Positions 1 through 64,000 of a DNA stretch of 64,000 bases are shown here, piece after piece; position 1 is the first letter of the stretch; each line of letters begins with the position of its first letter. Source of the stretch: an uncultured Dehalococcoidia bacterium. Its GTDB lineage: Bacteria; Chloroflexota; Dehalococcoidia; Lucifugimonadales; UBA3495. The stretch spans positions 720,880 through 784,879 of the forward strand of contig CATOSP010000002.1 of assembly GCA_951812625.1 (NCBI GenBank), read 5' to 3'. The notes under the pieces are model-generated. The model had not been told where the DNA came from. It did not search any database and saw only the letters and a program-made list of their open reading frames with translations. The position numbers and the translations under genes were made by a program.

Positions 1-1
1 C

Positions 2-700
2 AACACCGAGCCGGGCAGATGCCAGATCAACACCGATACCAACCGGGCCGGTGGGTCCGGCCTGGGGCTCACCGGGACTGCGGGGGCTCTGCCAACCATC
101 AGCCCCGCCACCGGCTTCGTCGCCGCCAACTGCGACAACGCAGTTGGCGCCGTCTCGTCCATCTACAACGAGCAGGGCGCGGTGATCGGGGAGACCGACG
201 ATGCGGGAGTCGGGACCATCACCACCGGCATCGTGTGGAAGCAGCCGCCAGCCGCCTTCAGCCAGCTCAACTTCCTGAACCGCATCCTGGCCACGCTGCT
301 GGCCCTGGTCGCGGCCATCGGGCTGATCATGAAGACCAAGTCGGCCTACGACTCCTTCTCCCAGGGCGGGTTCGGGGACCTGGGCAAGACCGTGATGGTG
401 GAGGTCACGACCCTGGTGCTGGCGGTGGTGGCGGTCAACCTGGCCCCGACCACCCTGAACATCCTGGCCGGGACGGCCCAGACCTACACCAGCGGCCAGT
501 ACGACTTCAACTTCGTGGGGCTGATCCTCAAGATCGTCTTCGCAATCGTGCCCACCATGCTGCTGATCGGCATCATGGGCCTGATCAGCGGGATGCAGGT
601 CCAGAAGGCCGCCATCAGCGGCGTCGGCAACCTGGCTGGACGGGCGCGGGGATTCGCGGGCGGCGGACGCCGTCGCATGGGCATGATGTACGGGCGCTAG
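2..700 (+). CDS. polytopic membrane protein, 5'-truncated by the window edge (function unknown)
   Basis: Frame 2 is open from the window edge to TAG 698-700, so the listed ORF 182..700 is only its Met-initiated tail. It has three long hydrophobic segments (LATLLALVAAIGLIM, VTTLVLAVVAVNLAP, IVFAIVPTMLLIGIMGLI) and a Gly/Arg-rich tail. Composition is protein-like, unlike the Arg/Pro/Gly-rich overlapping frame 19..774. Confidence 0.55.
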   Translation, partial: NTEPGRCQINTDTNRAGGSGLGLTGTAGALPTISPATGFVAANCDNAVGAVSSIYNEQGAVIGETDDAGVGTITTGIVWKQPPAAFSQLNFLNRILATLLALVAAIGLIMKTKSAYDSFSQGGFGDLGKTVMVEVTTLVLAVVAVNLAPTTLNILAGTAQTYTSGQYDFNFVGLILKIVFAIVPTMLLIGIMGLISGMQVQKAAISGVGNLAGRARGFAGGGRRRMGMMYGR

Positions 701-798
701 GCCCGGCTGTGCCGCTTTCCCTGGAACCACTCCCAGGTGTGCCGTCCCGGACGCCTGGGAGTGGGCCTTACTGATTCTGGAGGTCCGAGGAGCTTTCC

Positions 799-1977
799 AT
801 GTCCGGCGGGAACGTCCTGGCCATTGCGCTGCTGGGGGTGATCATCATCACCATCCTGGCGCTGCTTGTGGCGGGCAACCTCACCGTCCGGGTGGACCCC
901 GAGGAGGACTACGCCGCCCTCTTCCCCGCGCCGGACTCCATCCCCTGGGGGAAGGGCCAGGAGGCAACCATGTGGCTGTCCACCAACCGCAACCACGCGG
1001 ACCTGCGCATCAGCTCCGTTGCCCTGGGCATCGGGCGGATCGACCGGGCATTGCCTGCGGCGGGGCGTGAGCGGTTGGGCCGGGGCGTGGGCTGCCTGGA
1101 CTTCGCGGTGGCCTCTCTCGCGGCCACCGCGATCAGCAGCGCCGCAGGCACCGCGACGCTCACGGGCGAGGTTGAGCGGGCTCCCAGCACCGGCGCGGTG
1201 GTGCTGTACCTGCGGGTCCGGGAGGCCGGGCAGACGGCCTGGAGCGCCGCCAGCGCCTGGACCGTGGGAACGTCCGGGTCCACCTTCTCCATCCCAGGCG
1301 TCGGCGGCTACGACTCCTTCGAGGTCGAGGTGTCCGACACCGGGGAGTTCCACGAGCCGACCACCAGGCGGATCAGCGTGGACACCATCGCCGGGACTGC
1401 CACCGCCGACGGCCGGCTGAGGCAGTTCACGGTGCTGCCGGACACCGTGATCGGCGTAATGGCCTGTTCCGAGCATGACGACGTGGTGATGAGCCTGCAC
1501 GGGGAGGACGGGCGGGAGATCGCCCGCTACGTCGTTGACATAGGCCCGGCCCCCGCGCCTGTGCCCCGGCCCACACCCACCATGTCTCCGGACGCGGGTT
1601 ACGCGGCCCGGCGGGTCTGCGTTGACGACGTGGCCTCCCGCGCCGCCTATCTGGACAGCGGCGAGCTGGCCGGAGCGCCCTTCACCCAGGCCGACTTCGG
1701 CGGCAGGCTGGGCGGGGCCATAGACTCGGCGGCCCTGGCCGCTGCGTCTCCGGGAGACCTGCACGTCCACCACTTCGACCACGAGTTGAGCGGCGGCGCG
1801 GTGCAGCTGAAGGTGAGCGCCCTGGGGTCCAGCGACACCCAGGGGCTGGACGCGGAGCGGGTCTACCCGGTCCGCCTGAACGCCAGGGACGGCGCGGGCG
1901 GGACGGCCTTCCTGGAAGTGGGCGTCTGGCTGGACACGTCGGCGGCATCTCCCGGCGGTGACGGTCAATGCCCGTAG
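799..1977 (+). CDS. N-terminally membrane-anchored protein, unknown function
   Basis: A GAGGAG RBS-like motif lies ~8 nt upstream of ATG 799. There is an N-terminal TM helix (VLAIALLGVIIITILALLVAG). The stop overlaps the next start by 10 nt. No family recognised. Confidence 0.6.
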   Translation: MSGGNVLAIALLGVIIITILALLVAGNLTVRVDPEEDYAALFPAPDSIPWGKGQEATMWLSTNRNHADLRISSVALGIGRIDRALPAAGRERLGRGVGCLDFAVASLAATAISSAAGTATLTGEVERAPSTGAVVLYLRVREAGQTAWSAASAWTVGTSGSTFSIPGVGGYDSFEVEVSDTGEFHEPTTRRISVDTIAGTATADGRLRQFTVLPDTVIGVMACSEHDDVVMSLHGEDGREIARYVVDIGPAPAPVPRPTPTMSPDAGYAARRVCVDDVASRAAYLDSGELAGAPFTQADFGGRLGGAIDSAALAAASPGDLHVHHFDHELSGGAVQLKVSALGSSDTQGLDAERVYPVRLNARDGAGGTAFLEVGVWLDTSAASPGGDGQCP

Positions 1978-2951
1978 CGGACCGCATACAGCGCAGGCGG
2001 CTTGCCCTCACGCTCCTGGCGGCGATGCTTGCCGTCCTGGTCCTGGCGGCGTCCGGGGCGGGGCTGGCCCGTGCCCAGCAGACCCAGCTCACCCTGGACG
2101 ACTTCGACGATGCGGGCCTGGACGTGGAGATCGCGGTCCTGGTCCAGGCGGACGACACCATAACCGGCAGTCTCCTGTGGGCGCGGGGCAGGTTCGGGGA
2201 CGCCGGGACACTCCTGGACGGGGGAAGTTCCGGCGTCATTCCCATGCTCTCAGACCCTGCCCATTCCGACGACCCCTCGGAAAACGGCGGCAACCTGATC
2301 CGCATCAGGAGGAACGATGGCGGGGCCGTCGTCATCAACGACGACGGGACTCTCGGACTCAGACCCTACTTCGGCACCGGCGGGGCGGGGAGTGACCTGC
2401 GCATCTACTTCCAGACCCAGGACGACGGCGCGGCCCACACCGCCGTCTCGGACTCCGGCGTCCGGGGGGACGGCGGCGGGGGCTACCAGGTCTTCAACCT
2501 GAACTCGGAGACGGAGGCGGTGGTCAACGCCATATCCGGGGGTGAGAGGTACATCTTCGCCCTGGCTAGGCCGGGGGCTCCCGCCTTCACCGCCGGGACC
2601 GCCGACCGGGAGGTTGCCGAGAACCAGCCCTCCGGGACCAACGTGGGAGCTGCGGTGACGGCCACGGACCCGCAGGGCGAGACCGTCAGCTACTCCATAA
2701 CCGGGAGCAACCCGGCGGGCTTCACCGTCACCAGCGCCGGGCAGATTCAGACCGGGCAGGAGCTGGACCATGAGGCCGCTCCCAGCTACACCGTCACGCT
2801 CCGGGCCGAGGACCCCGGCGGTCTCTACAGCACCATCGAAGTGACGGTCAGCGTCACCAACGTGAACGAAGTCCCGGCATTCGATTCGGATACGGCGACC
2901 CGCAGCGTCGATGAGAACTCGCCGGGCGGGACCAACGTGGGGGACCGGTGA
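1968..2951 (+). CDS. giant cadherin-repeat surface protein, N-terminal fragment (signal peptide plus first repeats); interrupted by a frame change
   Basis: Sec-type signal (RRRLALTLLAAMLAVLVLAASGAGLARAQQ) followed by cadherin-type repeats (VAENQPSGTNVGAAVTATDPQGETVSYSI; NEVPAFDSDTATRSVDENSPGGTNVG). It stops at TGA 2949-2951 in the middle of a repeat. The repeat consensus NVG-x-PVTATDPDSD continues in ORF 2948..7378, one base out of frame. Confidence 0.7.
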   Translation: MPVADRIQRRRLALTLLAAMLAVLVLAASGAGLARAQQTQLTLDDFDDAGLDVEIAVLVQADDTITGSLLWARGRFGDAGTLLDGGSSGVIPMLSDPAHSDDPSENGGNLIRIRRNDGGAVVINDDGTLGLRPYFGTGGAGSDLRIYFQTQDDGAAHTAVSDSGVRGDGGGGYQVFNLNSETEAVVNAISGGERYIFALARPGAPAFTAGTADREVAENQPSGTNVGAAVTATDPQGETVSYSITGSNPAGFTVTSAGQIQTGQELDHEAAPSYTVTLRAEDPGGLYSTIEVTVSVTNVNEVPAFDSDTATRSVDENSPGGTNVGDR

Positions 2952-5900
2952 CGGCCACCGACCCGGACTCGGACCCCCTGGAGTACGCCGTCAGCGGTTC
3001 CCTGTTCGACATCGACTCCGGCACGGGCCAGATCAGCGTGGCGGACGGCGCGTCACTGAACTACGAGGTTGCGGTGCGCCACACCGTTACGGTGACGGCC
3101 AGCGACCCGGATGCGGAGTCGGACACCATCGAGGTTACGGTTGACCTGGTCAACCTGGACGACGCCCCGGCCATCAGGCCCGACCCGTCGTCGCTGGAGG
3201 CGGGGCTCAACACGAACCAGCAGTTCACGGTATCGGCGCGGACCGGCGTACAGAACGTGCTGGTGACGGCCACCAGCTCAGGCATCGGCGAGATGAGGTT
3301 GCAGGCCACGGAGACGGGCCTGACCTGCACAGTCACCGCGACCGAGATTACCGTTGCCTCCGGGGGCAGCTTCTACGGGCGCTTCTGCGCCGAGGGCACG
3401 GTATTCCTCCGCGCTGCCGAGGCCGCCAGTGCGGTCGATGTGCGCAGCTACACGGTGTCCATCGGCCCGGAACCTGACACCGCGCCGGGGCAGGTGAGCG
3501 GACTGACAGCCGAGACCGGGCCGGGAGCCGGGGAGGTCACCCTGTCCTGGACCGCGCCCGGCGACGACGGCGGCAGCGAGATCACCCGCTACGAGTACGC
3601 GCTGTTCTATACGGGCTATGAGAACGTGGGCACCTGGACCTCCACGGGCGGCACGGCGGTCTCCCATGTGGTCACGGGCCTTACCAGATACGGGGTGGAG
3701 CACCAGTTCTGGGTGCGGGCCGTCAACGACATCGGAGAGGGGGCCAGCTCCACGTCCGCCAGGGCGACCCCGTCCGCCACGGCTATGGTCAACAACCCGC
3801 CGTCCTTCTCCCACGACTCCTACGAGTTCTCCGTGGCGGAGAACTCCCCCCAGGGGACCGAGGTGGGCACGGCGGCGGCAACCGACTCCGACGATGGGGC
3901 GACCATATCCTACAGCCTGTCCGGGACCGGGGCTGTCAACTTCAGCATCGGCAGCTCTGGCGGCATCACGGTGGCGGCAGGGGCGGCGCTTGACCACGAG
4001 ACGACGCCCAGCTACGCCCTGACCGCCACGGCAACGGACAACAGGAGCGCCACGGACACGGCCTCCATAACCATCGACGTGGACGATGTGAACGAGGCCC
4101 CGGCCTTCGCCACGGAGACCGCAACCCGGAGCGTTGCGGAGAACTCCGCTGCCGATACCAACGTGGGCGCTCCGGTGACGGCCAGCGACGAGGACCTGGA
4201 CAGCCTGGTCTACAGCCTCTCCGGTCCCACGGCCTTCACCATCGTAAGGGACACGGGCCAGATACGGGTTGCGGCCAACGCCGCCCTGGACCACGAGACG
4301 ACGGACAGCTACGACGTGACGGTGACGGCCACCGATCCGTCGGGCGCGGCGGGCTCCATCACCGTGACCATCGGCATAGACGACGTGAACGAGGCCCCGG
4401 CCTTCGCCACGGAGACCGCAACCCGGAACGTGGCGGAGAACTCCGCTGCCGATACCAACGTGGGCGCTCCGGTGGCGGCCACCGACCCGGACTCGGACAC
4501 CCTGGTCTACAGCCTCTCCGGTACCACGGCCTTCACCATCGCAAGGGACACCGGCCAGATACGGGTTGCGGCCAACGCCGCCCTGGACCACGAGACGACG
4601 GACAGCTACGACGTGACGGTGACGGCCACCGACCCGTCAGGCGCGGCGGACTCCATCACCGTGACCATTGACATAGACGACGTGAACGAGGCCCCGGCCT
4701 TCGCCACGGAGACCGCAACCCGGAGCGTTGCGGAGAACTCCGGCGCGGGTACGGACGTGGGCGCTCCGGTGACGGCCAGCGACCCGGACTCGGACACCCT
4801 GGTCTACAGCCTCTCCGGTCCCACGGCCTTCACCATCGTAAGGGACACGGGCCAGATACGGGTTGCCGCCAACGCCGCCCTGGACCACGAGACGACGGAC
4901 AGCTACGACGTGACGGTGACGGCCACCGACCCGTCAGGCGCGTCAGACTCCATCACCGTGACCATTGACATAGACGACGTGAACGAGACCCCGGCCTTCG
5001 GCTCCCGGACAGTGGCCCTTCGGGTAGACGAAGGGGCCGGGGCAGGGACCAGCGTGGGCGCTCCGGTGACGGCCACGGACCCGGACGGGGACACCCTGGT
5101 CTACAGCCTGAGCGGGGGTGACGCCGCCTCTTTCAGCATCTCCAGCGCCGGACAACTCACGGTGGCCACCGGAATCACCCTTGGGGCCAGGGGGACGATC
5201 TACTCCGTTACCGTCACGGCCAGGGACCCTTCCGGGGCCACCGCCGTCACCGCCGTCACCATCACCGCAACCAGGGTGAACCAGGCTCCGGCCTTCGGCT
5301 CGGAGACCACAAGCCGCAGCGTGGCGGAGAACTCCGGGGAAGGGACAGACGTGGGCGCTCCGGTGACGGCCACCGACATCGACAACGACACCCTGGAGTA
5401 CGGCCTGTCCGGTACCACGGCCTTCACCATCGTAAGGGGCACGGGCCAGATACAGGTTGCCGCCGGGGTTGATCTGGACCACGAAAGCACGGACAGCTAC
5501 GACGTGACGGTGACGGCCACCGACCCGTCGGGCGCGTCGGACTCCATCAGCGTGACCATCGGCGTGGACGACGTGAACGAGGCCCCGGCCTTCGCGTCCG
5601 CCACCACGTCCAGGGACATAAACGAGAACTCGCCTCCGGCCACCACCCTGGGAGAATCGGGCATCACCGCGACGGACCCCGAGGGCGACACCCTGGTATA
5701 CAGCCTGAGCGGGTCCGATGCGTTTGAGGTGGTGTCCGGGACGGGCGTGATCCGCGTGGCGGCGGGGGCCGTCCTGGACTTCGAGACCACCCCCTCATAC
5801 GGGCTGGCGCTGACGGCCACGGACCCCCTGGGACTCTCCGGCAGCATCACCGTCACCGCCAGCCTGAGCGACGTGAACGACGCCCCGGCCTTCGTCCCAA

Positions 5901-7378
5901 ACGCGGTTGACCGGGAGGTGGCGGAGAACTCCCCCGCCGATACCAACGTGGGCGCTCCCGTGACTGCCGTAGACCAGGACCTGGACACCCTGGTCTACAG
6001 CCTCTCCGGTCCCACGGCCTTCACCATCGCAAGGGACACGGGCCAGATTCGGGTCGCGTCCGGGGCTGACCTGGACCACGAGGGAACGTCCTCCTACAAC
6101 GTGACCGTCTCGGCCACCGACCCGTCCGGGGCGACGGGCGCGGCGACGGTCACGATCAGCGTCACCGACGCCAACGAAGCTCCGGCCTTCGCCCGGAAAG
6201 CGGTCGACCGGGAGGTGGCGGAGAACTCCGGGGCCGGGACGGACGTGGGCGCTCCGGTGACGGCCACCGACCCCGACAACGACGCCCTGGAATACAGCCT
6301 TGGCGGGGCCGGGGCTGTCAACTTCAGCATCGTGAGGGATACCGGCCAGGTACGGGTGGGAGTGGGGGTCCACCTGAATTTCGAGAGGAGGGATTCCTAC
6401 AGCGTCACGGTGACGGCGCGGGACCCGTCCGGGGCTACGGCGTCAATCAGAGTCAATGTCGCGGTCGGCGACGTGAACGAGGCCCCGGTGTTCATGCGGG
6501 ACAGCGTGGACCGTGACATCGACGAGAACTCCGCCGCCGGGACCGGCCTGGGCGCGGCCCTGACCGCCACGGACGAAGACGGGGACGGCCTGACCTACAG
6601 CCTGAGCGGTTCCCCCGCCTTCGAGCTGGCCCAGAACGGCCAGGTGCGGGTAGCTCCCGACGCCGTCCTGGACCACGAGGCGACGCCCCGCCACACCCTG
6701 ACCCTGACTGCCCGCGACCCGGAGGGGTTGAGCGGAAGCGCCAGGATCAATGTGGAGGTCAACGACGTGAATGACGCCCCCCGGTTCCGGTCCGGCTCGT
6801 TCAGCTTCTCCCTGCACGACAACACCGGGGGCGGGACCAACTTCGGAAGGCCGGTGATTGCCACGGACCAGGACGGGGACGCCCTGGACTACAGCCTGGG
6901 CGGTGCCGACGCCGTGACCTTCAGGATCAGCCCGGACGGGCAGCTCTCCGTGGCCCGTGGCACCACCATAGGGGCCGCTGGCAGCTCCTACAGCTTCACC
7001 ATCACGGCGAGAGACCCGTCGGGCGCAACGGTGACCGCCCTGGTGACGGTCGCCGTCACCGCCTACGTGCCGGAGGACCTGGACGGCCCGCCCACCAGGA
7101 GCGCCAGGTCCATGCTCTGCATGGGCTTCCCCGGCTGTCCTGACAGCTACCTGTTCCTGTTCCCGACCCTGGCGGTGGCCGGGGCTTCCACGGCGTCCTG
7201 GAAGTTCAGGAACCGGCGCAAGCTGCCCAGCGTCTACGCCCTGATAGGACTCTGGGGCGGCAGCGTCCTGGTCACCGCAGTCCTGGTGAAGGCGGACCCG
7301 CTGCTGGCCGGAGTGTTCATCATCGTGCCGGTATTCGTGGGAGTGATCTGGCTGGCCCTCGGAGGGGCCAGGCGATGA
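2948..7378 (+). CDS. giant cadherin-repeat / FN3 surface protein with C-terminal membrane anchor (continuation of 1968..2951)
   Basis: 1476-codon ORF with about a dozen ~99-aa cadherin-like repeats (NEAPAF..R.V.ENS..GT.VG.PV.A.D.D.D.L.Y.L.G..F.I....G.I.V....LDHE....Y.V.V.A.DP.G). There is one FN3 module (PGQVSGLTAETGPGAGEVTLSWTAPGDDGGSEITRYEY...WVRAVNDIGEG). C-terminal hydrophobic helices are present (LIGLWGGSVLVTAVLV, GVFIIVPVFVGVIWLALGG). The GTG 'start' is internal to a repeat. Confidence 0.85.
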   Translation: MTATDPDSDPLEYAVSGSLFDIDSGTGQISVADGASLNYEVAVRHTVTVTASDPDAESDTIEVTVDLVNLDDAPAIRPDPSSLEAGLNTNQQFTVSARTGVQNVLVTATSSGIGEMRLQATETGLTCTVTATEITVASGGSFYGRFCAEGTVFLRAAEAASAVDVRSYTVSIGPEPDTAPGQVSGLTAETGPGAGEVTLSWTAPGDDGGSEITRYEYALFYTGYENVGTWTSTGGTAVSHVVTGLTRYGVEHQFWVRAVNDIGEGASSTSARATPSATAMVNNPPSFSHDSYEFSVAENSPQGTEVGTAAATDSDDGATISYSLSGTGAVNFSIGSSGGITVAAGAALDHETTPSYALTATATDNRSATDTASITIDVDDVNEAPAFATETATRSVAENSAADTNVGAPVTASDEDLDSLVYSLSGPTAFTIVRDTGQIRVAANAALDHETTDSYDVTVTATDPSGAAGSITVTIGIDDVNEAPAFATETATRNVAENSAADTNVGAPVAATDPDSDTLVYSLSGTTAFTIARDTGQIRVAANAALDHETTDSYDVTVTATDPSGAADSITVTIDIDDVNEAPAFATETATRSVAENSGAGTDVGAPVTASDPDSDTLVYSLSGPTAFTIVRDTGQIRVAANAALDHETTDSYDVTVTATDPSGASDSITVTIDIDDVNETPAFGSRTVALRVDEGAGAGTSVGAPVTATDPDGDTLVYSLSGGDAASFSISSAGQLTVATGITLGARGTIYSVTVTARDPSGATAVTAVTITATRVNQAPAFGSETTSRSVAENSGEGTDVGAPVTATDIDNDTLEYGLSGTTAFTIVRGTGQIQVAAGVDLDHESTDSYDVTVTATDPSGASDSISVTIGVDDVNEAPAFASATTSRDINENSPPATTLGESGITATDPEGDTLVYSLSGSDAFEVVSGTGVIRVAAGAVLDFETTPSYGLALTATDPLGLSGSITVTASLSDVNDAPAFVPNAVDREVAENSPADTNVGAPVTAVDQDLDTLVYSLSGPTAFTIARDTGQIRVASGADLDHEGTSSYNVTVSATDPSGATGAATVTISVTDANEAPAFARKAVDREVAENSGAGTDVGAPVTATDPDNDALEYSLGGAGAVNFSIVRDTGQVRVGVGVHLNFERRDSYSVTVTARDPSGATASIRVNVAVGDVNEAPVFMRDSVDRDIDENSAAGTGLGAALTATDEDGDGLTYSLSGSPAFELAQNGQVRVAPDAVLDHEATPRHTLTLTARDPEGLSGSARINVEVNDVNDAPRFRSGSFSFSLHDNTGGGTNFGRPVIATDQDGDALDYSLGGADAVTFRISPDGQLSVARGTTIGAAGSSYSFTITARDPSGATVTALVTVAVTAYVPEDLDGPPTRSARSMLCMGFPGCPDSYLFLFPTLAVAGASTASWKFRNRRKLPSVYALIGLWGGSVLVTAVLVKADPLLAGVFIIVPVFVGVIWLALGGARR
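4088..4978 (+). repeat. three near-identical 297-bp tandem units (99-aa cadherin repeats) inside the adhesin gene
   Basis: The string gtgaacgaggccccggccttcgccacggagaccgcaacccgga recurs at 4088, 4385 and 4682 (a diverged copy at 4979), giving an exact 297-bp period. The units differ at only scattered positions. Confidence 0.9.
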
Positions 7379-10083
7379 GGCGGTACGGATGGGCAGCGCC
7401 TGGCGAAGGGCCAAGGACGGGAACTGTCCTGGTGCTTGCTGGGCTGCTGGCGCTCGTCTTGGGCGCACTGTTCCAGGCATCCGGTCCTCCACCTGTCAAG
7501 GCTGAACTCACTCAACTGACATGCAACACCAGCGCAATCACCTCTACCCGCCTTTCCGTATACATCCGTTACGACGTCAACGGAACAATCAATTATCGCT
7601 GGCGGGAAGCCGGCACCTCTTCCTGGGATAGCAGCGCATCGGTCGGCGGAGGCACTCCAGGTACCCTCCGCAACTTTGAACTTACCAGGAATGCCGAGCC
7701 TGACACAACCTACGAAATCCGGGCCCACCAGGGCGGCAGCTTCAGCGATCCCGATTTCGGGATCACCTGCCGCACGAAGCCAGTCCCCAACCACGCGCCC
7801 GTCTTCTCAGAAACAACCCTTTCCCTGGGCCTGCCCCACGACACGGCGGCTGGCGGCAGCTTTGGAGACGCGGTTACGGCCACAGACCAGGACGGCGACA
7901 CCCTCACGTACACACTTGGCGGGACCGACGCCTCCAGCTTCAGCATCAGCTCCGCCGGGCAACTCAGCCTGGCATCCGGGGTGTCTCCGGGCGCGGTCAA
8001 GACCACCTACAACATCATAGTCACGGTCAGGGACACCAAGAACGCCTCGGACACCATCTCCGTGACCATCACCGTAACCGGCCCCTTCGCTCCCGAAATA
8101 GCCGGTGTATCCTCGGCAGGCGTGGTCTCCGTCCCGGACTACTACTACGTCCCTGGCGTCACCAACACAATGTACATCCACGTCTGCGACACCCTCCAGG
8201 GCGGCGGCTGCGTCGTCTCCACCTTCACGCTTTCCAACGGTTCCCGGACCAGCTTCGACGTGTCGGACAACTCCAACTGGCCCGGAGGCGGCGTCGGGAC
8301 CAGGTACGTCCGCGCCCGGACCCTGAACGACGCGAGCTACACGGCCTACAGCGCGTATACGGAGTACGGCCTGCTGCCCACGACCCCGGTGATCAGCTCC
8401 GTGTCCGTGGCGGGCGTGGTGACGATGGGCCGGTACTTCTACCAGGCCGGGGCCAGCAACATCCTGTACCTCTACGTCTGCAACAACCTGGAGGCTGCGG
8501 GGTGCGTCTCCAGCAGCTTCACCCTCAGCGGCCCCTCCGAGACGGCCTTCGACATATCGGGCAACTCCAACTGGGACGGCCTCTCCACCCGGCACGTCCG
8601 GGCCAGGACGCTCAACAACGTCTTCAGCCAGTACAGCCCCTTCGTCTCCTTCATCGCCTCGGAGCAGCCCTGCCGGGAGGCCAACAACCCGCCCTACTTC
8701 CTGGGGGAGCTGCCCCTGGCCGCAGGCTCAGTGCTGACCCATTCCGGTTACGTTTCCGGCAGCGTGGACGACGCCCCCTGCACCGACGCCGACGGACATT
8801 CCGCGGTCTATCTCCGCTTCGCCGTCGCCGCCGGGGAGGACGGCGCGGTGAAGGTCGAGGCCAGGCGCGGCACCTCTGGCATGAAGCCGGACCTGCTCAT
8901 GCGCTCCGGCGACGCCTACACCGGCGCGGCCCTGTTCCGGGACATCCGAAGCTCGGAGGACGATGCCCTGGCGTCGGGCCTGGTGGACGCCGGGACCTAC
9001 ACCCTGCAGCTCAGGGCCGGGACCGCCCTGGCCGGTGAGCCGGAAGGGGCCGGAGGCCCGTACAGCGTCACCATCACCCGCCTCCAGCCGTCTCTCACAT
9101 CCAGCTCGGCCCAGGCCACGTCCATCTCCACCATGTGGGACGTTGGGGCCGCAACCTCAACCGGCTCCGGCAACCAGGCGGGGCTGGCCGTCAAGGTCGA
9201 GTACCGGGAAGACTCCGAACAGACCTGGACCACCGCAGATGCGTCCCTCATCCCGATGGACCAGACTCAGACAGTGACCAGCACCGTCACGGGGCTCACC
9301 TTCGGCTACACCTACCACGTCCGGGCCGCCTACACCAACTCCGGCCAGTACATCGAGACCGGCGGCATCCTGACGCGGGCCAACATCCTGCTGTCGGGAG
9401 CGCCCTACGGCGTGGAGGCCGACGCCGTGCTGGTGGACGAGGCAACGCACAAGTACGAGATACGGGCGGCGTGGGAGACCCCGCCCATAGTGGCCGACGA
9501 CAACATCCAGTGGGGCTACGCCACCAGGATCGACGGCGGGAGGACCGTTCCGAACGCGCCCATGCGGGAACACGTCCAGGAGACGGTGTTCCTGTACGAG
9601 GCAAGCGCGGTCCGGGGAGGCGTCCTGACCGTCGAGGTGATCAACGCCTTCGAGTGCCTGGCCCCGGACGAGTCCGAGGCCAACCCCTGGACCTCATGCA
9701 GCCTGACCTACAACGAGCGGGACTACATGCTGCCGGTGGGCTCCTACTGGTCAACCCCCTGGTCCGCCCCGGCCCTGGTGCAGATAGCGGCCCCGGCATT
9801 CACCGCCGGGACCACGGCGATGGACGAAGAACCGGAACAGGCCGTCACCCAGGCCATAGACCTTCTGCTCGGGATCGCCGGGGTGGACGAAGAGGACCGG
9901 CCCTCAAAGGCCCTCTCCGTGCTGCTCTGCACCGCCCTGGCGCTGTCGGCGGGGGTGGGCATAGCCCACAAGACCGGGGGCATGAAGCTGGCCCCGGTCT
10001 TGTGGGCACGGGGATCGGCTACACCATCTGGGGCGGACTGGGGCCGGTGCTGTTCGGCGTACCCGCAGCTCTGGTGGCGGTAA
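7375..10083 (+). CDS. large surface protein (FN3-like, cadherin repeat, paired 2-Cys modules, PPC-like module) with membrane segments
   Basis: ATGA start/stop overlap with the upstream gene. N-terminal anchor GTVLVLAGLLALVLGALF. One cadherin repeat (NHAPVFSETTLSL...VTATDQDGDTLTYTLGGTDASSFSI). Two paralogous ~100-aa modules (YIHVCDTLQGGGCVVSTFTLSNG / YLYVCNNLEAAGCVSSSFTLSGP). A TM helix (ALSVLLCTALALSAGVGIA) sits near the end. The last ~25 codons (WARGSATPSGADWGRCCSAYPQLWWR) look out of frame. Confidence 0.75.
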   Translation: MRRYGWAAPGEGPRTGTVLVLAGLLALVLGALFQASGPPPVKAELTQLTCNTSAITSTRLSVYIRYDVNGTINYRWREAGTSSWDSSASVGGGTPGTLRNFELTRNAEPDTTYEIRAHQGGSFSDPDFGITCRTKPVPNHAPVFSETTLSLGLPHDTAAGGSFGDAVTATDQDGDTLTYTLGGTDASSFSISSAGQLSLASGVSPGAVKTTYNIIVTVRDTKNASDTISVTITVTGPFAPEIAGVSSAGVVSVPDYYYVPGVTNTMYIHVCDTLQGGGCVVSTFTLSNGSRTSFDVSDNSNWPGGGVGTRYVRARTLNDASYTAYSAYTEYGLLPTTPVISSVSVAGVVTMGRYFYQAGASNILYLYVCNNLEAAGCVSSSFTLSGPSETAFDISGNSNWDGLSTRHVRARTLNNVFSQYSPFVSFIASEQPCREANNPPYFLGELPLAAGSVLTHSGYVSGSVDDAPCTDADGHSAVYLRFAVAAGEDGAVKVEARRGTSGMKPDLLMRSGDAYTGAALFRDIRSSEDDALASGLVDAGTYTLQLRAGTALAGEPEGAGGPYSVTITRLQPSLTSSSAQATSISTMWDVGAATSTGSGNQAGLAVKVEYREDSEQTWTTADASLIPMDQTQTVTSTVTGLTFGYTYHVRAAYTNSGQYIETGGILTRANILLSGAPYGVEADAVLVDEATHKYEIRAAWETPPIVADDNIQWGYATRIDGGRTVPNAPMREHVQETVFLYEASAVRGGVLTVEVINAFECLAPDESEANPWTSCSLTYNERDYMLPVGSYWSTPWSAPALVQIAAPAFTAGTTAMDEEPEQAVTQAIDLLLGIAGVDEEDRPSKALSVLLCTALALSAGVGIAHKTGGMKLAPVLWARGSATPSGADWGRCCSAYPQLWWR

Positions 10084-10532
10084 CGGCGGCCTTCCCGATA
10101 GCGGGAGGGGGGCTGCACCTGATGAACCGCTTCATGCCCGCCATGCCCCCCACCGCCAAGGTGATCGCGGTGCTGCTGCTGATCCACTTCGCCACCATGA
10201 TGGGCCACGTCATGGCCGGGGCCGAGCCCGCCGGTTGCGCGGGTTCCGCCGACTTCCTGTGCGGGACTCCCCTGGAAGGCATCTTCGGGCGGGCGCAGGG
10301 GATCGAGGTGTCGGCCAACCCGTTCAAGTTCGCGGGATCGGTGCTGACCCTGCTGCGCATCATGAAGGACTTCACCTGGTACGAGTACGAACTGCTAACC
10401 GCGTCTACGAACATCGTGGTCATGCTGTGGGTCTGGGTGGTCAGGGTGGTGGTCGTGGGGGTGGCGCTGTGGATGGCGCGGCAGGGGCTGGGAATCATCG
10501 CCCAGGCGGTGGGCCGGTTCTTCGGGCGGTAG
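10002..10532 (+). CDS. polytopic membrane protein or frameshifted C-terminal domain of 7375..10083 (start uncertain; alternatives GTG 10002 or ATG 10122)
   Basis: From ~10000 the frame-0 reading is strongly membrane-protein-like (GIGYTIWGGLGPVLFGVPAALVAVTAAFPIAGGG, VIAVLLLIHFATMMGHVMAG, IVVMLWVWVVRVVVVGVALWMA). Upstream of ~9990 the same frame is Arg/Gly-rich nonsense. GGGAGG lies ~10 nt before ATG 10122. Confidence 0.45.
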   Translation: MGTGIGYTIWGGLGPVLFGVPAALVAVTAAFPIAGGGLHLMNRFMPAMPPTAKVIAVLLLIHFATMMGHVMAGAEPAGCAGSADFLCGTPLEGIFGRAQGIEVSANPFKFAGSVLTLLRIMKDFTWYEYELLTASTNIVVMLWVWVVRVVVVGVALWMARQGLGIIAQAVGRFFGR

Positions 10533-10594
10533 CCGACTGCGGTCAAATCGGCAACGGTTGCCGAAATCGGAAACGAGTCTGAAGGGAGTCGAGC

Positions 10595-10936
10595 ATGGAA
10601 GAGACTGACTGCGGAGACCCGAAATACCTGATGTCCGGCCGTGACGTGGACTGGGTGGCGTTCTGGAGAATGGTCCAGTGGGCCGGAGTCGTGTCCGCGA
10701 TTACCGGCGTCCTGTGGGCGGGGTCGGCGCTCTTTGCTCCAGCCGTGGAACGGACGGGCCTGGAGAGGTCGTGGGTCGCCTACGGGTATCCCGTGGCCAT
10801 GATAGCCGCCTCGTGTGTGGCGGGGGCGTGCGTGGGCCGGGTCCTGGGAGTCCCGCTGGCCAGGAAGCTGGAGAATACCCGGGTCGCGTCCCCGGAGGGC
10901 GAAATGCAGGATTCAGAACAGCCCCTTACCCCGTGA
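10595..10936 (+). CDS. small membrane protein (2 predicted TM helices)
   Basis: GAAGGGAG RBS before ATG 10595. Hydrophobic helices VVSAITGVLWAGSALFAP and YPVAMIAASCVAGACVGRVLGV. Acidic C-terminus. Confidence 0.55.
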   Translation: MEETDCGDPKYLMSGRDVDWVAFWRMVQWAGVVSAITGVLWAGSALFAPAVERTGLERSWVAYGYPVAMIAASCVAGACVGRVLGVPLARKLENTRVASPEGEMQDSEQPLTP

Positions 10937-10969
10937 GGCAAGTGATTTGGCGATTTGGAGGAAAGCGAT

Positions 10970-11290
10970 ATGGAACAGATGGATGCCGGGGGAAAGACGT
11001 ACCGGATGACCGGAGACGACCTGGGTGTTTTCGCCGGGTGGCTCACCATCAACGTGCTGGCCGTGATTTTTGTGCTGGCCATCACGGTCTGGCTTGCCGA
11101 AGCCGTGTTCGGCGACCCTGAAGGCTGGAGCAGATGGTCAAGCCTTGGAGCCCTGGCCATCAGCCTGCCCCTCACGATGGCAACGGTCTGGGGCCTACAC
11201 CGTTTCTGGAAGCCGCGCTTGGCCCGCTGGCTGGACCAGCGCATGGCCCCGGAAGAAGACGACGCCAGCGAGACTTCTGAGGCCGCGTGA
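10970..11290 (+). CDS. small membrane protein (2 predicted TM helices)
   Basis: GGAGGAAAG RBS precedes ATG 10970, which I prefer over the TTG at 10955. Helices VFAGWLTINVLAVIFVLAITVWLA and LGALAISLPLTMATVWGL. Acidic tail. Confidence 0.55.
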   Translation: MEQMDAGGKTYRMTGDDLGVFAGWLTINVLAVIFVLAITVWLAEAVFGDPEGWSRWSSLGALAISLPLTMATVWGLHRFWKPRLARWLDQRMAPEEDDASETSEAA

Positions 11291-11910
11291 TGAGCCTGGG
11301 GATGGGCCGGTGCGTAACCCTGTTCATCATCGCCCTGCTGGGTGTGCTGGGCCGGATGGTCGCGCCGGAGACCGGGGGGGCGCTCCCCGACCTGGAGGGC
11401 CAACCCCTGGTCTCGGAATGGGGTCTGCTCTATTCGGCGGTCCGGCAGGCCGGAATCCTGGCCGCCATCGTCGGAGTGCTGGTGGCCTGCGCCATGCAGA
11501 ACCGGGAGGAAGTGGCCGGAGGGACCCTGGTGCTGGCCCCCCTGGCCGTCCTGGCCTACCTTGCGCTGCCCGCCGTGCTTCCGCCCGACTCGGGCGCGCT
11601 GGGGGCGCTCCTGGCGATGATGGCCCTGTTCGCCGTGTGCCTCGGGACCTGGACCGACCTCCAGCCCGACGACTATGGGCGTCCCGCCTTCTACAGCGCC
11701 CTGGGCGTCGTGCTGGCCCTGGTGGTCTACGTCGGGGGGCTGGAGCAGGCGGCGGCGGTGCCAAGGCTGGTTATGGGGGCCGACGCCGACCCCCGCGCCC
11801 TCTGGGGGCTGGAGCTGCTGGCCGTGCTGGTGGTCCCGGCGGCCCTTACCATCCTGCCCGGACTGAAGCTGGCCTGGAACCGCGCGCCCAGCGGGGCGTG
11901 GTGGTCGTGA
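11287..11910 (+). CDS. polytopic membrane protein (about 5-6 TM helices)
   Basis: The start overlaps the upstream stop (GTGATG at 11287-11292). The whole length is successive hydrophobic helices (VTLFIIALLGVLG, ILAAIVGVLVACAM, LVLAPLAVLAYLALPAVL, LGALLAMMALFAVCLG, ALGVVLALVVYVGG, LELLAVLVVPAALTILPG). Confidence 0.6.
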   Translation: MMSLGMGRCVTLFIIALLGVLGRMVAPETGGALPDLEGQPLVSEWGLLYSAVRQAGILAAIVGVLVACAMQNREEVAGGTLVLAPLAVLAYLALPAVLPPDSGALGALLAMMALFAVCLGTWTDLQPDDYGRPAFYSALGVVLALVVYVGGLEQAAAVPRLVMGADADPRALWGLELLAVLVVPAALTILPGLKLAWNRAPSGAWWS

Positions 11911-12053
11911 GGCGGGAGGAAACCCAACATGCCTACAGGCCCTTGTCAGCCCTGGAACCGTAGCCTCTCGCGCAAGCGCAATAATTTTATCAGACTAGGT
12001 TTTTCAAGACAGATTTTTCGACAGATAAGGAAATGAGAGGAGGCAGTGCGGTC
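11911..12053 (+). promoter_or_regulatory. AT-rich intergenic gap, probable operon boundary/promoter region
   Basis: This is the only sizeable non-coding gap in the first 31 kb and is conspicuously AT-rich (gcaataattttatcagactaggtttttcaagacagatttttcgacagataagg). It is followed by a GAGAGGAGG RBS 8 nt before ATG 12054. I could not assign exact -35/-10 boxes. Confidence 0.3.
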
Positions 12054-12908
12054 ATGACCCTATCCGACGTTCAGGAACACATCAACGGGGCCAGCGAAGC
12101 GCCCCCTCCCAACGCAGGGGAGGCTGCGGCCCAGGGATACAGCCCCGACCGGGCGCACCCCCTGGACCTGCGGAGCGAGTCCCGCCCCGGCAGCCACGAC
12201 GCCTACATGGGCATGGTCCGGTCGATGGTTGACCGGGAGATGCGGACCCTGGGCAGCTACATCCAGGCCGGGCGGTACAGGCATCAGAGGCTGCGGTCCT
12301 TGGTCACCCGGCTGTACCACCTGTCCCTCTGGCAGATCACCGCCCCTGCGGGCCTTCTGAACCACCGGCGCACTGAGCTGATCCGGGAGCGCAGCGCCAT
12401 ACAGGAGTTGCTCAGGGGCTTCGGCAAGCCCCTGGACCCCGAGGACGTGAGGAAGCTGGACGAAGACCAGCGGGAAGAGCTGTACGGGACTTCCCTCTTC
12501 TACGGGGAGGAGACGCTGAAGCAGTTCACCGGCTCCGCCTGGCTGGTCCCTATGGGCCTTCGGGACGCCTACGACCGCCTCGATGAGATCACCGCACGGG
12601 TAAAGAACCTCACCGTCCAGATACAGGAGGCCCAGCGCAACGGCCACTACTGGGACGGCGGGCCGCTGATCGAATACTTCAGGACTCCCTACAAGGACCG
12701 GGGGGACATCGACCTGATGGCCATCGCTCCCCCCTTCCTCCTGAAGCTCCAGGCGTACATCGACGTATCCATATCCGAGGTCTGGCGGCACCAGGCGCAG
12801 CGGATCACATCGCAGAGCGCCGACGGCGACGAGGCCTCCGACGTTGAGCCTGAAGCTGAACCAGGGAAGAAGAAGCGCAGCCTGTTCGGAAGGATGAGAG
12901 GGAAATGA
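12054..12908 (+). CDS. hypothetical soluble protein (284 aa), first gene of operon B
   Basis: A strong RBS precedes ATG 12054; the ATG at 12033 would sit on the RBS itself. Charged, helical-looking sequence with a basic C-terminal tail (PGKKKRSLFGRMRGK). The stop overlaps the next start (ATGA 12905-12908). Confidence 0.65.
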   Translation: MTLSDVQEHINGASEAPPPNAGEAAAQGYSPDRAHPLDLRSESRPGSHDAYMGMVRSMVDREMRTLGSYIQAGRYRHQRLRSLVTRLYHLSLWQITAPAGLLNHRRTELIRERSAIQELLRGFGKPLDPEDVRKLDEDQREELYGTSLFYGEETLKQFTGSAWLVPMGLRDAYDRLDEITARVKNLTVQIQEAQRNGHYWDGGPLIEYFRTPYKDRGDIDLMAIAPPFLLKLQAYIDVSISEVWRHQAQRITSQSADGDEASDVEPEAEPGKKKRSLFGRMRGK

Positions 12909-13360
12909 GAAGCATAGGCATAGGGCGAGACCTTGTTAAGACGTCGGAGGAAGACGCCCCGGTGACCATTGAACACCAGGACGGCTACCTGGAGGTGATT
13001 CCCGACGCCAAGCGGGAGCTGGGGCTGATCACCCACGAGGAGAGCCGCCAGGTACTGCCGGAGCGGGACCGGGTGCCCCAGTACCGGCTGAGTCTGGACG
13101 GGGATTTCGCGGAGCTGGACGGGGAGGTTGACTACTACGACGACGAGTTGACCGACCCGATCTTCAACCCCAGCTTCGCATTCGGAGCCTCGCTCGCAGC
13201 CTACGAAGCTGCGGAACGGGGGGAGCTGGGAGAGCCGGAGAACGTCAAGGCCCACGCCAAAGTCCAGTGGATCGCGGCGGCTGGCGGGGTGGCCTTCCTG
13301 GGCCTCTCCGCCCTGGCGGGGCTGGCGGTGCTGGGCGTACTGCCCTGGCAGGGAGGTTAG
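12905..13360 (+). CDS. hypothetical tail-anchored membrane protein (151 aa)
   Basis: ATGA-coupled start. Acidic N-terminal part and a single C-terminal TM helix (IAAAGGVAFLGLSALAGLAVLGVL). Confidence 0.6.
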   Translation: MRSIGIGRDLVKTSEEDAPVTIEHQDGYLEVIPDAKRELGLITHEESRQVLPERDRVPQYRLSLDGDFAELDGEVDYYDDELTDPIFNPSFAFGASLAAYEAAERGELGEPENVKAHAKVQWIAAAGGVAFLGLSALAGLAVLGVLPWQGG

Positions 13361-13362
13361 GG

Positions 13363-15165
13363 ATGGTCAGCAGCGTTCTTGTTGCCCGCATCCTGGTGCT
13401 TCTGGGAGTCCTGGCCCTGCTGGGGGCCGGGGGCGGATACGTGGGGTACGAGGAACCCTGGGCCTTCGGACTCCGCCCAGGGAGTCCCGACGCCCGTTAC
13501 GGCCCCCTGGTCGGCGCTGTGGCGGGAATTTGCCTTGGCATCGCAGCCACGCTGGTCGTCGCGGTAGTGCGCCAGCGGCGTGGGCGTCCGGCCAAGACCG
13601 CACTCCAACCCATCGACTGGCAGGAACTACACGACCCGGCTGACTCCCATGCCTCCCCCGCCGTGGTCGTCTGCGAGATGTGCCGCGCCACATCCGATTG
13701 CGAATGCCCCCAGTGTGACGTATGCGGCCAGAAGGGAGACCCCGGCTGCTACGTCTCCGGCAACCGGGTCAATCATGGGCTGATGATGTCTCCTGAGCTG
13801 CTGGAGCGCAGGGCCAGTCTTCCGGGCGCGGTACTCATGTGTAGCCTTTGCCGCTCAAGACGGGGCTGCGAATGCCCCCGGTGTGACTTTTGCGGCCAGA
13901 AGGGAGACCCCGGCTGCTACGTCTCCGGCAACCGGATCAATCATGGGCTGATGCGCCAGCCTGAGCCGGAAGACGCCGCCATTCCAGTGCCCGTTCTTGC
14001 GTCGGCGGACTGGCTGGAACTGCACGACCCCGGCCTCCAGGCATCCCACGAGGAAGAACCGGCCGACGCTCCGGTCTCAAAGTGGGAGGAACCGTCGAAG
14101 CTGCAAAGGCTCCTGCAAGGGCCGCTGCCCGGCCCGCGCTCCGGGAACTTCATCGGCCCCCGGATGCCCATGACCCTGGAGATGGTCGCGCAGCGGGCGC
14201 AGAACGACGACCAGCCCCTGCGGGCCAAGAGCGGCGGCAGGCTCACCGCCACCGAGTACCCCGAGGTCCTGGAGCGGCAATGGCGGGAGTGGACCGAGAT
14301 GTTCGGAGACGGCGGCGGCGGCGGACATCTCTCCCGGCCCGTTGTCATTGCAGGGCTGGCGCTGGCGGCGCTGGTGCTGACCGGGCTGGGGTACGCCTTC
14401 GGACCCTTGGTCCTGGGAGGGTTCCAGGGAGGGGCCGTGGCCGGGGCCAAGACCACCTGGCAGACTCTCACGCCCTTCGCGGGCGCGTTTGGCGGCCTGC
14501 TGTTGTCCGCAATCGCCGCCTGGTTTGTCCTGGTCAAGAAGGGCGCGGGGAAGGATGAGAGCAAGGTTGGCTCCAAGTACGAACAGGTCTATGCCCCGGC
14601 GCGCATTACCCAGGTGAAGTATATCGACGATTCCGGGCGAGAGGTTGAAAAGGATGCGCCCGACGCCCGGCGCTACGTGGTCCGCAGGATGATTACCGAC
14701 CTGATGAGAGCGCCCTTCGCCCACCGGCAGGAGGGAATCTTCGTCAGCGGGGAGAAGATGTCCAAGGACCAGCTCTTCCGCCAGGGGGAGATACGGCTGG
14801 AGACCACCAAGGACCTCTCGAAGCTGACCAGGCCCGAGGAACTCTACGACGCCGGACCCCTGACCGGAAGGTGGCGCGGCGTCTCCAGCCTGCGCTGGTA
14901 CGTGGGCCTCCGCAACCCGATTGAAACGGGCATGGCGGCCAGGGAGTGGGAGATCGAGGGAGAGTCCAACGGGGGGGCCGGGCGTTTCTTCACCAGCAAC
15001 GCGGGCTTCCTGGCCCTGGTGATCGGCGTGATTGGCGGGATCATATTCTTCTTCGCAGCCCTGGACCACCGGGGGAACCTGGACCAGGAAGTCAGCGAGC
15101 TTATGGATCGGACTCCCAGGGCGGTGCAGGAAGCGCAGTCCCGGACCCCGCCCGGATCGAACTGA
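13363..15165 (+). CDS. polytopic membrane protein with duplicated 7-Cys (zinc-ribbon-like) cytoplasmic modules
   Basis: GGGAGG RBS 7 nt before ATG 13363; the listed start 13267 lies inside the upstream gene. TM helices are present at the N-terminus, middle and C-terminus. Two paralogous modules are CEMCRATSDCECPQCDVCGQKGDPGCYVSGNRVNHGLM and CSLCRSRRGCECPRCDFCGQKGDPGCYVSGNRINHGLM. Confidence 0.7.
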   Translation: MVSSVLVARILVLLGVLALLGAGGGYVGYEEPWAFGLRPGSPDARYGPLVGAVAGICLGIAATLVVAVVRQRRGRPAKTALQPIDWQELHDPADSHASPAVVVCEMCRATSDCECPQCDVCGQKGDPGCYVSGNRVNHGLMMSPELLERRASLPGAVLMCSLCRSRRGCECPRCDFCGQKGDPGCYVSGNRINHGLMRQPEPEDAAIPVPVLASADWLELHDPGLQASHEEEPADAPVSKWEEPSKLQRLLQGPLPGPRSGNFIGPRMPMTLEMVAQRAQNDDQPLRAKSGGRLTATEYPEVLERQWREWTEMFGDGGGGGHLSRPVVIAGLALAALVLTGLGYAFGPLVLGGFQGGAVAGAKTTWQTLTPFAGAFGGLLLSAIAAWFVLVKKGAGKDESKVGSKYEQVYAPARITQVKYIDDSGREVEKDAPDARRYVVRRMITDLMRAPFAHRQEGIFVSGEKMSKDQLFRQGEIRLETTKDLSKLTRPEELYDAGPLTGRWRGVSSLRWYVGLRNPIETGMAAREWEIEGESNGGAGRFFTSNAGFLALVIGVIGGIIFFFAALDHRGNLDQEVSELMDRTPRAVQEAQSRTPPGSN

Positions 15166-18100
15166 TGGCCATTAACAGACCATGCCGGCGTGGCCGCGGC
15201 AGCCGGATATGCACCCATTCCCGGCGCGGCCGCAGGAGTGGCAGCCGCGAAACAGGCCAGTTGGGAGATGAACGATTGCTGAAGCACAGAGACGGGGAGA
15301 GCGGATTCCCGGCCCTTTGGGACCTTCGCGGATACTGGGGGGCCTGCTTCGACCGGCCCCAGGCGGACTCCGACGGGGACGGCATCTCAGACCAGGCCGA
15401 GGAATACTACGCCGACAACCCGGAGGAGTTCGAGGAGCTTCAGGACTGGCTTGAGGATATGGGTGTCGATCCCTACCCCGACGACGCCATCGGCGACAAC
15501 AGCGACGACGACAGCGACGGGGAGTCGCCTGCGTTCAATGAGCTGATGGGCCTGGCCGCAGGCTCCAACCGGCCGTCCAGCGGGGCAAGGCCGCGAGGCC
15601 AGCACCTGGGCGACCCGCGCCACGACCAGGACCACCCCGACTACGACGAAGAGCAAGACCCCGGCAGCGACGACTTCAACCCTGGCTCCTTGAACCCGCA
15701 GGAACAGGAGTCGCTGACCCTGGAGCAGATGCGCCAGGACCTCAGCCTGCTGACCGGCCAGGGACAACCCCCTGCCGGACAACAGGACCAGCCCAAGACC
15801 TACGATGAGGCCCTACAGGCGTCCTCTGACGCGAATATGGCCTACAACGAGGGATTGGCGTCGGGCGCGTCCCCAGAGGAGATGGCCAGGCTGGAGGCGG
15901 AACGGGACGCTGCGCAACAGGCTTTTAGTTCTGCCGCAGAACGGAACAGGCGATTGGGGCGCAGTTCCGCCCCCCGGCACCTCGGCGATCCCCGGATTGA
16001 GGAAGACCACCCTGACAACCTTCCATCGGAAGAGACCACGGAGGGCCTCTGGGCCGAGGCCCTGGATGTATTGACCGGGGCATCCCCTACCCCCCGGACT
16101 GCTGCCCCCCTGATTGGGCAACATCTCGGCGATCCCAGGACAGACCCCTCGCACCCCGGGTACACGGGCTTCCAGGACCCTGCCAGCCCCGGCTACGACC
16201 GCTCGGAGCTGGACCCAGGCGACGCGGTGGGCCTCTACTGGCACCGGCAGGACACTGACCCCGAGGAGGCCACATCCCAGCAGCGATGGGAGGCATGGCA
16301 GATCGAGCGGGAGGCGGTCGAGCGGCTCCTGGACCCGGAGAACCTTCCGGAAGACCCGGAGGAGCTGCGCCGCTACTACACGGAACGGGTTCAACCCCAC
16401 GTCGAGGCCGCTATCGGGAGGCACGGAGACCTGAGTTTCGAGTCCACCGAGGGAAAGACCTTCGACGCCGGGGAACAGCTTCGCGGCGCGGTGGACTACC
16501 ATGTCGCATCTCTTGACACCAGGCAGCACAACGAGGCCATCGCCGATCAGTTGGAGATTCCCGGTTACGAAGATATGTCCGACCGCGAGCTGGCGGACGC
16601 GATCCAGGACAGCACCATCAGCACGGCACAGGGCCAGGGCTTCACCTTCGTAAACAACCCTGGGGCCGGGTCAAGGTACGACCAGGCGGCGCGGTATCTC
16701 CAGCAGCAGAGATACCAGGGCGAACAGGACACGATCAACGCGGCCCTGGGCAGCGGATGGGACCGGGCGCTGGGAACGCCCACCTATGAGCAGGCGGTGG
16801 ACTTCCTGGAGGGCCAGAACCAGTACATTGAACGGCACAATGAGCAGGTCCAGGCCCAAAATCTTGCCCTCGCCATTGAACACGGCTACGTTCCGGACGG
16901 CCCGGACCGCACTCCAGTCACGCCCTATGAGTACCTCCAGCAGTTGCAGGCGGAGTCCCGTGCAGCCGGGACTCGCGCCGAGGAAGGAGCCCTGGAGGAC
17001 CTGGCCGTGACCGCCGCCGGAAATCTGGACTTCACCGAGACCGGCAGCCTTGAAGAGCAGGGCAACATCGCCGCCTACAACAGTTACTTTGTGCGGTTGA
17101 CGGGGCATGAACCTACCGGCGACCCGGACGCGGATACGGCCCTGATAGCCGCAGCAGTAACCAGGGGCGAGACCGGGGCGCTTGAAGACCAGGGCAACAT
17201 CGCCGCCTACAACCGATGGTTCCAGGACTTCACCGACGGACAACTTCCCACCGGCATCGGTTACCTGGACGAAGCGGCGATCAGGGCAGCGGCGGGGCGG
17301 CGACTCGACCGGGACAGGAGCATCGCGGGAGACGAGGAAAGCGGCATTGGCGTCGGAACGCTGGAGAGCCTGCTGGCCCGGTTCGATACTATGCAGCGCC
17401 AACAGGAGCTCGACGAGGGCATAGAGGGAGACGAGGAAAGCGGCATTGGGGCCGGAACGCTGGAGAGGCTCAGACAGAGGGCTTTCCTCGGGGGCCTGGG
17501 CGGGGAAGACGACCTCGCCGCCGAGGAGTCCGCCCAGGTGCGCGATTCATGGGAGAGGGAATGGGAGAGCGTTGGCATAGCTGCCCCTCCCCATCCCTCG
17601 GACTACACCAGCGCGGACGAATACCGGCACGACCTGGAGATATGGAAGGAACGCCAGGAGAACCGCGCTCTGATTAACCCCGGTCTGGAACAAGGACTGG
17701 ACAACCTGGCGCTGCACGAGGCGGGGTTGCAGCAGGCCCTTGCCGACAACGAGGCGATTGCCCAGCTCTTCCACAATGAACTGGCGGACTCCAGGTATTT
17801 CATCCCCGATGACGCCAGGACTCATGCCGACGACATGACCGGGCTTTCCCCCGGCCAACTGGAGAAGGCCACCCAGATAGCTGCCGGGGAAACCCTGTCC
17901 CCCGTGGTGGTGGGCCACGTCGTTCTGGACCCGATGCAGTCCTTCGACCGGGAATCCTATGAGCAGGCCGTCTTGATGGCCAGAAGCGACCCGGAACTGG
18001 ACCAGCAGGTCAGAGAGTACGCCCAGGGCTACGGCCTGTACCGCCTGGAGCTTCCCGAATCCGAGATGAACGCACGGCGACTCCGGCTGCTGGAGGTCCT

Positions 18101-21100
18101 GTCATACGGCGCTCCCATTCCAGCCCTCGGATTGGGGAAGGTCGCGGGACTGGCCGCAAGGCCGCTGGCCAGAGCGACGGGTCCAGCCATAACCCGGATC
18201 GGCACTTCCGCCCTGAAGCTGGTGCGACCTGGGGCCAGGGCCGTCCCTCCGGCCATGAACGTCGCGGACGATGCAGCCGCGACCCTGGCGCAGAACGTGG
18301 GAGAATTTACCAGGCTGCTGGACGCCGGAAAAACCCGCCAGGCCCGCCGCTTTATGCAGAAGCGCCCCGATTTCCAGAAATGGGCCGTGCAGGGCGGGCT
18401 GGACCCCGCCGACATTGAGAAGGCCGGGATCGCGTCCTACCTGAAGGACGTGGCCAGGCCCAACGTGCTGCAACGCGCCCTGGGCAACACCGCCTTCAAT
18501 GTCGCGGCGCATACCGGGAGGTCGGCAACCGTAGGCTCTGGACTCAGCGGTACGATCTCGACCGGCCTCGCGGCAGCTCCCTTCGGCGGGGAGGGCTGGG
18601 GTCAGATCAGCCCCGACGAAAGGAAAGGAATCCTTGACGCCCTGTGGCAAGGTGCCATCGGGGGAGGCACTGGATATGGTGCCTTGCGCGGCGTCAACAG
18701 GCTCAGGCGCGGCGCGGGGAAACCGGCTTTGGGCCGCTTCCGGCAGTACGGGCTGTCCGCAGCCGAGGGCGCGAGTACCGACACCGGCCTTGCCCTGGTC
18801 CCCGGATTCCAGGATCCCACGTTTGGACGCATAACGGGGGACGAACAACTGGGGATCGCCCTGTCCACGGTGGCAGACCCGGCTTTCGACGCCGCCAGGG
18901 GCATTATAGGCATTGTCCGCCACCCCAAGAGCCTGCTGCCCGGAACCGTCTCGGCCAAGGGGTTGCAGGGCGGCACTCAGAAGCTCCACTACTCCCAGGT
19001 GTCAGCCGGTGACGATGTGGAGCTGCGCGAGGTCACGTCCCTTGCCGACGATGGCATCACTCCGATTGCCACTCTCCAGCCGGAGAGCAGAATCCGCCTG
19101 GAGATAGACCGCAGGCTGGCGGTCCATCCCCAGCGCATCAGGCCGGGGGATGAATCGGGTCTGGCCTACGACCAGATACTCAGCTCCGGCCTTGACCCGG
19201 TAAGCGGCCTGAAGCTCAAGGAAGACATACTGGACGCTATGGCCAGGGGGGAAACGGACTTCCGTGGCGTGACTCCCAGCGGCATACCGTACCGCTTCAC
19301 GCTGCCAGCCGCCTACAGGACAGGGGTATTCGACCCCGGCGCGGCGGCGCACCTGTCACCGGACGCTTCATTTGCGGTCCTGGCCAAGGGAGAAGACCCG
19401 GGGGCCACCTTCGCCACGCGCAGCACCAACCCCAACTCGGTAGAGGAAGTGCTGTACTTCCAGCCGGGAGCGATGGCGCTGCGGTACTTCGGCGGGTCGG
19501 CCAGCGGCAACACCGGGGCTGACGCCACCAGGGAATCGTATCGGGAGACTATAGCCGGGTTCGCGGGCCTCCCCAACTTCGCCCGGAGAGCCATCGGCTT
19601 GCAACCCGTACAACCCGCAGCCCTGGTGCTGACTCCGGCAGAGGTGGAGGGTCTGACCGCCCGCAACGTCGTCGAGGACGGCCCGGACGAACTGCCGTCC
19701 AAGTCCTTCCCCGGCGCGGCTGAAACGGGAGGACGAGACCCGCTGCCCCAGGAAGTCTTCGGCAGACAGGGGGCCGAGGCCGAGGTCGTCATATCTCCGG
19801 GAGGGGACCTGGACAAGCGCAGACTCTCGACCCACATCCTTGGGGGAGGGCCGACCGCCGTTAATCCCGAATTGGCCGATCCCAGCTTCCGGGATGTATG
19901 GCGCACCAACCTGGTGAGCCTGTCTGATGCGCTTCCATTCGGCACCAGCATCGGTCTGCGCCTGGACAAATCGCCGGAGCAACTGGCCAAGGCCCGCGAG
20001 TTCTTCGAGAACAGCGGGGTAAGGCGCAGTACAGAGAACGATGGACGGTTTGAGGTTGACGCCGTGGTGGACGGCGCAAGGTACCGGGTACGCACCGACG
20101 ACGACCCTTCCAGGATGCTGGAGAGCGTCAGAAGCGGTCAGGGCGGCGATGTAACCAACGTGGTCATCCGCGACACCGAGACCGGGCGGGTGGAGCAGGT
20201 GAGCGCCCCGGACACCGCCGATGTGGACATAGGCACTACCCGCGCACCACGAGACGGCGACGGCTCTCTACGCACCAGGCAAGAACCCGGTGCAGACCCG
20301 GATACTACGCGAGTCAGACCCGATACGGCGAGGATAGCTAACGCCAGGGCAGACCGGGTTGACGCCGACCGCCTGGACACCGACAGGGTTGAGCGGGTTG
20401 ACACCGATCGCCTGGACACCGCCAGGGCAGACCGGGTTGATACCGACCGCCTGGACACCGCCAGGGTTGAGCGGGTTGACACCGACCGCCTGGACACCGC
20501 CAGGGCAGACCGGGTTGACGCCGAGCGTGTGGACACCGCCAGGGCAGACCGGGTTGATACCGACCGCCTGGACACCGCCAGGGCAGACCGGGTTGATACC
20601 GACCGCCTGGACACCGCCAGGGCAGACCGGGTTGAAACCGAGCGCCTCGACACCGCCAGGGCAGACCGGGTTGATACCGACCGCCTGGACACCGCCAGGG
20701 CAGACCGGGTTGACGCCGAGCGTGTGGACACCGCCAGGGCAGACCGGGTTGACGCCGAGCGCCTCGACACCGCCAGGGCAGACCGGGTTGAAACCGAGCG
20801 TGTGGACACGCCACGGACAGACCGGCCCAAGCCTGAGCGCATCCAGCGCCCTCCGGGGAAGACTCCCAGGCAACCCGGACGTGGCCGCACTACGCGGGAC
20901 GACCCCGGCAAGCCTCGGATTCGTCTACGCCTCGGTGGGCAAGGAGGCGAGGACAAAGCGGAGCAAAGGCCTCCGCACCTGAAGTATCCCAAGGTGGTGC
21001 GATTCCAAACCGTAGAAGATGTTGTAGTGGACCTGGAGACCGGGGACACGACGCGGACCCCGGTAGGCGACCTCCCGTCACAGACCCTTGAGGTCGTCAA

Positions 21101-21479
21101 GTACAACCCTCTACCCTTCTCGGAGCAGCACTATACCGGACGCATTACAGACGTGGCCACCGACGACCAGGGCCACCCCTTCATTCTCCAGAGAGGCCAG
21201 TTCCAGGGACAGCGGGAGAAAAAGATCAAGGCACCAACGGAACGTGACCCCAAGGAACGGGACCGAATCCAGAAGGGGTTGCAGAAGGACATTGCCGCAG
21301 CGGAGGCGGCGGACGCCAACCGTCAGAGCGGCAGCAGCGGCGTCGGCAAGCGGCGGGGAAGTGGCATTTCCACTCCCAAGCCAGGGCCAACGGTCAATCG
21401 CGGCCAAGGCCCCAAAAGCAGGTTTGGAAGCCGCACCACGGCAGACCGCTTCATGCGCACCCGGAAGCTGAAAGTCTAG
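15165..21479 (+). CDS. orphan giant protein (2104 aa) with internal repeats and a basic C-terminal tail shared with the next gene
   Basis: ATG 15165 overlaps the upstream stop (TGATG); the listed start 14946 lies inside the upstream gene. Acidic N-terminus, three HLGDPR-x5-HP(D/G) motifs, the pair GALEDQGNIAAYN / SLEEQGNIAAYN, and the pair GDEESGIG(V/A)GTLE. There is a 13-aa tandem array and the C-terminus ends GSRTTADRFMRTRKLKV. No enzymatic motif recognised. Confidence 0.8.
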   Translation: MAINRPCRRGRGSRICTHSRRGRRSGSRETGQLGDERLLKHRDGESGFPALWDLRGYWGACFDRPQADSDGDGISDQAEEYYADNPEEFEELQDWLEDMGVDPYPDDAIGDNSDDDSDGESPAFNELMGLAAGSNRPSSGARPRGQHLGDPRHDQDHPDYDEEQDPGSDDFNPGSLNPQEQESLTLEQMRQDLSLLTGQGQPPAGQQDQPKTYDEALQASSDANMAYNEGLASGASPEEMARLEAERDAAQQAFSSAAERNRRLGRSSAPRHLGDPRIEEDHPDNLPSEETTEGLWAEALDVLTGASPTPRTAAPLIGQHLGDPRTDPSHPGYTGFQDPASPGYDRSELDPGDAVGLYWHRQDTDPEEATSQQRWEAWQIEREAVERLLDPENLPEDPEELRRYYTERVQPHVEAAIGRHGDLSFESTEGKTFDAGEQLRGAVDYHVASLDTRQHNEAIADQLEIPGYEDMSDRELADAIQDSTISTAQGQGFTFVNNPGAGSRYDQAARYLQQQRYQGEQDTINAALGSGWDRALGTPTYEQAVDFLEGQNQYIERHNEQVQAQNLALAIEHGYVPDGPDRTPVTPYEYLQQLQAESRAAGTRAEEGALEDLAVTAAGNLDFTETGSLEEQGNIAAYNSYFVRLTGHEPTGDPDADTALIAAAVTRGETGALEDQGNIAAYNRWFQDFTDGQLPTGIGYLDEAAIRAAAGRRLDRDRSIAGDEESGIGVGTLESLLARFDTMQRQQELDEGIEGDEESGIGAGTLERLRQRAFLGGLGGEDDLAAEESAQVRDSWEREWESVGIAAPPHPSDYTSADEYRHDLEIWKERQENRALINPGLEQGLDNLALHEAGLQQALADNEAIAQLFHNELADSRYFIPDDARTHADDMTGLSPGQLEKATQIAAGETLSPVVVGHVVLDPMQSFDRESYEQAVLMARSDPELDQQVREYAQGYGLYRLELPESEMNARRLRLLEVLSYGAPIPALGLGKVAGLAARPLARATGPAITRIGTSALKLVRPGARAVPPAMNVADDAAATLAQNVGEFTRLLDAGKTRQARRFMQKRPDFQKWAVQGGLDPADIEKAGIASYLKDVARPNVLQRALGNTAFNVAAHTGRSATVGSGLSGTISTGLAAAPFGGEGWGQISPDERKGILDALWQGAIGGGTGYGALRGVNRLRRGAGKPALGRFRQYGLSAAEGASTDTGLALVPGFQDPTFGRITGDEQLGIALSTVADPAFDAARGIIGIVRHPKSLLPGTVSAKGLQGGTQKLHYSQVSAGDDVELREVTSLADDGITPIATLQPESRIRLEIDRRLAVHPQRIRPGDESGLAYDQILSSGLDPVSGLKLKEDILDAMARGETDFRGVTPSGIPYRFTLPAAYRTGVFDPGAAAHLSPDASFAVLAKGEDPGATFATRSTNPNSVEEVLYFQPGAMALRYFGGSASGNTGADATRESYRETIAGFAGLPNFARRAIGLQPVQPAALVLTPAEVEGLTARNVVEDGPDELPSKSFPGAAETGGRDPLPQEVFGRQGAEAEVVISPGGDLDKRRLSTHILGGGPTAVNPELADPSFRDVWRTNLVSLSDALPFGTSIGLRLDKSPEQLAKAREFFENSGVRRSTENDGRFEVDAVVDGARYRVRTDDDPSRMLESVRSGQGGDVTNVVIRDTETGRVEQVSAPDTADVDIGTTRAPRDGDGSLRTRQEPGADPDTTRVRPDTARIANARADRVDADRLDTDRVERVDTDRLDTARADRVDTDRLDTARVERVDTDRLDTARADRVDAERVDTARADRVDTDRLDTARADRVDTDRLDTARADRVETERLDTARADRVDTDRLDTARADRVDAERVDTARADRVDAERLDTARADRVETERVDTPRTDRPKPERIQRPPGKTPRQPGRGRTTRDDPGKPRIRLRLGGQGGEDKAEQRPPHLKYPKVVRFQTVEDVVVDLETGDTTRTPVGDLPSQTLEVVKYNPLPFSEQHYTGRITDVATDDQGHPFILQRGQFQGQREKKIKAPTERDPKERDRIQKGLQKDIAAAEAADANRQSGSSGVGKRRGSGISTPKPGPTVNRGQGPKSRFGSRTTADRFMRTRKLKV
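20343..20815 (+). repeat. ~12 tandem copies of a 39-bp unit (13-aa TARADRVDTDRLD repeat) inside the 2104-aa gene
   Basis: The unit gacaccgccagggcagaccgggttgataccgaccgcctg is repeated head-to-tail with point variants (ADRVD/VERVD, TDRLD/AERVD/TERLD). Confidence 0.9.
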
Positions 21480-21500
21480 GCTGAAACTCTAGGAGGAATC

Positions 21501-24500
21501 ATGCCCGATTACGTTGCAACCGGCACGGAGCTGCCGCAGACCGCCATAGCGCGTTGGGACGCCAACATTGACGCGATCCGGGTGCTGAAACGGTTGCAGG
21601 CCGAGGGCCGCGCCGCCACCCCGGAAGAGCAGAAAGTCCTGGCGAAATACTCCGGTTTCGGAGATTCGGCCTACGAGCAAGCCTTTGCCTACTACCAGCG
21701 CGACTCTGCCTGGAAGAAGCGCAAGGAAGAGCTGGAAGAACTGGTTACGCCCGAAGAACACGACGCCATCAAGAGGTCCCGGCTCAACGCCTTCTACACC
21801 ACGCCGGAGGTAATCCGGTCGATGTGGTCGGGGCTGCGGGACCTGGGCGCGGACAAACTCCCCAGGCCCAAGGTGCTGGAACCGTCTGCCGGATCGGGCC
21901 GCTTCCTGGCCTACCAGCCCCGCGATATGGCCGCATCCTCCGAGCGCACCGCCGTCGAGCTGGACAACCTGACGGCCGGGTTGCTCAAGGGCCAGTTCCC
22001 CGATGCCACGGTCTACAATGTCGGGTTCGAGGCCGCGCCGGTCCCGGACGGCCATTTCGACATAGCCGTCTCGAATGTTCCCTTCGGCAACTACGGAGTC
22101 CACGACCCCGAATACCTGGCGGAAGGGAAGAACTATCTCACCGGCAGCATCCATAACTACTTCTTCGCCAAATCAATGGACAAGCTGCGTCCGGGCGGCG
22201 TCCTGGCCTTCATCACCACGCATCACACGATGGACGCGCCCAAGGCGCGGAAAGTCCGGGAATACCTGGCGGACAAGGCCGACCTGGTGGGCGCGGTACG
22301 CCTGCCGGAAGACGCATTCCCCGATACCGAGGTTGTCACGGACATCATCTACCTGAGAAAACGCGCCCCCGGCGAACCGCCCGGCGACCGGACCTGGGTG
22401 AGTACGCAACCACTGGAAGTCCCGGATGCCAGGGGCGGTACTCATACGCACTCCGTCAACAGCTACTACTTGCAGAACCCCGATATGGTGCTGGGCAGAC
22501 AGACCGCCGAGGGGACGATGTACGCGGGCCAGTCCTATACCGTCAAGCACGACCCGGACAGCGCCCCGGTCCCGGACAAGCTGGCGGCGGCAACCAGCCG
22601 GGTATCCGCCTCTCCCCTGAAACTTGACCCGGCCACCGCCGCCGCGCCCAGCTCCGGCCAACGCCGGTCCCGCGCCGCTGGCCACCAGGAAACCGTCAAC
22701 GTGTGGGCAGAGCGGGTCGAGGCCGAAACCGGCGACACGGAGAGGCCGCGACGGTTGGCGGAGTTGGCCAACACCACCCGACGCCTCCTGAACGCGGAGA
22801 AGGGACGCATCGACGACGACCCGGAGCAGATAAGGGCCGAACTCAACAGCCAGTACCAGGATTACGTCGATGCCCACAAGCGCCTCAACCACAAGTCCAA
22901 CCGGGACCTGCTGAAGGGCATGGTTGACGAATCGCTGCTCATGGCCCTGGAGAACCACGACCCCGACACCAAGAAGTGGGAGCGGTCGTCGATCTTCAGC
23001 CGCCGCCTGGCCAGGGACAACCCGGAGCGGCACGTCACCAACGCCGCCGACGCCATGAGCGTTGTGCTGAACGAGTCCGGGGCTCTGGACTTCGAGCGCA
23101 TGGGCCAACTGCTGGGACAGGACGCCAGCGCCGTGCGGAACAGCCTGGCCAAGGACCGGCTGATATTCCGCAACCCGATGGGCAGTTGGGAAACGGCCAA
23201 CGAATATCTGACCGGAAGGGTCCGGGACAAGCTGGAGGTAGCCCGCAGGGTTGCCGGGAACAACCCGGCCTTCCAGGTCAACGTGGCCGCGCTGGAACAG
23301 GTCCAGCCGGAACCAGTACCGGCCAGCGACATTGAAACTCCCCTGGGAGCGCCCTGGATTCCCGACGACGTTGTGAATGATTGGGTGAAGCAGAACCTTG
23401 CGTCAAGCCGTTTTGGGCAACCTGACAGGTGGTTCCGGTACAACCCGGAGTCCGGCGAGTGGGGCTACAACAAGAAGGTGAGCGGCTACGAGGCGGTAAT
23501 GCGCTCCCAATGGGGCACCGAGGGCATGGCCGCAGACAAAATCCTGGAGGCCGTCCTTAAGGGCACTCCCATCAGCGTGACCATGCCCAACCCCGACGGC
23601 GAGGGGAGGGTCAGGGACCCGGCGGCAACCGAGGCGGCGCAGCAGAAGGCCCGCCAGATGCAGGACAGCTTTTCCGAGTGGATTTGGCAGGACGCAGACC
23701 GTGAAGAGCGCCTGGTCAAGCGGTACAACGAACTGCACAACTCCACACGGCCAAGGGTATTCGACGGGTCTCACCTGACCTTCCCCGGTATGTCCCCGAA
23801 ATGGGCGGAGAGGATGCGGCAGCGGCAGCACCAGATGGACGCATCCTTCCGGGTAGTCAGTGACGGCACCGCGCTCCTGGCCCATGAAGTGGGTTTCGGC
23901 AAGACGGCGGTGATGATCAGCTCGGCTATGGAACGGCAGCGGCTGGGACTGATCGACAAGCCCGTGTTCGTCGTTCCCAAGGCGACCCATGAGCAATTCG
24001 CCAGCGACTTCCGCGAGATGTATCCGGGGGCAACCCTGCTGGCCCCCAGCCCCTCGGAGTTCAGCAAGAAGAACCGGGAAGCCTTCCTGAACCGCGCGGC
24101 CACCGGCGATTGGGACGGCGTGGTCCTGACCACCAACCAGTTCCAGAGCATCCCGGTCAAGCCGGAGACGGAAGCCCGCTGGGTCGAGGCGCAGATTGCC
24201 GACCTGGAAGCGGCGTTGAGTGCCGCCAACGAGGAGAACGAGACCAGCAGGGAATCACAGACGCAGAAGCAAATCCAGAAGAAGCTGGAGAGAGAACAGA
24301 AGAGGCTCAAGGACCTGCGGGCGCAGATCAGCGCCGGGGCTGACAAGGGGGTTGTCTACTTCGAGGACCTGGGGATCGACCAGCTCTACGTTGACGAAGC
24401 CGACCAGTACAAGAACCTGCCCTTCGCAACGAAAATGGGGCAGGTGAAGGGTCTGCCCAACTCGGAGTCCAAGCGGGCCTGGGATATGTTCCTGAAGACC

Positions 24501-27500
24501 CAGCACATCCAGGGGCTGGCGGAGAGCCAGTCCGGGTCTTATGCGGGCCGGGGCGGTGTCGTGTTCGCCGCCAGGCCGAGCGACTTTGCCGACAACGGGG
24601 TGGTGTTCGCCACCGGGACGCCCATATCCAACACCATTGCCGAAGCCTGGACCATGATGCGCTATCTCCAACTGCCGGAGCTGAGGCGGCAGGGACTCCA
24701 GCACTTCGACGCCTGGGCCAAGACCTACGGCAAGATCACAATGGGGATGGAGCAGACCCCCCAGGGCAAGTACCGGAACACCCAGCGGTTCGCCAAGTTT
24801 GTGAACCTGCCGGAGTTGTCCCGGCTCTTCCAGAACGTGGCCGATGTGCGGGTGGCGTCCGAAGTCCCGGAGATGGTCGCCGTGCGCCCCCGCCTCGTAG
24901 ACGCCAGGGGAAACCCGAAACGGACCGGCATCAAGGCCCCCAACTACCCATTCCTGGAAGCCTACATGGAGCATCTGCGGGACCGGGTTGACAAACTGCC
25001 CGAAAAGCAGCCGGAAGAGGACAATATGCTGCTCATATCCAGCGACGCACGCAAAGCGTCCCTGGATATTCGGATGGTCTGGCCCGAAGCCGAACCCAAC
25101 CCCAACGGCAAGGTGCAGCTTGCCGCGTCGAAGATCGCGGAGATTCACAAGGCCGAGGAAGCCGACAAGGGAACGCAGTTGGTCTTCCTGGACCTGGGAA
25201 CGCCCAAGGCCAGCGACAAGCCGAAGGAAGGCGACGACGATTCTGAGGAAGAAGGCGGCGAGGGCCTGACCGCAGAGGAGTCGAAGATCGTCAACAACGT
25301 CTACGGCATCCTGAAACGGGAGCTGGTGAGGCGGGGCGTTCCCGAGAAGGACATCGCCTTTGTCCAGGACCACAAGACCAGGGATGCCAGGAAAAAGCTC
25401 TTCGATAATGTCCGCTCCGGCGATGTGCGGGTCCTGATCGGCTCGACCGAGACGGTCGGCGTAGGGGTCAACGTGCAGGACCGGGCGGCGGCGCTGCACC
25501 ACCTGGACGTTCCCTGGAGACCACGGGACATAGAGCAGCGGGAAGGTCGGATAATCCGCCAGGGCAACAAGGTCTACGGCCCCAGGATCGAGGAAGAGAC
25601 CGGCGAGGTCGTCAACCCTGGGCGCGGGGTGCAAATCTACCAGTACGTCCAGGAAGGCAGCTTCGACGAATTTATGTGGCAGGCGGTGGAGGTCAAGGGG
25701 CAGGCGGTCAAGGCCCTGATGAAGCGGAACATCACCGCCCGGTCTATGGACGATGCCGACCCCCTGGTGTTGAGCGCGGCTGAGGCCAAGGCGCTGGCCA
25801 GCGGCAACCCTATGGTGCTCCGGGCGGAACAGATCAAGAACCAGATCAATACGCTGCGCCTGGAACGCGCCGCCCACAGGAACCAGCAGGAGAACGCCAG
25901 AGGGCAGATCAGGCGGCTGGAAACGATGATTGAGGCTCACCGGGAGCGGCTTCCCATTCTGGAGGTTGACGCCCAACACGCCCTGGAAAACGACGGCGAG
26001 GACAAGCTGAGGGTGAGCGGCCAGCCCATTGAGAAGCGGGCCGATGCGGGGAAAGCAATCGAGACCCGGTTGTCCCGGCTGAACGTGGGCGATGTGACCG
26101 GGATCGGCACGTACAAGGGTTTCGACGTAAGCGCGGCCAACAGCGACCGGGGCTATCAGCTTGCCGTGACCAACCCGGCCACAAAGATTCCCTACAGCTC
26201 CGCCTACATCGAGGAAGTCAATCCCGCTGGCCTGATGTCCCGGCTGGACAACCTGGTAAACGGCATACCCAGGTCCCTGGAAAGCTCCAGGGACCTGTTG
26301 AATCAGCACGAAACATCCCTGGAACTCTACCGGGAACAGGCCGGCAAGCCGTTTGAAGGGACGCCGGAGTTGGCCAAGAAGGAACGCCACCTGGCCTACG
26401 TCCAGGCCCTCCTGAGCGATGCCAAGGACGCCGTGCGTCCGCCGGACTTCGACGAAGACCCGTCCGGGACGGTCGAATACGACACGCCGGAACTGGAAGC
26501 GGAGACGGCTGCGCCAGGCCCGGCAGCAACCCAGCCGGGACCGGAGACGGTTGCCGTCGCGGAAGCCCCGGTTGCCGGACCTTCCCCGGTCGATGATGCC
26601 CCGGCGCAGCCGGAGACGGCGGCGGTCGCGGCAGACGTGGCCACACCAGAGCCAGAGGCGGTTGCTGAACCTTCCCCGGTCGATGATGCACCGGCAGAGC
26701 CGGAGACGGCGGCGGTCGCGGCAGACGTGGCCACACCAGAGCCAGAGGCGGTTGCTGAACCTTCCCCGGTCGATGATGCACCGGCAGAGCCGGAGACGGC
26801 GGCGGCCGCGGAGGCGGTAGCCCAGCAGGAACCGGAGACCGTTGCTGAACCTTCCCCGGTCGATGATTACCCCGCAGAACCGGAGACGGCGGCAGTCGCG
26901 GAGGCGGTAGCCCAGCAGGAACCGGAGACGGTTGCTGAACCTTCCCCGGTCGATGATTACCCCGCGCAGCCGGAGACGGCGGCGGTCGCGGAAGATGCGC
27001 CCGCGCGAAGTCAGGAAAACACGGCCCCCTATATCCCGCCCTACGACCCAGCCATTGACGATGCGCCGGTCAGCCCGGAGCAGGAAGAAGCGGAACGGCT
27101 GGCCAGGGACACACGGCTCGCAGCCATGCGTGAGGAGAAGCGGGCCAATAACGAGCAACTAAAGGAATGGGCGCTGGGAAAGCTGGCCCAGGGACAGGAT
27201 TTGCTTTTCCAGACCGAAGGGATTGGGCCGGCCGTGATTCTCAGGGCCAAGGTGGTTGCGGATTGGCAGTCGAAAGGGCATCAACCGATCCTGGTGGGTT
27301 CGGAGGGGAATCTGCGTATCCTCGGTGGCCAAAGGCAGGGCCGTCCCAAGTACGACACGGTTTTGTCCGGGGGGATCGTGTCCGGCGATGGGCAACACAT
27401 GATTATCAACAAACCCATGCCGGAAACCCCTGAACCTTCCGGGGAGGTTGCCGAGCCAACCCCGATTGAGGAAGCCAAGGTTCAGACGGAGACGGCGGCG

Positions 27501-29156
27501 GTCGCGGAAGACGTGGCCACACCGGAATCAGAGGCCGTAACTGAACCTTCCCCGGTCCAGGATTACCCCGCAGAGCCGGAGACGGCGGCGGTCGCGGCAG
27601 ACGACGCCCAAGTTGAGCCGGTGACGGAACGACCACCTAGCGTAGAGCCTGAAAAGAAGCAGTCCAGCGTGATGGGGCTGCATATAACGCGGAACCCCGA
27701 CGGCACCTGGGGTTTTGCCGGTTCGATTCCCGATGAGTTGGCTTTCCGGCAGTATGACGGGTCTCCGCTTACAGAAGAACAAGCTGCAAGCGTGCAAGAA
27801 ACCTCACCTCTCAGTGTTCCCGGAGTGCGTATTGCCAAGTTCGAGACGGAAGCGGAAGCACTGGCCGCTGCCAGTGACGCGGGTTATGCGGAGGTATGGC
27901 GCAGCGGGGACATAGTATCAACCACGCCAGATACTCCACCGCCCTCCGAGAGACAGTTGGGCAAACTACCTCCGGCAAGCCTGACTGAGGAACAGAAGCT
28001 CGCCTTCTATCGCGGGGATATATACCCGGTCGTAACGCCCAGACGGGGAGACCCCGACGCTGTCGTGATGGACCCAGCAGATGAATCCTGGCTGGAAGCC
28101 GTCAGCCTCAAATACAAGGGGGTTCTGGATCGGCCCGACTCCAAATCGGTAGATGTCGGTAGGGCTCTGTCCTGGTTCCACAGGGCGGGAATTGACCATA
28201 GCGAGATTCCCAGCTACCAAGACCATGCCCCTTCAGAAGTGGAGAAAGATGCCCGTACTCAAGACGAAAGGCGGGAATCCCCGGAACCAACCGAGTCCGA
28301 GACCGAAGAACTGGTTGAGCAGGTAATGGCGGTCAAGGACGATGGGCATATCAGCCCGGAAGAGGCCGAGGACACCGCCAGCGCAGCGGGCAAGCTGTTG
28401 CAGAAGGCCGAGGAAGAAACCCCTGACCCGCCCAGCGTCACCCGGACGTATGAGAACGCCAGGGAACTCGATGCCCTGCTTGAAGAGCTGTGCGACGACC
28501 CCGAAGAACTGGCCGCGCTCCGGGAAAGAGTTGCCCAGGCCCAGGCCCGCTCCGAACATCAGGCGCGGGCCAAGGGAGAGGAACCCGACGAAGTACCGGC
28601 TGAAGTCCGCCGTGTCGCTGGCGAGATTCTCGCCGCCAAGGAACAGGCCACACCGGACGGACCGAAGGAGAAGGGCAGACCTCGCCGGGTGCGGGAAGAA
28701 GATGCGGAACTCCTGGCACGGGTAGAGGAGGAATGCGACGAAGACACCCTGGCACAGGGGCAAGAGCAAGCCGATGGGCAGAACGGCAAAGCCCCTCTGC
28801 CCATGAGGAAGCCGAAGGCCCGGACCGGCGGCGACGAGAGCAAGGACCGGGAACAGGACCAGGACAAAGAACCTGTACCTGTGCTGGCCAAGAAGCCGAT
28901 AACGCCCATCAAGGAACGCTGCCCGGAGGAACGGGAGAACATCCGCAAGGAGCTACAGCGAGAAATAGCCGTGGCTGATGCGTCTGCCGAGACCGCTGAA
29001 AGGCGTAGGCGCGTCAAGGGCCATAAGGGGAGCGTGGGCATTGTCTCTCCAGCTCCAGGCCCCGGACGCATCGGCGGCAAGGTCAAGAGGACCAGGTACG
29101 GCAACCGTACCACGGCAGACCGCTTCATGCGGACCCGCAAGGTCAAGTCGCGCTGA
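21501..29156 (+). CDS. giant 'polyvalent' protein: N-terminal N6-adenine DNA methyltransferase fused to SF2 (SNF2/DEAD-like) helicase, long repeat-rich C-terminal extension
   Basis: AGGAGG RBS at 21491-21496. MTase motif I VLEPSAGSGRF (~21873-21905) and motif IV SNVPFG (22071-22088). Helicase motif I GFGKTA (23891-23908), motif II DEAD (24393-24404), motif III-like FATGTPISN, and motif VI QREGRIIRQGN (25536-25568). E/P/A-rich 30-aa repeats follow. The C-terminus ends GNRTTADRFMRTRKVKSR. Confidence 0.92.
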   Translation: MPDYVATGTELPQTAIARWDANIDAIRVLKRLQAEGRAATPEEQKVLAKYSGFGDSAYEQAFAYYQRDSAWKKRKEELEELVTPEEHDAIKRSRLNAFYTTPEVIRSMWSGLRDLGADKLPRPKVLEPSAGSGRFLAYQPRDMAASSERTAVELDNLTAGLLKGQFPDATVYNVGFEAAPVPDGHFDIAVSNVPFGNYGVHDPEYLAEGKNYLTGSIHNYFFAKSMDKLRPGGVLAFITTHHTMDAPKARKVREYLADKADLVGAVRLPEDAFPDTEVVTDIIYLRKRAPGEPPGDRTWVSTQPLEVPDARGGTHTHSVNSYYLQNPDMVLGRQTAEGTMYAGQSYTVKHDPDSAPVPDKLAAATSRVSASPLKLDPATAAAPSSGQRRSRAAGHQETVNVWAERVEAETGDTERPRRLAELANTTRRLLNAEKGRIDDDPEQIRAELNSQYQDYVDAHKRLNHKSNRDLLKGMVDESLLMALENHDPDTKKWERSSIFSRRLARDNPERHVTNAADAMSVVLNESGALDFERMGQLLGQDASAVRNSLAKDRLIFRNPMGSWETANEYLTGRVRDKLEVARRVAGNNPAFQVNVAALEQVQPEPVPASDIETPLGAPWIPDDVVNDWVKQNLASSRFGQPDRWFRYNPESGEWGYNKKVSGYEAVMRSQWGTEGMAADKILEAVLKGTPISVTMPNPDGEGRVRDPAATEAAQQKARQMQDSFSEWIWQDADREERLVKRYNELHNSTRPRVFDGSHLTFPGMSPKWAERMRQRQHQMDASFRVVSDGTALLAHEVGFGKTAVMISSAMERQRLGLIDKPVFVVPKATHEQFASDFREMYPGATLLAPSPSEFSKKNREAFLNRAATGDWDGVVLTTNQFQSIPVKPETEARWVEAQIADLEAALSAANEENETSRESQTQKQIQKKLEREQKRLKDLRAQISAGADKGVVYFEDLGIDQLYVDEADQYKNLPFATKMGQVKGLPNSESKRAWDMFLKTQHIQGLAESQSGSYAGRGGVVFAARPSDFADNGVVFATGTPISNTIAEAWTMMRYLQLPELRRQGLQHFDAWAKTYGKITMGMEQTPQGKYRNTQRFAKFVNLPELSRLFQNVADVRVASEVPEMVAVRPRLVDARGNPKRTGIKAPNYPFLEAYMEHLRDRVDKLPEKQPEEDNMLLISSDARKASLDIRMVWPEAEPNPNGKVQLAASKIAEIHKAEEADKGTQLVFLDLGTPKASDKPKEGDDDSEEEGGEGLTAEESKIVNNVYGILKRELVRRGVPEKDIAFVQDHKTRDARKKLFDNVRSGDVRVLIGSTETVGVGVNVQDRAAALHHLDVPWRPRDIEQREGRIIRQGNKVYGPRIEEETGEVVNPGRGVQIYQYVQEGSFDEFMWQAVEVKGQAVKALMKRNITARSMDDADPLVLSAAEAKALASGNPMVLRAEQIKNQINTLRLERAAHRNQQENARGQIRRLETMIEAHRERLPILEVDAQHALENDGEDKLRVSGQPIEKRADAGKAIETRLSRLNVGDVTGIGTYKGFDVSAANSDRGYQLAVTNPATKIPYSSAYIEEVNPAGLMSRLDNLVNGIPRSLESSRDLLNQHETSLELYREQAGKPFEGTPELAKKERHLAYVQALLSDAKDAVRPPDFDEDPSGTVEYDTPELEAETAAPGPAATQPGPETVAVAEAPVAGPSPVDDAPAQPETAAVAADVATPEPEAVAEPSPVDDAPAEPETAAVAADVATPEPEAVAEPSPVDDAPAEPETAAAAEAVAQQEPETVAEPSPVDDYPAEPETAAVAEAVAQQEPETVAEPSPVDDYPAQPETAAVAEDAPARSQENTAPYIPPYDPAIDDAPVSPEQEEAERLARDTRLAAMREEKRANNEQLKEWALGKLAQGQDLLFQTEGIGPAVILRAKVVADWQSKGHQPILVGSEGNLRILGGQRQGRPKYDTVLSGGIVSGDGQHMIINKPMPETPEPSGEVAEPTPIEEAKVQTETAAVAEDVATPESEAVTEPSPVQDYPAEPETAAVAADDAQVEPVTERPPSVEPEKKQSSVMGLHITRNPDGTWGFAGSIPDELAFRQYDGSPLTEEQAASVQETSPLSVPGVRIAKFETEAEALAAASDAGYAEVWRSGDIVSTTPDTPPPSERQLGKLPPASLTEEQKLAFYRGDIYPVVTPRRGDPDAVVMDPADESWLEAVSLKYKGVLDRPDSKSVDVGRALSWFHRAGIDHSEIPSYQDHAPSEVEKDARTQDERRESPEPTESETEELVEQVMAVKDDGHISPEEAEDTASAAGKLLQKAEEETPDPPSVTRTYENARELDALLEELCDDPEELAALRERVAQAQARSEHQARAKGEEPDEVPAEVRRVAGEILAAKEQATPDGPKEKGRPRRVREEDAELLARVEEECDEDTLAQGQEQADGQNGKAPLPMRKPKARTGGDESKDREQDQDKEPVPVLAKKPITPIKERCPEERENIRKELQREIAVADASAETAERRRRVKGHKGSVGIVSPAPGPGRIGGKVKRTRYGNRTTADRFMRTRKVKSR
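26577..27000 (+). repeat. ~5 tandem copies of a 90-bp unit (30-aa EPSPVDDAPAEPETAAVAADVATPEPEAVA repeat) in the polyvalent protein
   Basis: The string gaaccttccccggtcgatgat recurs at 26667, 26757, 26847 and 26937 (exact 90-bp period), with a first variant copy at ~26577. A diverged extra copy lies at ~27540-27600. Confidence 0.9.
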
Positions 29157-29169
29157 ATTGGAGGACAGG

Positions 29170-29742
29170 ATGAACAAGACGAACGCGCTCAAACAGAAGC
29201 AGTACGAGAAACCGCCGGGCATGGCTATAGACCCGGCCGATAGCTGCACCGCAACCATCGAGACCAGTCTTGGCGATATGGTGTTGCAGCTCTGGCCCGT
29301 GACGGCCCCCGTCACGGTCAACAACTTCGTCTTCCTGGCCAGGGACGGGTTCTACGACGACAGTTGCTTTCACCGGGTAATCCGGGGATTCATGGTCCAG
29401 GGCGGCTGTCCTGAGAGGACAGGACGGGGAGGGCCTGGCTACAGCTTTCAGGACGAACCCGTAACCCAGCCCTACACCAAGGGAGTGCTGGCTATGGCCA
29501 ACTCCGGTCCCAACACCAACGGAAGCCAGTTCTTCATCGTCCACGCGCCGGAGGTGGAGCTGCCGCCCAAGTACAGCATCTTCGGGAACCTGGTCTCCGG
29601 GGAAGATGTGCTGGACGCCCTGGCCGGATCGCCGGTCACCGCAGGGGCCGGAGGGGAGAGGTCCAGGCCCACGGACTGGCTGGTGATCCGCACGGTCAGA
29701 ATCTCGGAATCTGGGGAAACGGCGGAAGCGCCGGAGGAGTAG
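29170..29742 (+). CDS. cyclophilin-type peptidyl-prolyl cis-trans isomerase
   Basis: GGAGGA RBS before ATG 29170; the listed start 28978 lies inside the upstream gene. Cyclophilin signatures are present: FHRVIRGFMVQGGCP and GVLAMANSGPNTNGSQFFIV. Confidence 0.92.
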   Translation: MNKTNALKQKQYEKPPGMAIDPADSCTATIETSLGDMVLQLWPVTAPVTVNNFVFLARDGFYDDSCFHRVIRGFMVQGGCPERTGRGGPGYSFQDEPVTQPYTKGVLAMANSGPNTNGSQFFIVHAPEVELPPKYSIFGNLVSGEDVLDALAGSPVTAGAGGERSRPTDWLVIRTVRISESGETAEAPEE

Positions 29743-29745
29743 CCC

Positions 29746-31056
29746 ATGCCCGTCTTGGCCGTAACCCCCGACATACTCCGCCAGGGGAGGCAGGACCTGG
29801 ACGCCGCCTTTGGCATTACCGGCACGGCGGACGTGCGCTACGGCCCGCCCCAGCCGCCCCTGGAGGAACTGCACGGCAACACCTTCACCCCCGACATGGT
29901 CGGGGATATGGGGAAGGACCCCTTTGACGACGACGATTTCTCAATCGACCAGCGAGTGAAGGCAGCCCAATACCTGCTGGCCTGCTACGACGCCAACCGG
30001 GAGAGGCCGGTGTACCCGCCGATCTGGTTCACCCCCGGCCTGTATATCCTGTCCGGCGACGTGGGAGACGGCAAGACTCTGACCGCCGTTTCCGTGGCCG
30101 TCAAGTTTATGATGTGCGGCTGGCCCGCCTACTCCGCCAACGGCGGTCTCCTGTTCGGCAAGATGCTGGAGGATGCCCAGGTCTACGCCTTCCCGGAGTT
30201 CCTGTCCCGTGGCAGCGTCTGTGTGGCGGATGAAATACACGCCATCTACGGGCGCTATGAGGGCCAGACCGTCCGGGGCCGGACGATGGCCCAGGCCACC
30301 GCATCCTTCCGCAAGGAACGAATCTACGCCTTCGGCGCGACGGCCAGGGAACACCTGTTGGGACAGGACCTGAAGGCGGCGGTCAGGGGCGTTGGCTACC
30401 CCTTCCGCACCTATCCCAATGGAAAGCCCATTGCGCCGCCCTGGGCCTACCGGGGCATAAGCTGGTACTACCCCGACCCCTGGCGCGGCACACAGTACCG
30501 GGAAATCCACGACAAGGAAGAAAGCCACCGCGAGCCCTGCCGGAAGTACGTCGCTGAACTTCATGCTTACGACCTCTACACCGCCGCCAAGCACTACAAC
30601 TCCTGGGAGAAGATCACCCTGGACTTCGGCGGCAAGCTGGGGGCCGGTAAGTTCCGGGACGCGATCTCCGGAGACGGGGAGAGTGGTGAAACCGAGGGAG
30701 ACCGCCCGCGAACTCCCTGGGCTTCTTCGCGGCGCGGGCCTAGCGATGAAGCCGTCGGGCTGACGGTCTTGAGCTGGTACGAGGATGGCCACTTCAACGC
30801 GGAGGTCGAGGCGTACAACAGCGCCATCAGCGCAGCCCGCACCACCGAAAGGGGCGATATGCTCATATCCCTGAAGGACCTCGCCGAGCGGTTCACCCAT
30901 ACTACCGGGGTCAAGACCACTGTTGCCCGGATGAAGCGGGGGCTTGACGCTGCCGGGATCGAGTATTCGTACCGCAGCTTGAACGTGGAAGCCCTGGAAA
31001 CGGCGCTCAGGGACAGGGAGCAGACCCTACAGGACAGCTTCGCAGGCGGTGAGTGA
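29746..31056 (+). CDS. P-loop NTPase (Walker A/B), possibly Zot/pI-like; function unknown
   Basis: Begins 3 nt after the PPIase stop. Walker A GDVGDGKT (30055-30078) and Walker B VCVADEIH (Asp-Glu at 30229-30234). No TM helix. The remainder is unrecognised. Confidence 0.7.
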   Translation: MPVLAVTPDILRQGRQDLDAAFGITGTADVRYGPPQPPLEELHGNTFTPDMVGDMGKDPFDDDDFSIDQRVKAAQYLLACYDANRERPVYPPIWFTPGLYILSGDVGDGKTLTAVSVAVKFMMCGWPAYSANGGLLFGKMLEDAQVYAFPEFLSRGSVCVADEIHAIYGRYEGQTVRGRTMAQATASFRKERIYAFGATAREHLLGQDLKAAVRGVGYPFRTYPNGKPIAPPWAYRGISWYYPDPWRGTQYREIHDKEESHREPCRKYVAELHAYDLYTAAKHYNSWEKITLDFGGKLGAGKFRDAISGDGESGETEGDRPRTPWASSRRGPSDEAVGLTVLSWYEDGHFNAEVEAYNSAISAARTTERGDMLISLKDLAERFTHTTGVKTTVARMKRGLDAAGIEYSYRSLNVEALETALRDREQTLQDSFAGGE

Positions 31057-31057
31057 G

Positions 31058-31228
31058 ATGCGGTGCGGCAGGTGCGACAAGGTGGTCCCGAAAACGGTAA
31101 ACTTCTGTGCCTACTGCGGGGAAGAAACCAGGAGGAGGGTTAGGCCCGATGAAACGCTGCCCCAGGTGCAAGCTCTGGCTCACCGTCCGGGAAGTCTCCA
31201 TTCACCAGTCACTCGGCTGCAAGGCTAA
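31058..31228 (+). CDS. small zinc-ribbon protein (56 aa), tentative
   Basis: ATG lies 1 nt after the upstream stop. MRCGRCDKVVPKTVNFCAYCGEE carries a CxxC-x11-CxxC motif. It is below the ORF-track length cut-off. An overlapping alternative mini-ORF 31149..31250 (MKRCPRCKLW...) also exists. Confidence 0.35.
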   Translation: MRCGRCDKVVPKTVNFCAYCGEETRRRVRPDETLPQVQALAHRPGSLHSPVTRLQG

Positions 31229-31292
31229 GGAAGCGGCCCGTCATGGGTAATGCGGTGCCCATAGCCGAGGGAGTAACGAAGGGGGTGTCCGT

Positions 31293-32078
31293 TTGAGTAC
31301 ACCGGGAGAGATCGCAGTAGAGCAGCAGTTCGCACAGGTCGTGTCCTATCTGGACTCCGGTTACTCACGTCAACAGATGATTGACCTGTTGGTGGAATCG
31401 GGCCTGGAGCGTGAATCGGCTGCCCTGTTTGTGCGTACAGCACACGCGGCCGTGATGCACGAGCGCAGGGTGAGGGGCGCGCGAATGTTCCTCGGGGGCG
31501 TCGGATTAGCCTTGCTGGGCGGTTTGGTCACGCTGGGCGCATGGTTTTGGGCTGGGCCGGGGGGGACCTACATCGTCACTTACGGGTTGATCATAGTGGG
31601 CGCACTGTACGCCCTGTGGGGCGTGTTCAAGACCCTGATTAGCTACAGCGGGATCGTATCGGCCCTCAAGTGGCTGACAGCCTACGCGGTGGTGATAACG
31701 CTGCTGGTATTGGGAGGCGCGGTCGTACTCAACAAGACAATCAATGCTCCGCTGCCGGACGTGCCCGACGATTCCAAGGTCAAATGGGAACAACACGAGC
31801 TGGGCATCCCTCCGGGAGGGTTGCGGGCAGGCGGGGCGGTCACGATCAGCGGGGAAGTCACGAACCTGGACGATCTGTGGTACATAGACGACGCCGTTAT
31901 CCGGCTGACAGAGGTAGACAGGACTGGAGGGACGTTGGTGAACTCCAGGAAGGAAATTCCGGTCACGCCGGACAGCATCGCGCCTGGTGAAAGTGGTGTC
32001 TACTCGTTGCGTCTCACCCCACGAGAGCGGACCACCGGATTTGACACCGAAATAATCTGGTCGTGGGCCATGCGCTGA
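31293..32078 (+). CDS. membrane protein (3-4 TM helices) with C-terminal beta-rich extracytoplasmic domain
   Basis: TTG start with an AAGGGGG RBS 6 nt upstream. TM helices LGGVGLALLGGLVTLGAWFWA, YGLIIVGALYALWGVF and LTAYAVVITLLVLGGAVVL. Confidence 0.6.
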   Translation: MSTPGEIAVEQQFAQVVSYLDSGYSRQQMIDLLVESGLERESAALFVRTAHAAVMHERRVRGARMFLGGVGLALLGGLVTLGAWFWAGPGGTYIVTYGLIIVGALYALWGVFKTLISYSGIVSALKWLTAYAVVITLLVLGGAVVLNKTINAPLPDVPDDSKVKWEQHELGIPPGGLRAGGAVTISGEVTNLDDLWYIDDAVIRLTEVDRTGGTLVNSRKEIPVTPDSIAPGESGVYSLRLTPRERTTGFDTEIIWSWAMR

Positions 32079-32316
32079 TGGTGCGGAATGTACCAGTGCT
32101 GGGCCTCCGGAGCGGATCCGCGGACTCCCATAATGTACCAGTCCCATGCCCAGGACCTGAACGATTAGCCCCTCGATGTGAGCGGCCGCATGGATCAATG
32201 TACCCATAACCTGCACCAAGCCGACGTGACCGGCGGCAAATGAATGGCCATTTGGGAATAGCAGGGGCCATCGACGTGGCTGAGGGAATCTGCAAGTTCA
32301 CTCATAGGGGGAGACG

Positions 32317-32706
32317 ATGTACCTCGGGCCTAGCGGCGAACAGACGGAACGCACCGCCCTTACCCCGGAAATGACAAACGGGTTAATTGCCCTTGGCGTC
32401 GTTCTGCTGGTGCTCATAATCATCGTCACAGTGTCGAACTTCATCGCTGAGAATAAGAGCCGCGCCGGGCAGGGCCGTCAAACACGGCTACGGTCCCGAC
32501 GCCAGGGGCGGACGGCCCGAACTGACAGCGGCACAGTTCCTCGGCCTGAAGACGCTCGAGTACGAGGCCATGCGGCAACAGAGGGATTCCGACGCCGAGT
32601 TAGCTGCCGAAATGGAGGCCGGTATCGGGCGGGGGACTCTCGAAGAGCGGGTTGCCCGCCTGGAACGCGAGCAACGGGCCGACCAGGACGACGATGCTTC
32701 CAGTAG
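32317..32706 (+). CDS. small membrane-anchored protein, probably frame-disrupted after ~50 codons
   Basis: GGGGGAG RBS before ATG 32317, and a TM helix LIALGVVLLVLIIIVTV. After ~32460 this frame turns Arg-rich. A protein-like reading (KHGYGPDARGGRPELTAAQFLGLKTLEYEAMRQQRDSDAELAAEMEAG...) continues one base out of frame to 32752. Confidence 0.3.
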   Translation: MYLGPSGEQTERTALTPEMTNGLIALGVVLLVLIIIVTVSNFIAENKSRAGQGRQTRLRSRRQGRTARTDSGTVPRPEDARVRGHAATEGFRRRVSCRNGGRYRAGDSRRAGCPPGTRATGRPGRRCFQ

Positions 32707-32999
32707 TGGTCTGGGCCGGGTTGGTCACCGTTGTCATGGCGGGTATGGCTAAGACACTTGGCAAGAGGGGGGAAGCCCCGCCGCGATGCTTGGATTTAGG
32801 GTTAGCATTTGCCTTGATGTGGATGGCGGGGCTGTCCATAACCGGCGATCTCGTCCAGGTATTCCCTGGAGTCGTTTCCGTGGGCCTTCCCGGACGGTTG
32901 TTGGAGTGGCTGTCCACCTTCGGTGCGACAGAGGCCCTGCCAGTGGCCGCTGTGGTGGGGGCAATACACCAAGGATTGAAGCTCCGGCTTGACTACTGA
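32694..32999 (+). CDS. small membrane protein (about 3 TM helices)
   Basis: ATG 32694 lies within ORF 32652..32999. Helices VVVWAGLVTVVMAGMA, LGLAFALMWMAGLSI and LPVAAVVGAI. Confidence 0.45.
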   Translation: MLPVVVWAGLVTVVMAGMAKTLGKRGEAPPRCLDLGLAFALMWMAGLSITGDLVQVFPGVVSVGLPGRLLEWLSTFGATEALPVAAVVGAIHQGLKLRLDY

Positions 33000-33180
33000 T
33001 GACGTGGAGGGAGCGTGACAGATAGCGACTGGCCATCAAACCCTTGACCGCAATTGTCTCCACTTCCCCGTTGTCTCCAGGGTTGATTACCACCCGGTCC
33101 AGCTACGAAAACGCGGCCCTGGGCGGAGTGGCAATCAACCAGATGTTTGATTACCATCTTGTGAGAACCGAGCCCTTATG

Positions 33181-33384
33181 TCAGGGCGCAGACCTCTGCT
33201 CTGCCCGTTGCTTCCGCTCGGCAATGGCTTGGCCGACTTTGGTGCCGACTACGCTCCCCAGCCCTCCACCTATGACCCCGCCGATGGCACCAGATATGAC
33301 GCTGAATCCCCCAAGTGCGATTCCGGCGACCACAGCGCCGATGATGATTCCGATTGCGATTCCAACCCATCTTCCGACCTTCAT
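33181..33384 (-). CDS. glycine-zipper small membrane protein (67 aa)
   Basis: AGGAGGG RBS 5 nt upstream of the ATG on the minus strand. GxxxG-rich helices (GIAIGIIIGAVVAGIALGG, GAIGGVIGGGLGSVVG) are typical of the glycine-zipper membrane protein class. Confidence 0.7.
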   Translation of the reverse strand: MKVGRWVGIAIGIIIGAVVAGIALGGFSVISGAIGGVIGGGLGSVVGTKVGQAIAERKQRAEQRSAP

Positions 33385-33509
33385 AATGCCCTCCTACTGG
33401 CAATATAACACCTGTTTTGTTACCACTCCACCTCGGGCCTCGCTGTGCATCAGCCGGTACACTTACTTCAGCCTTCCCACATATGTGAGCCTAATAATCA
33501 GGAAGGCGA

Positions 33510-33538
33510 TTGACACTATTCACCATTCCGACTACCAT
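33510..33538 (+). promoter_or_regulatory. sigma70-like promoter candidate (TTGACA-N17-TACCAT)
   Basis: A perfect -35 TTGACA at 33510-33515, a 17-nt spacer, then TACCAT at 33533-33538 (GATAAT follows immediately). It lies in an AT-rich intergenic region upstream of gene 33787. Confidence 0.3.
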
Positions 33539-33631
33539 GATAATGAACATCAATCTCACCCATAGTAACGAACACAGATTGTCTTCGGTCTGACGTATGC
33601 CGATACCGGAATCTAGTCGTCAGACTATCGG

Positions 33632-33659
33632 TTGTCTTCCAGACTAGCCCTTGTATAAT
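33632..33659 (+). promoter_or_regulatory. sigma70-like promoter candidate (TTGTCT-N16-TATAAT)
   Basis: A perfect TATAAT at 33654-33659 preceded by TG, with TTGTCT at 33632-33637. It lies ~130 nt upstream of ATG 33787. A nearby 8-bp inverted repeat gtctgacg/cgtcagac could be an operator. Confidence 0.35.
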
Positions 33660-33786
33660 GGTGCGTGTCCCAGAAACTCCGGAGAGTTGAGCATAAAGGG
33701 CTACTGTCGCAGTCAGTATCCGGTAGTGCAATTCATTCATATCCCGGTGAGAAGCCCACAGAGAATGCAAGAAGGGTGCAATCCTC

Positions 33787-34389
33787 ATGGGTCCTGTAGA
33801 ACTATTCACAACTACTGTAGCTATCACCTTTGACCCGATACAGCCACGGCCCTTGGCCCAAGAGTCGCTTCAAGAGTTTATGAGAACTCCGTTAACTGTG
33901 TCCCAAGGACTAGATGGGTCTACGGTAGTTACCAGTAATCGGGACCAAGTGGCGGTTTCACTATGGAACAACAAGATAGACGTTAGGGTGATCGGTGATT
34001 CTGTTGACGCGGCAGCGACCAAGGTGCCACAAGTTCTGCTGTCCTTCTTGAAAATCCTCCCCGAACTGAAGATAAGGTCATATGGGATCAACTTCTTGTT
34101 CGAGTCTTCGTCTGATGCAGGACCTGTTTGGCTCGGGGAGACATTCCTAAACCAAGCCCTCAGGGAACTAGGACCGGGCCTCTCCACCGACAACGTGAAG
34201 TTCTCGTTTGAGAACCATCCCAAGCTACAAACCGTCGTGTTGCAAATCGGCGGCGGGGCGAAGCTCATCGTGAACACCAACGCTAGTCAGCAGGCTACTG
34301 ATCTACCTAATGGAGAATCTCTTGGTAGCGATATTTCCTCTCAGCATGAATTCATGATGACATTGCTGAAGGGATGGGGATTTGCGTAG
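33787..34389 (+). CDS. hypothetical protein (200 aa), low-G+C island
   Basis: Clean ORF with balanced composition in an AT-richer region. It is coupled to the next gene (stop 34387-34389, next ATG 34391). No family recognised. Confidence 0.65.
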   Translation: MGPVELFTTTVAITFDPIQPRPLAQESLQEFMRTPLTVSQGLDGSTVVTSNRDQVAVSLWNNKIDVRVIGDSVDAAATKVPQVLLSFLKILPELKIRSYGINFLFESSSDAGPVWLGETFLNQALRELGPGLSTDNVKFSFENHPKLQTVVLQIGGGAKLIVNTNASQQATDLPNGESLGSDISSQHEFMMTLLKGWGFA

Positions 34390-34390
34390 G

Positions 34391-35536
34391 ATGTTTTTTT
34401 TCTTCGCCAATTCTGAGACCGACGATTCCTCTACCCCGTTCAGGGTGGGATCAGGCCATGAACCGTCCCGTGGCAGAGATGACATGGTTCTCCTAGTAGA
34501 GCGTGGTCATCATATCAGCAGTATGGTCGCGCCCCCTAATCCCGAACAGGGTATTGGTAACGTTGCAGTGGTAGCTGGAAGTTTCCCGTTGACACATCCT
34601 ATCAAGGTTGGGGATCTCCAATTAATGGGCGTTGAACCATCGGATATGTATGGGCACCAGCAGTGGACCAATCCTTGGTTTCGACCCAGTATAGATCGCA
34701 CCCCCGCCGCTAACTGGTCGATGTCTCGAATGCAGCTCGGTGTGATGGAGCCTGTCGTCGAGGTCGTGATGGGCGAGATTGGCGACCAGCCATACAGCTA
34801 CTTCAAGCCACATACTGGCCGAATGCTGGAATTGTCCACTTCGTCGTCCACTGGGGTTGCTTGGTCGCCTGAAGATGTCCAGGAGTTCCACTTAGACCTT
34901 GCGCTCGTAGCGCCGAGTGATGACACCGTTCGCTTCGATAACCGGATGTTCGATATGGTCGCCCCACCTCCCACTCCCACAATTGACTTATCTGAGGAAG
35001 TCCAGGAGTTCCACTTAGACCTTGCGCTCGTAGCGCCGAGTGATGACACCGTTCGCTTCGATAACCGGATGTTCGATATGGTCGCCCCACCTCCCACTCC
35101 CACAATTGACTTATCTGAGGAAGTCCAGGAGTTCCACTTAGACCTTGCGCTCGTAGCGCCGAGTGATGACACCGTTCGCTTCGATAACCGGATGTTCGAT
35201 ATGGTCGCCCCACCTCCCACTCCCACAATTGACTTATCTGAGGAAGTCCAGGAGTTTTCTCGAGGATTCAGAGGAGTAGCGCCAAGCGATGATACTGTTC
35301 GCATGGCAGGTCGGATTGTCGACGCAGCCCGCATTCAAGAGCTTGTGGCGGAGTTCTATGTAGACGATTCCGATGGCTCGTTCGGTATCATGTTGAGATT
35401 GCCGAACCGCTTGCTACTGTTGGCTGAACTGTCAATTGATGGGACTTTGTCTGGTGGGACCTACAACGATGTGGAGGGAACCCAGGTCGAGTTCTTGGCC
35501 AAGACTACTGTGGAACAGATAACCAGCTTATTCTAG
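34391..35536 (+). CDS. hypothetical protein with three perfect 41-aa tandem repeats (start uncertain: ATG 34391 or 34484)
   Basis: ATG lies 1 nt after the upstream stop and is followed by a T8 run (34394-34401). The repeat EVQEFHLDLALVAPSDDTVRFDNRMFDMVAPPPTPTIDLSE occurs three times, plus a degenerate fourth copy. Confidence 0.65.
   Translation: MFFFFANSETDDSSTPFRVGSGHEPSRGRDDMVLLVERGHHISSMVAPPNPEQGIGNVAVVAGSFPLTHPIKVGDLQLMGVEPSDMYGHQQWTNPWFRPSIDRTPAANWSMSRMQLGVMEPVVEVVMGEIGDQPYSYFKPHTGRMLELSTSSSTGVAWSPEDVQEFHLDLALVAPSDDTVRFDNRMFDMVAPPPTPTIDLSEEVQEFHLDLALVAPSDDTVRFDNRMFDMVAPPPTPTIDLSEEVQEFHLDLALVAPSDDTVRFDNRMFDMVAPPPTPTIDLSEEVQEFSRGFRGVAPSDDTVRMAGRIVDAARIQELVAEFYVDDSDGSFGIMLRLPNRLLLLAELSIDGTLSGGTYNDVEGTQVEFLAKTTVEQITSLF
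34874..35242 (+). repeat. three 123-bp tandem repeats, perfect from the second codon on
   Basis: Unit boundaries at 34874, 34997 and 35120 (exact 123-bp period). Copies 2 and 3 are identical, and copy 1 differs only in its first codon (gat vs gaa). A diverged partial copy follows to ~35300. Confidence 0.95.
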
Positions 35537-35550
35537 ATCGTCATTTGTAT

Positions 35551-36012
35551 ATGGCCCTATTGCTGAGCGACATATTGTGTCGATTCATCCGTCCTAAGGA
35601 TTGGAGCAAGGCACACAAACGACCCACTCCTCAGGCATTTAAGCAAATAGGTCTGTCCGTATGGCACAAGGGTCTATTGGACAAGCGATCAGTTCCGTTA
35701 GAAGACTTGCTTATTGGCAGCCTAGAAGGAGCGGGCCAAGCTCACCATACAGTTCAGGATTACTACAAATGCGCCGAAGAAGTGACGGAGAAGTGTAAGG
35801 ATCAACCACCTTACCCGTCTCTCTCAGTGGACATACGATGGAGTCCTGACCATGTTGAAGAGCCATGGCAACAATGGAAGGACGCTCATTTCGAGGTGGA
35901 CGTGTCGGGAGGTCCTCAGACGGATGCGTCAGAATGCTTGAAGATGTTCCGCAACCTGCTCGTGGTGAAGGCCAGAACCAAGATTCCTCCCGACCAATAT
36001 AGAGACCTGTAG
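35551..36012 (+). CDS. hypothetical protein (153 aa), low-G+C island
   Basis: ATG 35551 (TTG 35545 is an alternative) lies 12 nt after the upstream stop. Soluble, mixed-charge sequence. No family recognised. Confidence 0.6.
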   Translation: MALLLSDILCRFIRPKDWSKAHKRPTPQAFKQIGLSVWHKGLLDKRSVPLEDLLIGSLEGAGQAHHTVQDYYKCAEEVTEKCKDQPPYPSLSVDIRWSPDHVEEPWQQWKDAHFEVDVSGGPQTDASECLKMFRNLLVVKARTKIPPDQYRDL

Positions 36013-36362
36013 CTCTACCTCCGCCCTATCTTTTACGGCTAGGATTCCGAAAAAGCCACTCAGACTCAAGGGATGTGGATTCTGAGTTAGTTCCCAATCT
36101 CAGATCAATTTCATACAGGTAGTGGTTGCCCGGCTGATCACAATTAGGTATGGGAAACGCTACAGTGGCGTGGCGGTAGGTCGATGGTAGGGAGCATCTG
36201 TAGAGGTGTGGGTGGCTATCCACTTAAACAGTCCCAGCAATGATTATTCGTGCTATTCGCGGTCGCCGTGGACCACCAACCCGTCGCCGTCCCAGTACGC
36301 CATACTGTCCACAATCTCCATAGTCCGCACACTGACGGTGCAAACCCGTTGCAGCAGGTTAA

Positions 36363-37691
36363 TCACCCTTTCCTTGTGGTCCGCAAAGCGGTAGGTGTTG
36401 AACCTCTCGGCAATCGTTGGATCCCTGGGCTTCTTTTCCTTGTACTGGTCCAGCACCATTCCAGCGCCGACCGGTTCCCCAGTTGGTAACGCCAGGCGTC
36501 GGGCGGAACGCCAGTTAGAGTGGTCTTGTCGTCCAGGACGATGGCTCCCCGTTCTTTGTCAGCCCGCAGGATGGTGCGGGCTGAGTCTTCGCTTCGGTCG
36601 GTGCGCTGAAGAGGGTAGGGGTCGGCTGACTCAAACCCGATGTGCAAGTCCAGAAGCTCTTGGCCCATCCGTGCCCAGGCGTTGAAATCGCGGTACAAGG
36701 GCAGGCGCGGGAACTCTCTCAACAGGTCAACGACGTAGTCCCGGCGGTAAACTGGGTCGTGGAGGACGGCGTAGGTGTAGGCGAAAATGTCGCCTGAGCC
36801 TATTCCTTCCGTAAACATGCCTTCGAACTCAGCACCCAACTCCCGGCGGTAGTGTTCGTTGATCTGCTTCATCCCCCACTCGGTGATGTTGGTGACACGT
36901 TCACCTTCCTCGGTGTAGCAGTACAGCGGTAGGCATTGAGTGTCGCCAGTGAAGTGGTAGTCAACCAGCCTATCCGAGGCTAGCACGTAGGAGTCCTTCC
37001 CGTTGACGCAGACATTGATGACCTTGTTAAGCTGTTTCAGGTCTGGACCGAAGATTTCGTAGTGGTTCCGAGTGAGGACATCGTTCATTGTAAAGTCGGC
37101 GAAATGGTGCTTCACAACAAACGGACGGAATAGTGATTGAATGCGATGTGCCTCGCTATAGGTTATGCGGCGACCACGTTGGAACTCATTACGCAAGTCA
37201 CGGCTCCACTTGATCACTGGATTATACGTCGTGTCGCCTTTGTCTAGAGCCTCGTTGTATGAGTCTGCGAAGAACAACGCTTTGTCCCTAAGAGTGTTCA
37301 CGCTGAAGTCATACACCCAATCATCGCGGTTCGATTTTGCCGCGTTTGCGAACATCCTAAACGCAGTCCCTTGTCCGCCTCCATCACCGGCAGACTTAAC
37401 CCGCCGGTTTATGAGACTCATTAACTGTCTGAAACGGAATCTCTGAGCGGACCGATTTAGCCACTCTCCAGATTCATCGGGGGCAATCCGGTCAAAGTCA
37501 ATGTCCTCTAGGATCGCCCTCCTCAGATAGGTCAGAGTTTCTGTGGCGCGTTCCGAGTCATCTCGGCTGGAATAATGAACGCGGCACTCACCTTGCTTAG
37601 ACTTATCCCTTACAAAGAAACCGATGGCGACGCCTGTCTGTATGCCGAATACATTGTGCGTGGTCCCAGAAATCTTGGGGTTGCGCCGCAC
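36363..37691 (-). CDS. type IIG R-M enzyme, C-terminal fragment (target-recognition region)
   Basis: The frame is open upstream of the listed Met back to the junction with fragment 1. GTTHNVFGIQTGVAIGFFV and the downstream region are colinear with MTase-TRD fusions of this class. It ends in out-of-frame residues after LGNRSALEW. Confidence 0.8.
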   Translation of the reverse strand: MRRNPKISGTTHNVFGIQTGVAIGFFVRDKSKQGECRVHYSSRDDSERATETLTYLRRAILEDIDFDRIAPDESGEWLNRSAQRFRFRQLMSLINRRVKSAGDGGGQGTAFRMFANAAKSNRDDWVYDFSVNTLRDKALFFADSYNEALDKGDTTYNPVIKWSRDLRNEFQRGRRITYSEAHRIQSLFRPFVVKHHFADFTMNDVLTRNHYEIFGPDLKQLNKVINVCVNGKDSYVLASDRLVDYHFTGDTQCLPLYCYTEEGERVTNITEWGMKQINEHYRRELGAEFEGMFTEGIGSGDIFAYTYAVLHDPVYRRDYVVDLLREFPRLPLYRDFNAWARMGQELLDLHIGFESADPYPLQRTDRSEDSARTILRADKERGAIVLDDKTTLTGVPPDAWRYQLGNRSALEWCWTSTRKRSPGIQRLPRGSTPTALRTTRKG

Positions 37692-37746
37692 GTCCGAACC
37701 TAGGTCGAGAATGAATATGTCCGAGAACTCCGTGGCGGCGACTTTT

Positions 37747-39351
37747 CTAAACCCATCGTCCTGTCGAGCTTCTTAGGTAGGCGCGGTTGGTAACGAAAGC
37801 GATTATCCCGTCGTCATCCAACCTGTCCGATGCCCAACGCAGGAAGCGCTTGTACATATCGTACTGGTGGGTCTTTTGGGCGTTGCTTCGGGAGATGTAT
37901 GTCTCGCGGATTCGCCTATCAATCTCCGGGTACGGACGGTTAGGGTTAAATTCGTTCCAGTTGGTCTGGCTGTCGTTGTAAGGTGGGTTGCCGATGATGA
38001 CGCTGATGGGCTTCTCGTTCTGCTCCTGGACACGGACCCAATTCTCTACGGACACTGCGCCCAGGTCCAGCGTTCCTTGCCGCTGCACCGCGCCGCCGGT
38101 GGCACCGGCCTGCTGCCAGCCCATGTTGTCCAGCGTGTCCACGAAGCACAGATTGGGGAACTCTAGGTAGCGGCCGGTCCGCTCCTTGTACGTGTACTCG
38201 ATGTTCAGGTTGGCGATGTAGTAAGGGAGGATCGCTACCTCGTTGGCGTGAATCTCATGGCGGTACTTGCGCTCCAGCCTATCCTCCGGAAGGTACTCGA
38301 TGAGGCTGGTTACGAATGTGCCCGTACCGGTGGCTGGGTCGAGAATCTGTACATGGTCGTCGGCCAAGGTGCGTCCGAAGTGCTTCCGCAGCAGATAGTC
38401 GACACCTCGGATGATGAAGTCCACCACCTCGTTGGGAGTGTAGACGACCCCGAGGCGGTCTGCGGCGGCTGGGTTGTACGCCTTATAGAAGTCCTCATAG
38501 ATCGCCTTCAGGAACTTCTGCTTTTCCGCAAAGTCAGATATGTCGTAGGCGGCTCGGCCAATTGCGCCGTAGTAGGTCAATAGCCGATCGATGGTTTCCC
38601 TGCGAGCGTCGCCGGTGAAGAAAGTCTCCTCCAGCTTGCTCAGTTGGCTGGCGATGTTGTTCTCCCTGTGGAACTGGTCCTCGCTAAACACCCGCAGGAA
38701 GATATCCTCAGTGAGGATATGCTGGAGCAGCATCTCCCGCACGTCCTCGGGGGTTACAGCGGGGCCGATACTCTGTCGGCACAGGTCGAGGAAGTCAGCG
38801 GTAGCAACCTGATAGTCCGGGTTCCGAGCCTCGGCAGTCTCCACAGTCTGACGCAGGTTCTGGAGCACTGCGGGCAGGTCTGCCTTGAACTGTTCCTGCG
38901 CTGCACGGAACTCTTCGATGTTGGGAAGTTCATAGTCCAGGAAGTGGCGGATGAGCCTGTCAAGCTCGCTAGGGCGGGTCATGTCCACCCGCATCGCCAC
39001 TTCCCGGTTCTGGACCAAGACGGCAATGCGGGAGTCCTCGAATAGAATGTTGTCCTGCGGATAACCCCTAGCGAACTTTTTCTGAATCTCGTCGTCTAGG
39101 TCGTCGTCGGTATCCTTGGCTTCCCAGTAACCCCGAGCCATACGTAGGGAGTCCTTGATCGTACCGTCGGGAACACCCCCGGGACCGGGGAGTTCCGGCA
39201 CCAGCACAAACCTCTCCCTGTGGCCTCGGCAATAGGCGTCCAGGCAAGTCTGGAAGGCCGACCTGATGTTCAACTCATTGCCTGAACCGCCGAACTCAAT
39301 GAGGCGGTTCAGGTCCTCGTAATACCGGTCAATGTGCGGGTATGTGGGCAT
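37747..39351 (-). CDS. type IIG R-M enzyme, N-terminal fragment (nuclease-like domain + N6-adenine methyltransferase)
   Basis: 534-codon ORF containing the PD-ExK-like motif, DPATGTGTF and NPPY. It terminates prematurely just after FVTNRAYLRSS because of a one-base frame change near 37765-37775. Confidence 0.85.
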   Translation of the reverse strand: MPTYPHIDRYYEDLNRLIEFGGSGNELNIRSAFQTCLDAYCRGHRERFVLVPELPGPGGVPDGTIKDSLRMARGYWEAKDTDDDLDDEIQKKFARGYPQDNILFEDSRIAVLVQNREVAMRVDMTRPSELDRLIRHFLDYELPNIEEFRAAQEQFKADLPAVLQNLRQTVETAEARNPDYQVATADFLDLCRQSIGPAVTPEDVREMLLQHILTEDIFLRVFSEDQFHRENNIASQLSKLEETFFTGDARRETIDRLLTYYGAIGRAAYDISDFAEKQKFLKAIYEDFYKAYNPAAADRLGVVYTPNEVVDFIIRGVDYLLRKHFGRTLADDHVQILDPATGTGTFVTSLIEYLPEDRLERKYRHEIHANEVAILPYYIANLNIEYTYKERTGRYLEFPNLCFVDTLDNMGWQQAGATGGAVQRQGTLDLGAVSVENWVRVQEQNEKPISVIIGNPPYNDSQTNWNEFNPNRPYPEIDRRIRETYISRSNAQKTHQYDMYKRFLRWASDRLDDDGIIAFVTNRAYLRSSTGRWV

Positions 39352-39561
39352 AACGTGTCGGACCTGTGTTGCTTTGCGCCATCATACCAAGGCAACCCGT
39401 CATCACGCCAATCCATCTACGAAGGGCGGTGTCTGTGGGAGACTGTCTGGTTGATTAGCAGCCGTGCTGTGGTGGGGTCGCATGGCAGTTGCGTCTACCC
39501 CGTTGCGATAGAGTGGTGTGCTCATTGGTCCTGGAGCTACCGTTTCGCCACCAGCGAGATC

Positions 39562-39589
39562 GTGACAGTCGCACAGTCTCTGTTAGAAT
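39562..39589 (+). promoter_or_regulatory. sigma70-like promoter candidate (GTGACA-N16-TAGAAT)
   Basis: Lies in the divergent 330-bp intergenic region between the R-M gene and gene 39682. -35-like GTGACA at 39562-39567, a 16-nt spacer, and TAGAAT at 39584-39589. Confidence 0.3.
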
Positions 39590-39681
39590 TTCGATGCTGA
39601 TCGTTCGAGTGATGTGAGCCAGGGCTAGGAGTGTCACAGGGTGAGCAATTAGCAACGTAGGCCAATGTAGGGGAGTGATAT

Positions 39682-41175
39682 ATGGAGCGGCGGCGATGGA
39701 TTGGGGTGGCTGCTGTGGTTGTCGGGATCGGCGTTATCGTGTTGGCTGCGTTCTTAGCATTGAGAGTCGGGACCGAGGAGGCGAGTCCAGAGGACTTGGC
39801 ACGGCAGTGGGTTGCCGGGAGCGTGGACGCCGTGGGTGAAGATATTGCCGGCTGGATGTCGGCCGAGAATACCATCCTCAGGGAACTGGGCGGGGAGTAC
39901 GTCGAGGATCGAATCCACGATGTTATCAGGTGGGAGTATTCAACCGCCGAGCGCCGTTCGGACGGGCTGTACGACCTGACCGCGACAGCACGGGTGCGCT
40001 TCGATATTCCTGGGGGGATTGGGGAGGTCGACGTGGCAGTTCCGTGGGAGATGGTGATAGACGTGGGCACGGAGTCGGTTTCGGCACGTCCCCGGTGGAC
40101 CGGAGCGTCCCTGGGGCTCCCAGGTATCCCTGACGGCTTAGACCAAGTTAGACAGTTGGCTACGGGCGTACCAGCCATCGAAGACAGAACGCGAGGAGAG
40201 CTTCTGAAGAAGGACAGCGGTCAGACGGAGGCAACTTTGAGTCCAAGTGGCCTGTTGGGCTCCGATCCTACGCCCGCTGCCGACCAGATTGAGAAGGTCG
40301 TCGGGGTTGACGCCCCCAGCACAGCAACCCCCACTCTAGAGGGGAAACTGACTTCTGATCCTGTTTCCTGGCCCGAGGGGTCGTCATATGCGGGGTGTTT
40401 GGATGATGTTTACCTGAGAGCTGGGGACGACTACGGTATTGAGCATTGGCTACCTGCGGCGGTCTGGTACTGCCGGGGTCTTGCCCCTGTGCCAGAGGGT
40501 GGGGTTTCAAGCAGGCGGTGTGTCTTGGACCAGATGGCTGATGTTGAGAAGCGATACTCCGCCTCGGGGGAGCGGTGGGGATGGTGGTATGCGATAGCCT
40601 TCTGCAAGCCGTTGCCGTCGGCGGATGAGTTACAGGTCGTTGTTAGGTCCGGGGTCCAGGTCACAGTGTACGGAGCCTGTCTGGACAATGCATATCTCGC
40701 CAACAAAGAGCTTGTTGATAATGGAGAGGTTCTGATTGGCGTGAGTGCATGGCTGTGCCGGGACTATTTGCCCGAGCCTCCCGGAATCCACCTGCGGCGG
40801 TGTGACCTGGAGCGGGCTGGAGAAACTAAACAATTGTATCCTGAGTGGCCTGAAAGGTTGCATGACTGGCACGCCATAATGCAGTGCCTTCCCGAATGGC
40901 GTCCGAATGAAGTCCCGGGGGAGAGCCCGTACACGACCTGCTTGAGTGACGTGTACGCGCAGGTTGGAGACAGTTACGACCGTAAGGACCGGGCTATCCC
41001 GGCCGCAGTGTGGCGGTGTCAGGACCATATGCCGGAGCCCCCCGCTTTCTATAACCCTCGTTGCGAGATCAACCACCGGAGGCGGGACGAAGATTCCCAG
41101 CTAGGATGGCCGGGTGAGTTGTATGCTTGGAATGCTATTGTTCAGTGCTACCCGGCATACGGCGGTTCCCGGTAA
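39682..41175 (+). CDS. membrane-anchored/secreted protein with three ~95-aa four-cysteine repeats
   Basis: GGGGAG RBS, and an N-terminal TM/signal anchor (IGVAAVVVGIGVIVLAAFLAL). Three paralogous modules are each of the form C-L-(D/S)-(D/N)-(V/A)-Y ... W-(Y/L/R)-C ... R-C ... (F/Q)-C (YAGCLDDVYLRAGDDYG..., YGACLDNAYLANKELV..., YTTCLSDVYAQVGDSYD...). Confidence 0.7.
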   Translation: MERRRWIGVAAVVVGIGVIVLAAFLALRVGTEEASPEDLARQWVAGSVDAVGEDIAGWMSAENTILRELGGEYVEDRIHDVIRWEYSTAERRSDGLYDLTATARVRFDIPGGIGEVDVAVPWEMVIDVGTESVSARPRWTGASLGLPGIPDGLDQVRQLATGVPAIEDRTRGELLKKDSGQTEATLSPSGLLGSDPTPAADQIEKVVGVDAPSTATPTLEGKLTSDPVSWPEGSSYAGCLDDVYLRAGDDYGIEHWLPAAVWYCRGLAPVPEGGVSSRRCVLDQMADVEKRYSASGERWGWWYAIAFCKPLPSADELQVVVRSGVQVTVYGACLDNAYLANKELVDNGEVLIGVSAWLCRDYLPEPPGIHLRRCDLERAGETKQLYPEWPERLHDWHAIMQCLPEWRPNEVPGESPYTTCLSDVYAQVGDSYDRKDRAIPAAVWRCQDHMPEPPAFYNPRCEINHRRRDEDSQLGWPGELYAWNAIVQCYPAYGGSR

Positions 41176-41203
41176 GTTCTGGCTTTGGGGGAGTCGGAAG
41201 GGT

Positions 41204-41227
41204 GGAGACAAACATCTGTTTGTCTCC
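41204..41227 (+). terminator. perfect 10-bp stem / 4-nt loop hairpin downstream of gene 39682..41175
   Basis: ggagacaaac-atct-gtttgtctcc. No U-tract follows, so its assignment as an intrinsic terminator is weak. Confidence 0.35.
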
Positions 41228-41237
41228 AGTCTCAAAA

Positions 41238-41274
41238 GTGGAACCGTGTCATCAGGTCCACACGGTTCCACTTT
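41238..41274 (+). terminator. intrinsic-terminator-like hairpin (11-bp perfect stem) followed by TTT
   Basis: gtggaaccgtg-(12-nt loop)-cacggttccac followed by tttgattg. It lies 63 nt after the stop at 41175. Confidence 0.5.
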
Positions 41275-41771
41275 GATTGCCACTTTCCAACTGGTACATA
41301 ACCCCATGCCGGCGCGTCCGGGCTGGTGCGGCTAGTGGGTTCAATAGGTATATTCCCACTGTCCGCAAAATTGGCCAACACTCCCACTATGTACCATTCG
41401 ACAGCACCAGACGGTACCTGCAGGTGGCCGGGAAAGGTACATTGCTCTCATATTCGCTGTAATACGCATATCTTTTCGATGCAAATACCGTCGATGTGTG
41501 ATCAAACTTACCCAGCGGCAACCAGAACGGTGACATTATACCGCTTGGAGGAAGTATGTACCCCCGGAAATACCTGTTTCCAGGGCGCAGCCTGCGCGGG
41601 GATGATGAAGTGGGGGGGTATATCAGACTCAAGGGGGACAGGGACAGGTCAAAGGCGCGTGGCCAGACGGTTACCGGGAGCCCGAGGGCGCTCGTCAGCG
41701 AGCGCCCTCGGAGAATGAAGAAGGAGGTATCGAAGAACCTGGCGCACCACGCGCAGGAAGGGAGGTAGCAC

Positions 41772-43305
41772 GATGCTTGTCCCCGAAGTCTGCGCGGTGA
41801 GCTACAGCCGGGTATCCAGTGACCGCCAGGACGTGGAGCTGTCGATCTCAGGTTAGCAGCGGGCAATCCGGGAGTGGTCAGAAAAGAATGGCTACACCCT
41901 GGTCGGTGAGTACGTCGATGAGGCCGAGAGTGGGCGCATCGACACCAGGGACGGGTTTTCCCAGATGATCCGCGACGCCTGCGCTCCCAACCCAGGGTTC
42001 AGGACGATCCTGGTGTGGAAGCATGACAGGTTCAGCCGCCGGAGGGAGCACGCTGTCGTCTACAAGGCCCGCCTTCGGGACCGTGGCGTCAGGCTTGTCT
42101 CGATCAGTGAGCCTTCCGACGACACCCCGAGCGGGAGACTGCTGGAGGCCATCATCGAGGGGCTGGTCGAGTATTACTCGGAGAATCTTTCAGAGGACGT
42201 TGCCAGGGGAATGCGCGAGGCCGCACTTCGCGGCAACTTCTTCGGCCCCAAGGCTCCCTTCGGTTACAGGAGGGTCAAGACCCTGGACAGTAGTGGACGT
42301 GTACGCAACACGCTGGAGGTGGTCACGGAAGAGGCCGTGACGGTCCTGTACGTGTTCCAGTGTTCACTGGAGGGTAGAGGACTCAAGGAGATCGGCAAGG
42401 ACCTTGACTCCCGTGGCATCACCAACAGGGGGAGGCGATGGCACCGCAACAGTTTGCACTGGCTCCTGACCAACGAAGCCAGCACCGGGATGCTGGTCTG
42501 GGGACGGAGGCCAACGAGGGTGAGAAACCGGGACCCAGTACGCGTCGAGGGGGCTTGGCCCGCCATCGTCTCCAGGGAGATGTTCGACCAGGTCCAGCAG
42601 TGCCTGGCAGAGCGGGCTCCGGTGAAGAGGCCTGTCAGCCAAAGGCCCGTGTTCCTGCTGACCGGGCTGCTGACCTGTGGGAGTTGCGGCAACCAGTACA
42701 TGGTCCACGCGGCCAAGAGCAACCGCTACTTCTATTACGTTTGCAGGACATTACATCACTGGGGCGCGGGGGCCTGCCAGACCAATTACTTCAACGCTCC
42801 GGTGACGGACCAGGAGTTTGTCCGCCGGTTCACTCAGAGCTTGTCAAGCACTTCCGGCCTGTCGTGGCTGGCCGACTCCGCCACTGCTGAGGTGCGCGCT
42901 GCGGCCAATGACTACTCCAGCGTTCTGGACGAAGTAAAGACCACACTGGCAGGCATCGACCAACTCCTGGAGGAGAGCCGCGAACGGTTGGAGTCCCAAT
43001 CCCTGTCCACGGCGAGTACCCTGCCCCCTCTCTCCTTCCTGCAAAGCCGCAAAGAGCAGTTGACTGCCTTGCAGAATGAAGTCTCCCGGTCAGCAAGACG
43101 AATCGACCAGATGGCCGCATCTTACGGGGCCGATGGCGAGAAATACAGCATGGACGGGATGCTCCAGGAGTTCCTGGAGCGCTTGGCTGACGGCCCGGTC
43201 CTGGAACAGCGGGAGGCCATCAAACTGCTGGTCGAGCGGATTGTGGTCGATTGCAACGGCGAGTTTGACATCCAGACCAAGGTTCCCCTCTACATCCCAC
43301 CCTGA
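41772..43305 (+). pseudogene. large serine recombinase (resolvase-type catalytic domain, recombinase domain, zinc ribbon, coiled coil), inactivated at the 5' end
   Basis: The 5' end reads MLVPEVCAVSYSRVSS (catalytic-Ser motif YSRVSSDRQ). An extra G at 41820/41821 then shifts the frame. The continuing frame (DRQDVELSISG*QRAIREW) has an in-frame TAG at 41854-41856 where the conserved Gln of the S-I-x-x-Q motif is expected. The intact remainder (ORF 41965..43305) has the zinc ribbon CGSCGNQYMVH...YYVCRTLHHWGAGAC. Confidence 0.85.
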
Positions 43306-43337
43306 CCAGCCCGGTCGTATCCAGGGTGTTTTAATTG

Positions 43338-44169
43338 TCATGGTAGTCGGAACCCGAGGAGGTTCAGGGCGGCTAATGGTTTCCGAGCGTAGTGGCGTAA
43401 AGCGACGGTTATGTTCCGTGTCCCGGTCCGGTGAAGCAGGCCGGTCACCGAGTTGCGGAAGGCGGCCATTACTTGGGGAACCGCTCCGGTTAGCACTTGG
43501 CTCCGGTCTTCTATCGAAAGTCACATCCCGCACCCAATGCAGCCGGTTTTCAATTCGCCAGTGGCCCCCCGCCACAACCTGAGCAGTCTAGCCGGCCCTG
43601 CTTCCTCCGGAGTCAAGCCGGTGATGGCATAGGCCAGTTCCACCGTCCTTGTCCCCTTGCGGATGCGAGTCCGTTCCATACAACAGACTTCCCCCAAGCA
43701 TGGCCACTCCAATCAGCCGTTCAGGGCGGACGATTCTCGCAACCGGCGCCGTTCCTGCCGGTCCCCGTGCCTTCGCCTCTGGCCGGCCTTGGAGAATTCC
43801 TCGCCCCAGGAGGTTCGGCAAAAAGCAGGGATACCGCCTCTTTCACCGTGGGTTGATTATCTTTGAGCACCCATAAATAGCTTCCTCCCTGCTCTACCAC
43901 CTGACGACTCAAATCCCGCTGTGCGTACAGAGCGTCCCCAGTCACTACTTTCCCGGTCAGGTCCAAGCGGGACAGCAGGGCCGGGGCTGCCGTCTGTTCA
44001 CTCTCCTTGCGTTGGCTCCCCACCCCCCTTTTTGACCCAGAACCAAGCCGCTGCGGTGCCCGTAGGGCGCCACCAACCTGACCCCCGGCAGTTCATCCCC
44101 ATGAATCCCCCGCGCGCTTCTGGGGTCTGGCACCTCTTCCATCCCTTCTTCGTTCACTGTCCCCTCCAC
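43338..44169 (-). pseudogene. ISAs1-family DDE transposase remnant (several frame changes and an internal deletion)
   Basis: Minus-strand fragments appear in different frames. These include N-terminal EEVPDPRSARGIH and central ESEQTAAPALLSRLDLTGKVVTGDALYAQRDLSRQVVEQGGSYLWVLKDNQP. They also include VELAYAITGLTPEEAGPARLLRLWRG, C-terminal GHWRIENRLHWVRDVTF and EDRSQVLTGAVPQVMAAFRNSVTGLL...LNLLGFRLP*, with the stop (43338-43340) inside IRL. The total length is too short for an intact transposase. Confidence 0.7.
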
Positions 44170-44429
44170 TGCGTCAACTATCGGCTATTCATTCACCACT
44201 CTCTTATCCTCTCACCACAATTAGAAGACCCTGGGTTTACGCGGATTCCAACCTATTGTCTGGAGTTCAAAGATTCCTGCCCCGAAATGTTCCAATGGCC
44301 TGCCCAGTCTTTACACTCCACACAGGACAGGTGCAGAATTAACAGCAGAAGCACAACCAGCCCGGTCCAAAAAGACGCTGTAAGTCTCTGGCGTAGGACT
44401 TTCAAGAATTGAATTACGGAAGGGATGAC

Positions 44430-47400
44430 ATGAGACTCGACGGAGCAGGATCAGTCATTGCCATCGCACTGTTGAGCGTAACGCTGGTGACACTGGTCGC
44501 CAGCCTGGTCTTGACTTCCGAAACCCTAGCGGCGGGACATGCGCCGGATGTTTCGGTTACCCATGCAACCTCAGGCGCGACGGTACAGGTGAGAATTGAC
44601 TCTCCGGTGCCCTTGAGGGCCTCATTCAGCGAACCGGTCTTCGGGTTCGAAGTGAATGACATCACGGTGGTCAACGGCTCTGCCAGCGACTTTGCCGGTA
44701 GTGATGGCGACTCCGTCTATACCTTCAGTGTTACTCCGAACGCGGTCGGGACGGTGAGGGTTGATGTTGCCGCCGGAGTTGCCGAAGACGCCGACAGCAA
44801 TGGCAACACTGCGGCCGCTAGTTTCTACCTGGGTCTACCCTACGACGACGACCACGACGGCAAGATCGGTCGCCCAGAGGTCATTGAGGCGGTGGTGGAC
44901 TATTTCTCGGGGCATGTCACGAGGGATCATGTGATTGATCTGATCATACGCTACTTCAATGGGACCGCATCCCCCTCCGACCTAGTCGTCGGGATACCGT
45001 CGGTCAGTGACAGCAACCCGGCGGCGGGCGCCCCATTCACGCTGAGTGCTATGGTCGAGAATACTGGGGACGGGGAGTCGGAGGCAACGACGCTCCGTTA
45101 CTACCGGTCGACGGACGCGACGATCGATGGGTCGGACACGGAGGAGGGCACGGACGAGGTCGACGCGCTCGCGGCGGCGGGCGAGAGCACCCAATCAATT
45201 GATCTGACCGCGCCGTCGACACCCGGCGCCTACTACTACGGCGCGTGCGTAGACTCGGTGGCGGATGAGTCCGACACGACAAACAACTGTTCGGCGCCGG
45301 TGAAAGTGGATGTACAGGGTCTGGCGCCCAACCTACAAGTGGAGACGCCGTCGGTGAACGACGCGATCCCGGCTCCAAGTGGATCGTTTACGCTGTCGGC
45401 CACGGTGATCAACACGGGCAATGGAGCGTCGGTTTCCACGACGCTGCGTTACTATCGCTCCACCGATTCCACCATATCCACCGGCGATACGCAGGTGGGT
45501 ACAGACTCTATCGGCGCGCTCGCGGCTGCTGGCACGAGTGCGGAGTCGATCAATCTGACCGCGCCATCGACGGCGGGAACATACTACTACGGCTCGTGCG
45601 TGGACGCGGTGACCGACGAGTCCGACACGACAAACAACTGCTCGTCGTCGGTTAAGGTGGATGTGCTGGAAGTGCAGCAGCAGTCACAGGGCCAACCCGA
45701 TTTACATGTGGGTCCGCCGTCGGTGAGCGACAACTCCCCGACCGCGGGGGCGACATTCACGCTGTCAGCCACGGTGACCAATGCGGGCGACGGAGCGTCT
45801 GCGGCCACGACGCTCCGTTACTACCGCTCTACGGACTCAACGATCTCGACATCGGACACGCAGGCGGGAACGGATGCGGTTGGGGCGCTGGCGGCGTCCG
45901 GCACGAGCCCGGAATCGATCTCGCTGACCGCGCCGTCGACACCCGGCGCCTACTACTACGGCGCGTGCGTGGACTCGGTTACGGACGAGTCCGACACCAA
46001 CAACAACTGCTCGTCGTCTGTGACGGTCACGGTCGAGCCGCAGAGCAGCCCGGACCTGGTGGTGAGCAAGCCGGGTAGCGCTATGAATGTGAGGCCGGGG
46101 ACGACCTTCACCCTGTCGCCGACGGTGACGAACATCGGCGACGCGGAATCGTCTGCGACGACCCTGCGCTACTACAGCCGCTACTCCGGCAGGGAGGAGT
46201 ACGGGCAGGCCCCTATGGGGCAGGACACGGAGGTGGGTACCGACGCAATCGGCCCGCTGGCGCCGGGTGGCCAGAGTGACCAGTCCATAGAGTTGACCGC
46301 GCCTGTGACACTCGGCGACTACAATGGTGCCTACTACTACGGCGCTTGCGTGGACAAGGTGGCGGGCGAGCCCGCCACGACGAACAACTGCTCGAATCGC
46401 GTAGAGGTCTGGGTTCGGTTCCGGCCGGACCTGACGGTGTCGGTTTCGGCGCCTGCGAGGGTGAGTCCTGGGGCGTGGTTCCGTTTGTGGGCGACGATAA
46501 CCAACGAGGGCGACGCGGACGCCAGGAAATCTCCCAGGATACCGGTCCGCTACTATCAGTCGACCGACGCGACGATCACGACTTCGGATACGGACCTGTC
46601 AGGAGTGATTAGCTTCGGCACAGAACTCGCTGCCGGGAGTTCCAACACCGATGACTCCGGTGAGTACTTAAGAGCGTCTTCGACACCCGGCACTTACTAC
46701 TTCGGGGCGTGCGTAGGCACGGTGGCGAACGAATGGAGCACGACGAACAACTGCTCGGAGGCCGTGGAGGTGACGGTCAAGGGGTATCCAGACCTGGATA
46801 TCCTGGGTGGGAGCGGGTACACTCCTCCCCTTGTGCCAAGTGGGTCGTTCTACCTGACAGCGCGCCTGGAGAACGAGGGTGATGGCGAAGCCGCGGCCAC
46901 AACCCTCCGAGCCTACCGGTCCACGGATACTACTATCACGACATCTGACACGGAGCTGGCCACAAAGGAAATCGAGGCACACGCGCCTGGAGACATCACC
47001 CACCACCGGATCAACCTGACTGCGCCGGATACAGCCGGCACGTACTACTACGGCTCGTGTGTGGACGCGGTGACGGATGAGTCGGACACGACCAACAACT
47101 GTACGTTCGCTACAACGCTGGTAGTGCCGGTGCCCGCTCCGGACCTGACTGTGTGGGCCAAGCTGAGCAGAGTCCATAGCATTCTGGCCCCGGGAACACC
47201 CGTCACCCTATCGGCGACGGTGTTCAACGTGGGCGCCGAGGATACGGAGGCGACGACGCTCCGATACTACCGGTCGGATGACGGCCAGACGATCTCGAGT
47301 TCGGACACAGAGTTGGGCACCGAGTCGGTCGGCGCACTCGAAAGCGCCAATAATAGCGAGCATTCGATCGATATTACCGCTCCATTGAAGCCCGGCGACT

Positions 47401-48185
47401 ACGACTACGGCGCTTGTGTGGACACGGTTACGGGTGAGTTGGTCACCGATAACAACTGCTCGACGGGCAGGTGGATGAGGGTGACGGCGCCCGACCTGGA
47501 AGTGGGAACGCCGTCAGTGGATGACGCAAGCCCGGCCACGGGGGGGACCTTCACGCTGTCGGCCACGGTGACCAACACGGGTTACAGGGAGTCTGCGGAG
47601 ACGACGCTCCGCTACTACCGGTCTACGGACGCAACGGTCTCGACTTCGGACACGGGAGTGGGCACGGATTCGGTAGGCGCGCTCGACTGGTCCGACACCA
47701 GCGGCCAGTCAATCAATCTGACCGCGCCTGCGACGGCGAGGACGTACTACTACGGTGCGTGCGTGGACACGGTGACGTATGAGTACTACACGACTGACAA
47801 CTGCTCGTCGCCGGTGAAGGTGGATGTGGGGAATCCCACGCCCGATCTGGAGGTGGGGACGCCGTCCGTGAACAACGCGACCCTGGGGACGGAGGCGGCG
47901 TTTACCTTGTCTGCCACGGTGACCAATTCCGGCAACGGGGAGTCCCCCGGGACGACGCTGCGTTATTACCGGTCCACGGATGCGACGATCACGAGCGCGG
48001 ACACTGCGGTTGGCACCGACGCCGTGGGTATCCTCGTGCCGGCGGGCACCAGCGGCCAGTCAATCGATCTGACCGCGCCATCGACGGCGGGAACGTACTA
48101 CTACGGGGCGTGCATCGACTCGGTGACGGATGAGTCCGACACGACGGACAACTGTTCCGCATCGGTGCAGGTCGCGGTGACATAG
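44430..48185 (+). CDS. secreted/anchored protein with nine CARDB-like modules, an N-terminal Ig-like domain and an EF-hand/dockerin-like motif (passenger of the ISAs1 element)
   Basis: GGAAGGGA RBS before ATG 44430 (TTG 44409 is an alternative). Signal anchor VIAIALLSVTLVTLVASLVL. Nine ~115-aa modules of the form PDL.V..P.V.........FTLSATV.N.G...S..TTLRYYRSTD.TI...DT..GTD.V..L...G.S..SI.LTAP...G.YYYGACVD.V..ESDT.NNCS. The motif YDDDHDGKIGRPEVIEAVVDYFSG lies at 44841-44964. Confidence 0.85.
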   Translation: MRLDGAGSVIAIALLSVTLVTLVASLVLTSETLAAGHAPDVSVTHATSGATVQVRIDSPVPLRASFSEPVFGFEVNDITVVNGSASDFAGSDGDSVYTFSVTPNAVGTVRVDVAAGVAEDADSNGNTAAASFYLGLPYDDDHDGKIGRPEVIEAVVDYFSGHVTRDHVIDLIIRYFNGTASPSDLVVGIPSVSDSNPAAGAPFTLSAMVENTGDGESEATTLRYYRSTDATIDGSDTEEGTDEVDALAAAGESTQSIDLTAPSTPGAYYYGACVDSVADESDTTNNCSAPVKVDVQGLAPNLQVETPSVNDAIPAPSGSFTLSATVINTGNGASVSTTLRYYRSTDSTISTGDTQVGTDSIGALAAAGTSAESINLTAPSTAGTYYYGSCVDAVTDESDTTNNCSSSVKVDVLEVQQQSQGQPDLHVGPPSVSDNSPTAGATFTLSATVTNAGDGASAATTLRYYRSTDSTISTSDTQAGTDAVGALAASGTSPESISLTAPSTPGAYYYGACVDSVTDESDTNNNCSSSVTVTVEPQSSPDLVVSKPGSAMNVRPGTTFTLSPTVTNIGDAESSATTLRYYSRYSGREEYGQAPMGQDTEVGTDAIGPLAPGGQSDQSIELTAPVTLGDYNGAYYYGACVDKVAGEPATTNNCSNRVEVWVRFRPDLTVSVSAPARVSPGAWFRLWATITNEGDADARKSPRIPVRYYQSTDATITTSDTDLSGVISFGTELAAGSSNTDDSGEYLRASSTPGTYYFGACVGTVANEWSTTNNCSEAVEVTVKGYPDLDILGGSGYTPPLVPSGSFYLTARLENEGDGEAAATTLRAYRSTDTTITTSDTELATKEIEAHAPGDITHHRINLTAPDTAGTYYYGSCVDAVTDESDTTNNCTFATTLVVPVPAPDLTVWAKLSRVHSILAPGTPVTLSATVFNVGAEDTEATTLRYYRSDDGQTISSSDTELGTESVGALESANNSEHSIDITAPLKPGDYDYGACVDTVTGELVTDNNCSTGRWMRVTAPDLEVGTPSVDDASPATGGTFTLSATVTNTGYRESAETTLRYYRSTDATVSTSDTGVGTDSVGALDWSDTSGQSINLTAPATARTYYYGACVDTVTYEYYTTDNCSSPVKVDVGNPTPDLEVGTPSVNNATLGTEAAFTLSATVTNSGNGESPGTTLRYYRSTDATITSADTAVGTDAVGILVPAGTSGQSIDLTAPSTAGTYYYGACIDSVTDESDTTDNCSASVQVAVT

Positions 48186-48641
48186 CAGTCCGACATTGTT
48201 GCATTGACGGGTAAACCGGGAGTCCTTTCGTGGTGAGCTTGTCGAACCATGGGTGGACTGGGCTGATGATCCGGGACAATCAAAATCCCCTGCGGTCGTA
48301 TCCCGTTGCTGATGCTACCCGTGACGCTCGTGGTATGCTTCATGGGGAGCCCCAACTCAAAGCTCAGGAGGGTTTAGACCTCTACCATAACTCACCAGGA
48401 CCGCGAGTCTCCCTGCACTGCACAGTCCACTTTATGTAAATTCCCCAAGTTCGCCCCAATGTATGGTCGCCTGGCAGTAGATCAGAGTGAGAATCCCTAT
48501 ATGCCCAGTTTCGGGAAGCGCCCCTAGTAATCGGTCGAGTTCGAAAACAAAATTAGGAAATGGGTTAACTCGAGAGTCTCAATATGGTTGCAGCTTAGCC
48601 TCCCAGGCACACCCTTCTTTTGCAGACTTGACTGGGCACTA

Positions 48642-49860
48642 GTACTGGATCAAGTCAGGAATTAATGGGATAGAGGCGATTGAGTTTAGTTCGGGCGTCC
48701 TGGATGCCGAAGTGCCAGTTGACTCGGACTTGAGCCCGGTTTCTCTCTTGTTCCAGGGCGTGAATCTCCCTGCAGAGGGACTCCTCATCGGGGATGCGCT
48801 TTTTGAGGCAGCCGCGGGAGAAGACACTGAATTCGATCTCCGCCATATTGAGCCAGCTGCCATGCTTGGGGGTGTAGTGGAACTCCAGTCGCCGCGCCAT
48901 GCGCCGGGCCTCCTCCGCCGGAAAGGCCTGGTACAAAGACGCCTTGCGATGGGTATTGAGATTGTCCAATACCACCCGGACCACCGGCACATCGGGGTAG
49001 GCCTCGTCCACCAGCCAGCGCATCTGGTGAGCGAAGTCCACCGCGGTGCGCCGCTCCGTGACCGCCACATGCCGCCAGCCCGCCAGGGGCTCGATGCAAA
49101 GGAACAGGTTGCGGGTGCCCTCGCGCCGGTACTCGTAGTCCTCACGCTTGGGACGTCCCGGTTCTACCGGGATGGGCGGCCGGGCGTCGGACAGCAACTG
49201 GGTGGAGGTCTCGTCGAAGCAGACCACCGGCCTCTGGGGGTCGTAGGGTTCGGCGTAGAGGTCCAGGACATCCTCCATGGCCGCCACGAAGTCGGCGCTC
49301 ACCTCGGGAATGCACCACTGTTTCTTCCGCCACGGCTTGATTGTATTTTTTTCAAGTGCAGCCGCACCGTCTCGTACGACAGGGACTCAACCACCCCCAG
49401 TTCAACCATCCGGTCTGCCAGCAGGCGCAGGTTCCAGTGGTCGTGGCCCTCCGGGGCCGGACTGCAGGCCAAGGCAATCAGGCGGCCCTCGGCCCGGTCA
49501 TCCATCTTGCGGTACCGGTGGGCCTGGGGCCGGTCCTTGAGCACACCGTCCAGCCCGCCCTCGGCAAAGCGCCGCTTGACGTTGAACACCGTTCCCTGGG
49601 CCACGTCCAAGGCTTGGGCCACCTTGGGTGCCGACCAGCCCTCGTCGGTCTTCAGCAGGATGCGGGCCCGGTTGATAACTCTGGCGGAACCCTTTCCCGC
49701 CCGGATCATATGCTCCAGTTGGTTGCGCTCCTCCGGCGTCAACTGGACCGCAAACTTCTCCCTGACCACACCACCACCTCGCAACAGCACCTATTGCCAG
49801 CAGATTAGCACTGCCACCCGGTCCCCGGCTACAACTTCAAGACCAAGTTTGATTGAGTAC
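48642..49860 (-). mobile_element. IS630-family insertion sequence (1219 bp) flanked by TA
   Basis: Terminal inverted repeats are gtactggatcaa (48642...) and ttgattgagtac (...49860). TA lies immediately outside both ends (48640-48641 and 49861-49862). It encodes an IS630-type transposase. Confidence 0.8.
48655..49790 (-). CDS. IS630-family transposase (two overlapping frames joined by a -1 shift at an A7 run)
   Basis: OrfA (49299..49790) has a HTH region and ends ...RLHLKK. At the A7 run (T7 on the plus strand, 49346-49352) a -1 shift gives LKKNTIKPWRKKQWCIPEVSADFVAAMEDVLDLY..., continuous with OrfB (48655..49302, DDE region). The total length of 1136 nt equals 3n-1. Confidence 0.85.
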
Positions 49861-49907
49861 TAGGTCGACTCATGAGCGGCCCCTAATTCCCCACGAAGGA
49901 CAGGATA

Positions 49908-50411
49908 ATGAGTACACCAGAGGAGATTGAAGGGCGGGTGCGGGCGGTACTGGAAGAATTGGGCATCGCAGGCTGGGAGTGGATCGAGATCGATCCCCAG
50001 TACGGCGACACCGCGGACTTCTGCCAACAGTACGGGTATGACCTGCCCCATTCCGCCAATACGATCATCGTGGCCAGCAAGCGGGGGCCTGCGGTCTACT
50101 GCGCGGGTATCGTGCGGGCGTGCGACCGGCTGGATATCAACAAGCGGGTGCGTGGGCTGATGGGGGTGTCGAGGGCGTCGTTCGCCTCGGCGGAGGAGAC
50201 CCGTGAAGTAACGGGAATGATGATCGGCGGGGTTACGGCACTGGCGCTGCCGGAGGGGTTACCGATCTACGCTGACGTGCGCCTGCTGGAGATGGACTAC
50301 ATCATCCTTGGAGCGGGCAGCCGATCTGGTAAGCTGAAAATGGCGCCCCGGGAGCTGGAGAAACTTCCAGGTTTGGAGTTCATCGAGAGGTTGTCGATTT
50401 CGGTGGAGTGA
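49908..50411 (+). CDS. YbaK/EbsC-family aminoacyl-tRNA editing (deacylase) domain protein
   Basis: GAAGGACAGG RBS. The 167-aa sequence has the family-typical layout (...TIIVASKRGPAVYCAGIVRACDRLDINKRVRGLMG...REVTGMMIGGVTALALPEGLPIYAD...ILGAGSRSGKLKMAP). Confidence 0.7.
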   Translation: MSTPEEIEGRVRAVLEELGIAGWEWIEIDPQYGDTADFCQQYGYDLPHSANTIIVASKRGPAVYCAGIVRACDRLDINKRVRGLMGVSRASFASAEETREVTGMMIGGVTALALPEGLPIYADVRLLEMDYIILGAGSRSGKLKMAPRELEKLPGLEFIERLSISVE

Positions 50412-50517
50412 CGGCGGCGTGTTCGGGAATGCGTTCCGTTCAATCTGATTCAGTTTCGGCTCAAGGCAATATCGCCCCCACAACTACTCCGACTCGGGTC
50501 CCGCTAGCCTGTTAGGT

Positions 50518-50952
50518 CTGGCCGACTCCGCCACTGCTGAGGTGAGAGTTGCGGCCGGTCCCTACGCCAGCGTTCTGGACGAGGTGAAGACCACACTGGC
50601 GGGCATGGACCAGAGCCTGGGGGTGAGCCGCGAGACCGTGGAGTCCCATCCACACTCCTGGTGCCCCTTTTGCCCCGTATCTTCTTCCTGAGAAGCCGCA
50701 GGGAGCAGTTGGCGGCCTTGCAGAATGAGGTCCATCGCTCCTTTAGGATAGTCGACCAGATAGCCGCCCAATACGGGTTGGATGGCGGGAAACACAGCAT
50801 AGCCACGATGCTCCAGGAGTTCCGGGATGGCCTCGTTGATAGCCCGGTCCCTGATAAGCGAGACATCATCAAGCTGTTGGTCGAGCGGATTGTGGTCGAT
50901 TGCAGCGGCGAGTTTGACATCCAGACCAGAGTTCCCCTCTACATCCCACCCT
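50518..50952 (+). pseudogene. truncated second copy of the serine-recombinase 3' end
   Basis: Colinear at DNA level with 42868..43305, by eye roughly four-fifths identical. Identical blocks include ctggccgactccgccactgctgaggtg and ctggtcgagcggattgtggtcgattgca, and the encoded tail is KLLVERIVVDCSGEFDIQTRVPLYIPP. It lacks all upstream domains, and the stop TGA is changed to TGG. Confidence 0.75.
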
Positions 50953-51256
50953 GGCCAGGCTCGGTCGTGCCCTTCGCCAATGCTGCCCGTGACGATCGTG
51001 GTATGCTTAATGGGTAGCCCCCAAACTCGAAGCTCAGGAGGGTTTGAAGCTCTACCAAACTCATCTGCCTCCGAGTTCTTACATGCTCTGCACTGCCCAC
51101 CATCCTTGCGCAGTTCGATCGACAGAAGTCTGTTGGTCTCTAAATCCGTCGGTGGTTCGTGCCGGGGCACCACACCATGCGGCAAGAGTGACCGCCAAGG
51201 CATACTTAACTTTCGGAGAACGCAAGAACTCTTCATCTCGATGAAAGGGAGTTGAC

Positions 51257-52099
51257 ATGAACTCATCCGGAAAACCAGTCGCCGTCGTGATCGGGGCGAC
51301 ATCGAAGTGGCAATCAGACGGCCGCAACACCCACTTGGTCCACGGCATGGCGCTCGACGACAGCAATCTGCCTGTAGGAGTGCGCTGGGGTGTCGGGGGA
51401 GCGATCTCTCAGAAGTTTGCGCAAGAGGGCTTCTTCACGGTGTTGACCACCCGCACAGCCGCCAATGCAACTCCGTTGGAGGCAGCCATCAGGGAACAGG
51501 GTGGCGACAGCATGATCGTCGAGCTGGACCTCTCGTCCCGAGACTCGATATCGGATGCCTTCGCTCAGATCAGGGAACAGGCCGGCGACCCAAACGTCCT
51601 GGTCTACAACGCGGGCTACCTGGAAGGGCGTGACCTTCCGCCGGAAAAAGAACTACTGGAGCACATTCCTTTCGAGATACTCGAGACCGCACAGCACATA
51701 TCCAGCAGCGGTCCCTTCCTGGTAGCGCAGGAAGTACTGCCCGCTATGCGGGAGCGGGGCGAGGGCACAATTCTGATTTCCAACAACTCGTCGTCTTTGC
51801 GGGGGAGAAAACGGTACACCGGGCAGTCTCTGTACTATCCGAGGGTGCTGATGCGCACGTTGGCGCAGGCACTGACCGAGGAATATTCCGAGTACGGGGT
51901 TCATGTAGCCAACGTGGTGATCGACGGCACCATTGATTCTCCAGGTACCCGTGCCCTCCCCCGTTCCCAACAGCAGCCTGAACTGCTGATTAATCCGGTT
52001 AAGATTGCAGAGGCTTTCTATTACCTGTACACACAGGACAAGTCCTGCTGGACCCATGAACTCCAGTTGACACCTTTTGCCAGCAGGCCGAGCTTCTGA
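51257..52099 (+). CDS. SDR-like Rossmann-fold oxidoreductase (atypical motifs)
   Basis: AGGGAG RBS. N-terminal VAVVIGATS...GGAISQKFAQEGF, the NAG motif (LVYNAGY), and a later SLYYPRV...GVHVANVVIDGTIDSP arrangement resembling short-chain dehydrogenases. The canonical YxxxK is not obvious. Confidence 0.6.
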   Translation: MNSSGKPVAVVIGATSKWQSDGRNTHLVHGMALDDSNLPVGVRWGVGGAISQKFAQEGFFTVLTTRTAANATPLEAAIREQGGDSMIVELDLSSRDSISDAFAQIREQAGDPNVLVYNAGYLEGRDLPPEKELLEHIPFEILETAQHISSSGPFLVAQEVLPAMRERGEGTILISNNSSSLRGRKRYTGQSLYYPRVLMRTLAQALTEEYSEYGVHVANVVIDGTIDSPGTRALPRSQQQPELLINPVKIAEAFYYLYTQDKSCWTHELQLTPFASRPSF

Positions 52100-52152
52100 G
52101 GCCCATTGCCCGGTGCGGGGAGTAACTTCAGCAGCACGGAAGGAGACTTTCG

Positions 52153-53217
52153 ATGGATGTCGGAATGATGATGATCTTTTCCAGCTACGGTTGGGAAGAC
52201 GGCTCGGACGGCCAGATGTGGGAGGAGGAGCTACGCTTGGCCGAAATCGCCGCTGACTCCGGGTTCGATTGCCTCTGGTCTGCGGAGCACCATTTTAACG
52301 ATTACTCCTTCGTGCCGGACAATCTCCAACTGATGACTCACATCGCGGCCAAGCACTCCGACATCGATGTGGGAACAGCCGCCGTGATCCTCCCATGGCA
52401 CAATCCGTTGCGGGTGGCGGAAAACGCTGCTGTTCTCGACTTGTTAAGCAATGGTCGGCTCCGGCTGGGGTTCGGGCGAGGTCTGGCGCGGCGCGAGTTC
52501 GAGACCTTTGGCATCAGCATGGACGAATCGCGTGAACGATTCGACGAAGCTGCGCCTATGATTGTCAATGCTCTGAGGACAGGCTTCATCGAGGGAAACG
52601 GGACCTACTACAAACAGGCCCGTACGGAGATCCGGCCACGACCTCAGCATTCCTTTGACGGGCGTATCTACGCGGTTGCTGCTAGCGACGAGTCTGTGCT
52701 CTCGGCGGCCAAGCTGGGTGCCCACATAGTCATGTTCGCCGACCGTCCATGGGAGATGCGGATGCCTGGCATCGAGCGCGGGCGGGCCCTGCACCGCGAA
52801 TTTCACGGTACCGAACCGCCGGCTCTGATGCTCACCGAGTTCGTGATTTGCGGAGCTGACATCACCCAGTGCGAAGAAGAGGCGCGCCAATACCAGGGCA
52901 AGTTTGTAGAGAGCAATTTCTACCACTACGAGTTCCTTGGCGATCACTTCCGGTCTGTGAAGGGCTACGATGCTTATCAGCAGAAAGCCGAGATCGCTCG
53001 CTCGGCAGGTCTCGAAGGTGCGGTTGAAGGTTTCATGAAGGCAGCCAGTTGGGGCACGCCGGACAAGATTCTACGGGGTCTTGAGGAACGCCGCGCCTTG
53101 CTCGGCGATTTCGAGTGGAATGTCGCTTTCCGCTTCGGCGGCACGCCCATGCATGTCGCGGAGCGCGGCCTCAAGCTCTTTGCCGAAGAAGTGCTGCCGG
53201 TACTGAAGTCTTGGTAG
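52153..53217 (+). CDS. LLM-class (luciferase-like) flavin-dependent oxidoreductase
   Basis: GGAAGGAG RBS. Family-typical N-terminal region FDCLWSAEHHFNDYSFVPDNLQLMTHIAAKHSDIDVGTAAVILPWHNPLRVAENAAVLDLLSNGRLRLGFGRG. Confidence 0.8.
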   Translation: MDVGMMMIFSSYGWEDGSDGQMWEEELRLAEIAADSGFDCLWSAEHHFNDYSFVPDNLQLMTHIAAKHSDIDVGTAAVILPWHNPLRVAENAAVLDLLSNGRLRLGFGRGLARREFETFGISMDESRERFDEAAPMIVNALRTGFIEGNGTYYKQARTEIRPRPQHSFDGRIYAVAASDESVLSAAKLGAHIVMFADRPWEMRMPGIERGRALHREFHGTEPPALMLTEFVICGADITQCEEEARQYQGKFVESNFYHYEFLGDHFRSVKGYDAYQQKAEIARSAGLEGAVEGFMKAASWGTPDKILRGLEERRALLGDFEWNVAFRFGGTPMHVAERGLKLFAEEVLPVLKSW

Positions 53218-53707
53218 CAATCGGCCTTGCCGGTACAGGTTGAGGTTTGTCAGTTGGTTCGCTGGTGCGGTTGCCGTAATCGGGCACGCCCATCATCCAC
53301 ATGGTTTCGGAAGACCGTGGAAATTCATTAAGCAAGGCTTCCCAGGTCTACCCGCCGCTCTGCATTCCGCGCTGACATCGCTCGCCAGATGTATTGGTCT
53401 TCTCTTGTCAACGCTGCGTGTAGTGTATGCACTTAATTGACGATACGGTTACCAAGAATGCTTCGGTTAAGTGGACCCCACCTGAATGATGAATAGGGAC
53501 AGATCATCGATTCCAGCAGGTAGATTGGTCGAATGAGTATTCATCATCGCCGACCGCCCCTACTTGGATGTCGAGGCTAGTATCATTCTGGATGGTGGTC
53601 CAGTCTGGGCCTCTGGGCAAGGCGCGGAAAACCGCCGGTCACATAAGGCCAAGGCCCAGTACCGGCGGCTTCATATTTCCCTCAGTTGCTTCGGTGTTCA
53701 GGTTGCC

Positions 53708-53908
53708 TTAAGCAGTCCCGACCAAGAGTCCATCCAACTTCAATTCCACTAACTCGGATATCCGGTCGATATTGTTCAGGCAGCGCCCACAGGCATCAGA
53801 GTCGTCGAACCCCCAAGTGTCCGTGAGGTCGTCTGGTGAACTGCCGCATCGCTTCGCTAGTTCGACGGCCTCGGATAATTTGACTTGCTTGCACAGGCAA
53901 ACGTACAC
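53708..53908 (-). CDS. Bfd-like [2Fe-2S]-binding domain protein (66 aa)
   Basis: GTG start with a GGAGG RBS ~9 nt upstream on the minus strand. MYVCLCKQV...ACGRCL matches the C-x-C ... C-x2-C pattern of bacterioferritin-associated ferredoxin-type domains. Confidence 0.6.
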   Translation of the reverse strand: MYVCLCKQVKLSEAVELAKRCGSSPDDLTDTWGFDDSDACGRCLNNIDRISELVELKLDGLLVGTA

Positions 53909-54224
53909 AGTGTTTACCTCCGCTCCTGTTGCGTTAACCCGAGAGATTTGGACGACTTTACACTAACCCTGTAGAGGTGTCAACCACCTACGCAGAATAT
54001 GTTTGTACTTATTGTCACAGAACATGTGCACTCCCTGAGCATCAGGAGTAGGACACTCGGCGGGGCTGTGCGGTAGCCCCGCGACAGGAAGCAATTGACG
54101 CGGCTACATCCGGCCAAGTACGATACGGGTATGACGAACAGAACATGCGTTTGCGTTCCGGAGTCAACCCTGTTGCCGAGTTGCAGGTAGCGTTGCACCT
54201 GGAACCTAATGAGACTGGAAACTT

Positions 54225-54773
54225 ATGACCACAACCTATGAATACTCCATGACAGGCAACGGCGATCTGATATGCACACGCACTCAGCCGGCCAACGAGC
54301 AGACTCGCGGCCTTCTTATTTATGATCAGGACGATGGTTATGGCGCATCCGGAATTACCCAGGACTGGGTGTTGCCAGCCAACGCAGTCGGTGGCTTCGG
54401 GTTCTTTAAGCTTTATCGAGGAGGCACGGAAACTTATCACCAAATCCTGGTCCCGGAAATCTTGAGCGCCATTGACTCGGATCAGCACGTGGAAGATCCT
54501 CCCCCTCTGGATGTTCGCCACCGTGCTTGGCCAGGCATGGACAAGCGGGAAATCGAACTGGAAATCCTCGCCCGTCGCCAGCGCGCCATCGAGGACGCAC
54601 TGAGACTCGGATGGGAGACGAAGGCCCGCGAGGAACTCGAGCGCCTGAGGCTGGGGCAGGAAGAGCGTTGGCGTGCCGAGGTGGAGGCCGCGATCGAACG
54701 GGAATACGGGCCGTTGGAAGCTCAGATCACGAAGGCTCTCGAAGCCGAGTTCGGCCCCGGCTTTCGATTGTAG
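54225..54773 (+). CDS. hypothetical protein with charged coiled-coil C-terminus
   Basis: 182-codon ORF whose C-terminal half is helical and charged (EIELEILARRQRAIEDALRLGWETKAREELERLRLGQEERWRAEVEAAIEREYG). I prefer it over the antisense ORF 54042..54818, whose composition is less protein-like. Confidence 0.45.
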   Translation: MTTTYEYSMTGNGDLICTRTQPANEQTRGLLIYDQDDGYGASGITQDWVLPANAVGGFGFFKLYRGGTETYHQILVPEILSAIDSDQHVEDPPPLDVRHRAWPGMDKREIELEILARRQRAIEDALRLGWETKAREELERLRLGQEERWRAEVEAAIEREYGPLEAQITKALEAEFGPGFRL

Positions 54774-54775
54774 GA

Positions 54776-55066
54776 ATGGCTGGCCCCACGGGAAACTCGG
54801 CCCCGTCTTATCTGTCAAATTTCCGAAGTTACTGGCGTGAACATCTGGTTCACCTGAACGTAGGCGGTTTGGCAGGTGTGCTCCTTCTCACAGGCGAACC
54901 GTGGGCCGGGGCAGTCATCATGGGGACTGTGTGGGTGAGACAGACCCTTGAGTTCAAGAAGCGGCGTGACACCCCAGGGATCGATTTGTCCTATCACCTC
55001 GCTGGACTTGTCGTTGGGGTGTGCGCCGTGACCTCCTTAAAGGTGTTGGGCCTGTTCCCATTGTAG
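54776..55066 (+). CDS. small membrane protein (96 aa)
   Basis: ATG lies 3 nt after the upstream stop. Helices VGGLAGVLLLTGEPWAGAVIMGTVWV and LAGLVVGVCAVTSLKVLGLF. Confidence 0.45.
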   Translation: MAGPTGNSAPSYLSNFRSYWREHLVHLNVGGLAGVLLLTGEPWAGAVIMGTVWVRQTLEFKKRRDTPGIDLSYHLAGLVVGVCAVTSLKVLGLFPL

Positions 55067-55264
55067 CCTGCTCTAGGGTCAGGAACCGGAGACCGGCAAT
55101 TGAGGTGCAGCATGTCGTAGGTATGTGGGATCTGGGTGTCTCAGGTGGCCGGGTGTGTCGTTTTCGTTAGCTGTGAGTTTGGAGTACACTGGCCGTCGAC
55201 ATTCTGCAAGTTAGCACGGGACACACGATCCCTCCCATCGTGCCGGGGAGACTGGAGCCTGACA

Positions 55265-58237
55265 ATGAAGCTGTTACCTTGCCGCGTTCCATTGCGATTT
55301 GCAGCTGCAATAGGATCTCTTGCTCTAGTGATTGGCCTGGCGGTAGTGGCCAATTCTGCCTACGCCCAAAGCGGGGGCCAGTGTGCTACCGGAGCGGCAG
55401 TAACGGAAGCAGTCAACAATCCGGGTCTGGTTTCAGACTGCGAAGTATTGCTGGCGGCCCAGGACAACCTCTCCGGTGGTGCCGGGTTGAACTGGTCGCT
55501 CGGCGTTCCCATTGACGAATGGGACGGCATCACCGTTAGTGAGGCTGCGGAGGACACCGTTGATGGCGAACCGCAGCGTGTCATTGAGCTAGAACTCGGT
55601 GCCAAAGGGCTGTCGGGAGAAATACCCCCGGAACTCTCCAACCTCGAAAACTTGCAATCGCTCGACCTGAGCAATAACGATTTCACTGGTTCGATCCCGG
55701 ACTGGCTCCCCACCCTTTCCATTCTGCGACAACTGGACCTGCGTGGTAACGACCTCTCAGGCGCAATCCCGGCTTGGATCGGAAGCATGACCCACTTGTC
55801 AGACCTCCACCTCGAAAATAACCGGTTGACAGGCGAGATCCCGTCTGAGATCGGCCACTTGGTCAACTTGCTGCACTTCCACCTGGACAACAACCAACTG
55901 ACCGGTCAGATACCCCCTGAACTGGGTAAGCTTCGGAGGCTTTTGGGGTTCGATTTCAGCGATAACAGGTTGACCGGCGAACTACCGCCGGAACTGGCCA
56001 ACCTGACCCGCCTGTACAGGATGGACCTTCGCAGAAACCAGTTGACCGGTCCTATTCCTTCCTGGGTCGGCGACCTCCGTGGGCTGCATGACCTGCACCT
56101 GGAGGATAACCTCTTTACCGGCACGATCCCCACTGAGATCGGTAACATACCTCACTTGACGGACTTCCATCTGGACAACAACCAGTTGACCGGCGAAATA
56201 CCAGGCGAAATAGGCAATCTGACTAGGCTGATAGGGTTCGACTTCAGCGATAACCAGTTGACCGGCGACATTCCGGCCGAGGTGCGGAATCTGACCCGGT
56301 TAGTCCGGGTGGACCTCAGTAGTAACCGGCTGACCGGCGGTATACCCGCACAACTGGGCGACCTTCCTAGGCTGCGTGATGTCCACCTGGACAACAACGA
56401 GCTGACCGGCCCAATTCCACCGTCCCTCGGCAACGCCGCCACTCTGCAACATCTGAAGCTTAACGGCAACAGGTTGACCGGAGAGATACCGCCGGACTTG
56501 GGCAAGCTGACCGGGCTGGTGGTCCTGCATCTCGAGGACAACCGACTGACCGGTGAGATACCGGCAGAACTGGCTAACCTCGCCGACCTGGAAGAACTAT
56601 ACCTGTCCGAGAACCGGTTGGCCGGTCAGGTCCCGTCGTCGCTTGGGGACTTGGGAAACCTCCTGCATCTCTACCTCGAGGATAATCTGCTGACCGGGGA
56701 GATACCGTCGGAGCTCGGCGGACTGACCAACCTTCAACACCTTTATCTCTCCAGGAACCAGCTAGGCGGCGAGATTCCACCGGAACTCGGCAGACTGACC
56801 AACCTGCAACACCTGTACATCGCGGGAAACCGGCTGACCGGGCGTATACCAACGCAACTGGGTCGCCTTACCAACCTGCAGCGCATACACCTTAACCACA
56901 ACCAGTTGACCGGATGGATACCGACGCAGCTAGGGAACCTGCTTAACCTGCGGGACCTGATTCTTTGGGACAACAGCCTGTCCGGAGAAATTCCGGTGGA
57001 ACTGGCCCGCCTCCGGGAGTTGCGTCGACTGCACCTTGACCAAAACCAGTTGTCTGGGCCCATACCACCACAGTTGGGTTACCTCTTCAACCTGCGAGAC
57101 CTGTATCTTTGGGACAACCAGTTGACCGGTCAGATACCTCCCGATCTGGGCAATCTTGCCGAGCTGCGATTCCTACACCTGGACCGTAACGAGTTGACAG
57201 GAACTATACCACCGCAACTCGAGAACCTGACTAGCCTGCTCGAACTGTACCTCTCCCGAAACGAACTCATCGGGTGCATTCCCCAAGGCTTGCGGGACAT
57301 CGGTATCAATGACTTGCACCGTGTCGGTCTGCCCTTCTGCGATGTAGTCTTGAGTTCACTGACCGTAACACCGGGATCGCTGAACCCTCCCTTCGATCCG
57401 TTTGAGACCGGCTACACCGTGGATGTGTACCAGCCGCGAATCACCGTGATCCCGACGAACGCTCACGGGGCTAGAATCGAGTTCCTAGACGCGGGCTATG
57501 GCCCGGTCTCGGACATCGACGACTCGCTGGACGGCCTACAGATTGACGTGATGGCCAACATCACAGTGATCAAGTTTGCCGTTACCTCCCAGGATGAAGA
57601 GGCGGCCCATGCATACGTCCTAGACGTCAGGCGACCGGACTTGAACACCGCCCCTGCGTTCTTCGACGGAGAGGGCAATGCGATCACGGATACCGAGAGG
57701 AGCGTGGCCGAGAACACTCCTGCTCGCCGGAGAATAGGCGAACCAGTCGCAGCCACCGATGCTGAAGACGACTCCCTGACCTATACCCTGAACGGTACGG
57801 ATGCCGAGGCCTTCAGCATCGTCCCGTCAACAGGCCAACTGGTTACGAAAGCGCCCCTCAACTATGAGACAAAGGCCGAATACACGGTTGAGGTCTCGGT
57901 GCAAGACCCTTTCGATATCGGCACGACAATCACGGTGACTATCCTGGTGACCGATGTGACCACCGGTAGCGCAGTGGGCGACCGGTATGACTTAGACGAG
58001 AACGGGGTTATCGACAGGGAAGAGGTTATCGCGGCCATAACCGACTACTTCGACGGCCTTCTGACCAGGGAAGAAGTCATAACCATTATCAGCCTGTACT
58101 TCTTGGGGGCATCTTCGAACAGTGACGCTACAGGCACAAATGATGCCGCCGCGGCCGCTGAGACCACCAAGGCGGACGGTGCCGATAAGACAGGAAAAAG
58201 GTCTGAGGACATAGTGGTCAAGCACCGGAAGCGGTGA
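55265..58237 (+). CDS. secreted plant-type leucine-rich-repeat protein (~23 LRRs) with cadherin-like modules and an EF-hand/dockerin-like C-terminal motif
   Basis: ATG 55265 follows GGAG, and there is a signal peptide (LRFAAAIGSLALVIGLAVVANSAYAQ). About 23 consecutive 24-aa repeats fit LxxLxxLxLxxNxLTGxIPxxLGx. These are followed by LSSLTVTPGSLNPPFDPFETGYTV (cadherin-like beta-sandwich type) and one cadherin repeat (VAENTPARRRIGEPVAATDAEDDSLTYTLNGTDAEAFSI). The protein ends with YDLDENGVIDREEVIAAITDYFDG. Confidence 0.9.
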   Translation: MKLLPCRVPLRFAAAIGSLALVIGLAVVANSAYAQSGGQCATGAAVTEAVNNPGLVSDCEVLLAAQDNLSGGAGLNWSLGVPIDEWDGITVSEAAEDTVDGEPQRVIELELGAKGLSGEIPPELSNLENLQSLDLSNNDFTGSIPDWLPTLSILRQLDLRGNDLSGAIPAWIGSMTHLSDLHLENNRLTGEIPSEIGHLVNLLHFHLDNNQLTGQIPPELGKLRRLLGFDFSDNRLTGELPPELANLTRLYRMDLRRNQLTGPIPSWVGDLRGLHDLHLEDNLFTGTIPTEIGNIPHLTDFHLDNNQLTGEIPGEIGNLTRLIGFDFSDNQLTGDIPAEVRNLTRLVRVDLSSNRLTGGIPAQLGDLPRLRDVHLDNNELTGPIPPSLGNAATLQHLKLNGNRLTGEIPPDLGKLTGLVVLHLEDNRLTGEIPAELANLADLEELYLSENRLAGQVPSSLGDLGNLLHLYLEDNLLTGEIPSELGGLTNLQHLYLSRNQLGGEIPPELGRLTNLQHLYIAGNRLTGRIPTQLGRLTNLQRIHLNHNQLTGWIPTQLGNLLNLRDLILWDNSLSGEIPVELARLRELRRLHLDQNQLSGPIPPQLGYLFNLRDLYLWDNQLTGQIPPDLGNLAELRFLHLDRNELTGTIPPQLENLTSLLELYLSRNELIGCIPQGLRDIGINDLHRVGLPFCDVVLSSLTVTPGSLNPPFDPFETGYTVDVYQPRITVIPTNAHGARIEFLDAGYGPVSDIDDSLDGLQIDVMANITVIKFAVTSQDEEAAHAYVLDVRRPDLNTAPAFFDGEGNAITDTERSVAENTPARRRIGEPVAATDAEDDSLTYTLNGTDAEAFSIVPSTGQLVTKAPLNYETKAEYTVEVSVQDPFDIGTTITVTILVTDVTTGSAVGDRYDLDENGVIDREEVIAAITDYFDGLLTREEVITIISLYFLGASSNSDATGTNDAAAAAETTKADGADKTGKRSEDIVVKHRKR

Positions 58238-58281
58238 TCAATCTCCCGGGTGGAAAAGTAAGCGCTTCAACACGACGTCAA

Positions 58282-58318
58282 GGCGGCCCTGGTCATTATC
58301 CTGATCGACCGGGCCGCC
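58282..58318. terminator. GC-rich hairpin between convergent genes (candidate bidirectional terminator)
   Basis: ggcggccctggtc-(12-nt loop)-gaccgggccgcc, a 12-bp stem with one bulged base, lying between the stops at 58237 (+) and 58392 (-). No clear U-tract. Confidence 0.35.
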
Positions 58319-58391
58319 ACTATTGAACGATGAGGTTGTCCAAGTTTACATCCAGAGCGGACGTCTATAACCAGGTTAACGGACTTCGAGA

Positions 58392-61300
58392 TTACGGTTC
58401 CACGGGTTGGGGCCACCGCCGCCGGTAGTCACCAAGGAGAAAGATCAGCAGCAGCGCGAGAGCTGCAAGGACCGCAGTGGCTACATAGTGGGGAATCCAC
58501 GTGCCCCGGTTCTCTGAAAGGAGTGGGGCCGGAGCTGTCGTGACAACCTCCGTTCCCTCGCTAGCCTCGGCCTCGGATGCCGGAGTTTGTGTCGGCTGTG
58601 GGTCAGACCCGTCGTCCAGGGACATCCCTTGTCCGAAAGCAGGTGTTGGGAAAGGAACCGACGCTGACACAACACTTGTGGCTTTGATGATGCACTTAGG
58701 CGTGCTCGCGCCGGACTTCGACCGAGATTCCTGCAAGTTAGCCACCTGCTGGCACGATTCCTCCTCTGGCGTCGGCTGCACAGAGACCACCGGGGACTGG
58801 CAGGACTCAGTGTCCGGGCTCGTCTGCTCAGTGGCAATCGGCAACGGGCACGCTTCCTCCTCCGGGGACGACGGGTCCTGGGGCGGTAGGTCCGGGACCA
58901 CCAGCAACTGGCATGATTCCATCCCCGGAAGCGGCAGGTCCGAAATCACTAGGAGCCGACACGGCATCCTCTCTGGAAGCGGCAGGTCCGGAAGCCACGA
59001 CCGCCAGGCGACATTGGTCGCTGTGATTCCTGTGTTCGTCTCCCTGACCTCGGTTATACTGGAGTCCTCAGTCGAGTCCGGTAACGTCATGGCGTAATCG
59101 CCGAAGTGGGTCATGGTTGATACGGCCCAAACGTTGCCGTCATTGTCGGTCTCGCAGCGGCGTTCCAGCACGTTCCAGGTCTCCCCATCCACGCGGTATA
59201 CCTTCGCGCCGCCGCTCTCGCATTCGGATTTCTGGTCTTCCGTCAGACGCATCCAAATCTCCGCGTCGGGAGAGTAATTCGTCGGCTGGGGATTCTCTCC
59301 GCTATCGCTGGGGCTGTCCACCTCCCCCGCCAGTACAACGCCTTCCTGGTCCGGAGGGGACGAACCGGGGTCATCGTCTTCCAGCCTCTCAACTTCAACA
59401 TCAATGATGCCGGAAGCAGAGTCAGGCTGTATGACCACCCGGATCATACCGTCGTCCGTCTCTATGATCGTGGGCAGATCGTCTGAGTCTTCGTCGGAAT
59501 CGTCACTCGTGACCGGCTCAGTCACAGTCAAGCTCACTGAGATCTCTTGGGGAGAGTTGCTGGCCGTACTGCCGCTGACCTCGATCGTTGCAGTATAGGA
59601 TCCAACTTCAAGACCGGATATGTCAGCTGAGACTCTGATCAGCTTCTTATTCGCGGGGCCGTTGGAAGCGCCCGAAACAGGGGACAGGGACAGCCAGTCC
59701 TCATCCCCGGACACTTCGAAGTCCATTCCACCAATTTCCCTGTTCCAGACTGCCATCCACAGGTCTGCAGGGTTCTCGCCGTCTTTGGCGGCCGAGAATG
59801 ACAGGGTCCCCGGACGCAACCCAAGCGCCGGAGTGTTTAGTGAAGGAAGCGGAACGGCCCCGCCGCCTCCACCGTAGAAACCACCACCACCACCTCCTGC
59901 GGCTTTATTGTCGACTACGGGAGTCTGCGGAACTAGCGGTGGGCCCACCCTGCTGTCGACTGAACTGCCGGTGCTCCCACTTCCAGGTTCCGACCAGGAA
60001 CCACTCCCTTCGTCGTTCGTGGCCTGGACCTGCACATCGTGTTCAGTGCTGGGGTTCAGCCCACTGATCTGCGCGCTCGTGCCGGTGACGCCCTGTGGTC
60101 CATTGGTCCATGATCCACTGGTCCCTTCCCGGTACTGCAAGTTGTAGCCGGTAATGTCCGGACCGGTGTTGGTAGGCGCACTCCAGGACACTGACAGGGT
60201 GTTATGGCCGTTGGTGGGTGCTGAGGTTACTGTAGGTGCATCGGGCTTGCCCGGCGGTTCGTTCACATCCGTAACCGTGATGGTAACAGTGATGGTGTCG
60301 GAAGCGCTTGCCGTGTCCGTCGCGGTCACCGTCACCGTGTAGGTGTCCTTGGCCTCAAAGTCCAGGGCAGCACCGGTCTGCAACTGTCCTGACGATGCAA
60401 CTATCCCGAAGGACGCAGCATCTGTTCCGCCCAGGGTATACGTGAGGCTGTCCCCGTTGTCCGGGTCATTCGCCGCAACCGGAGCGCCAATGTTCCGGCC
60501 CGATGGCGTGTTCTCCCCAACCTCCCTGGTCTGGTCGCCCTGTATGCCGGGAGTGTTAGGGTCCTGATCAGGGAACGCAGGGTCTGTGTTCACCGCCACG
60601 ATATTGACGGAGACCGCCTGAGCGCTCTTGCCTGAAGCGAACTTGTCAGTGTAGGACACTGTCGCCCGCAGGTAATTGCCCACATCGGCAGCAACCGGGG
60701 TATATGTGGCGGAGGTCGCGCTTATGGGCGTCCAGGTATTCTTATTCGAAGAACTCTCCCACACCCATGTGACACCTGTGACGGGAACATCAGGCTCATC
60801 AAGCGTGGCAGTAAACGGGGCTCCAACCCGAGGCCATTCAGAGGACAGAGTGACGACCCCTGCTTCGTCCAGGTCGTTTACAGAGATGGTAACCGTTATT
60901 GTGGCCGAGGCGTCTGATTGGTCCGTGGCAGTAACCGTCACCGTGTACGAATTCTTGGTCTCGTAGTCCAGGGCGGCTTTGGTCTGCAACTGGCCTGACG
61001 TTGTCACGAATGCAAACGAAGCGGCATCAGTCCCGCCCAGGGAGTAGGTCAACACGTCGGACGTGTCCTGGTCGGTGGCCGCCACCGGATCGCCTATGTC
61101 AACCCCCGCTGACGTGTTCTCATCCACCGTTCTTGTCTGTGCGGTCTGGACGCCGGGTGTGTTGGAGTCCTGGTCCGGGAACTCAGGCGTCCTGTTGGGT
61201 TGCTTCACCGCATTGGCCGAGACAGCGTTCGCGCTCTTGCCGGAACCGAGCCTGTCAGTATAGGCCGCCGTCGCCCGCAGGAACTTGTCCACGTCACCAG

Positions 61301-64000
61301 GGACTGGCGTGTACGAGGCCGATGTGGCCCCATTGATGTTGGTATATGTGCCCTGGGCCGTATTGGAACTGGCCCACTGCCAGGTGATGCCGGACAGACC
61401 TCCGTCTGGGTCTTCCAGGGTGGCGGTCAGCGCAGTATCAACGAAGGGTTGGTCCTCCGACAGGGTTACCGCTCCAGCCTCCTCCACGTTCGTGATCTGG
61501 ATGGTCACCGAAATCGAGGCATCGGCAGCCGTATCAGGATTGCCTCTCGAGTTCTTGCTGTCACGGACCGATACAGTGACGGAATGCCTGCTCTTGGCCT
61601 CGTAGTCCAGCGTAGCCTTGGTCCGCAACTGTCCCGAAGTCGTCACAATGTCGAAGTTTGCAGCATCCCTGCCACCCAGGGAGTAGGTCAGCGTGTCGAT
61701 ACTGTTCGGGTCGCTCGCAGATATTGGGTCTCCGATGTTTTCACCCGCCCCCGTGTTCTCGGCAACCTCGCGGGTCTGAGTCCCAGAAGACGTGAACGAC
61801 GGCGGGCGGTTAGGCCCAGCCACGACGGCATGGGAGGATATCCCATTTGCGTTCTTGCCGGTTCCCTCTCCATCGGTGTAGGTCGCCGTGGCGCGCAGGT
61901 ACCTCTCAAAGTCATCGGCGCGCGGAGTGTAGGAGGCTGATACGGCTCCAGAGATTGTGGTCCACGTGTCCTTGTCGAGGGAACGCTCCCACGTCCACAT
62001 CTCGTTGGAAATGTTGCCGTCAGGGTCATCGACCCTGGCTGCAACCGCGTTATCGAGCTGCGGTCTGATGGGTGACAGGATGACCGTACCGTCCTCGTCG
62101 ACGTTGTTAACGACGATATGCACCGTAACGGTGTCAGAACGGCTTGTCGTGTCTGTAGCGATTACCTCCACCGTATACCTGTCCTTGTCCTCAAAGTTCA
62201 GCGCGGCATACGTCAGTAACTGTCCGGATGACCGGTCAATGCGGAAGGACGACGCATCCGTCCCTCGCAGTGTATAGGCAAGCGTATCGTTGGTGTCCTG
62301 GTCGGTGGCTGTGACAGGAGGACCGACGTTCTCGCCTCTCTGGGTGTTCTCATCGACATTCCGCGTAACCGAATCGTCAGCGAAGACCGGGTTCTCATCA
62401 ACGTTGGTAACGGTGATGGTCACCGTGATCGTGTCAGAATCGAGTGACGGGTCCTTCGCCTTTACCGTAACCGTGTAGGAGCCCTTGGTCTCAAAGTCCA
62501 GCGCGGCCTTGGTCTGCAACTGCCCGGTCTCTGGAACGATGCTGAAAGACGCGGCATCCGTCCCTTCCAGAGAGTAAGTCAGGGGGTCAGTATCGTCATC
62601 AGTGGCCGTGACCGGCGCGCCGATGTTCTGCCCCGCCGTCGTGTTCTCCGCGATGGTGCGCTGGGCCGTTGCCGTGGCGAACACCGGGGCCACGTTGCTC
62701 GCCGGCGCTGCCTCAACCTTGGCAGTCTGCGCCTGGACTCTCTTGCCGGACCCTTCCCCATCTGTATAGGTGACAGTGACTCTCAGGTGATTCTCATAGT
62801 CACTGTCGAGGGGTACATAGGTGCCTGTCGTAGCCCCGTCAATGTCGCTCCAGGTACCGTTCCCCGAAATCTCCCACTGCCAGCTCTGATAGGACTGGAT
62901 AATATCGTCGTCGACCAGGGTGGCAACCAGCCCGGTGCGGGCCTGGGGCTGCACCGATGAGAAAATGATCCTCCCGGGCTCCTCCACGTTGGTGACGGTG
63001 ACGGTAACGTCCAACTCATCGGACAGATGCCCGTCCGAAGCTATCACGGTCACCTCGTAATCGTTGCTGGTGTCCTTGTCCGCCGGGTCCTCGAAGTTGG
63101 GCGACGCCCTGAACCTCAGCACTCCGCCCGTTATGGAAAAGAATGCGCCATCATCCCCTCCCAGAGACCAGATGATGCTCTGGGTCTCCGGGTCGGTGGC
63201 AGTGTATGTCGCCACATCCCCGGTGCCGTTCTCCGCGTAGTCCTTAGTGGCTGGTCCAGCAGTAATCTCTGGCGCCTCGTTGGCCCCTGTTACCGTGATC
63301 GTAACCGTTATGGTGTTGTCTACCACAGGGTTGGGAGTGTCGGGAGTTCCGTCATCACCCTTGCTGTCGCTGACCGACACCGTAACCGTATAGGTGTCAT
63401 TGTCCTCATGGTCCAGTGTCACGCCGGTAGCCAGCTTAATCTGCCCGGTGCCGGTGTCGAGCATGAAGGACGCCGAGTCCGTACCATCCAGAGAGTAGGT
63501 AAGGCTATCCTCCTCCGGATCGGTCGCGTTGATCGGAGCGCCGATGGCCATTCCATCTGCAATGTTTTCGGCGATACTGCGGGCCGCAGTTGCCCCCTCG
63601 TCAAACTCCGGCTTTTCGTTGACGTTTGTCAGGTTGATGGTCACCGGCTTGGTGGCGGTTCCGCCTTTGCTGTCATCAGCTTTGACCGTAACCGAGTAGC
63701 TGGACTTGGCTTCGTAGTTATAGGTCACGTCCGCCTTGGTTTGTATCTGGCCGGAGGTGGAAACGATCTTGAAGGAATCCTTGTCCGTACCCTCCAGGGT
63801 GTAGGTCAGCGAATCGCCCGTATCCGTATCAGTGGCCGTAACCGCGGTGCCAACATTGGTATCCGCCGGTGAGTTTTCAGCAACCTCACGGGTCACGGCC
63901 CCGTCGGCGAATGTCGGCGCGTCGTTAGCGTCAGTGACTGTGATGGTTACAGTTTTTTCGTCATCTACGGTCGTGTCGTTATTCCCAGCAGCGTCCTTGC
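58392..64000 (-). CDS. giant cadherin/FN3 surface adhesin with C-terminal membrane anchor; 5' end lies beyond the window
   Basis: The minus-strand frame is open from 64000 to the stop at 58392; the listed Met at 63896 is internal. Cadherin repeats (REVAENSPADTNVGTAVTATDTDTGDSLTYTLEGTDKDSFKI...) alternate with ~95-aa modules ending in the Y(T/V)D..G.GK motif. There is one FN3 domain (PGKPDAPTVTSAP...YNLQYREGTSGSW...VQATNDEGSGSWS), a Gly-run, an Ig-like module, Cys-containing short repeats and a final TM helix (VATAVLAALALLLIFLLG). Confidence 0.9.
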   Translation of the reverse strand, partial: KDAAGNNDTTVDDEKTVTITVTDANDAPTFADGAVTREVAENSPADTNVGTAVTATDTDTGDSLTYTLEGTDKDSFKIVSTSGQIQTKADVTYNYEAKSSYSVTVKADDSKGGTATKPVTINLTNVNEKPEFDEGATAARSIAENIADGMAIGAPINATDPEEDSLTYSLDGTDSASFMLDTGTGQIKLATGVTLDHEDNDTYTVTVSVSDSKGDDGTPDTPNPVVDNTITVTITVTGANEAPEITAGPATKDYAENGTGDVATYTATDPETQSIIWSLGGDDGAFFSITGGVLRFRASPNFEDPADKDTSNDYEVTVIASDGHLSDELDVTVTVTNVEEPGRIIFSSVQPQARTGLVATLVDDDIIQSYQSWQWEISGNGTWSDIDGATTGTYVPLDSDYENHLRVTVTYTDGEGSGKRVQAQTAKVEAAPASNVAPVFATATAQRTIAENTTAGQNIGAPVTATDDDTDPLTYSLEGTDAASFSIVPETGQLQTKAALDFETKGSYTVTVKAKDPSLDSDTITVTITVTNVDENPVFADDSVTRNVDENTQRGENVGPPVTATDQDTNDTLAYTLRGTDASSFRIDRSSGQLLTYAALNFEDKDRYTVEVIATDTTSRSDTVTVHIVVNNVDEDGTVILSPIRPQLDNAVAARVDDPDGNISNEMWTWERSLDKDTWTTISGAVSASYTPRADDFERYLRATATYTDGEGTGKNANGISSHAVVAGPNRPPSFTSSGTQTREVAENTGAGENIGDPISASDPNSIDTLTYSLGGRDAANFDIVTTSGQLRTKATLDYEAKSRHSVTVSVRDSKNSRGNPDTAADASISVTIQITNVEEAGAVTLSEDQPFVDTALTATLEDPDGGLSGITWQWASSNTAQGTYTNINGATSASYTPVPGDVDKFLRATAAYTDRLGSGKSANAVSANAVKQPNRTPEFPDQDSNTPGVQTAQTRTVDENTSAGVDIGDPVAATDQDTSDVLTYSLGGTDAASFAFVTTSGQLQTKAALDYETKNSYTVTVTATDQSDASATITVTISVNDLDEAGVVTLSSEWPRVGAPFTATLDEPDVPVTGVTWVWESSSNKNTWTPISATSATYTPVAADVGNYLRATVSYTDKFASGKSAQAVSVNIVAVNTDPAFPDQDPNTPGIQGDQTREVGENTPSGRNIGAPVAANDPDNGDSLTYTLGGTDAASFGIVASSGQLQTGAALDFEAKDTYTVTVTATDTASASDTITVTITVTDVNEPPGKPDAPTVTSAPTNGHNTLSVSWSAPTNTGPDITGYNLQYREGTSGSWTNGPQGVTGTSAQISGLNPSTEHDVQVQATNDEGSGSWSEPGSGSTGSSVDSRVGPPLVPQTPVVDNKAAGGGGGGFYGGGGGAVPLPSLNTPALGLRPGTLSFSAAKDGENPADLWMAVWNREIGGMDFEVSGDEDWLSLSPVSGASNGPANKKLIRVSADISGLEVGSYTATIEVSGSTASNSPQEISVSLTVTEPVTSDDSDEDSDDLPTIIETDDGMIRVVIQPDSASGIIDVEVERLEDDDPGSSPPDQEGVVLAGEVDSPSDSGENPQPTNYSPDAEIWMRLTEDQKSECESGGAKVYRVDGETWNVLERRCETDNDGNVWAVSTMTHFGDYAMTLPDSTEDSSITEVRETNTGITATNVAWRSWLPDLPLPERMPCRLLVISDLPLPGMESCQLLVVPDLPPQDPSSPEEEACPLPIATEQTSPDTESCQSPVVSVQPTPEEESCQQVANLQESRSKSGASTPKCIIKATSVVSASVPFPTPAFGQGMSLDDGSDPQPTQTPASEAEASEGTEVVTTAPAPLLSENRGTWIPHYVATAVLAALALLLIFLLGDYRRRWPQPVEP

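Follow-up and report, generated by a model that had tools for sequence, protein, structure and literature searches.

The closest described relatives in architecture are the IME1 (DmV) elements of Dehalococcoides and Dehalogenimonas, which have been proposed to be budding or filamentous dsDNA viruses (Nesbo et al., bioRxiv 10.64898/2026.09.15.751708, September 2026). These elements of Dehalococcoidia are about 20-28 kb long and enriched in viromes, and strongly so in virus-size fractions; they were first read as satellites or PICIs, and they encode a large CDS, a pI-like ATPase, adhesion-domain proteins with transmembrane (TM) segments, and both a tyrosine recombinase and a resolvase (bioRxiv 10.64898/2026.09.15.751708). 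A second described system is the DarB-like dyad of polyvalent proteins, a known class delivered together with DNA (Iyer et al. 2017, PMC5512222). P1 DarB is a component of the virion head and protects the DNA in cis, and conjugative elements account for about 40% of polyvalent proteins (PMC5512222).

The locus reported here resembles IME1, compared by description. In the window (the whole stretch of 64,000 nucleotides that was analysed, from a soil host of the Dehalococcoidia type, Chloroflexota), a same-strand array of mostly overlapping genes fills positions 1 to 32 kb and begins before base 1 (Table 1). An earlier note on this DNA had described the block at 12054-31228 as an operon of nine genes; the block is the distal half of this longer array and the tail end of an element of roughly 31-34 kb. 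The junctions, gene sizes and gene features given in that note are all present on direct reading. The ORFs in the block number eight rather than nine, and a ninth is reached only by including the gene for the 261-aa protein, which lies beyond the block after a 64-nt gap. Junction gaps between the eight are, in order, -4 (ATGA), +2, -1 (TGATG), +21 (AGGAGG), +13 (GGAGGA), +3 and +1, and a sequence scan found no terminator-like sites on the + strand of the block. The 261-aa protein, for which no homolog was found in the relatives' loci retrieved, is probably the product of the element's last gene; GC content drops after about 33 kb of the window.

Table 1. Features of the element, in window coordinates.
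Feature	Position	Strand	Basis
C-terminal 232 aa of roughly 290-aa membrane protein, cut by window edge	2-700	+	frame-2 translation
Membrane and surface-protein module	799-10083	+	Pfam, TM scan, gene order in relatives
Four small membrane-protein genes (129, 113, 111, 207 aa)	10143-11910	+	TM scan, relatives
AT-rich intergenic gap with conserved box	11911-12053	+	alignment with L005, L014
284-aa ORF	12054-12908	+	ORF reading of sequence
151-aa ORF, single C-terminal TM helix	12905-13360	+	ORF reading, TM scan
600-aa ORF, 5 TM helices	13363-15165	+	ORF reading, TM scan
7-Cys modules of 600-aa protein	13672-13749, 13840-13917	+
Conserved core of 600-aa polytopic membrane protein	14008-15150	+
2104-aa giant	15165-21479	+	ORF reading
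Conserved region of 2104-aa giant	17832-21392	+
39-bp x 12.4 repeat in 2104-aa giant	20342-20825	+
Family-wide C-terminal domain of 2104-aa giant	20865-21224	+
Shared basic tail of 2104-aa giant	21216-21476	+
2551-aa giant	21501-29156	+	ORF reading
DarB-like MTase-SNF2 helicase dyad	21546-26441	+	PHROG, Pfam
MTase domain of 2551-aa protein	21765-22373	+
Helicase domain of 2551-aa protein	23817-25760	+
PE/PA-rich 90-bp repeat in 2551-aa protein	26569-26992	+
Shared tail of 2551-aa protein	28890-29153	+
190-aa cyclophilin-type PPIase	29170-29742	+	ORF reading, Pfam
436-aa P-loop NTPase	29746-31056	+	ORF reading, motifs
NTPase Walker A	30055-30078	+
NTPase Walker B (DEIH)	30217-30240	+
56-aa zinc-ribbon ORF	31058-31228	+	ORF reading, profiles
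261-aa protein, 3 TM helices, TTG start	31293-32078	+	ORF reading, TM scan

Upstream of the block, the gaps between genes are +24, -10, -4 and -4. The gene cut by the window edge is part of the same element; its frame-2 translation aligns with L014 2395-3261, L007 11560-12468, L002 11406-12347 and L006 11373-12257. The ORF listed at 19-774 was rejected as being in the wrong frame, since it is the frame-2 product that aligns with these four relatives. The surface module encodes a 392-aa protein with an N-terminal TM segment, 327-aa and 1476-aa cadherin/Big_9 proteins, and a 902-aa type I membrane protein with one TM segment at each terminus (TM scan). Its Pfam matches are Cadherin (3e-106) and Big_9, and its homologs stand in the same order in L007, L002 and L014. 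Large cadherin, CARDB and LRR surface proteins are also encoded outside the element. The first of the four small membrane-protein genes (10143-10532) was previously unlisted and lies inside a supposed 511-nt gap at 10084-10594; its product is kept in L014, L007 and L002 (all end AQAVGRFF..). The 207-aa protein has 6 TM helices (TM scan) and is 56-75% identical in L005, L002 and L007. The AT-rich gap before the block is real, and it contains a box, AATTTTATC(A/T)GA, conserved in an alignment with two relatives, L005 and L014. The box is compatible with a candidate internal promoter or operator; a sigma-70 scan of the gap found no consensus promoter.

About 27 metagenomic relatives keep the whole array, and no more than 27 clusters of NTPase homologs exist in a set of 5.8 billion proteins. 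The synteny on which the earlier note had let its proposal depend is present in L001, L002, L005-L007, L009-L011 and L014. Two relatives lie in chromosomes of Dehalococcoidia MAGs, adjoining integrase or resolvase genes; the window from 1 to about 32 kb is therefore a conserved, integrated mobile element. Tyrosine-integrase or resolvase genes mark the element edges in relatives, with a tRNA-Met at one edge. The relatives' contigs examined were all linear and integrated, with no particle, episome or excision junction seen, and a search for relatives in IMG/VR and JGI metagenomes found none. Several relatives look decayed: the giant of L005 is fragmented, and transposases adjoin the NTPase in L001. 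The element's proteins are membrane or surface proteins, except for the giants, PPIase and NTPase and the 284-aa and zinc-ribbon proteins; the soluble P-loop ATPase is its only recognisable motor. Genes for a capsid, portal, terminase, relaxase, VirB4/VirD4 or FtsK-like protein were found neither in the window, through Pfam and PHROG scans of 8 + 9 + 10 of its large ORFs and scans with NCBIfam and PADLOC, nor in the relatives, through the precomputed Pfam matches of their genes. This agrees with the lack of phage and T4SS signatures reported earlier, and neither the window nor the relatives hold phage or conjugation genes that explain the gene set.

Host class, integration, a tyrosine recombinase together with a resolvase, and the lack of tailed-phage hallmark genes are shared with IME1. 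Both have a large CDS adjoining a pI-like ATPase and a series of proteins with TM segments or signal peptides (some with adhesion domains, CARDB in IME1 and cadherin/Big_9 here), and in some members one module gene lies on the opposite strand. The module had been put forward as a candidate undescribed one; an architecturally matching class is described in the September 2026 preprint. However, the primase-helicase, the terminal Cro/C1 (HTH) repressor and the tRNA flank of IME1 were not found in the window, the GC content is 61-73% as against 44-52% in IME1, the element is larger (31 kb or more), and the ATPase of the window clade ends the array instead of preceding the membrane-protein genes. 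The large CDS of IME1 is described only as possibly carrying a metallophosphoesterase domain, and nothing is said in the preprint text of DarB-like or polyvalent giants, of C-terminal tags common to several proteins, of the trio of 284-, 151- and 600-aa proteins, or of a cyclophilin.

The methylase-helicase belongs to a known class. Judged by sequence, the first 1640 residues of the 2551-aa protein are a DarB-like adenine-methylase and SNF2-helicase dyad (PHROG 10089, 1396 bits; Pfam N6_Mtase, Eco57I, ResIII, SNF2 and Helicase_C), 35% identical across about 1620-1640 residues to proteins of phages VvAW1, PEp14 and LASTA. The VvAW1 homolog has 3640 aa, and its gene adjoins DNA-ejection genes. 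No NCBIfam model, PLxRFG included, reached its cut-off. The domain order equals that of P1 DarB and the polyvalent dyad, and the homology extends across about 1630 residues. Motif I (VLEPSAGSG) and the helicase motifs (GFGKT, DEAD, QREGRIIR) are intact; however, unlike in the P1 DarB dyad, methylase motif IV reads NVPF and not NPPF, which makes methylase activity uncertain. A further difference is the 900-aa C-terminal extension, which ends in a tail shared with the neighbouring giant. Like other polyvalent proteins, this one is a multi-module giant encoded by a mobile element beside giants with unrelated payloads, whereas its element has neither portal-terminase packaging nor a T4SS, the two contexts that define them.

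The 2104-aa giant, whose N-terminal half is acidic and repeat-rich, matched no family in Pfam, PHROG, NCBIfam or PADLOC. It is nevertheless not the orphan it was thought to be, as a 1926-aa protein of a Dehalococcoidia MAG matches its residues 890-2076 at 61% identity. Its C-terminal domain recurs in the NTPase-adjacent giant of seven relatives. The last 86 residues of the two window giants are 44% identical (E = 3e-15), and the rest of the proteins is unrelated. The tail sequence varies by element clade, and in four elements the same tail is found on both large proteins; in L006, L011 and L010, the large-protein pairs from one element end alike. The earlier observation of tail-tagged giants is thereby upheld, as is their position next to the NTPase, the only one of the element. 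The bodies of the NTPase-adjacent large proteins are interchangeable (DarB-like, NUDIX-containing, DEAD helicase or unknown), and these proteins retain the C-terminal domain, the clade-specific basic tail, or both. In L014 and L009, the upstream giant does not carry the tail of the NTPase-proximal giant. The tails could simply be basic ends that bind DNA or membranes and have become different by descent. Coupling proteins of T4SSs recognise positively charged C-terminal signals, and T4SS substrates (Agrobacterium VirE2/VirF, relaxases) carry such signals for translocation. By analogy, the giants may be likened to these substrates, with short basic C-terminal ends on otherwise unrelated large proteins accompanying transferred DNA. 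However, the element has no T4SS or coupling protein, the tails of the window clade are longer (about 86 aa), and a conserved globular domain precedes the tail in most giants of these elements.

The soluble 436-aa NTPase has a Walker A motif GDVGDGKT and a Walker B motif VADEIH. The best fold match of its AF2 model (pLDDT 76.7) is Zot (2r2a; E = 4.7e-6, target TM-score 0.55), and the model also matches Inoviridae Zot proteins (target TM-score 0.55-0.60) and ORF3 of the Acholeplasma plasmavirus L2 (E = 9e-6). The predicted fold most resembles that of the Zot/pI assembly ATPases of filamentous phages, with a core that appears Zot/pI-like or AAA-like and a C-terminal domain modelled as helical. 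With pI/Zot (PF05707, PHROG 197) and L2 ORF3, the NTPase shares the arrangement of Walker A and an hhhhDExH Walker B (LILDEFH in L2 ORF3) and the position of sole ATPase in a capsid-less element rich in membrane proteins. An hhalign comparison with L2 ORF3 aligned only the Walker A-Walker B stretch, at a probability below 1%, and the NTPase itself matches neither the Pfam Zot nor the PHROG Zot profile. Unlike canonical pI, it has no TM segment (TM scan), and it is extended by a conserved N-terminal region of 95 aa and by a helical domain of ~100 aa at the C-terminus. The wider family has 207 representatives; among 92 distant members that were profile-scanned, Pfam Zot was matched by 10, PHROG 197 'Zot-like toxin' by 14 and AAA profiles by 45. 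The family profile, unlike pI/Zot, also resembles classical AAA domains, matching those of Cdc48/VCP/Vps4 in the PDB at 1e-8, and therefore a reading as a protein translocase is equally open.

The 284-aa protein is soluble and helical, with a basic C-terminal end (KKRSLFGRMRGK). It has 17 homolog clusters with 54 invariant columns; it matched nothing in Pfam, PHROG, NCBIfam or PADLOC, and its AF2 model (pLDDT 52.8) gave no fold match. The tail-anchored 151-aa protein combines an acidic cytosolic part with its TM helix (TM scan); its homologs in L005, L002 and L007 are 43-66% identical and always lie directly 3' of the 284-aa homolog. The 600-aa protein contains two Cx2Cx6CxCx2Cx2Cx7C modules (residues 104-129 and 160-185), which are kept in a 611-aa protein of L014 and absent from L005, L002 and L007. 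The PPIase (Pfam Pro_isomerase, E = 5e-39; no signal peptide) is found in L005, L002 and L007. It is absent from one close relative, L001/L014. It may act as a dedicated foldase, and the membrane proteins may form a delivery apparatus, as the earlier note suggested. The 56-aa protein matches zinc-ribbon profiles (E about 1e-4), and in L002 and L007 the 138/139-aa genes that lie upstream of the giants begin with a sequence matching its N-terminus.

We see about an even chance that the element is an integrated, virus-like and capsid-less one of the same architectural class as IME1, with the tagged giants as its cargo. The earlier delivery reading survives in part: the mobile element, the synteny and the tagged giants stand, whereas the block is not an autonomous module of nine genes and the methylase-helicase is of a well-known type. 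An unlikely alternative is conjugation-like cell-to-cell transfer in a monoderm or S-layer-only host through an apparatus other than a T4SS, in which membrane proteins and adhesins would form the mating junction and an AAA-type NTPase would grip the basic tails and drive the giants into the recipient, either alone or together with DNA. The large cadherin/Ig adhesins, the AAA matches of the wider NTPase family, the missing capsid genes and the share of polyvalent proteins from conjugative elements fit such transfer, and the tails are basic and clade-specific, as a secretion signal would be. However, relaxase, VirB4, VirD4 and FtsK/TraB-like genes were not found in the window or in any relative, the best fold matches of the NTPase model are viral Zot/pI proteins, and the architecturally similar IME1 is strongly enriched in virus-size fractions.

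It is more doubtful still that this is a satellite or defective element lacking its own particle, which would depend on a helper tailed phage and supply only anti-defence cargo (the DarB-like and other giants) and surface proteins. The DarB-like proteins, typical of tailed-phage capsid cargo, the decayed-looking relatives, the lack of structural hallmark genes and the first interpretation of IME1 speak for a satellite. Against it, about 12 core membrane or assembly-type genes and the ATPase are kept under selection in elements with NTPases 45-75% identical, genes of the capsid-redirecting, small-terminase or cos/pac type were not seen, and a tailed-phage capsid leaves the clade-specific C-terminal tags unexplained. 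A non-mobile chromosomal defence or cell-surface island, with the methylase-helicase serving DISARM/BREX/MADS-like immunity and the membrane proteins being ordinary envelope proteins, is hardly credible and already largely refuted by synteny and context, since the gene set shifts as a unit among chromosomal contexts, flanked by recombinases, the partner genes of known defence systems are absent, and the weak PADLOC/NCBIfam matches of the 2551-aa protein to DrmD, mad2, BrxH and ZorD, which together with the surface proteins encoded outside the element speak for it, reach 17-51 bits against 1396 for the DarB-like PHROG, the NCBIfam ones falling far under their curated cut-offs (610-1500).

For the capsid-less, virus-like element, we infer a delivery mechanism in which the element would bud from the cell or be extruded across the membrane, inside a particle that its own membrane proteins make up, with the ATPase powering loading or extrusion. 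The 284-, 151- and 600-aa proteins and the cyclophilin may together serve assembly as a sub-module associated with the cytosolic side of the membrane. The giants would accompany the DNA as cargo, recruited by their C-terminal tag through an element-specific partner, either the ATPase or a structural protein. In the new cell, the DarB-like protein would methylate or shield the entering DNA against restriction, and the other giants may take on further early or anti-defence tasks. The shared tail on giants beside the sole ATPase hints at an undescribed way to send proteins along with DNA.

The observation made in the earlier note, which had described positions 12054-31228 as a coupled operon of nine genes around two giant proteins, is confirmed with minor corrections. 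Read from the sequence, the spacings between neighboring genes are −4, +2, −1, +21 (with AGGAGG), +13 (with GGAGGA), +3 and +1, as had been claimed, and no terminator-like site was found on the plus strand within the block. The interval itself holds eight open reading frames (ORFs), and the count of nine is reached only if the TTG-start gene to its right is included (see table). Hydropathy bears out the transmembrane (TM) helices assigned to the 151-aa and 600-aa proteins, and the two 7-Cys modules of the latter are real and are kept in the 611-aa protein of a relative. The AT-rich gap ahead of the block is likewise present (11911-12053). It contains a box at 11.99-12.00 kb, AATTTTATC(A/T)GA, that is kept in two relatives while their flanks have diverged, which makes it a plausible candidate for an internal promoter; a sigma-70 scan of the gap gave no consensus site.

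Genes of the block and the gene that follows it on the plus strand
Feature	Position	Strand	Basis	Remark
284-aa ORF	12054-12908	+	ORF map	
151-aa ORF	12905-13360	+	ORF map	one C-terminal TM helix
600-aa ORF	13363-15165	+	ORF map	five TM helices
2104-aa giant ORF	15165-21479	+	ORF map	
2551-aa giant ORF	21501-29156	+	ORF map	
190-aa PPIase ORF	29170-29742	+	ORF map	
436-aa NTPase ORF	29746-31056	+	ORF map	
56-aa ORF (Zn-ribbon)	31058-31228	+	ORF map	
261-aa membrane protein ORF, TTG start	31293-32078	+		64-nt gap before; outside the interval 12054-31228

The block almost certainly belongs to an integrated mobile element. Searched with the NTPase, a P-loop protein, a collection of 5.8 billion proteins yielded only 27 homolog clusters; every one comes from metagenome assemblies, and one is also present in NCBI. 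Among 185,579 species genomes there were two relatives, both Dehalococcoidia MAGs (OZ250155.1, a 5.1-Mb chromosome, and CBDBGS010000007.1), and no relatives of the NTPase family were found in IMG/VR and JGI metagenomes; three sub-families of the wider ATPase family matched two distant IMG/VR contigs whose ATPases, at ~200 aa, are uninformative. We compared eleven metagenomic or MAG loci fetched around NTPase homologs (handles between L001 and L014; L014 and L001 both lie on OZ250155.1), searching L001, L002 and L004-L007 by tblastn with every window protein; for the remaining loci the comparison used called genes and a further tblastn of smaller extent. Nearly all genes between 1 and 31 kb of the window proved to have counterparts in the same neighborhood of the relatives. 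On OZ250155.1 the gene order is that of the window and spans ~25 kb: a resolvase, a 142-aa gene and an integrase-like 252-aa gene on the minus strand stand ahead of a plus-strand array that encodes first a 288-aa TM protein, 385 aa, a 441-aa cadherin protein, 809, 127, 106, 115 and 207 aa, and then 299, 153 and 611 aa, a 1496-aa giant, 67 aa, a 1926-aa giant and the NTPase. The same genes occur in L002 and L007 with their modules rearranged. There the giant is followed by the NTPase and then by TM proteins of ~300, 76, 200, 636-662, 127 and 413-430 aa (the last with cadherin/Big_9), the counterparts of which precede the giants in the window's clade; after this run comes a 6-TM gene on the opposite strand, and genes of 280-286, 152-153 and 370-396 aa together with the PPIase close the array.

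Comparison with the relatives also corrects the ORF list upstream of the block in two places. The listed ORF at 19-774 (251 aa) is in the wrong frame, an artefact of high GC; frame 2 of bases 2-700 (+) encodes the C-terminal 232 residues of a conserved ~290-aa TM protein that is cut by the window edge. The apparent 511-nt gap at 10084-10594 contains a gene for a 129-aa membrane protein (10143-10532, +) that had been masked by a longer GTG-start ORF (9135-10532); the protein ends in AQAVGRFFGR and has homologs in L014, L007 and L002. Two of the relatives show rearrangement or decay of their own. In L002, the 139-aa zinc-ribbon ORF upstream of the giant contains a second copy of 133 nt of the NTPase gene (3145-3277 and 10494-10626, 97% identity), left by recent recombination between the two ends of the giant-NTPase module. 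L005 is the closest of the long relatives (NTPase 75% identical), and its giant gene has been split up into five ORFs of 92, 374, 103, 929 and 303 aa (3510-9458); this copy of the element is decaying.

Genes of the Phage_integrase type, 183-210 aa long, lie at an edge of L002, L005, L001 and L011, and two of them, ~20 kb apart, flank the gene set of L002, where a search for att sites gave no convincing direct repeat at the flanks. The end of L010 adjoins a tRNA-Met, and the ten other loci have no tRNA within reach. Two contigs of ~21 kb, checked as possible circular episomes, proved to be linear, low-coverage and integrated. The left end of the element is upstream of the window; no XerCD-family tyrosine recombinase was seen in window 1-33 kb, and no tRNA in the window. 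On the right, the GC content drops after ~33 kb, and beyond this point lie a split Type ISP enzyme, a truncated serine recombinase and a transposase fragment, which together place the end of the element near 32-33 kb. The Type ISP restriction-modification enzyme (36363-39351, −) is a remnant in two ORFs, one for the coupler and methyltransferase (534 aa) and one for the specificity domain (442 aa), with the nuclease and helicase parts missing. The large serine recombinase (41965-43305, +) lacks the first ~57 positions of its Resolvase domain, including the region of the catalytic serine, and adjoins transposase-like fragments (43090-44023, −); the two look like a decayed junction zone to the right of the element. 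In the same flank, the ORF at 34382-35536 contains a 123-bp tandem repeat in 3.2 copies (34869-35256, 99% identical), and the near-perfect repetition of the encoded 41-aa unit suggests a recent expansion.

The 2551-aa giant is one of the two best-defined proteins of the element, and there is little doubt that it is a DarB-like polyvalent protein. It has an EcoKI/TaqI-like N6-adenine methyltransferase (MTase) N-terminal to an SNF2-type SF2 helicase, the DarB-like dyad (Pfam N6_Mtase and Eco57I, then ResIII, SNF2 (SNF2-rel_dom) and Helicase_C), and residues 16-1647 match PHROG 10089, 'DarB-like antirestriction', with 1396 bits. In tblastn it matches 141 phage records at ~35% identity over 1620-1640 residues; the matching protein of VvAW1 has 3640 aa and is encoded beside DNA-ejection genes. 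Alignment to VvAW1 shows MTase motif I (VLEPSAGSG) to be intact, and so are the helicase motifs GFGKT, DEAD and QREGRIIR. MTase motif IV reads NVPF (residues 192-195, window 22074-22085) where VvAW1 and the canonical motif have NPPF, and judging from this substitution the methylase activity may be altered or lost. The MTase-helicase dyad is the third most common module of polyvalent proteins, and its archetype, DarB of phage P1, is a component of the virion head that shields incoming DNA in cis (Iyer et al. 2017, PMC5512222). Polyvalent proteins are described from portal-terminase phage or type IV secretion system (T4SS) contexts, with a third group that has no telling context (PMC5512222); the element has the dyad but neither the portal-terminase nor the T4SS context, in the window or in the relatives. 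The PPIase encoded next to this giant is an ordinary cyclophilin (Pro_isomerase PF00160, E = 5e-39, residues 28-174) with no signal peptide.

The two giants of the window have only their last 86 residues in common (44% identity, E = 3e-15). A C-terminal domain of ~120 aa in the 2104-aa giant (residues 1901-2020, with QHYTGRITDV.TD..G.P) recurs in the giant upstream of the NTPase in L001, L002, L005, L007, L009, L010 and L011, and in the window and L002 it is preceded by a 39-bp tandem array. A homolog search with the 170-aa C-terminal module of this protein found none, probably a limit of the word index, and tblastn against the fetched loci was used to trace the module instead. L001, L002, L006, L007, L009 and L011 encode a giant, or a fragment of one (501-2271 aa), directly or one small gene upstream of the NTPase; between giant and NTPase there is only the PPIase gene in the window and L005, and a 567-aa DEAD helicase in L010. 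The bodies of these proteins are of several kinds: of unknown type in the window, L001 and L007, NUDIX-containing in L002, L006 and L011, and represented by the DEAD helicase in L010, while L006 has a second, DarB-like giant of >2451 aa.

The extreme C-terminal ends of the giants are basic and clade-specific. They read RTTADRFMRTRK[LV]K in both giants of the window and in L005, ..[KR]KHG[LPV]R in both giants of L006 and L011, H[SF]PG[SA]RGVPR in the giant and the helicase of L010 and in L008, GMTALER[TI]RL[KR]NFAPR in L001 and L009, and M..V..RR.G.L in L002 and L007. Four elements (the window, L006, L011 and L010) each encode two large proteins whose ends match. We are therefore rather confident that clade-specific tails are carried on interchangeable giant bodies, and the finding of one clade-specific ending on unrelated bodies argues for a functional tag that is read by a co-evolving partner. 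The tails may also be alike through descent alone. In L014 and L009, the giant that lies upstream does not have the tail present on the NTPase-proximal giant of the same element. This upstream protein (L014 13301-17791, L009 1-4717) ends with a YRG...STS...ETEVV pattern; an ADP-ribosyltransferase-like (R-S-E, ART-like) end was considered for it, and Pfam and PDB sequence searches gave no confirmation. The family of the 284-aa protein has a conserved basic end of its own, KKRS[LM][LF]GR...

No capsid, portal, terminase, relaxase, VirB4, VirD4, FtsK-like or replication protein was found in scans of the window and its relatives, which for the first six agrees with what the earlier note had claimed. 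The scans used Pfam and PHROGs for the window's large ORFs, NCBIfam and PADLOC for the nine ORFs at 12054-32078, and precomputed Pfam hits for all called genes of the relatives. For a tailed phage (Caudoviricetes), HK97 capsid, portal and large terminase gave no Pfam or PHROG hit in what is a sequence-level test, and for a T4SS or actinomycete conjugation there was no hit to VirB4, VirD4, relaxase or FtsK-like TraB. By hydropathy, the scanned proteins of the element carry TM segments with the exception of the giants, the PPIase, the NTPase, the 284-aa protein and the Zn-ribbon protein, and all candidate structural proteins have such segments; the membrane proteins include type I proteins with cadherin, Big_9 or fn3-like domains. 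For the 284-aa protein, an AF2 model (pLDDT 52.8, 17-sequence alignment) gave nothing better than E = 0.3 in Foldseek against the PDB, and profile searches of PDB sequences with the 284-aa, 902-aa and 600-aa families and the 2104-aa protein gave noise only. A lysostaphin hit among these searches reflects a repeat region.

The NTPase is in all likelihood the sole ATPase of the element, of a Zot/AAA-like kind. Its AF2 model (22-sequence alignment, pLDDT 76.7) has as its best fold match in the PDB the N-terminal domain of Neisseria Zot (2r2a, E = 4.7e-6, target TM-score 0.55), followed by RecA, FlaH, Vps4, phi8 P4 and RuvB; the top 50 do not include FtsK. Among BFVD entries, Zot proteins of Inoviridae match best of those that are named (target TM-score 0.55-0.60), and ORF3 of Acholeplasma plasmavirus L2 is also matched (E = 9e-6). 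Plasmavirus L2, whose host lacks a cell wall, is an enveloped phage that is released by budding (PMC6356626). The predicted N-terminal domain thus has a Zot/pI-like fold with moderate similarity. Profile searches give a more mixed picture. The NTPase does not match the Zot profiles PF05707 and PHROG 197, its only Pfam matches are AAA (0.0056) and LdpA_C, both below cut-off, and it has no PHROG hit; unlike canonical inovirus pI it has no TM segment by hydropathy, and hhalign of its family with L2 ORF3 aligns only the stretch from Walker A to Walker B, with negligible probability. A profile of the NTPase recovered 207 relatives among 1.84 billion representatives (126 at E ≤ 1e-10), and all 20 of the representatives whose cluster sources were tested come from ENA or Logan metagenomes. 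This wider family is mostly soluble, ~350-450 aa long, with Walker A and an hhhhDE[IVAL]H Walker B, and a TM segment is predicted in only 7 of 149 representatives. Pfam Zot is matched by 10 of the 92 members scanned (best 1.8e-7), PHROG 197 'Zot-like toxin' by 14 (best 1.5e-9) and Pfam AAA by 45, and the family profile matches AAA domains of Cdc48/VCP/Vps4 in the PDB at 1e-8. Taken together, these matches place the NTPase as a P-loop enzyme between the Zot/pI-like and the classical AAA families. 'Zot-like' appears to be the best structural label, with three tests of membership that fail or are weak. One member of the wider family (P0045-P0193) contains an intein (Hom_end_hint and LAGLIDADG_3).

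A matching class of elements has only just been described. IME1 elements of Dehalococcoides and Dehalogenimonas (Nesbo et al., preprint of 18 September 2026, 10.64898/2026.09.15.751708) are described as 21-28 kb long, integrated and episomal, and inserted downstream of a tRNA or pseudo-tRNA, with an XerCD-family tyrosine recombinase as the first CDS. A large CDS, possibly with a metallophosphoesterase domain, lies next to a pI-like ATPase; five TM proteins come after this ATPase, and a repressor is encoded on the opposite strand. Other proteins with TM segments or signal peptides carry CARDB or PEP-CTERM domains, and the description also includes a resolvase, a bifunctional primase-helicase and, at the end, a Cro/C1 repressor. 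The elements are said to dominate viromes, and the proposal is that they are dsDNA viruses confined to Chloroflexota that bud and are probably filamentous. The window element is alike in its large CDS beside a pI-like ATPase, in the run of membrane and adhesion-domain proteins after the ATPase (L002, L007), and in its recombinases, its missing hallmark genes and its host class. No metallophosphoesterase domain was found. Primase-helicase and terminal Cro/C1 repressor have no Pfam hit in the window or in the relatives' precomputed hits (10-kb flanks), and a tRNA flank was not seen in the window either. Likened by its architecture to the published description, the element would work like an IME1-type element. 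Methyltransferases have 0 occurrences in the text of the preprint, and neither polyvalent proteins nor common tails appear in the sections consulted; the giants as tagged, co-delivered cargo are a new reading. Outside the element, the window encodes very large surface proteins on the minus strand, of 1258 aa (44409-48185, 8 CARDB), 1033 aa (55136-58237, LRR and cadherin) and 1834 aa (58392-63896, cadherin/fn3), so that the host itself is rich in the adhesion domains of the element. For IME1 HOG09, too, a CARDB domain is reported (10.64898/2026.09.15.751708).

The interpretation in the earlier note, a delivery apparatus with a foldase and an NTPase beside membrane components and tail-tagged giants, is partly supported. 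The part concerning the giants fares best, in that they are somewhat more likely than not to be co-delivered cargo. Exit as a capsid-less particle by budding or extrusion has about an even chance, and that the tail is a loading tag read by the ATPase or by a structural partner is possible, at slightly less than even. The part concerning the neighboring genes fares less well: we doubt, though we would not dismiss, that the 284-aa, 151-aa and 600-aa proteins together with the cyclophilin form an assembly sub-module at the cytosolic face. On the most far-reaching reading, polyvalent anti-defense enzymes of multiple hundreds of kDa would be loaded via short, clade-specific C-terminal tags, and these tags would be read by the element's Zot/AAA-like ATPase. 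Only tentatively can the whole be read as a distinct lineage of capsid-less membrane dsDNA virus or transfer particle in soil Dehalococcoidia that loads giant enzymes through such tags.

Contact-dependent transfer without a T4SS, in which the ATPase would be an AAA-type translocase that threads the tails, accords with the AAA matches of the wider family, while the best fold match of the NTPase itself is to Zot; we consider this explanation improbable. A helper-dependent satellite would be in keeping with the missing capsid, portal and terminase; this is less probable again. A chromosomal defense or surface island is very improbable: the DrmD, mad2 and ZorD hits that might point to DISARM, BREX, MADS or Zorya score 17-51 bits against NCBIfam cut-offs of 610-1500, so far below these that a defense system is rejected.

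The feature is real, conserved and mostly uncharacterized. Known relatives exist for the two components that are best defined: the methylase-helicase is of a well-known kind, and the ATPase is most like known assembly ATPases. What is new is the combination of polyvalent anti-defense giants bearing clade-specific tails with an element that has no capsid or T4SS. Polyvalent anti-defense proteins such as DarB are thought to reach their hosts in two ways only, in tailed-phage heads and through type IV secretion, and here a protein of the DarB kind is found in an element having neither route. If the most far-reaching reading is true, it would be a third route for delivering protein with DNA, beside tailed-phage capsids and type IV secretion, and a modular cargo system that swaps the body and keeps the tag. 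If the tag directs loading, this would be a new bacterial protein-delivery route, would give the unexplained large CDS of IME1-type viruses a testable function, and would offer a natural, portable means of tagging very large proteins so that they are loaded into membrane particles. In addition, the finding widens the range of IME1-like elements, from low-GC, small-genome organohalide respirers to high-GC soil Dehalococcoidia with larger genomes, such as the 5.1-Mb MAG chromosome.

Follow-up and report, generated by a model that had tools for sequence, protein, structure and literature searches.

A C-terminal tail shared by two neighbouring giant proteins

Two adjacent genes in a 64,000-nucleotide stretch of an uncultured Dehalococcoidia genome (contig CATOSP010000002.1; hereafter, the window) encode giant proteins, A and B, that have nothing in common except the C-terminal tail in which both end, and we propose that this tail may act as a tag specific to the mobile element that carries it. 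When the full-length proteins were compared by BLASTP, the sole significant match covered the last 86 residues of each (38 of 86 identical, 44%; ungapped; E 4e-15), while all remaining matches along both proteins had E values of at least 0.065. The two tails converge on the terminal consensus RTTADRFMRTRK[LV]K, and 23 nucleotides are identical between the genes (21435-21457 and 29109-29131), embedded in a 73-nt stretch with 75% identity. An initial annotation, made from the DNA letters alone, had quoted the ends of both open reading frames, described a common end of ~85 aa on otherwise unrelated proteins and reported the 23-nt identity; all of this was reproduced here. The back-translated tail motif occurs exactly twice in the window and in none of 100 shuffles, and a tail HMM run on the six-frame translation revealed no third copy in the window. 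An assembly artefact, against which the initial annotation had cautioned, is refuted because the two copies lie 7.7 kb apart and have diverged, and because other samples yielded independent contigs (L002/L004) with the same arrangement.

In each tail a long helix precedes a flexible linker rich in Gly and Pro, and the protein closes with a short peptide that is strongly basic. The module of A (87 aa; 21216..21476, forward strand) comprises the helix (ERDPKERDRIQKGLQKDIAAAEAA), a Gly/Ser/Arg-rich linker with I-S-T-P-K-P-G-P and the extreme C-terminal motif RTTADRFMRTRKLKV (21432..21476, forward strand; net charge +5). The module of B (87 aa; 28893..29153, forward strand) repeats this layout and ends in RTTADRFMRTRKVKSR (29106..29153, forward strand; net charge +6). 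The net charge of the terminal peptide ranges from +5 to +8, with +5 or +6 in the last 15-16 residues of A and B. In an AF2 model of the last 166 aa of A, the overall pLDDT of which (58) is too poor for a fold search, the helix is predicted with a pLDDT of 85-89, the linker is disordered and a terminal short helix has low confidence. Such a sequence of structured part, disordered linker and short terminal peptide is a layout typical of cargo-targeting peptides. The tail profile had no relatives among PDB sequences or in Pfam. A sortase or exosortase sorting signal was considered and rejected, as the residues from the PxPGP motif to the basic end include no hydrophobic stretch (mean hydrophobicity -0.7).

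Gene A (15276..21479, forward strand) encodes a large protein conserved in the element family. Its likely start is the TTG at 15276, which has a GGGAG ribosome-binding site 8 nt upstream; the resulting 2067 aa agree with the public gene call P0001 and with the N-terminus of the homologue P0004, so that the length of 2104 aa given previously, which presumes the ATG at 15165, should be revised. A consists, in order, of acidic repeats, Gly-rich hydrophobic stretches, a 39-nt repeat present 12 times, a conserved C-terminal domain and the tail, and no family could be assigned to it in Pfam, PHROG or NCBIfam. Homologues were found in L001, L002, L003, L005, L006, L009, L010, L011 and L012, several of them with a NUDIX domain. 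The conserved C-terminal domain (VRFQTVE...QHYxGRITDVxTDxxGxP...Q; 20979..21215, forward strand), defined by an alignment of 8 A-like proteins, lies directly upstream of the tail and is missing in B; AF2 predicts it, with low confidence, as short beta strands.

Gene B (21501..29156, forward strand) encodes a DarB-like polyvalent protein of 2551 aa, a length and a methylase-helicase identity that had been recognised in the initial annotation. Residues ~1-1650 hold an N6-adenine methylase and an SNF2 helicase, followed by Pro/Glu/Ala-rich repeats, a region without an assigned family and the tail. B matches phrog_10089 'DarB-like antirestriction' over residues 16-1647 (E=0) as well as the Pfam families N6_Mtase, Eco57I, SNF2-rel_dom and Helicase_C, and phage DarB-like homologues cover residues 1-1640 only, at ~35% identity. 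By these matches, B belongs to the DarB-like polyvalent anti-restriction proteins, uniting methylase and SNF2 helicase in one giant polypeptide. The label 'PLxRFG' carried by some of the phage homologues proved a dead end, and the NCBIfam scan of B revealed neither this nor any other C-terminal domain.

The tail is confined to one element family and is under selection

A profile scan of public proteomes, as suggested in the initial annotation, showed that the tail is not widespread. The full HMMER scan returned 5 matches among 1.84 billion representative proteins, all at the extreme C-terminus and one of them being the window's own A (P0001). The four matches with retrievable loci all lie in syntenic elements, adjoining cyclophilin and P-loop genes. 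The tail is thus restricted to a single mobile-element family that encodes both a P-loop NTPase and membrane proteins, in keeping with the co-occurrence that had been envisaged. When the profile of the two tails was run as a word-indexed search on 5.8 billion proteins, no matches were obtained, and exact-pattern or profile scans of IMG/VR and JGI metagenomes detected neither the tail nor a relative of the P-loop protein.

Within the 16-codon tail core, synonymous codon differences outnumbered non-synonymous ones in every comparison among A-type and B-type tails, for example 5 vs 2 between A and B of the window and 7 vs 1 between the window's A and the A of L001. Judged from these codon counts, the core is conserved in orthologous loci under purifying selection. 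The B tail is 60% identical to the A tail of the sister element L003, compared with 44-48% to the A tails of its own lineage (44% to the neighbouring A), and since it is nearer to the former, the module was probably transferred between elements and then retained. The stop codon always follows the tail motif directly. In L001, which lacks a DarB gene, the corresponding position is occupied by a 66-aa gene with its own ribosome-binding site, the product of which ends in ...HNFMRTRKVKARR and shares only the last 11 residues of the tail. Altogether the tail is borne by three different N-terminal bodies, which, together with the purifying selection, bears out the earlier view of a portable module on unrelated proteins.

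Among the sister elements, the tails of L005, L009 and L010 retain PAPGP, and the A tails of L006 and L011 are without PGP. In the L005/L009 clade, a second giant protein, whose C-terminus resembles an ADP-ribosyltransferase by eye, has no A-type tail, and a link between this protein and the tail was sought and not found. Hence not every large accessory protein that the elements encode bears the tag.

The pattern recurs, with another tail, in a distant element

L012 carries a P-loop protein with only 46% identity to that of the window, and its DarB-like protein has a core homologous to B, with 41% identity over 441 aa. This protein and the A-like protein of L012 have only their last ~83 aa in common, colinearly and reaching both stop codons (BLASTP E 0.002). 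The Smith-Waterman score of this pair was 77, compared with 34 +/- 6.4 in shuffles, and none of 3000 shuffles scored that high. Between the L012 tail and the window tail no relation could be detected, as scores were at the shuffle mean and hhalign gave a probability of 1%. L012 is an independent replicate of the tail sharing between A and DarB, with a different sequence. The co-variation argument rests on two lineages, because the element family is tiny. Considering the exclusively C-terminal occurrence in one family, the selection on the core, the 66-aa bearer and the L012 pattern together, we regard the tail as an element-specific, transferable module.

The element and its hosts

The element family is rare, integrated and found in Dehalococcoidia, and it encodes a P-loop ATPase, many membrane proteins and Ig/cadherin-like surface proteins. 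In the window, L001, L002 and L003, the final gene with a tail is followed directly by one for a cyclophilin-type peptidyl-prolyl isomerase, which in the window encodes 190 aa from the ATG at 29170 (29170..29742, forward strand; Pfam Pro_isomerase E 1e-38, with start and ribosome-binding site and synteny in agreement). The next gene (29746..31056, forward strand) encodes the signature protein of the family, a P-loop NTPase of 436 aa, the AF2 model of which (pLDDT 77) shows an ATPase domain and a helical, winged-helix-like C-terminal domain. Only 27 homologues were found among 5.8 billion proteins, a single one with an NCBI source tag, and the two genome matches for the family are the Dehalococcoidia MAGs OZ250155.1 and CBDBGS010000007.1. 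No match to the P-loop protein was obtained when phage and plasmid collections were searched by tblastn. The best Foldseek matches were Zot/pI N-terminal domains (2r2a Zot, E 1e-6 in PDB; Inoviridae Zot, E 2e-8 in BFVD), and an Acholeplasma phage L2 protein was also matched (E 1e-5). The Zot matches are modest (target-normalised TM 0.55-0.57), with RecA-like folds close behind, and no Zot match was found at the sequence level. The modelled winged-helix-like domain would also fit a role in replication or DNA binding.

Upstream of gene A, a block of genes (10149..15165, forward strand) for conserved proteins of small to medium size, either membrane proteins or of unknown kind, is syntenic in all sister elements. 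These proteins had no family matches, and PHROG scans of the small membrane proteins yielded nothing significant and no capsid-like candidate. Within the block, a 291-aa protein (12033-12908) has its own conserved basic C-terminus, KKKRSLFGRMRGK. Basic ends also occur in other families of the element, the 291-aa family ending in KKRSLFGRMRGK and a 313-aa membrane family in ...GRRRM... In the first part of the window (2..10083, forward strand), the C-terminal part of a 313-aa-type membrane protein is encoded at 2-700, and the genes after it specify cadherin/Big_9/Ig-like proteins, candidates for adhesins or spikes. In L006 and L011, the homologues of the 902-aa protein of this region have hydrophobic ends that by appearance resemble membrane anchors. 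The 313-aa-type protein, with its long hydrophobic stretches, follows the P-loop gene in L006, L008, L011 and L012, and lies at 2-700 in the window; the window map therefore appears to be circularly permuted, with the left end of the element just outside the window.

Phage_integrase genes or fragments flank L001, L003, L005, L006 and L009, and no Phage_integrase gene was seen inside the window. Pfam and PHROG scans of the element proteins identified no capsid, portal, protease or terminase families and no tailed-phage genes. Neither the element proteins scanned nor the precomputed Pfam annotation of the sister loci contained a Linocin_M18/encapsulin or capsid family, nor did we detect a gene for a microcompartment shell in the element. 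Likewise, VirB4, VirD4/TraG, relaxase and other conjugation families were missing from the window's element proteins in Pfam, PHROG and NCBIfam, and L006 and L011, two sister elements that are essentially complete, had no type IV secretion system (T4SS) or conjugation families in their precomputed Pfam annotation.

What the tail might do

Taken by itself, the comparative pattern suggests that a short C-terminal address tag, transferable and specific to the lineage, is borne by the anti-restriction enzyme B, the core giant protein A and the 66-aa protein. The explanation that we prefer, and to which we give about an even chance, is that the tail is an element-specific tag that loads its bearers for virion packaging or for delivery with the element DNA. 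The module would be native to A, the conserved giant protein of these Dehalococcoidia integrative elements, and would dock its bearer onto an element-encoded receptor, for which the ATPase, a membrane or structural protein, the packaged DNA, or A itself via the helix are candidates. A tagged bearer might then exit the cell with the element DNA and enter the next host with it, and B could shield incoming DNA from restriction only if it arrived together with that DNA. B would have gained the tag via recombination with the A gene of a sister element, and the 66-aa protein of another sister element might have gained the terminal peptide alone. We infer, in this scheme, the formation of particles, the packaging or translocation of tagged proteins and the identity of the receptor.

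Other functions of the tail were weighed against this loading tag. The tail might be a nucleic-acid- or partner-binding appendage that serves each protein's own activity, for example as a DNA clamp or through pairing of the A and B helices, and we consider this unlikely, though worth keeping in mind. A terminal peptide with a net charge of +5 to +8 could simply bind nucleic acid, the 291-aa and 313-aa families have basic ends too, and the only confidently predicted structure, a long helix, might pair with another helix. However, if the tail served generic DNA binding, there would be no need for it to agree between A and DarB of one element and yet differ completely between elements, and it is difficult to see a 66-aa protein that has just the final 11 residues as an accessory to an enzyme. 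This possibility also overlaps with the loading tag, since riding on DNA or on A would be one route of co-packaging. A membrane-targeting sequence of the MinD/FtsA kind, amphipathic or basic, that brings the giant proteins to the cytoplasmic membrane seems improbable to us. The element is rich in membrane proteins, budding would begin at the membrane, and the C-terminus is basic and has a few hydrophobic residues; yet with a mean hydrophobicity of -0.70 it is far more polar than MinD/FtsA targeting sequences. An amphipathic membrane-targeting helix was rejected, as the hydrophobic moment of the terminal 11 residues (0.42) was equalled or exceeded by 39% of shuffles, and lipid binding would need no element-specific sequences.

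A conjugative T4SS translocation signal of the Arg-rich VirE2/VirF type, the analogy drawn in the initial annotation, has very little to recommend it in our view. The positively charged C-terminus and the linker that is disordered in the AF2 model would suit such a signal, and R-x7-R-x-R-K in RTTADRFMRTRK fits in part the consensus R-x7-R-x-R-x-R reportedly described for T4SS signals by Vergunst and colleagues in 2005. DarB-like proteins, moreover, are also found on conjugative elements (PMC5512222). Against this, the window element encodes no VirB4, VirD4/TraG or relaxase, nor do the Pfam annotations of L006 and L011 list any, and the tail class of L012 does not match the consensus. Equally improbable is that the cyclophilin encoded by the element docks at, or acts on, the conserved P-x-P-G-P stretch of the tail and in this way governs how the giant proteins fold or are released. 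Xaa-Pro bonds are the substrate of cyclophilins, which also bind Gly-Pro in the HIV-1 capsid, and the cyclophilin gene of the window, L001, L002 and L003 comes directly after the last gene that bears a tail. But L006 and L011 possess a cyclophilin and have A tails without PGP, L005, L009 and L010 keep PAPGP with no adjoining cyclophilin in the stretches examined, and the invariant terminal peptide would be left unexplained. That the shared segment has no peptide function, being either a neutral by-product of recombination or gene conversion or a nucleic-acid element (terminator, recombination site or regulatory RNA), is largely refuted already and hardly credible. The 23-nt identical core and the adjacent position of the two genes on the same strand are what it could explain. 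The core, however, shows more synonymous than non-synonymous differences, the amino acid motif is kept across contigs that differ in DNA and always abuts the stop codon, and the B tail is nearer to the A tail of another element; the A and B tails are only 44% identical, so the transfer must be old. RNA structure in the shared DNA was rejected, its fold being no more stable than that of shuffles (z = +0.99).

To our knowledge, how 250-kDa polyvalent proteins are selected for co-delivery is understood in very few systems, namely P1 DarB, N4 vRNAP and some conjugative primases. Chloroflexota are environmentally important and hard to culture, and their mobile elements have barely been described. 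If confirmed, the tag would provide a testable packaging code for poorly known non-tailed elements of this phylum, a handle for finding more cargo (any protein with the lineage's terminal tag) and one for loading heterologous proteins. Going further, and with a likelihood that we set somewhat below even, Dehalococcoidia might host a hitherto unrecognised lineage of viruses or virus-like transfer elements, non-tailed and probably filamentous or budding from the membrane, that loads giant multi-enzyme anti-defence proteins into its particles via a swappable, element-specific C-terminal tag of helix, linker and basic peptide, read by a co-evolving, element-encoded receptor. If true, this would be a protein-packaging signal of a new class, and DarB-like effectors would for the first time be known to travel in a bacterial virus that lacks a capsid or is enveloped.

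Comparison with known systems

The nearest precedent for B is P1 DarB, a protein of ~250 kDa that is packaged into the virion via a short terminal peptide sufficient to load a reporter (PMC9024508), and polyvalent proteins have been described as delivered with invading phage or plasmid DNA (PMC5512222). B shares with P1 DarB the dyad of N6-methylase and SNF2 helicase and a location on a mobile element beside putative structural genes. However, in P1 the signal is formed by the first 30 residues of the protein and operates, with the helpers DarA, Hdf and Ulx, in the head of a tailed phage (PMC9024508), whereas the module of A and B is C-terminal, measures ~86 aa and is also present on a non-DarB protein. 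The similarity of B to phage DarB-like proteins ends at residue ~1640, and its element is without head, portal or terminase genes. The phage-head analogy, prompted initially by the targeting peptides of phage-injected proteins, is hence not supported, and a capsid targeting sequence of the P1/T4 type was rejected given the C-terminal position and the lack of capsid, portal, protease and terminase families.

Encapsulin cargo offers a second parallel, in which unrelated proteins encoded side by side bear the same short peptide at their extreme C-terminus after a disordered Gly/Pro-rich linker, co-varying with the container. Like encapsulin cargo-loading peptides and microcompartment encapsulation peptides, the A/B peptide is short, conserved, C-terminal, preceded by a flexible linker and carried by unrelated neighbouring proteins. 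In contrast, no encapsulin, HK97-fold or microcompartment shell gene was detected in the element, the motif is strongly basic instead of being of the GSL type, and the bearers measure 2000-2500 aa. T4SS substrates (VirE2, VirF, Bep BID plus tail) resemble A and B in their positively charged, poorly structured C-terminus, which sometimes follows a helical domain, but the A/B motif is far more sharply conserved and element-specific, and T4SS components are missing from the elements.

The closest counterpart of the element itself is the IME1 group of Dehalococcoides, elements that have been proposed to be dsDNA budding or filamentous viruses and in which a pI-like ATPase is followed by membrane proteins; IME1 elements dominate virus-fraction metagenomes (bioRxiv 10.64898/2026.09.15.751708). 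The description of IME1 mentions no giant proteins, methylase-helicase, NUDIX or cyclophilin, and we recognised neither a primase-helicase nor a resolvase module in the window element. Nevertheless, both have Dehalococcoidia hosts, are integrated, span about 20-30 kb and have tyrosine recombinase genes, and both combine an ATPase gene followed by membrane proteins (pI-like in IME1, with modest Zot/pI fold matches here) with adhesin-like CARDB or Ig proteins and a lack of tailed-phage hallmark genes. By gene layout and the published description, our element family resembles IME1 in architecture. The pattern reported here supports the recent proposal of unusual budding or filamentous dsDNA viruses in Dehalococcoidia and, if the loading tag is real, would add protein delivery to their biology.

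Two adjacent giant proteins share a C-terminal module

The window contains two long same-strand ORFs (14946..21479 and 21501..29156), and the C-termini quoted for them in the initial annotation match both translations exactly. For the first, encoding protein A, a giant conserved protein of the element family, the most likely start is the TTG at 15276, which is preceded by a GGGAG ribosome-binding site and matches both the public gene call P0001 and the homologue P0004; the product (15276-21479) then has 2067 aa instead of the 2104 aa originally given. The length of 2551 aa for protein B (21501-29156) was recovered unchanged. When the full-length proteins were compared using BLASTP, the single significant match comprised the last 86 residues of each (ungapped, 38/86 identical, E 4e-15) and all remaining matches had E >= 0.065, which confirmed the earlier claim of a colinear similarity confined to the C-terminal ~85 aa. 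The 23 nt identical at the DNA level (21435-21457 versus 29109-29131) were likewise reproduced and lie within a 73-nt stretch at 75% identity. The back-translated motif occurred twice in the window and in none of 100 shuffles, and a tail HMM found no third copy in the six-frame translation of the window.

Apart from their tails, the two proteins share no significant similarity. A matched no Pfam, PHROG or NCBIfam family and carries, just before its conserved C-terminal domain, at least 12 tandem 39-nt units (20225-20887, +) encoding DTARADRVDTDRL-type 13-aa repeats; other repeats occupy the same place in sister A proteins (PPGYPPDTPTDT in P0002, ELIDPPTEPPTDPT in P0004). Residues 16-1647 of B match phrog_10089 'DarB-like antirestriction' (E=0), its Pfam matches are N6_Mtase, Eco57I, SNF2-rel_dom and Helicase_C, and its phage relatives, annotated as DarB-like or DNA methylase, align to residues 1-1640 only. 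B is therefore a 'polyvalent protein' of the methylase-helicase kind as defined by Iyer et al. 2017 (PMC5512222), a class delivered into recipient cells along with the DNA of a phage or plasmid. B also contains 90-nt units (26480-27627, +) encoding Pro/Glu/Ala-rich 30-aa repeats.

An AlphaFold2 model of the last 166 aa of A was poor overall (pLDDT 58); a 26-residue helix was predicted with confidence (pLDDT 85-89), followed by a disordered Gly/Pro-rich linker holding a conserved P-x-P-G-P and by a short helix of low confidence over ADRFMRTRKL. The terminal peptide is very polar, with a net charge of +5 to +8 and amphipathicity not beyond chance. It lacks any hydrophobic segment, which excludes a sortase- or exosortase-type signal and a MinD-type membrane anchor. 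No relatives of the tail were found in the PDB or Pfam.

Where the tail occurs and how it evolved

When 1.84 billion representative proteins were scanned in full with HMMER, five matched the tail, each along the entire module and at the extreme C-terminus: the window's own A (P0001), two A-like proteins with a NUDIX domain (P0002 and P0004), an A-like fragment (P0005) and the last piece of a frameshift-split DarB-like gene on a 4x-coverage contig (P0003). Co-occurrence with the P-loop NTPase, suggested earlier as a check, was borne out, as the genes of P0002-P0005 all lie in syntenic elements, upstream of cyclophilin and P-loop genes. Neither the motif nor the module has a name, and both are essentially restricted to this element family.

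In the 16-codon core, synonymous differences outnumber non-synonymous ones across all A-type and B-type tails (5 versus 2 between A and B of the window, 7 versus 1 between A of the window and of L001, a sister locus), so that conservation acts on the peptide and not on the DNA; the shared region shows no RNA structure (z +0.99). More distant A-like proteins keep the preceding domain (...QHYxGRITDVxTD...) and the helix-linker-basic end with different terminal sequences (...SPAPGP...RRGMTALERTRLKNFAPR in L005, L009 and L010, ...RVGGRRHGWL in L006, ...GVRRRRGGSL in L011), and the module is therefore native to A and was acquired by B. Since the tail of B is closer to that of A in L003 (60% identity) than to the A tails of its own lineage (44-48%), the acquisition points to an old transfer out of a sister element. 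In L001 a DarB gene is missing, and its position is taken by the gene of a 66-aa protein, preceded by a good ribosome-binding site. This protein, unrelated in sequence except for its end ...HNFMRTRKVKARR, is a third bearer, carrying the terminal peptide only.

An independent case is L012, a distant member whose ATPase shares 46% identity with that of the window. L012 encodes a DarB-like protein (helicase core 41% identical to B), whose gene lies upstream, not downstream, of the A-like gene. These two proteins have only their last ~83 residues in common, colinear to both stop codons and ending in ...SSLPPLARLALKKHGLR and ...KSSLARVGRRKHGPR (BLASTP E 0.002; Smith-Waterman score 77 versus 34 +/- 6.4 in shuffles, with 0/3000 shuffles as high). 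Any relation of this tail class to that of the window was undetectable (scores at the shuffle mean; hhalign probability 1%). Because the tail shared by the L012 pair is not detectably related to the window class, the rule that the DarB-like tail equals the resident A tail holds in two lineages with different sequences, a pattern that would be expected from a tag matched to a co-evolving element-encoded receptor.

The element, its sister loci and their surroundings

G+C is 62-70% from position 1 to ~32,000 and 52-63% in the remainder of the window, and its fall from ~62-65% to ~52-56% at ~32 kb (~31,500-33,000) marks the right border of the element. The high-GC part encodes, besides A and B, cadherin/Big_9 Ig-like proteins (Pfam), a run of small to medium proteins whose long hydrophobic stretches read by eye as transmembrane segments, a cyclophilin (29170-29742) and the 436-aa P-loop NTPase (29746-31056). 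The membrane protein upstream of A (13267-15165, +) has a duplicated Cys-rich unit (CEMCRATSDCECPQCDVCGQKGDPGCYVSGNRVNHGLM, then a near-copy; 118-nt direct repeat at 13681/13849); this N-terminal extension is absent from the shorter homologues in L001, L003 and L006. No tRNA gene was found anywhere in the window, and none of its scanned ORFs was recognisable as an integrase gene. Families of capsid, portal, terminase, VirB4, VirD4 or relaxase proteins were not detected in this element or in the sister elements.

Gene set and order are conserved across the sister loci, which come from two ENA assemblies (L001, L002/L004, L003, L006, L009, L010, L012), a third assembly (L011) and the Dehalococcoidia chromosome OZ250155.1 (L005/L007); tyrosine-recombinase genes or fragments and host genes flank several of them, and L006, at ~19 kb, appears to be complete. 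The gene of a 313-aa membrane protein comes after the ATPase gene in L006, L008, L011 and L012, and the homologue of this protein sits at 2-700 in the window; the window map is therefore circularly permuted, with the element's left end just outside. This membrane protein ends in a basic G-R-R-R-M-type peptide. A conserved 280-291-aa protein (window 12033-12908, +; L001 4437-5291; L006 17723-18565; L011 17937-18797; L010 1-529) likewise ends in a conserved basic sequence of its own (KKKRSLFGRMRGK in the window; KKRSLLGRLRGR, KRSMLGRILRR, KKRSMLGRLIRK and KKRGLLGRVMKR in sister elements), and basic C-termini seem to be a theme of the element. A second giant protein (L005 1-3860, L009 1-4717) has a C-terminus that by eye resembles an R-S-E-type ADP-ribosyltransferase (VYRGW...STS...ETEVVF), with a small acidic protein of 67-73 aa encoded after it.

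With 27 members among 5.8 billion proteins, the NTPase family is tiny, and its only genome matches are in two Dehalococcoidia MAGs. In the PDB, the AlphaFold2 model of the NTPase (pLDDT 77) best matched the zonular occludens toxin N-terminal domain (2r2a, E 1e-6), and Inoviridae Zot proteins (E 2e-8) and a protein of the enveloped Acholeplasma phage L2 were also among the best matches. Because RecA-like folds score close behind and no sequence-level Zot match was found, we only tentatively consider it a Zot-like ATPase.

The lower-GC part of the window carries ordinary or unrelated genes, including a luciferase-like oxidoreductase. An ORF at 34382-35536 contains three tandem 123-nt units (34869-35256, +; 99% identical; 41-aa unit EEVQEFHLDLALVAPSDDTVRFDNRMFDMVAPPPTPTIDLS). 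Two adjacent ORFs (36363-39351, -) hold Type ISP restriction-modification pieces, coupler plus N6_Mtase and then a Type_ISP_C specificity domain; lacking the helicase/nuclease part, they probably represent a gene that was truncated or has decayed. About 10 kb to the right of the element, and perhaps within a second island between 32 and 44 kb, there is a large serine recombinase (Resolvase, Recombinase and Zn_ribbon_recom domains; 41965-43305, +). Two adjacent ORFs (48655-49790, -), 72% and 50% identical to the DDE_3 and HTH_23/HTH_28/HTH_29/HTH_32 genes of L005, look like a split transposase, and the same insertion sequence adjoins the element in OZ250155.1. The chromosomal flank (44409-48185, 55136-58237, 58392-63896) encodes very large CARDB, leucine-rich-repeat and cadherin/fibronectin-III proteins, a repertoire typical of host-associated (e.g. 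sponge-associated) Chloroflexota; its cadherin repeats resemble those in the element's own surface proteins.

A possible loading tag and its relation to known systems

The best-supported reading, to which we give roughly even chances, is that the module is a loading tag, which would bring the protein that bears it to the element's machinery for export or assembly, to the exported DNA or to protein A. The element DNA would then enter the next host accompanied by A, the anti-restriction enzyme B and small proteins. We infer that the element forms particles or another conduit and that tagged proteins enter it, as well as the identity of the receptor. The main alternative, which takes most of the probability left, is that the tail binds DNA or a partner, a role that overlaps with loading; a generic basic DNA-binding or lipid-binding tail, however, would not yield element-matched A and DarB tails in two lineages. 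Against the loading tag stand the uncertain role of the ATPase, the second giant protein of L005/L009, which has no A-type tail, and a co-variation drawn from two lineages only. The evidence is so far all comparative. To a specialist the co-variation in two lineages would be striking, and it opens the selection of giant anti-defence proteins for co-delivery to direct testing.

The common export or packaging signal proposed initially had been likened to type IV secretion and phage injection. The former analogy fails on machinery, as no VirB4, VirD4 or relaxase was detected in the elements. The latter stands for the class of cargo, but not for the signal: P1 DarB is packaged in the virion via an N-terminal 30-residue signal (PMC9024508), which acts in a tailed-phage head. 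Closest in logic among known systems is the short C-terminal cargo-loading peptide of encapsulins, although no shell gene was detected in the element. In host and architecture, compared by description, the elements resemble the IME1 elements of Dehalococcoides, which are 21-28 kb long, encode a tyrosine recombinase, a CARDB protein and a pI-like ATPase with membrane proteins after it, dominate virus-fraction metagenomes and were proposed in a 2026 preprint to be budding or filamentous, Chloroflexota-confined dsDNA viruses; that preprint, however, mentions no giant proteins, methylase, NUDIX or cyclophilin (bioRxiv 10.64898/2026.09.15.751708). The principle of a common terminal address peptide on unrelated cargo is known from other systems; here it is met in a kind of mobile element or virus of which hardly any description exists.

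Follow-up and report, generated by a model that had tools for sequence, protein, structure and literature searches.

The DarB-like gene and its operon

The window, i.e. the whole stretch of 64,000 nucleotides that was analysed, carries on its forward strand an open reading frame (21501..29156, + strand) which runs uninterrupted from an ATG start and encodes a protein of 2551 aa. The Shine-Dalgarno sequence AGGAGG (21491..21496, + strand), with the ATG 4 nt downstream, provides a strong ribosome-binding site. From the N-terminus onwards the protein comprises a predicted gamma-class N6-adenine methyltransferase (MTase), an SNF2-type SF2 ATPase, a conserved helical module and a variable C-terminal region. 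All the MTase and helicase motifs that a preliminary description had listed for this frame were located, all of them on the + strand: MTase motif I, the AdoMet-binding VLEPSAGSGRF (21873..21905, aa 125–135), and motif IV, SNVPFG, containing the catalytic NVPF variant of NPPF (22071..22088, aa 191–196), are followed, after the spacing of ~600 aa that had also been proposed, by helicase motif I or Walker A, GFGKTA (23892..23909, aa 798–803), motif II, DEAD (24393..24404, aa 965–968, with VDEAD from 964), the motif III-like FATGTPISN (24606..24632, aa 1036–1044, with TGTP from 1038) and motif VI, QREGRIIRQGN (25536..25568, aa 1346–1356). The motifs are kept in 117–120 of the 120 closest homologues (MTase motif I in 119, motif IV in all 120) and have the counterparts LEPSAGTG, GNVPFG, GLGKT and QRNGRGARVG in the DarB protein of phage P1, so their occurrence here is not due to chance. 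A loss of catalytic residues, which the preliminary description had raised as an objection to its own reading, is not what the alignment with homologues revealed: the catalytic motifs are intact.

The domain search proposed at the same time yielded N6_Mtase, Eco57I and Helicase_C above the Pfam cutoff, with SNF2-rel_dom (24.4 vs 24.9) and ResIII just under it, while PHROG 10089, annotated as "DarB-like antirestriction", matched the protein with 1396 bits across aa 16–1647. An identical 2551-aa sequence, encoded on a contig of 2.28 Mb, is present in a public protein collection (P0001), with precomputed matches to PF28553, PF28554 and PF28555, and several close homologues bear the JGI name "N12 class adenine-specific DNA methylase". 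PDB sequence searches with the core and with the C-terminal 900 aa gave nothing informative. To judge from its sequence, the frame is a member of the DarB / COG4646 "N12-class" family, with a predicted gamma-class N6-adenine DNA methyltransferase at the N-terminus, fused to a predicted SNF2-type dsDNA translocase. This enzyme family is already well known and very common, and by annotation the protein is one more anti-restriction candidate.

The last ~900 aa contain E/P/A repeats and acidic stretches. The repeats, which had been noticed before, correspond to a 90-nt (30-aa) acidic E/P/A-rich tandem unit present in 4.7 copies (26569..26992, + strand), with one more copy at 27446-27627. Searches of Pfam, PHROG, NCBIfam and PDB gave nothing for this whole region, downstream of the MTase–SNF2 dyad. 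It includes a helical acidic module (aa 2271–2412; 28311..28736, + strand) that is kept, at 37–45% identity, in the DarB-like proteins of the related loci L002 and L007–L009.

The gene belongs to a tight operon with the order giant-1, DarB-like gene, cyclophilin, P-loop ATPase and with gaps of 21, 13 and 3 nt. Giant-1 (15276..21479, + strand; 2067 aa, database start MLKHRDGE, entry P0148) is an intact ORF in which a 13-aa tandem repeat in 12.4 copies (20342-20825, + strand) but no known domain was found. Directly 3' of the DarB-like gene lies that of a cyclophilin-type peptidyl-prolyl isomerase (PPIase; 29170..29742, + strand), which begins 14 nt past the DarB-like stop and is conserved in the metagenome loci L001 and L011. 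The final gene of the conserved block (29746..31056, + strand) encodes a P-loop ATPase of 436 aa, whose Walker A and B motifs read GDVGDGKT and VADE and whose fold is Zot-like. The Zot/RecA-like match in the fold search was modest, with a TM to target of 0.55, and membership in the Zot family was not accepted on it. Only 27 homologues of this ATPase were found, and it has no PDB sequence match, no tblastn match in phages or plasmids and no IMG/VR relative. Upstream of giant-1, a trio of genes for proteins of 291, 151 and 632 aa (12033..15165, + strand) is conserved and syntenic in L001 and L011; the 151- and 632-aa products are membrane proteins, the latter also with CxxC zinc-ribbon repeats. 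The interval 1968..10083 (+ strand) encodes three surface proteins with cadherin/Ig repeats (327, 1476 and 902 aa), which have homologues in L011 and L012. All three possess N-terminal signal or TM segments, and the 1476- and 902-aa ones have C-terminal TM anchors as well.

Near these genes a serine recombinase gene contains an in-frame TAG at 41854 and a type IIG R-M gene is split across two ORFs. These lesions indicate that the region may be in decay, both giant ORFs being intact nonetheless. One could suppose on the same grounds that the DarB-like gene is itself a non-functional relic in a decaying island. We give this hardly any credence, since its 7.6-kb frame is unbroken, the catalytic motifs are all preserved, the Shine-Dalgarno sequence is strong, the flanking 2067-aa giant is undamaged, and the orthologue in L001 shares 73% identity with it along the core and 62% along the last 300 aa.

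Relatives in phages, plasmids and defence systems

The assignment to the P1 DarB-like class, already made in the preliminary description, agrees with the PHROG score, with a colinear BLASTP alignment to P1 DarB (YP_006479, 2255 aa) and with the possession of an MTase–SNF2 dyad as in polyvalent proteins. Both proteins are giants of mobile elements and have the same domain order, in which a gamma-class N6A-MTase is separated by a linker of ~600 aa from an SNF2-type ATPase; the NVPF catalytic motif is common to both. The MTase aligned with 30% identity (E 7e-19) and the helicase lobes with E values of 1e-21 and 6e-9, although the identity between the two proteins is only 23–30%. Each P1 virion contains ~40 packaged copies of DarB, which is believed to pass into the cell and confers protection against EcoK/EcoB; its protection of DNA from type I restriction is known to act in cis (PMC9024508). 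Its targeting to the capsid is determined by the N-terminal 30 residues and requires DarA, Hdf, DdrA, DdrB and Ulx (PMC9024508). In our protein, in contrast, the candidate signal is C-terminal and is common to a second giant, and the family scans, which covered the larger ORFs of the window, gave no homologues of DarA, Hdf, DdrA, DdrB or Ulx. The host element of the DarB-like gene is not a tailed phage by any profile. Even in the case of P1 DarB, to our knowledge, neither MTase activity nor a mechanism has been demonstrated.

The best characterised matches are the podophage DarB-like/PLxRFG giants of Erwinia phage PEp14, Klebsiella phage SopranoGao (gp06), Burkholderia phages Bcep22 and JC1 (gp69) and Vibrio phage VvAW1, which fall into the same PHROG 10089 and are 34–36% identical along 94–98% of the 1666-aa core. 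The Bcep22-like homologue JC1 gp69 has been found in virions by mass spectrometry (PMC9144972). The podophage proteins, however, are 3700–4500 aa long as compared with 2551 aa. Our core corresponds to positions 1584–3220 of the 4647 in the profile and begins at aa 16, so that the ~1500 additional N-terminal residues of the podophage giants are absent. The C-terminal PLxRFG module of SopranoGao gp06 is likewise missing: no PLxRFG-like motif occurs in the DarB-like protein or in giant-1, there was no NCBIfam PLxRFG match, and tblastn of the C-terminal region against the SopranoGao locus (L006) gave nothing. With the motif, the C-terminal module and the extra N-terminus all lacking, membership among the PLxRFG giant virion proteins of the Bcep22/PEp14/Lastavirus type was ruled out. 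That giant-1 might supply the absent N- or C-terminal portion of a podophage giant was also rejected, since its comparison with SopranoGao gp06 by BLASTP was not significant. The genes of the podophage giants differ in their setting too, as they close a recognisable virion gene module and directly precede the lysis genes.

The MTase–SNF2 module is a theme common to the polyvalent proteins of phages and of conjugative elements (PMC5512222), and in those of conjugative plasmids and ICEs (COG4646) it occurs as an MTase–SNF2(–LPD36) dyad (Iyer et al. 2017, PMC5512222); the MTase–SNF2 dyad is present in our protein as well. Near full-length relatives with 33–36% identity were detected by tblastn in 143 phage and 2069 plasmid records. 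At least 80% of the DarB-like core is covered in 1174 of these plasmid records at identities of up to 36%, and with best values of 35.9% for phages and 36.1% for plasmids the protein is equidistant from both, so that a phylogenetic tree would not discriminate between them. ArdC-N, zincin metallopeptidase, primase and other typical polyvalent domains were not found in the domain scans. Polyvalent proteins are encoded beside phage packaging/late genes or T4SS/relaxase genes; no such genes were found here among the larger ORFs in 1–36 kb, although the context is an integrated mobile element.

An N6A-MTase and an SF2/SNF2 ATPase are also combined, as domains or as neighbouring genes, in DISARM (DrmD/DrmMI), BREX (BrxHI/PglX) and the type ISP/IIG enzymes. 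The chromosomal R-M, DISARM or BREX origin that the preliminary description had considered did not hold up. The DarB-like protein matched the defence profiles locally and far below their cutoffs (DrmD 39.3 vs 610, ZorD 18 vs 1500 and MAD2 17 vs 720 bits; all PADLOC matches ≤51 bits), no DISARM, BREX or R-M partner gene adjoins the gene, no nuclease domain was found, and the neighbours are giant-1, the PPIase and the Zot-like ATPase. On these grounds the protein was ruled out as a component of DISARM, BREX or type ISP/IIG systems.

The enzyme could nonetheless act solely in the element-carrying cell and never be transferred. It might methylate element or host DNA before transfer, for which the orphan Dam-type methylases of phages are a model, or form a self-marking or exclusion module, its C-terminal tail then serving for localisation to the membrane or to a complex. 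The weak local profile matches to MADS Mad2, DrmD and BrxH would fit such a resident enzyme, and so would an element in which scans for capsid, terminase, portal, relaxase and T4SS genes recognised no delivery vehicle. We consider this rather unlikely, because the defence matches are at the domain level only and lack partner genes, because the best full-length match is to the virion-associated DarB family, and because it is hard to account in this way for matched tails on two otherwise unrelated giants.

The surrounding mobile element

The block at 1–31 kb had been taken in the preliminary description to be derived from a mobile element, and the comparison with related loci bears this out. The GC content is 63–68% in the block ending at ~31 kb as against 55–59% beyond, and synteny with the metagenome locus L001, weak from ~11.8 kb and firm from 12.0 kb, extends to position 31056 (31.06 kb). 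Tyrosine integrases are situated at the ends of L007–L009, the DarB-like gene is missing from L010, L011 and L012, which have the same element genes, and in L011 the genes stand in a circularly permuted order as compared with the window. These data support the view that the block is part of an integrated mobile element. The DarB-like gene is its accessory cargo, since related loci carry the same gene set, some of them without this gene and one in a circularly permuted order. As the window begins inside the element and the left end lies outside it, the size of the element is at least 31 kb; for the same reason a repeat-based search for att sites gave nothing usable.

Family scans (Pfam, PHROGs, NCBIfam, PADLOC) of the larger ORFs in the 1–36 kb interval returned cadherin/Ig domains, the cyclophilin and a sub-threshold AAA match on the ATPase. 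No terminase, portal, capsid, relaxase or T4SS gene was found among these ORFs, in ten ORFs of L007 or among the Pfam matches precomputed for the related loci; a weak protease match (E 4e-4) in the PHROG scan of the ten L007 proteins was not accepted. By its gene content, the element is not recognisable as a tailed phage or as a conjugative element with a T4SS. The related loci come from MAGs that bear the labels Dehalococcoidia and Binatia and from metagenome contigs without a label. Judged by its nearest relatives, the host of the element in the window is probably an uncultured Chloroflexota bacterium. Because PHROG/Pfam hallmarks are absent and the ATPase has neither IMG/VR relatives nor phage or plasmid matches, current phage and plasmid detectors would miss such an element, and the DarB-like gene flags an uncharacterised mobile-element family, probably in Chloroflexota. 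We tentatively suggest, as something possible rather than probable, that an unrecognised class of integrated mobile elements of ~20–31 kb, without tailed-phage or T4SS-conjugation hallmarks, carries the DarB-like protein and giant-1 as cargo. Central to such elements would be a Zot-like ATPase, accompanied by a cyclophilin, polytopic membrane proteins and membrane-anchored cadherin/Ig proteins in the role of spikes or adhesins, and short, lineage-specific basic C-terminal tails would constitute an address code for the loading of giant effectors. Possible analogues of the vehicle are the budding particles of plasmavirus- or pleolipovirus-like type, or a new mating apparatus; a literature search found no Zot-type or pleomorphic virus of Chloroflexi.

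The N4 vRNAP and the T7 RNAP pull phage DNA into the cell, and the SNF2 motor might serve chiefly for DNA entry in a similar way, forming with giant-1, or accompanying, a conduit and pulling the element dsDNA into the recipient, with methylation being secondary. The DarB-like protein is always accompanied by a second giant with Gly-rich hydrophobic segments, a weak tape-measure-like PhageMin_Tail match (E 0.0018) is seen in one family member, and the element has just one other ATPase, whose gene shares the tight operon with both giants, so that all three would be co-expressed. The loci L010, L011 and L012, however, retain all the other element genes but have no DarB-like gene, so that transfer cannot depend on the protein; moreover, the MTase motifs are conserved as strictly as those of the ATPase. 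A role chiefly in DNA entry appears quite improbable.

The common tail of the two giants

The DarB-like protein ends with a basic tail (aa 2464–2551; 28890..29153, + strand; terminating in ...SPAPGP..RYGNRTTADRFMRTRKVKSR) that is 44% identical to the tail at the end of the giant-1 ORF (21210-21476, + strand). The net charge of its final 50 aa is +16, and of the 120 closest homologues 72% are strongly basic in their last 30 aa. Each of four element lineages has its own version of the extreme C-terminus, shared there by the DarB-like protein and the second giant of the same locus: the scores have a mean of 97 (minimum 41) within the same lineage vs 25 (maximum 33) across lineages. The observed score was matched by none of 2000 shuffles in three lineages and by 10 of 2000 in the fourth. 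At each locus only these two proteins carry the tail, and their similarity within an element is restricted to the C-terminal end; in lineages C and D it comes down to motifs of just 8–14 residues, which were undetected by BLASTP.

Matched but lineage-varying tails point to a shared, co-evolving address signal, and they suggest that the DarB-like protein and giant-1 may be loaded by the same transfer machinery via this common tail. The tails are the new result here; the enzyme family is not new. Their co-variation on two otherwise unrelated giants provides a testable rule and a handle on how giant effectors may be selected for co-transfer with DNA, and a tail of this kind might also load foreign proteins into the transfer vehicle.

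We consider it reasonably probable that a functional DarB-like enzyme is the accessory cargo of this integrated mobile element, is delivered by means of the tails and shields DNA from restriction; the delivery into a recipient, the methylation activity and the anti-restriction effect we infer by homology. According to this scheme the DarB-like protein and giant-1 would be produced from one operon, a packaging or export machinery of the element itself would read their matching basic C-terminal tails, and both proteins would pass to the next host along with the element DNA. There the enzyme would be driven by its ATPase along the incoming duplex and its methylase would at the same time mark adenines, and either this marking or mere occupancy would protect the DNA in cis from the resident restriction systems until the element becomes established.

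The peptide RTTADRFM is encoded by an identical 23-nt stretch in the DarB-like gene and in the giant-1 gene. Constraint at the nucleotide level was ruled out, as the copies in L001 differ at synonymous sites, and the constraint on this peptide therefore acts on the protein.

Family assignment of the 2551-aa protein

The DarB-like ORF (21501–29156, +) is open throughout, encoding 2551 aa, and carries an AGGAGG sequence 4 nt upstream of its ATG, which itself lies 21 nt after the preceding stop codon. Each methyltransferase (MTase) and helicase motif listed in the preliminary description was found where it had been placed, between aa 125 and 1356: MTase motifs I (VLEPSAGSGRF, aa 125–135) and IV (SNVPFG, aa 191–196), then helicase motifs I (GFGKTA, aa 798–803), II (DEAD, aa 965–968), III-like (FATGTPISN, aa 1036–1044) and VI (QREGRIIRQGN, aa 1346–1356). 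The Pfam families N6_Mtase, Eco57I and Helicase_C scored above their cutoffs, with SNF2-rel_dom and ResIII slightly below theirs.

The comparisons bear out the P1 DarB-like class proposed in that description. PHROG 10089 ("DarB-like antirestriction") matches aa 16–1647 with 1396 bits over profile positions 1584–3220 of 4647, and BLASTP against P1 DarB (from NC_005856) yields three colinear segments, namely the MTase (30% identity, E 7e-19, with the LEPSAGTG and GNVPFG of P1 DarB aligned to our MTase motifs) and the two helicase lobes (E 1e-21 and 6e-9). The catalytic residues are in place, five motifs being kept in 117–120 of the best 120 database homologues, which with few exceptions show 42–73% identity over the core. 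A chromosomal restriction–modification, DISARM or BREX component is not indicated, since defence-system models gave short local matches only (DrmD, 39 bits where the cutoff is 610; PADLOC, all ≤51 bits) and no partner genes of such systems were found next to the gene. Taken together, these sequence data make the DarB family assignment secure; that the gene is a relic seems extremely improbable to us.

The annotation is thus correct and rather ordinary, the enzyme family being known and abundant. By tblastn, relatives of the core occur in 143 phage and 2069 plasmid records, the top phage matches (PEp14, VvAW1, SopranoGao, POI1126 and Itty13) showing 34–36% identity over 94–98% of it, and a database protein on a 2.28-Mb contig (P0001) is identical to ours. 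The podophage giants have a PLxRFG module and a long N-terminal extension, both of which our protein lacks. A PDB sequence search found no solved structure for any relative of the core. The C-terminal ~900 aa are made up of an E/P/A-rich repeat of 30 aa (present 4.7 times in tandem at 26569–26992 and once more at 27446–27627), acidic stretches matching no Pfam family or PDB entry, and a basic end with a net charge of +16 over the last 50 residues. What is new here is a pair of matched C-terminal tails and the unclassified element that hosts them, which together form an interesting and testable addition.

The host element

The gene stands in a tight series composed of the 2067-aa neighbour giant-1 (15276–21479, +), the DarB-like gene, a cyclophilin-type PPIase directly 3' of it (29170–29742, +) and a 436-aa P-loop ATPase (29746–31056, +), with gaps of 21, 13 and 3 nt. 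The GC content is 0.63–0.68 over 1–31 kb and 0.55–0.59 further on, and the element extends past the left edge of the window, which begins within it.

The mobile origin earlier suggested for this block is supported by the related loci. In L001, a 60.6-kb contig, synteny with the window is weak from ~11.8 kb, firm from 12.0 kb, and ends at 31056. L011 is a compact ~20-kb element with a circularly permuted gene order and homologues of nearly all genes of the block (the gene cut by the left edge, the cadherin/Ig proteins, the conserved 291/151/632 trio at 12033–15165 (+), the PPIase, giant-1 and the ATPase), without the DarB-like gene. The loci of a more distant subfamily, L007–L009, terminate in tyrosine integrases. 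Giant-1 and the ATPase also occur without the DarB-like gene in L010, a Dehalococcoidia MAG chromosome (within the stretch examined), and in L012, which adds a 665-aa protein and a cadherin-domain protein. In L013 the order is DarB-like, giant, ATPase, and in L003 (a Binatia MAG) a giant ORF is paired with a DarB-like one. Since loci with giant-1 and the ATPase can lack it, the DarB-like gene is, judging by gene content, an accessory gene carried by a family of integrated elements. The existence of such loci also weakens the idea that the protein is a DNA-entry motor, which we hold to be improbable.

L012 (ENA contig ctg480527_9.28x_c, 55,696 bp) has a name ending in "_c" where other contigs have "_l", and may be a circular assembly; if so, some members of the family reside on an episome. 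The cyclophilin is unusual in a mobile element and is kept in L001 and L011; it might help the giant proteins, which are rich in proline, to fold or refold.

The larger ORFs of the window, and L007, yielded no match to terminase, portal, capsid, relaxase or T4SS families. The ATPase has just 27 homologues among 5.8 billion proteins, and no relatives were found in phage, plasmid and IMG/VR collections. In fold, its AlphaFold model (pLDDT 77) comes closest to the N-terminal domain of Zot (2r2a; E 5e-6, TM to target 0.55), with RecA, FlaH and phi8 P4 next, and a BFVD search with the model hit Zot proteins of Inoviridae as well as one protein from Acholeplasma phage L2. Three cadherin/Ig-repeat proteins (1968–10083, +), which their homologues in L011 and L012 assign to the element, all have an N-terminal signal or TM segment, and the two larger ones have C-terminal TM anchors; in one of them, 11 Pfam Cadherin matches are encoded by a run of at least 10 DNA repeats of ~297 nt. 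The element also codes for a polytopic membrane protein that bears zinc ribbons. A membrane-associated, non-tailed transfer vehicle may be considered as a lead, not a finding. No known domains were found in giant-1, which has 12.4 copies of the 13-aa unit ARADRVDTDRLDT at 20342–20825; a NUDIX insert, absent from the window copy, is present in four of the eight family members, and one member has a weak tape-measure-like PhageMin_Tail match.

Matched C-terminal tails and proposed function

The similarity between giant-1 and the DarB-like protein is confined to their last ~86 aa (44% identity, E 2e-13), terminating in RTTADRFMRTRK(V/L)K. An exhaustive profile search found this tail in 8 cluster representatives of 1.84 billion, always at the extreme C-terminus. 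Among the four lineages compared, each has its own tail common to its two giants: ...RTTADRFMRTRK in A (window, L001), ...PRPPSTAAPK..AFTA(G/A)MR in B (L007–L009), ...PPPTL(L/F)(V/I)K in C (L003) and ...LAR..(K/R)KHG(L/P)R in D (L013). Over the C-terminal 40 aa, local BLOSUM62 scores have a mean of 97 within lineages (minimum 41, n = 15) against 25 between them (maximum 33, n = 34), and composition-preserving shuffles reached the observed score in 0 of 2000 cases in A, B and C and in 10 of 2000 in D. BLASTP, which misses the very short motifs of C and D, limits the similarity between the giants of an element to the C-terminal end, and a six-frame motif search found the tail at each locus in the two giant proteins only. 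The last 30 aa are strongly basic in 72% of the best 120 DarB-like homologues.

The simplest reading would be an element-specific, co-evolving C-terminal address signal read by one machinery. T4SS substrates, with their positively charged C-terminal signals, offer a precedent. A second is N4 vRNAP, whose C-terminal region is needed for encapsidation, as quoted in PMC5512222. The signal of P1 DarB, in contrast, is N-terminal (PMC9024508), whereas our candidate is C-terminal.

We consider it reasonably likely that the DarB-like protein is loaded by its tail, delivered with the DNA and shields the element from restriction in cis, in line with proposals for P1 DarB and for the polyvalent dyad. It would be expressed together with giant-1 and enter the next host along with the DNA, where its SNF2 motor would move it along the duplex while adenines are methylated or sites occluded, so protecting the element. 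A methylase or exclusion function in the resident cell appears distinctly less probable.

An identical 23-nt stretch (21435–21457 and 29109–29131) encodes RTTADRFM in both giant genes, although the DNA around it is just ~55% identical. The copies in L001 show synonymous differences, which makes local gene conversion, or chance, likelier than a nucleotide-level element. At nt 25141 of L007, a lone lineage-B motif (AFTAAMR plus stop) in an 11-codon ORF, ~0.8 kb before the tyrosine integrase gene, may be what is left of a third gene with such a tail, or a scar of recombination.

Features beyond the element

Within the ORF at 34382–35536, a unit of 123 nt (41 aa) occurs three times in tandem (34869–35256, +), its copies being 99% identical to one another. 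A type IIG/ISP-like restriction–modification gene (36363–39351, −), in a low-GC (0.56) island, is split into ORFs of 534 and 442 aa and is probably disrupted, since these match successive parts (positions 7–528 and 567–963) of one 1024-position PADLOC model. A large serine recombinase gene (41773–43305, +) is interrupted in frame by a TAG at 41854, shortly 3' of the catalytic YSRVSSDRQ...SISG, and 7.65 kb downstream a stop-interrupted fragment (50507–50958) is 80–82% identical to its 3' end. Proteins resembling the cadherin/Ig proteins of the element are encoded in the host region at 55136–58237 and 58392–63896. A 1258-aa protein (44409–48185, +), in the region of host GC and unrelated to the DarB-like finding, has eight CARDB repeats with a conserved Cys-containing motif in each.
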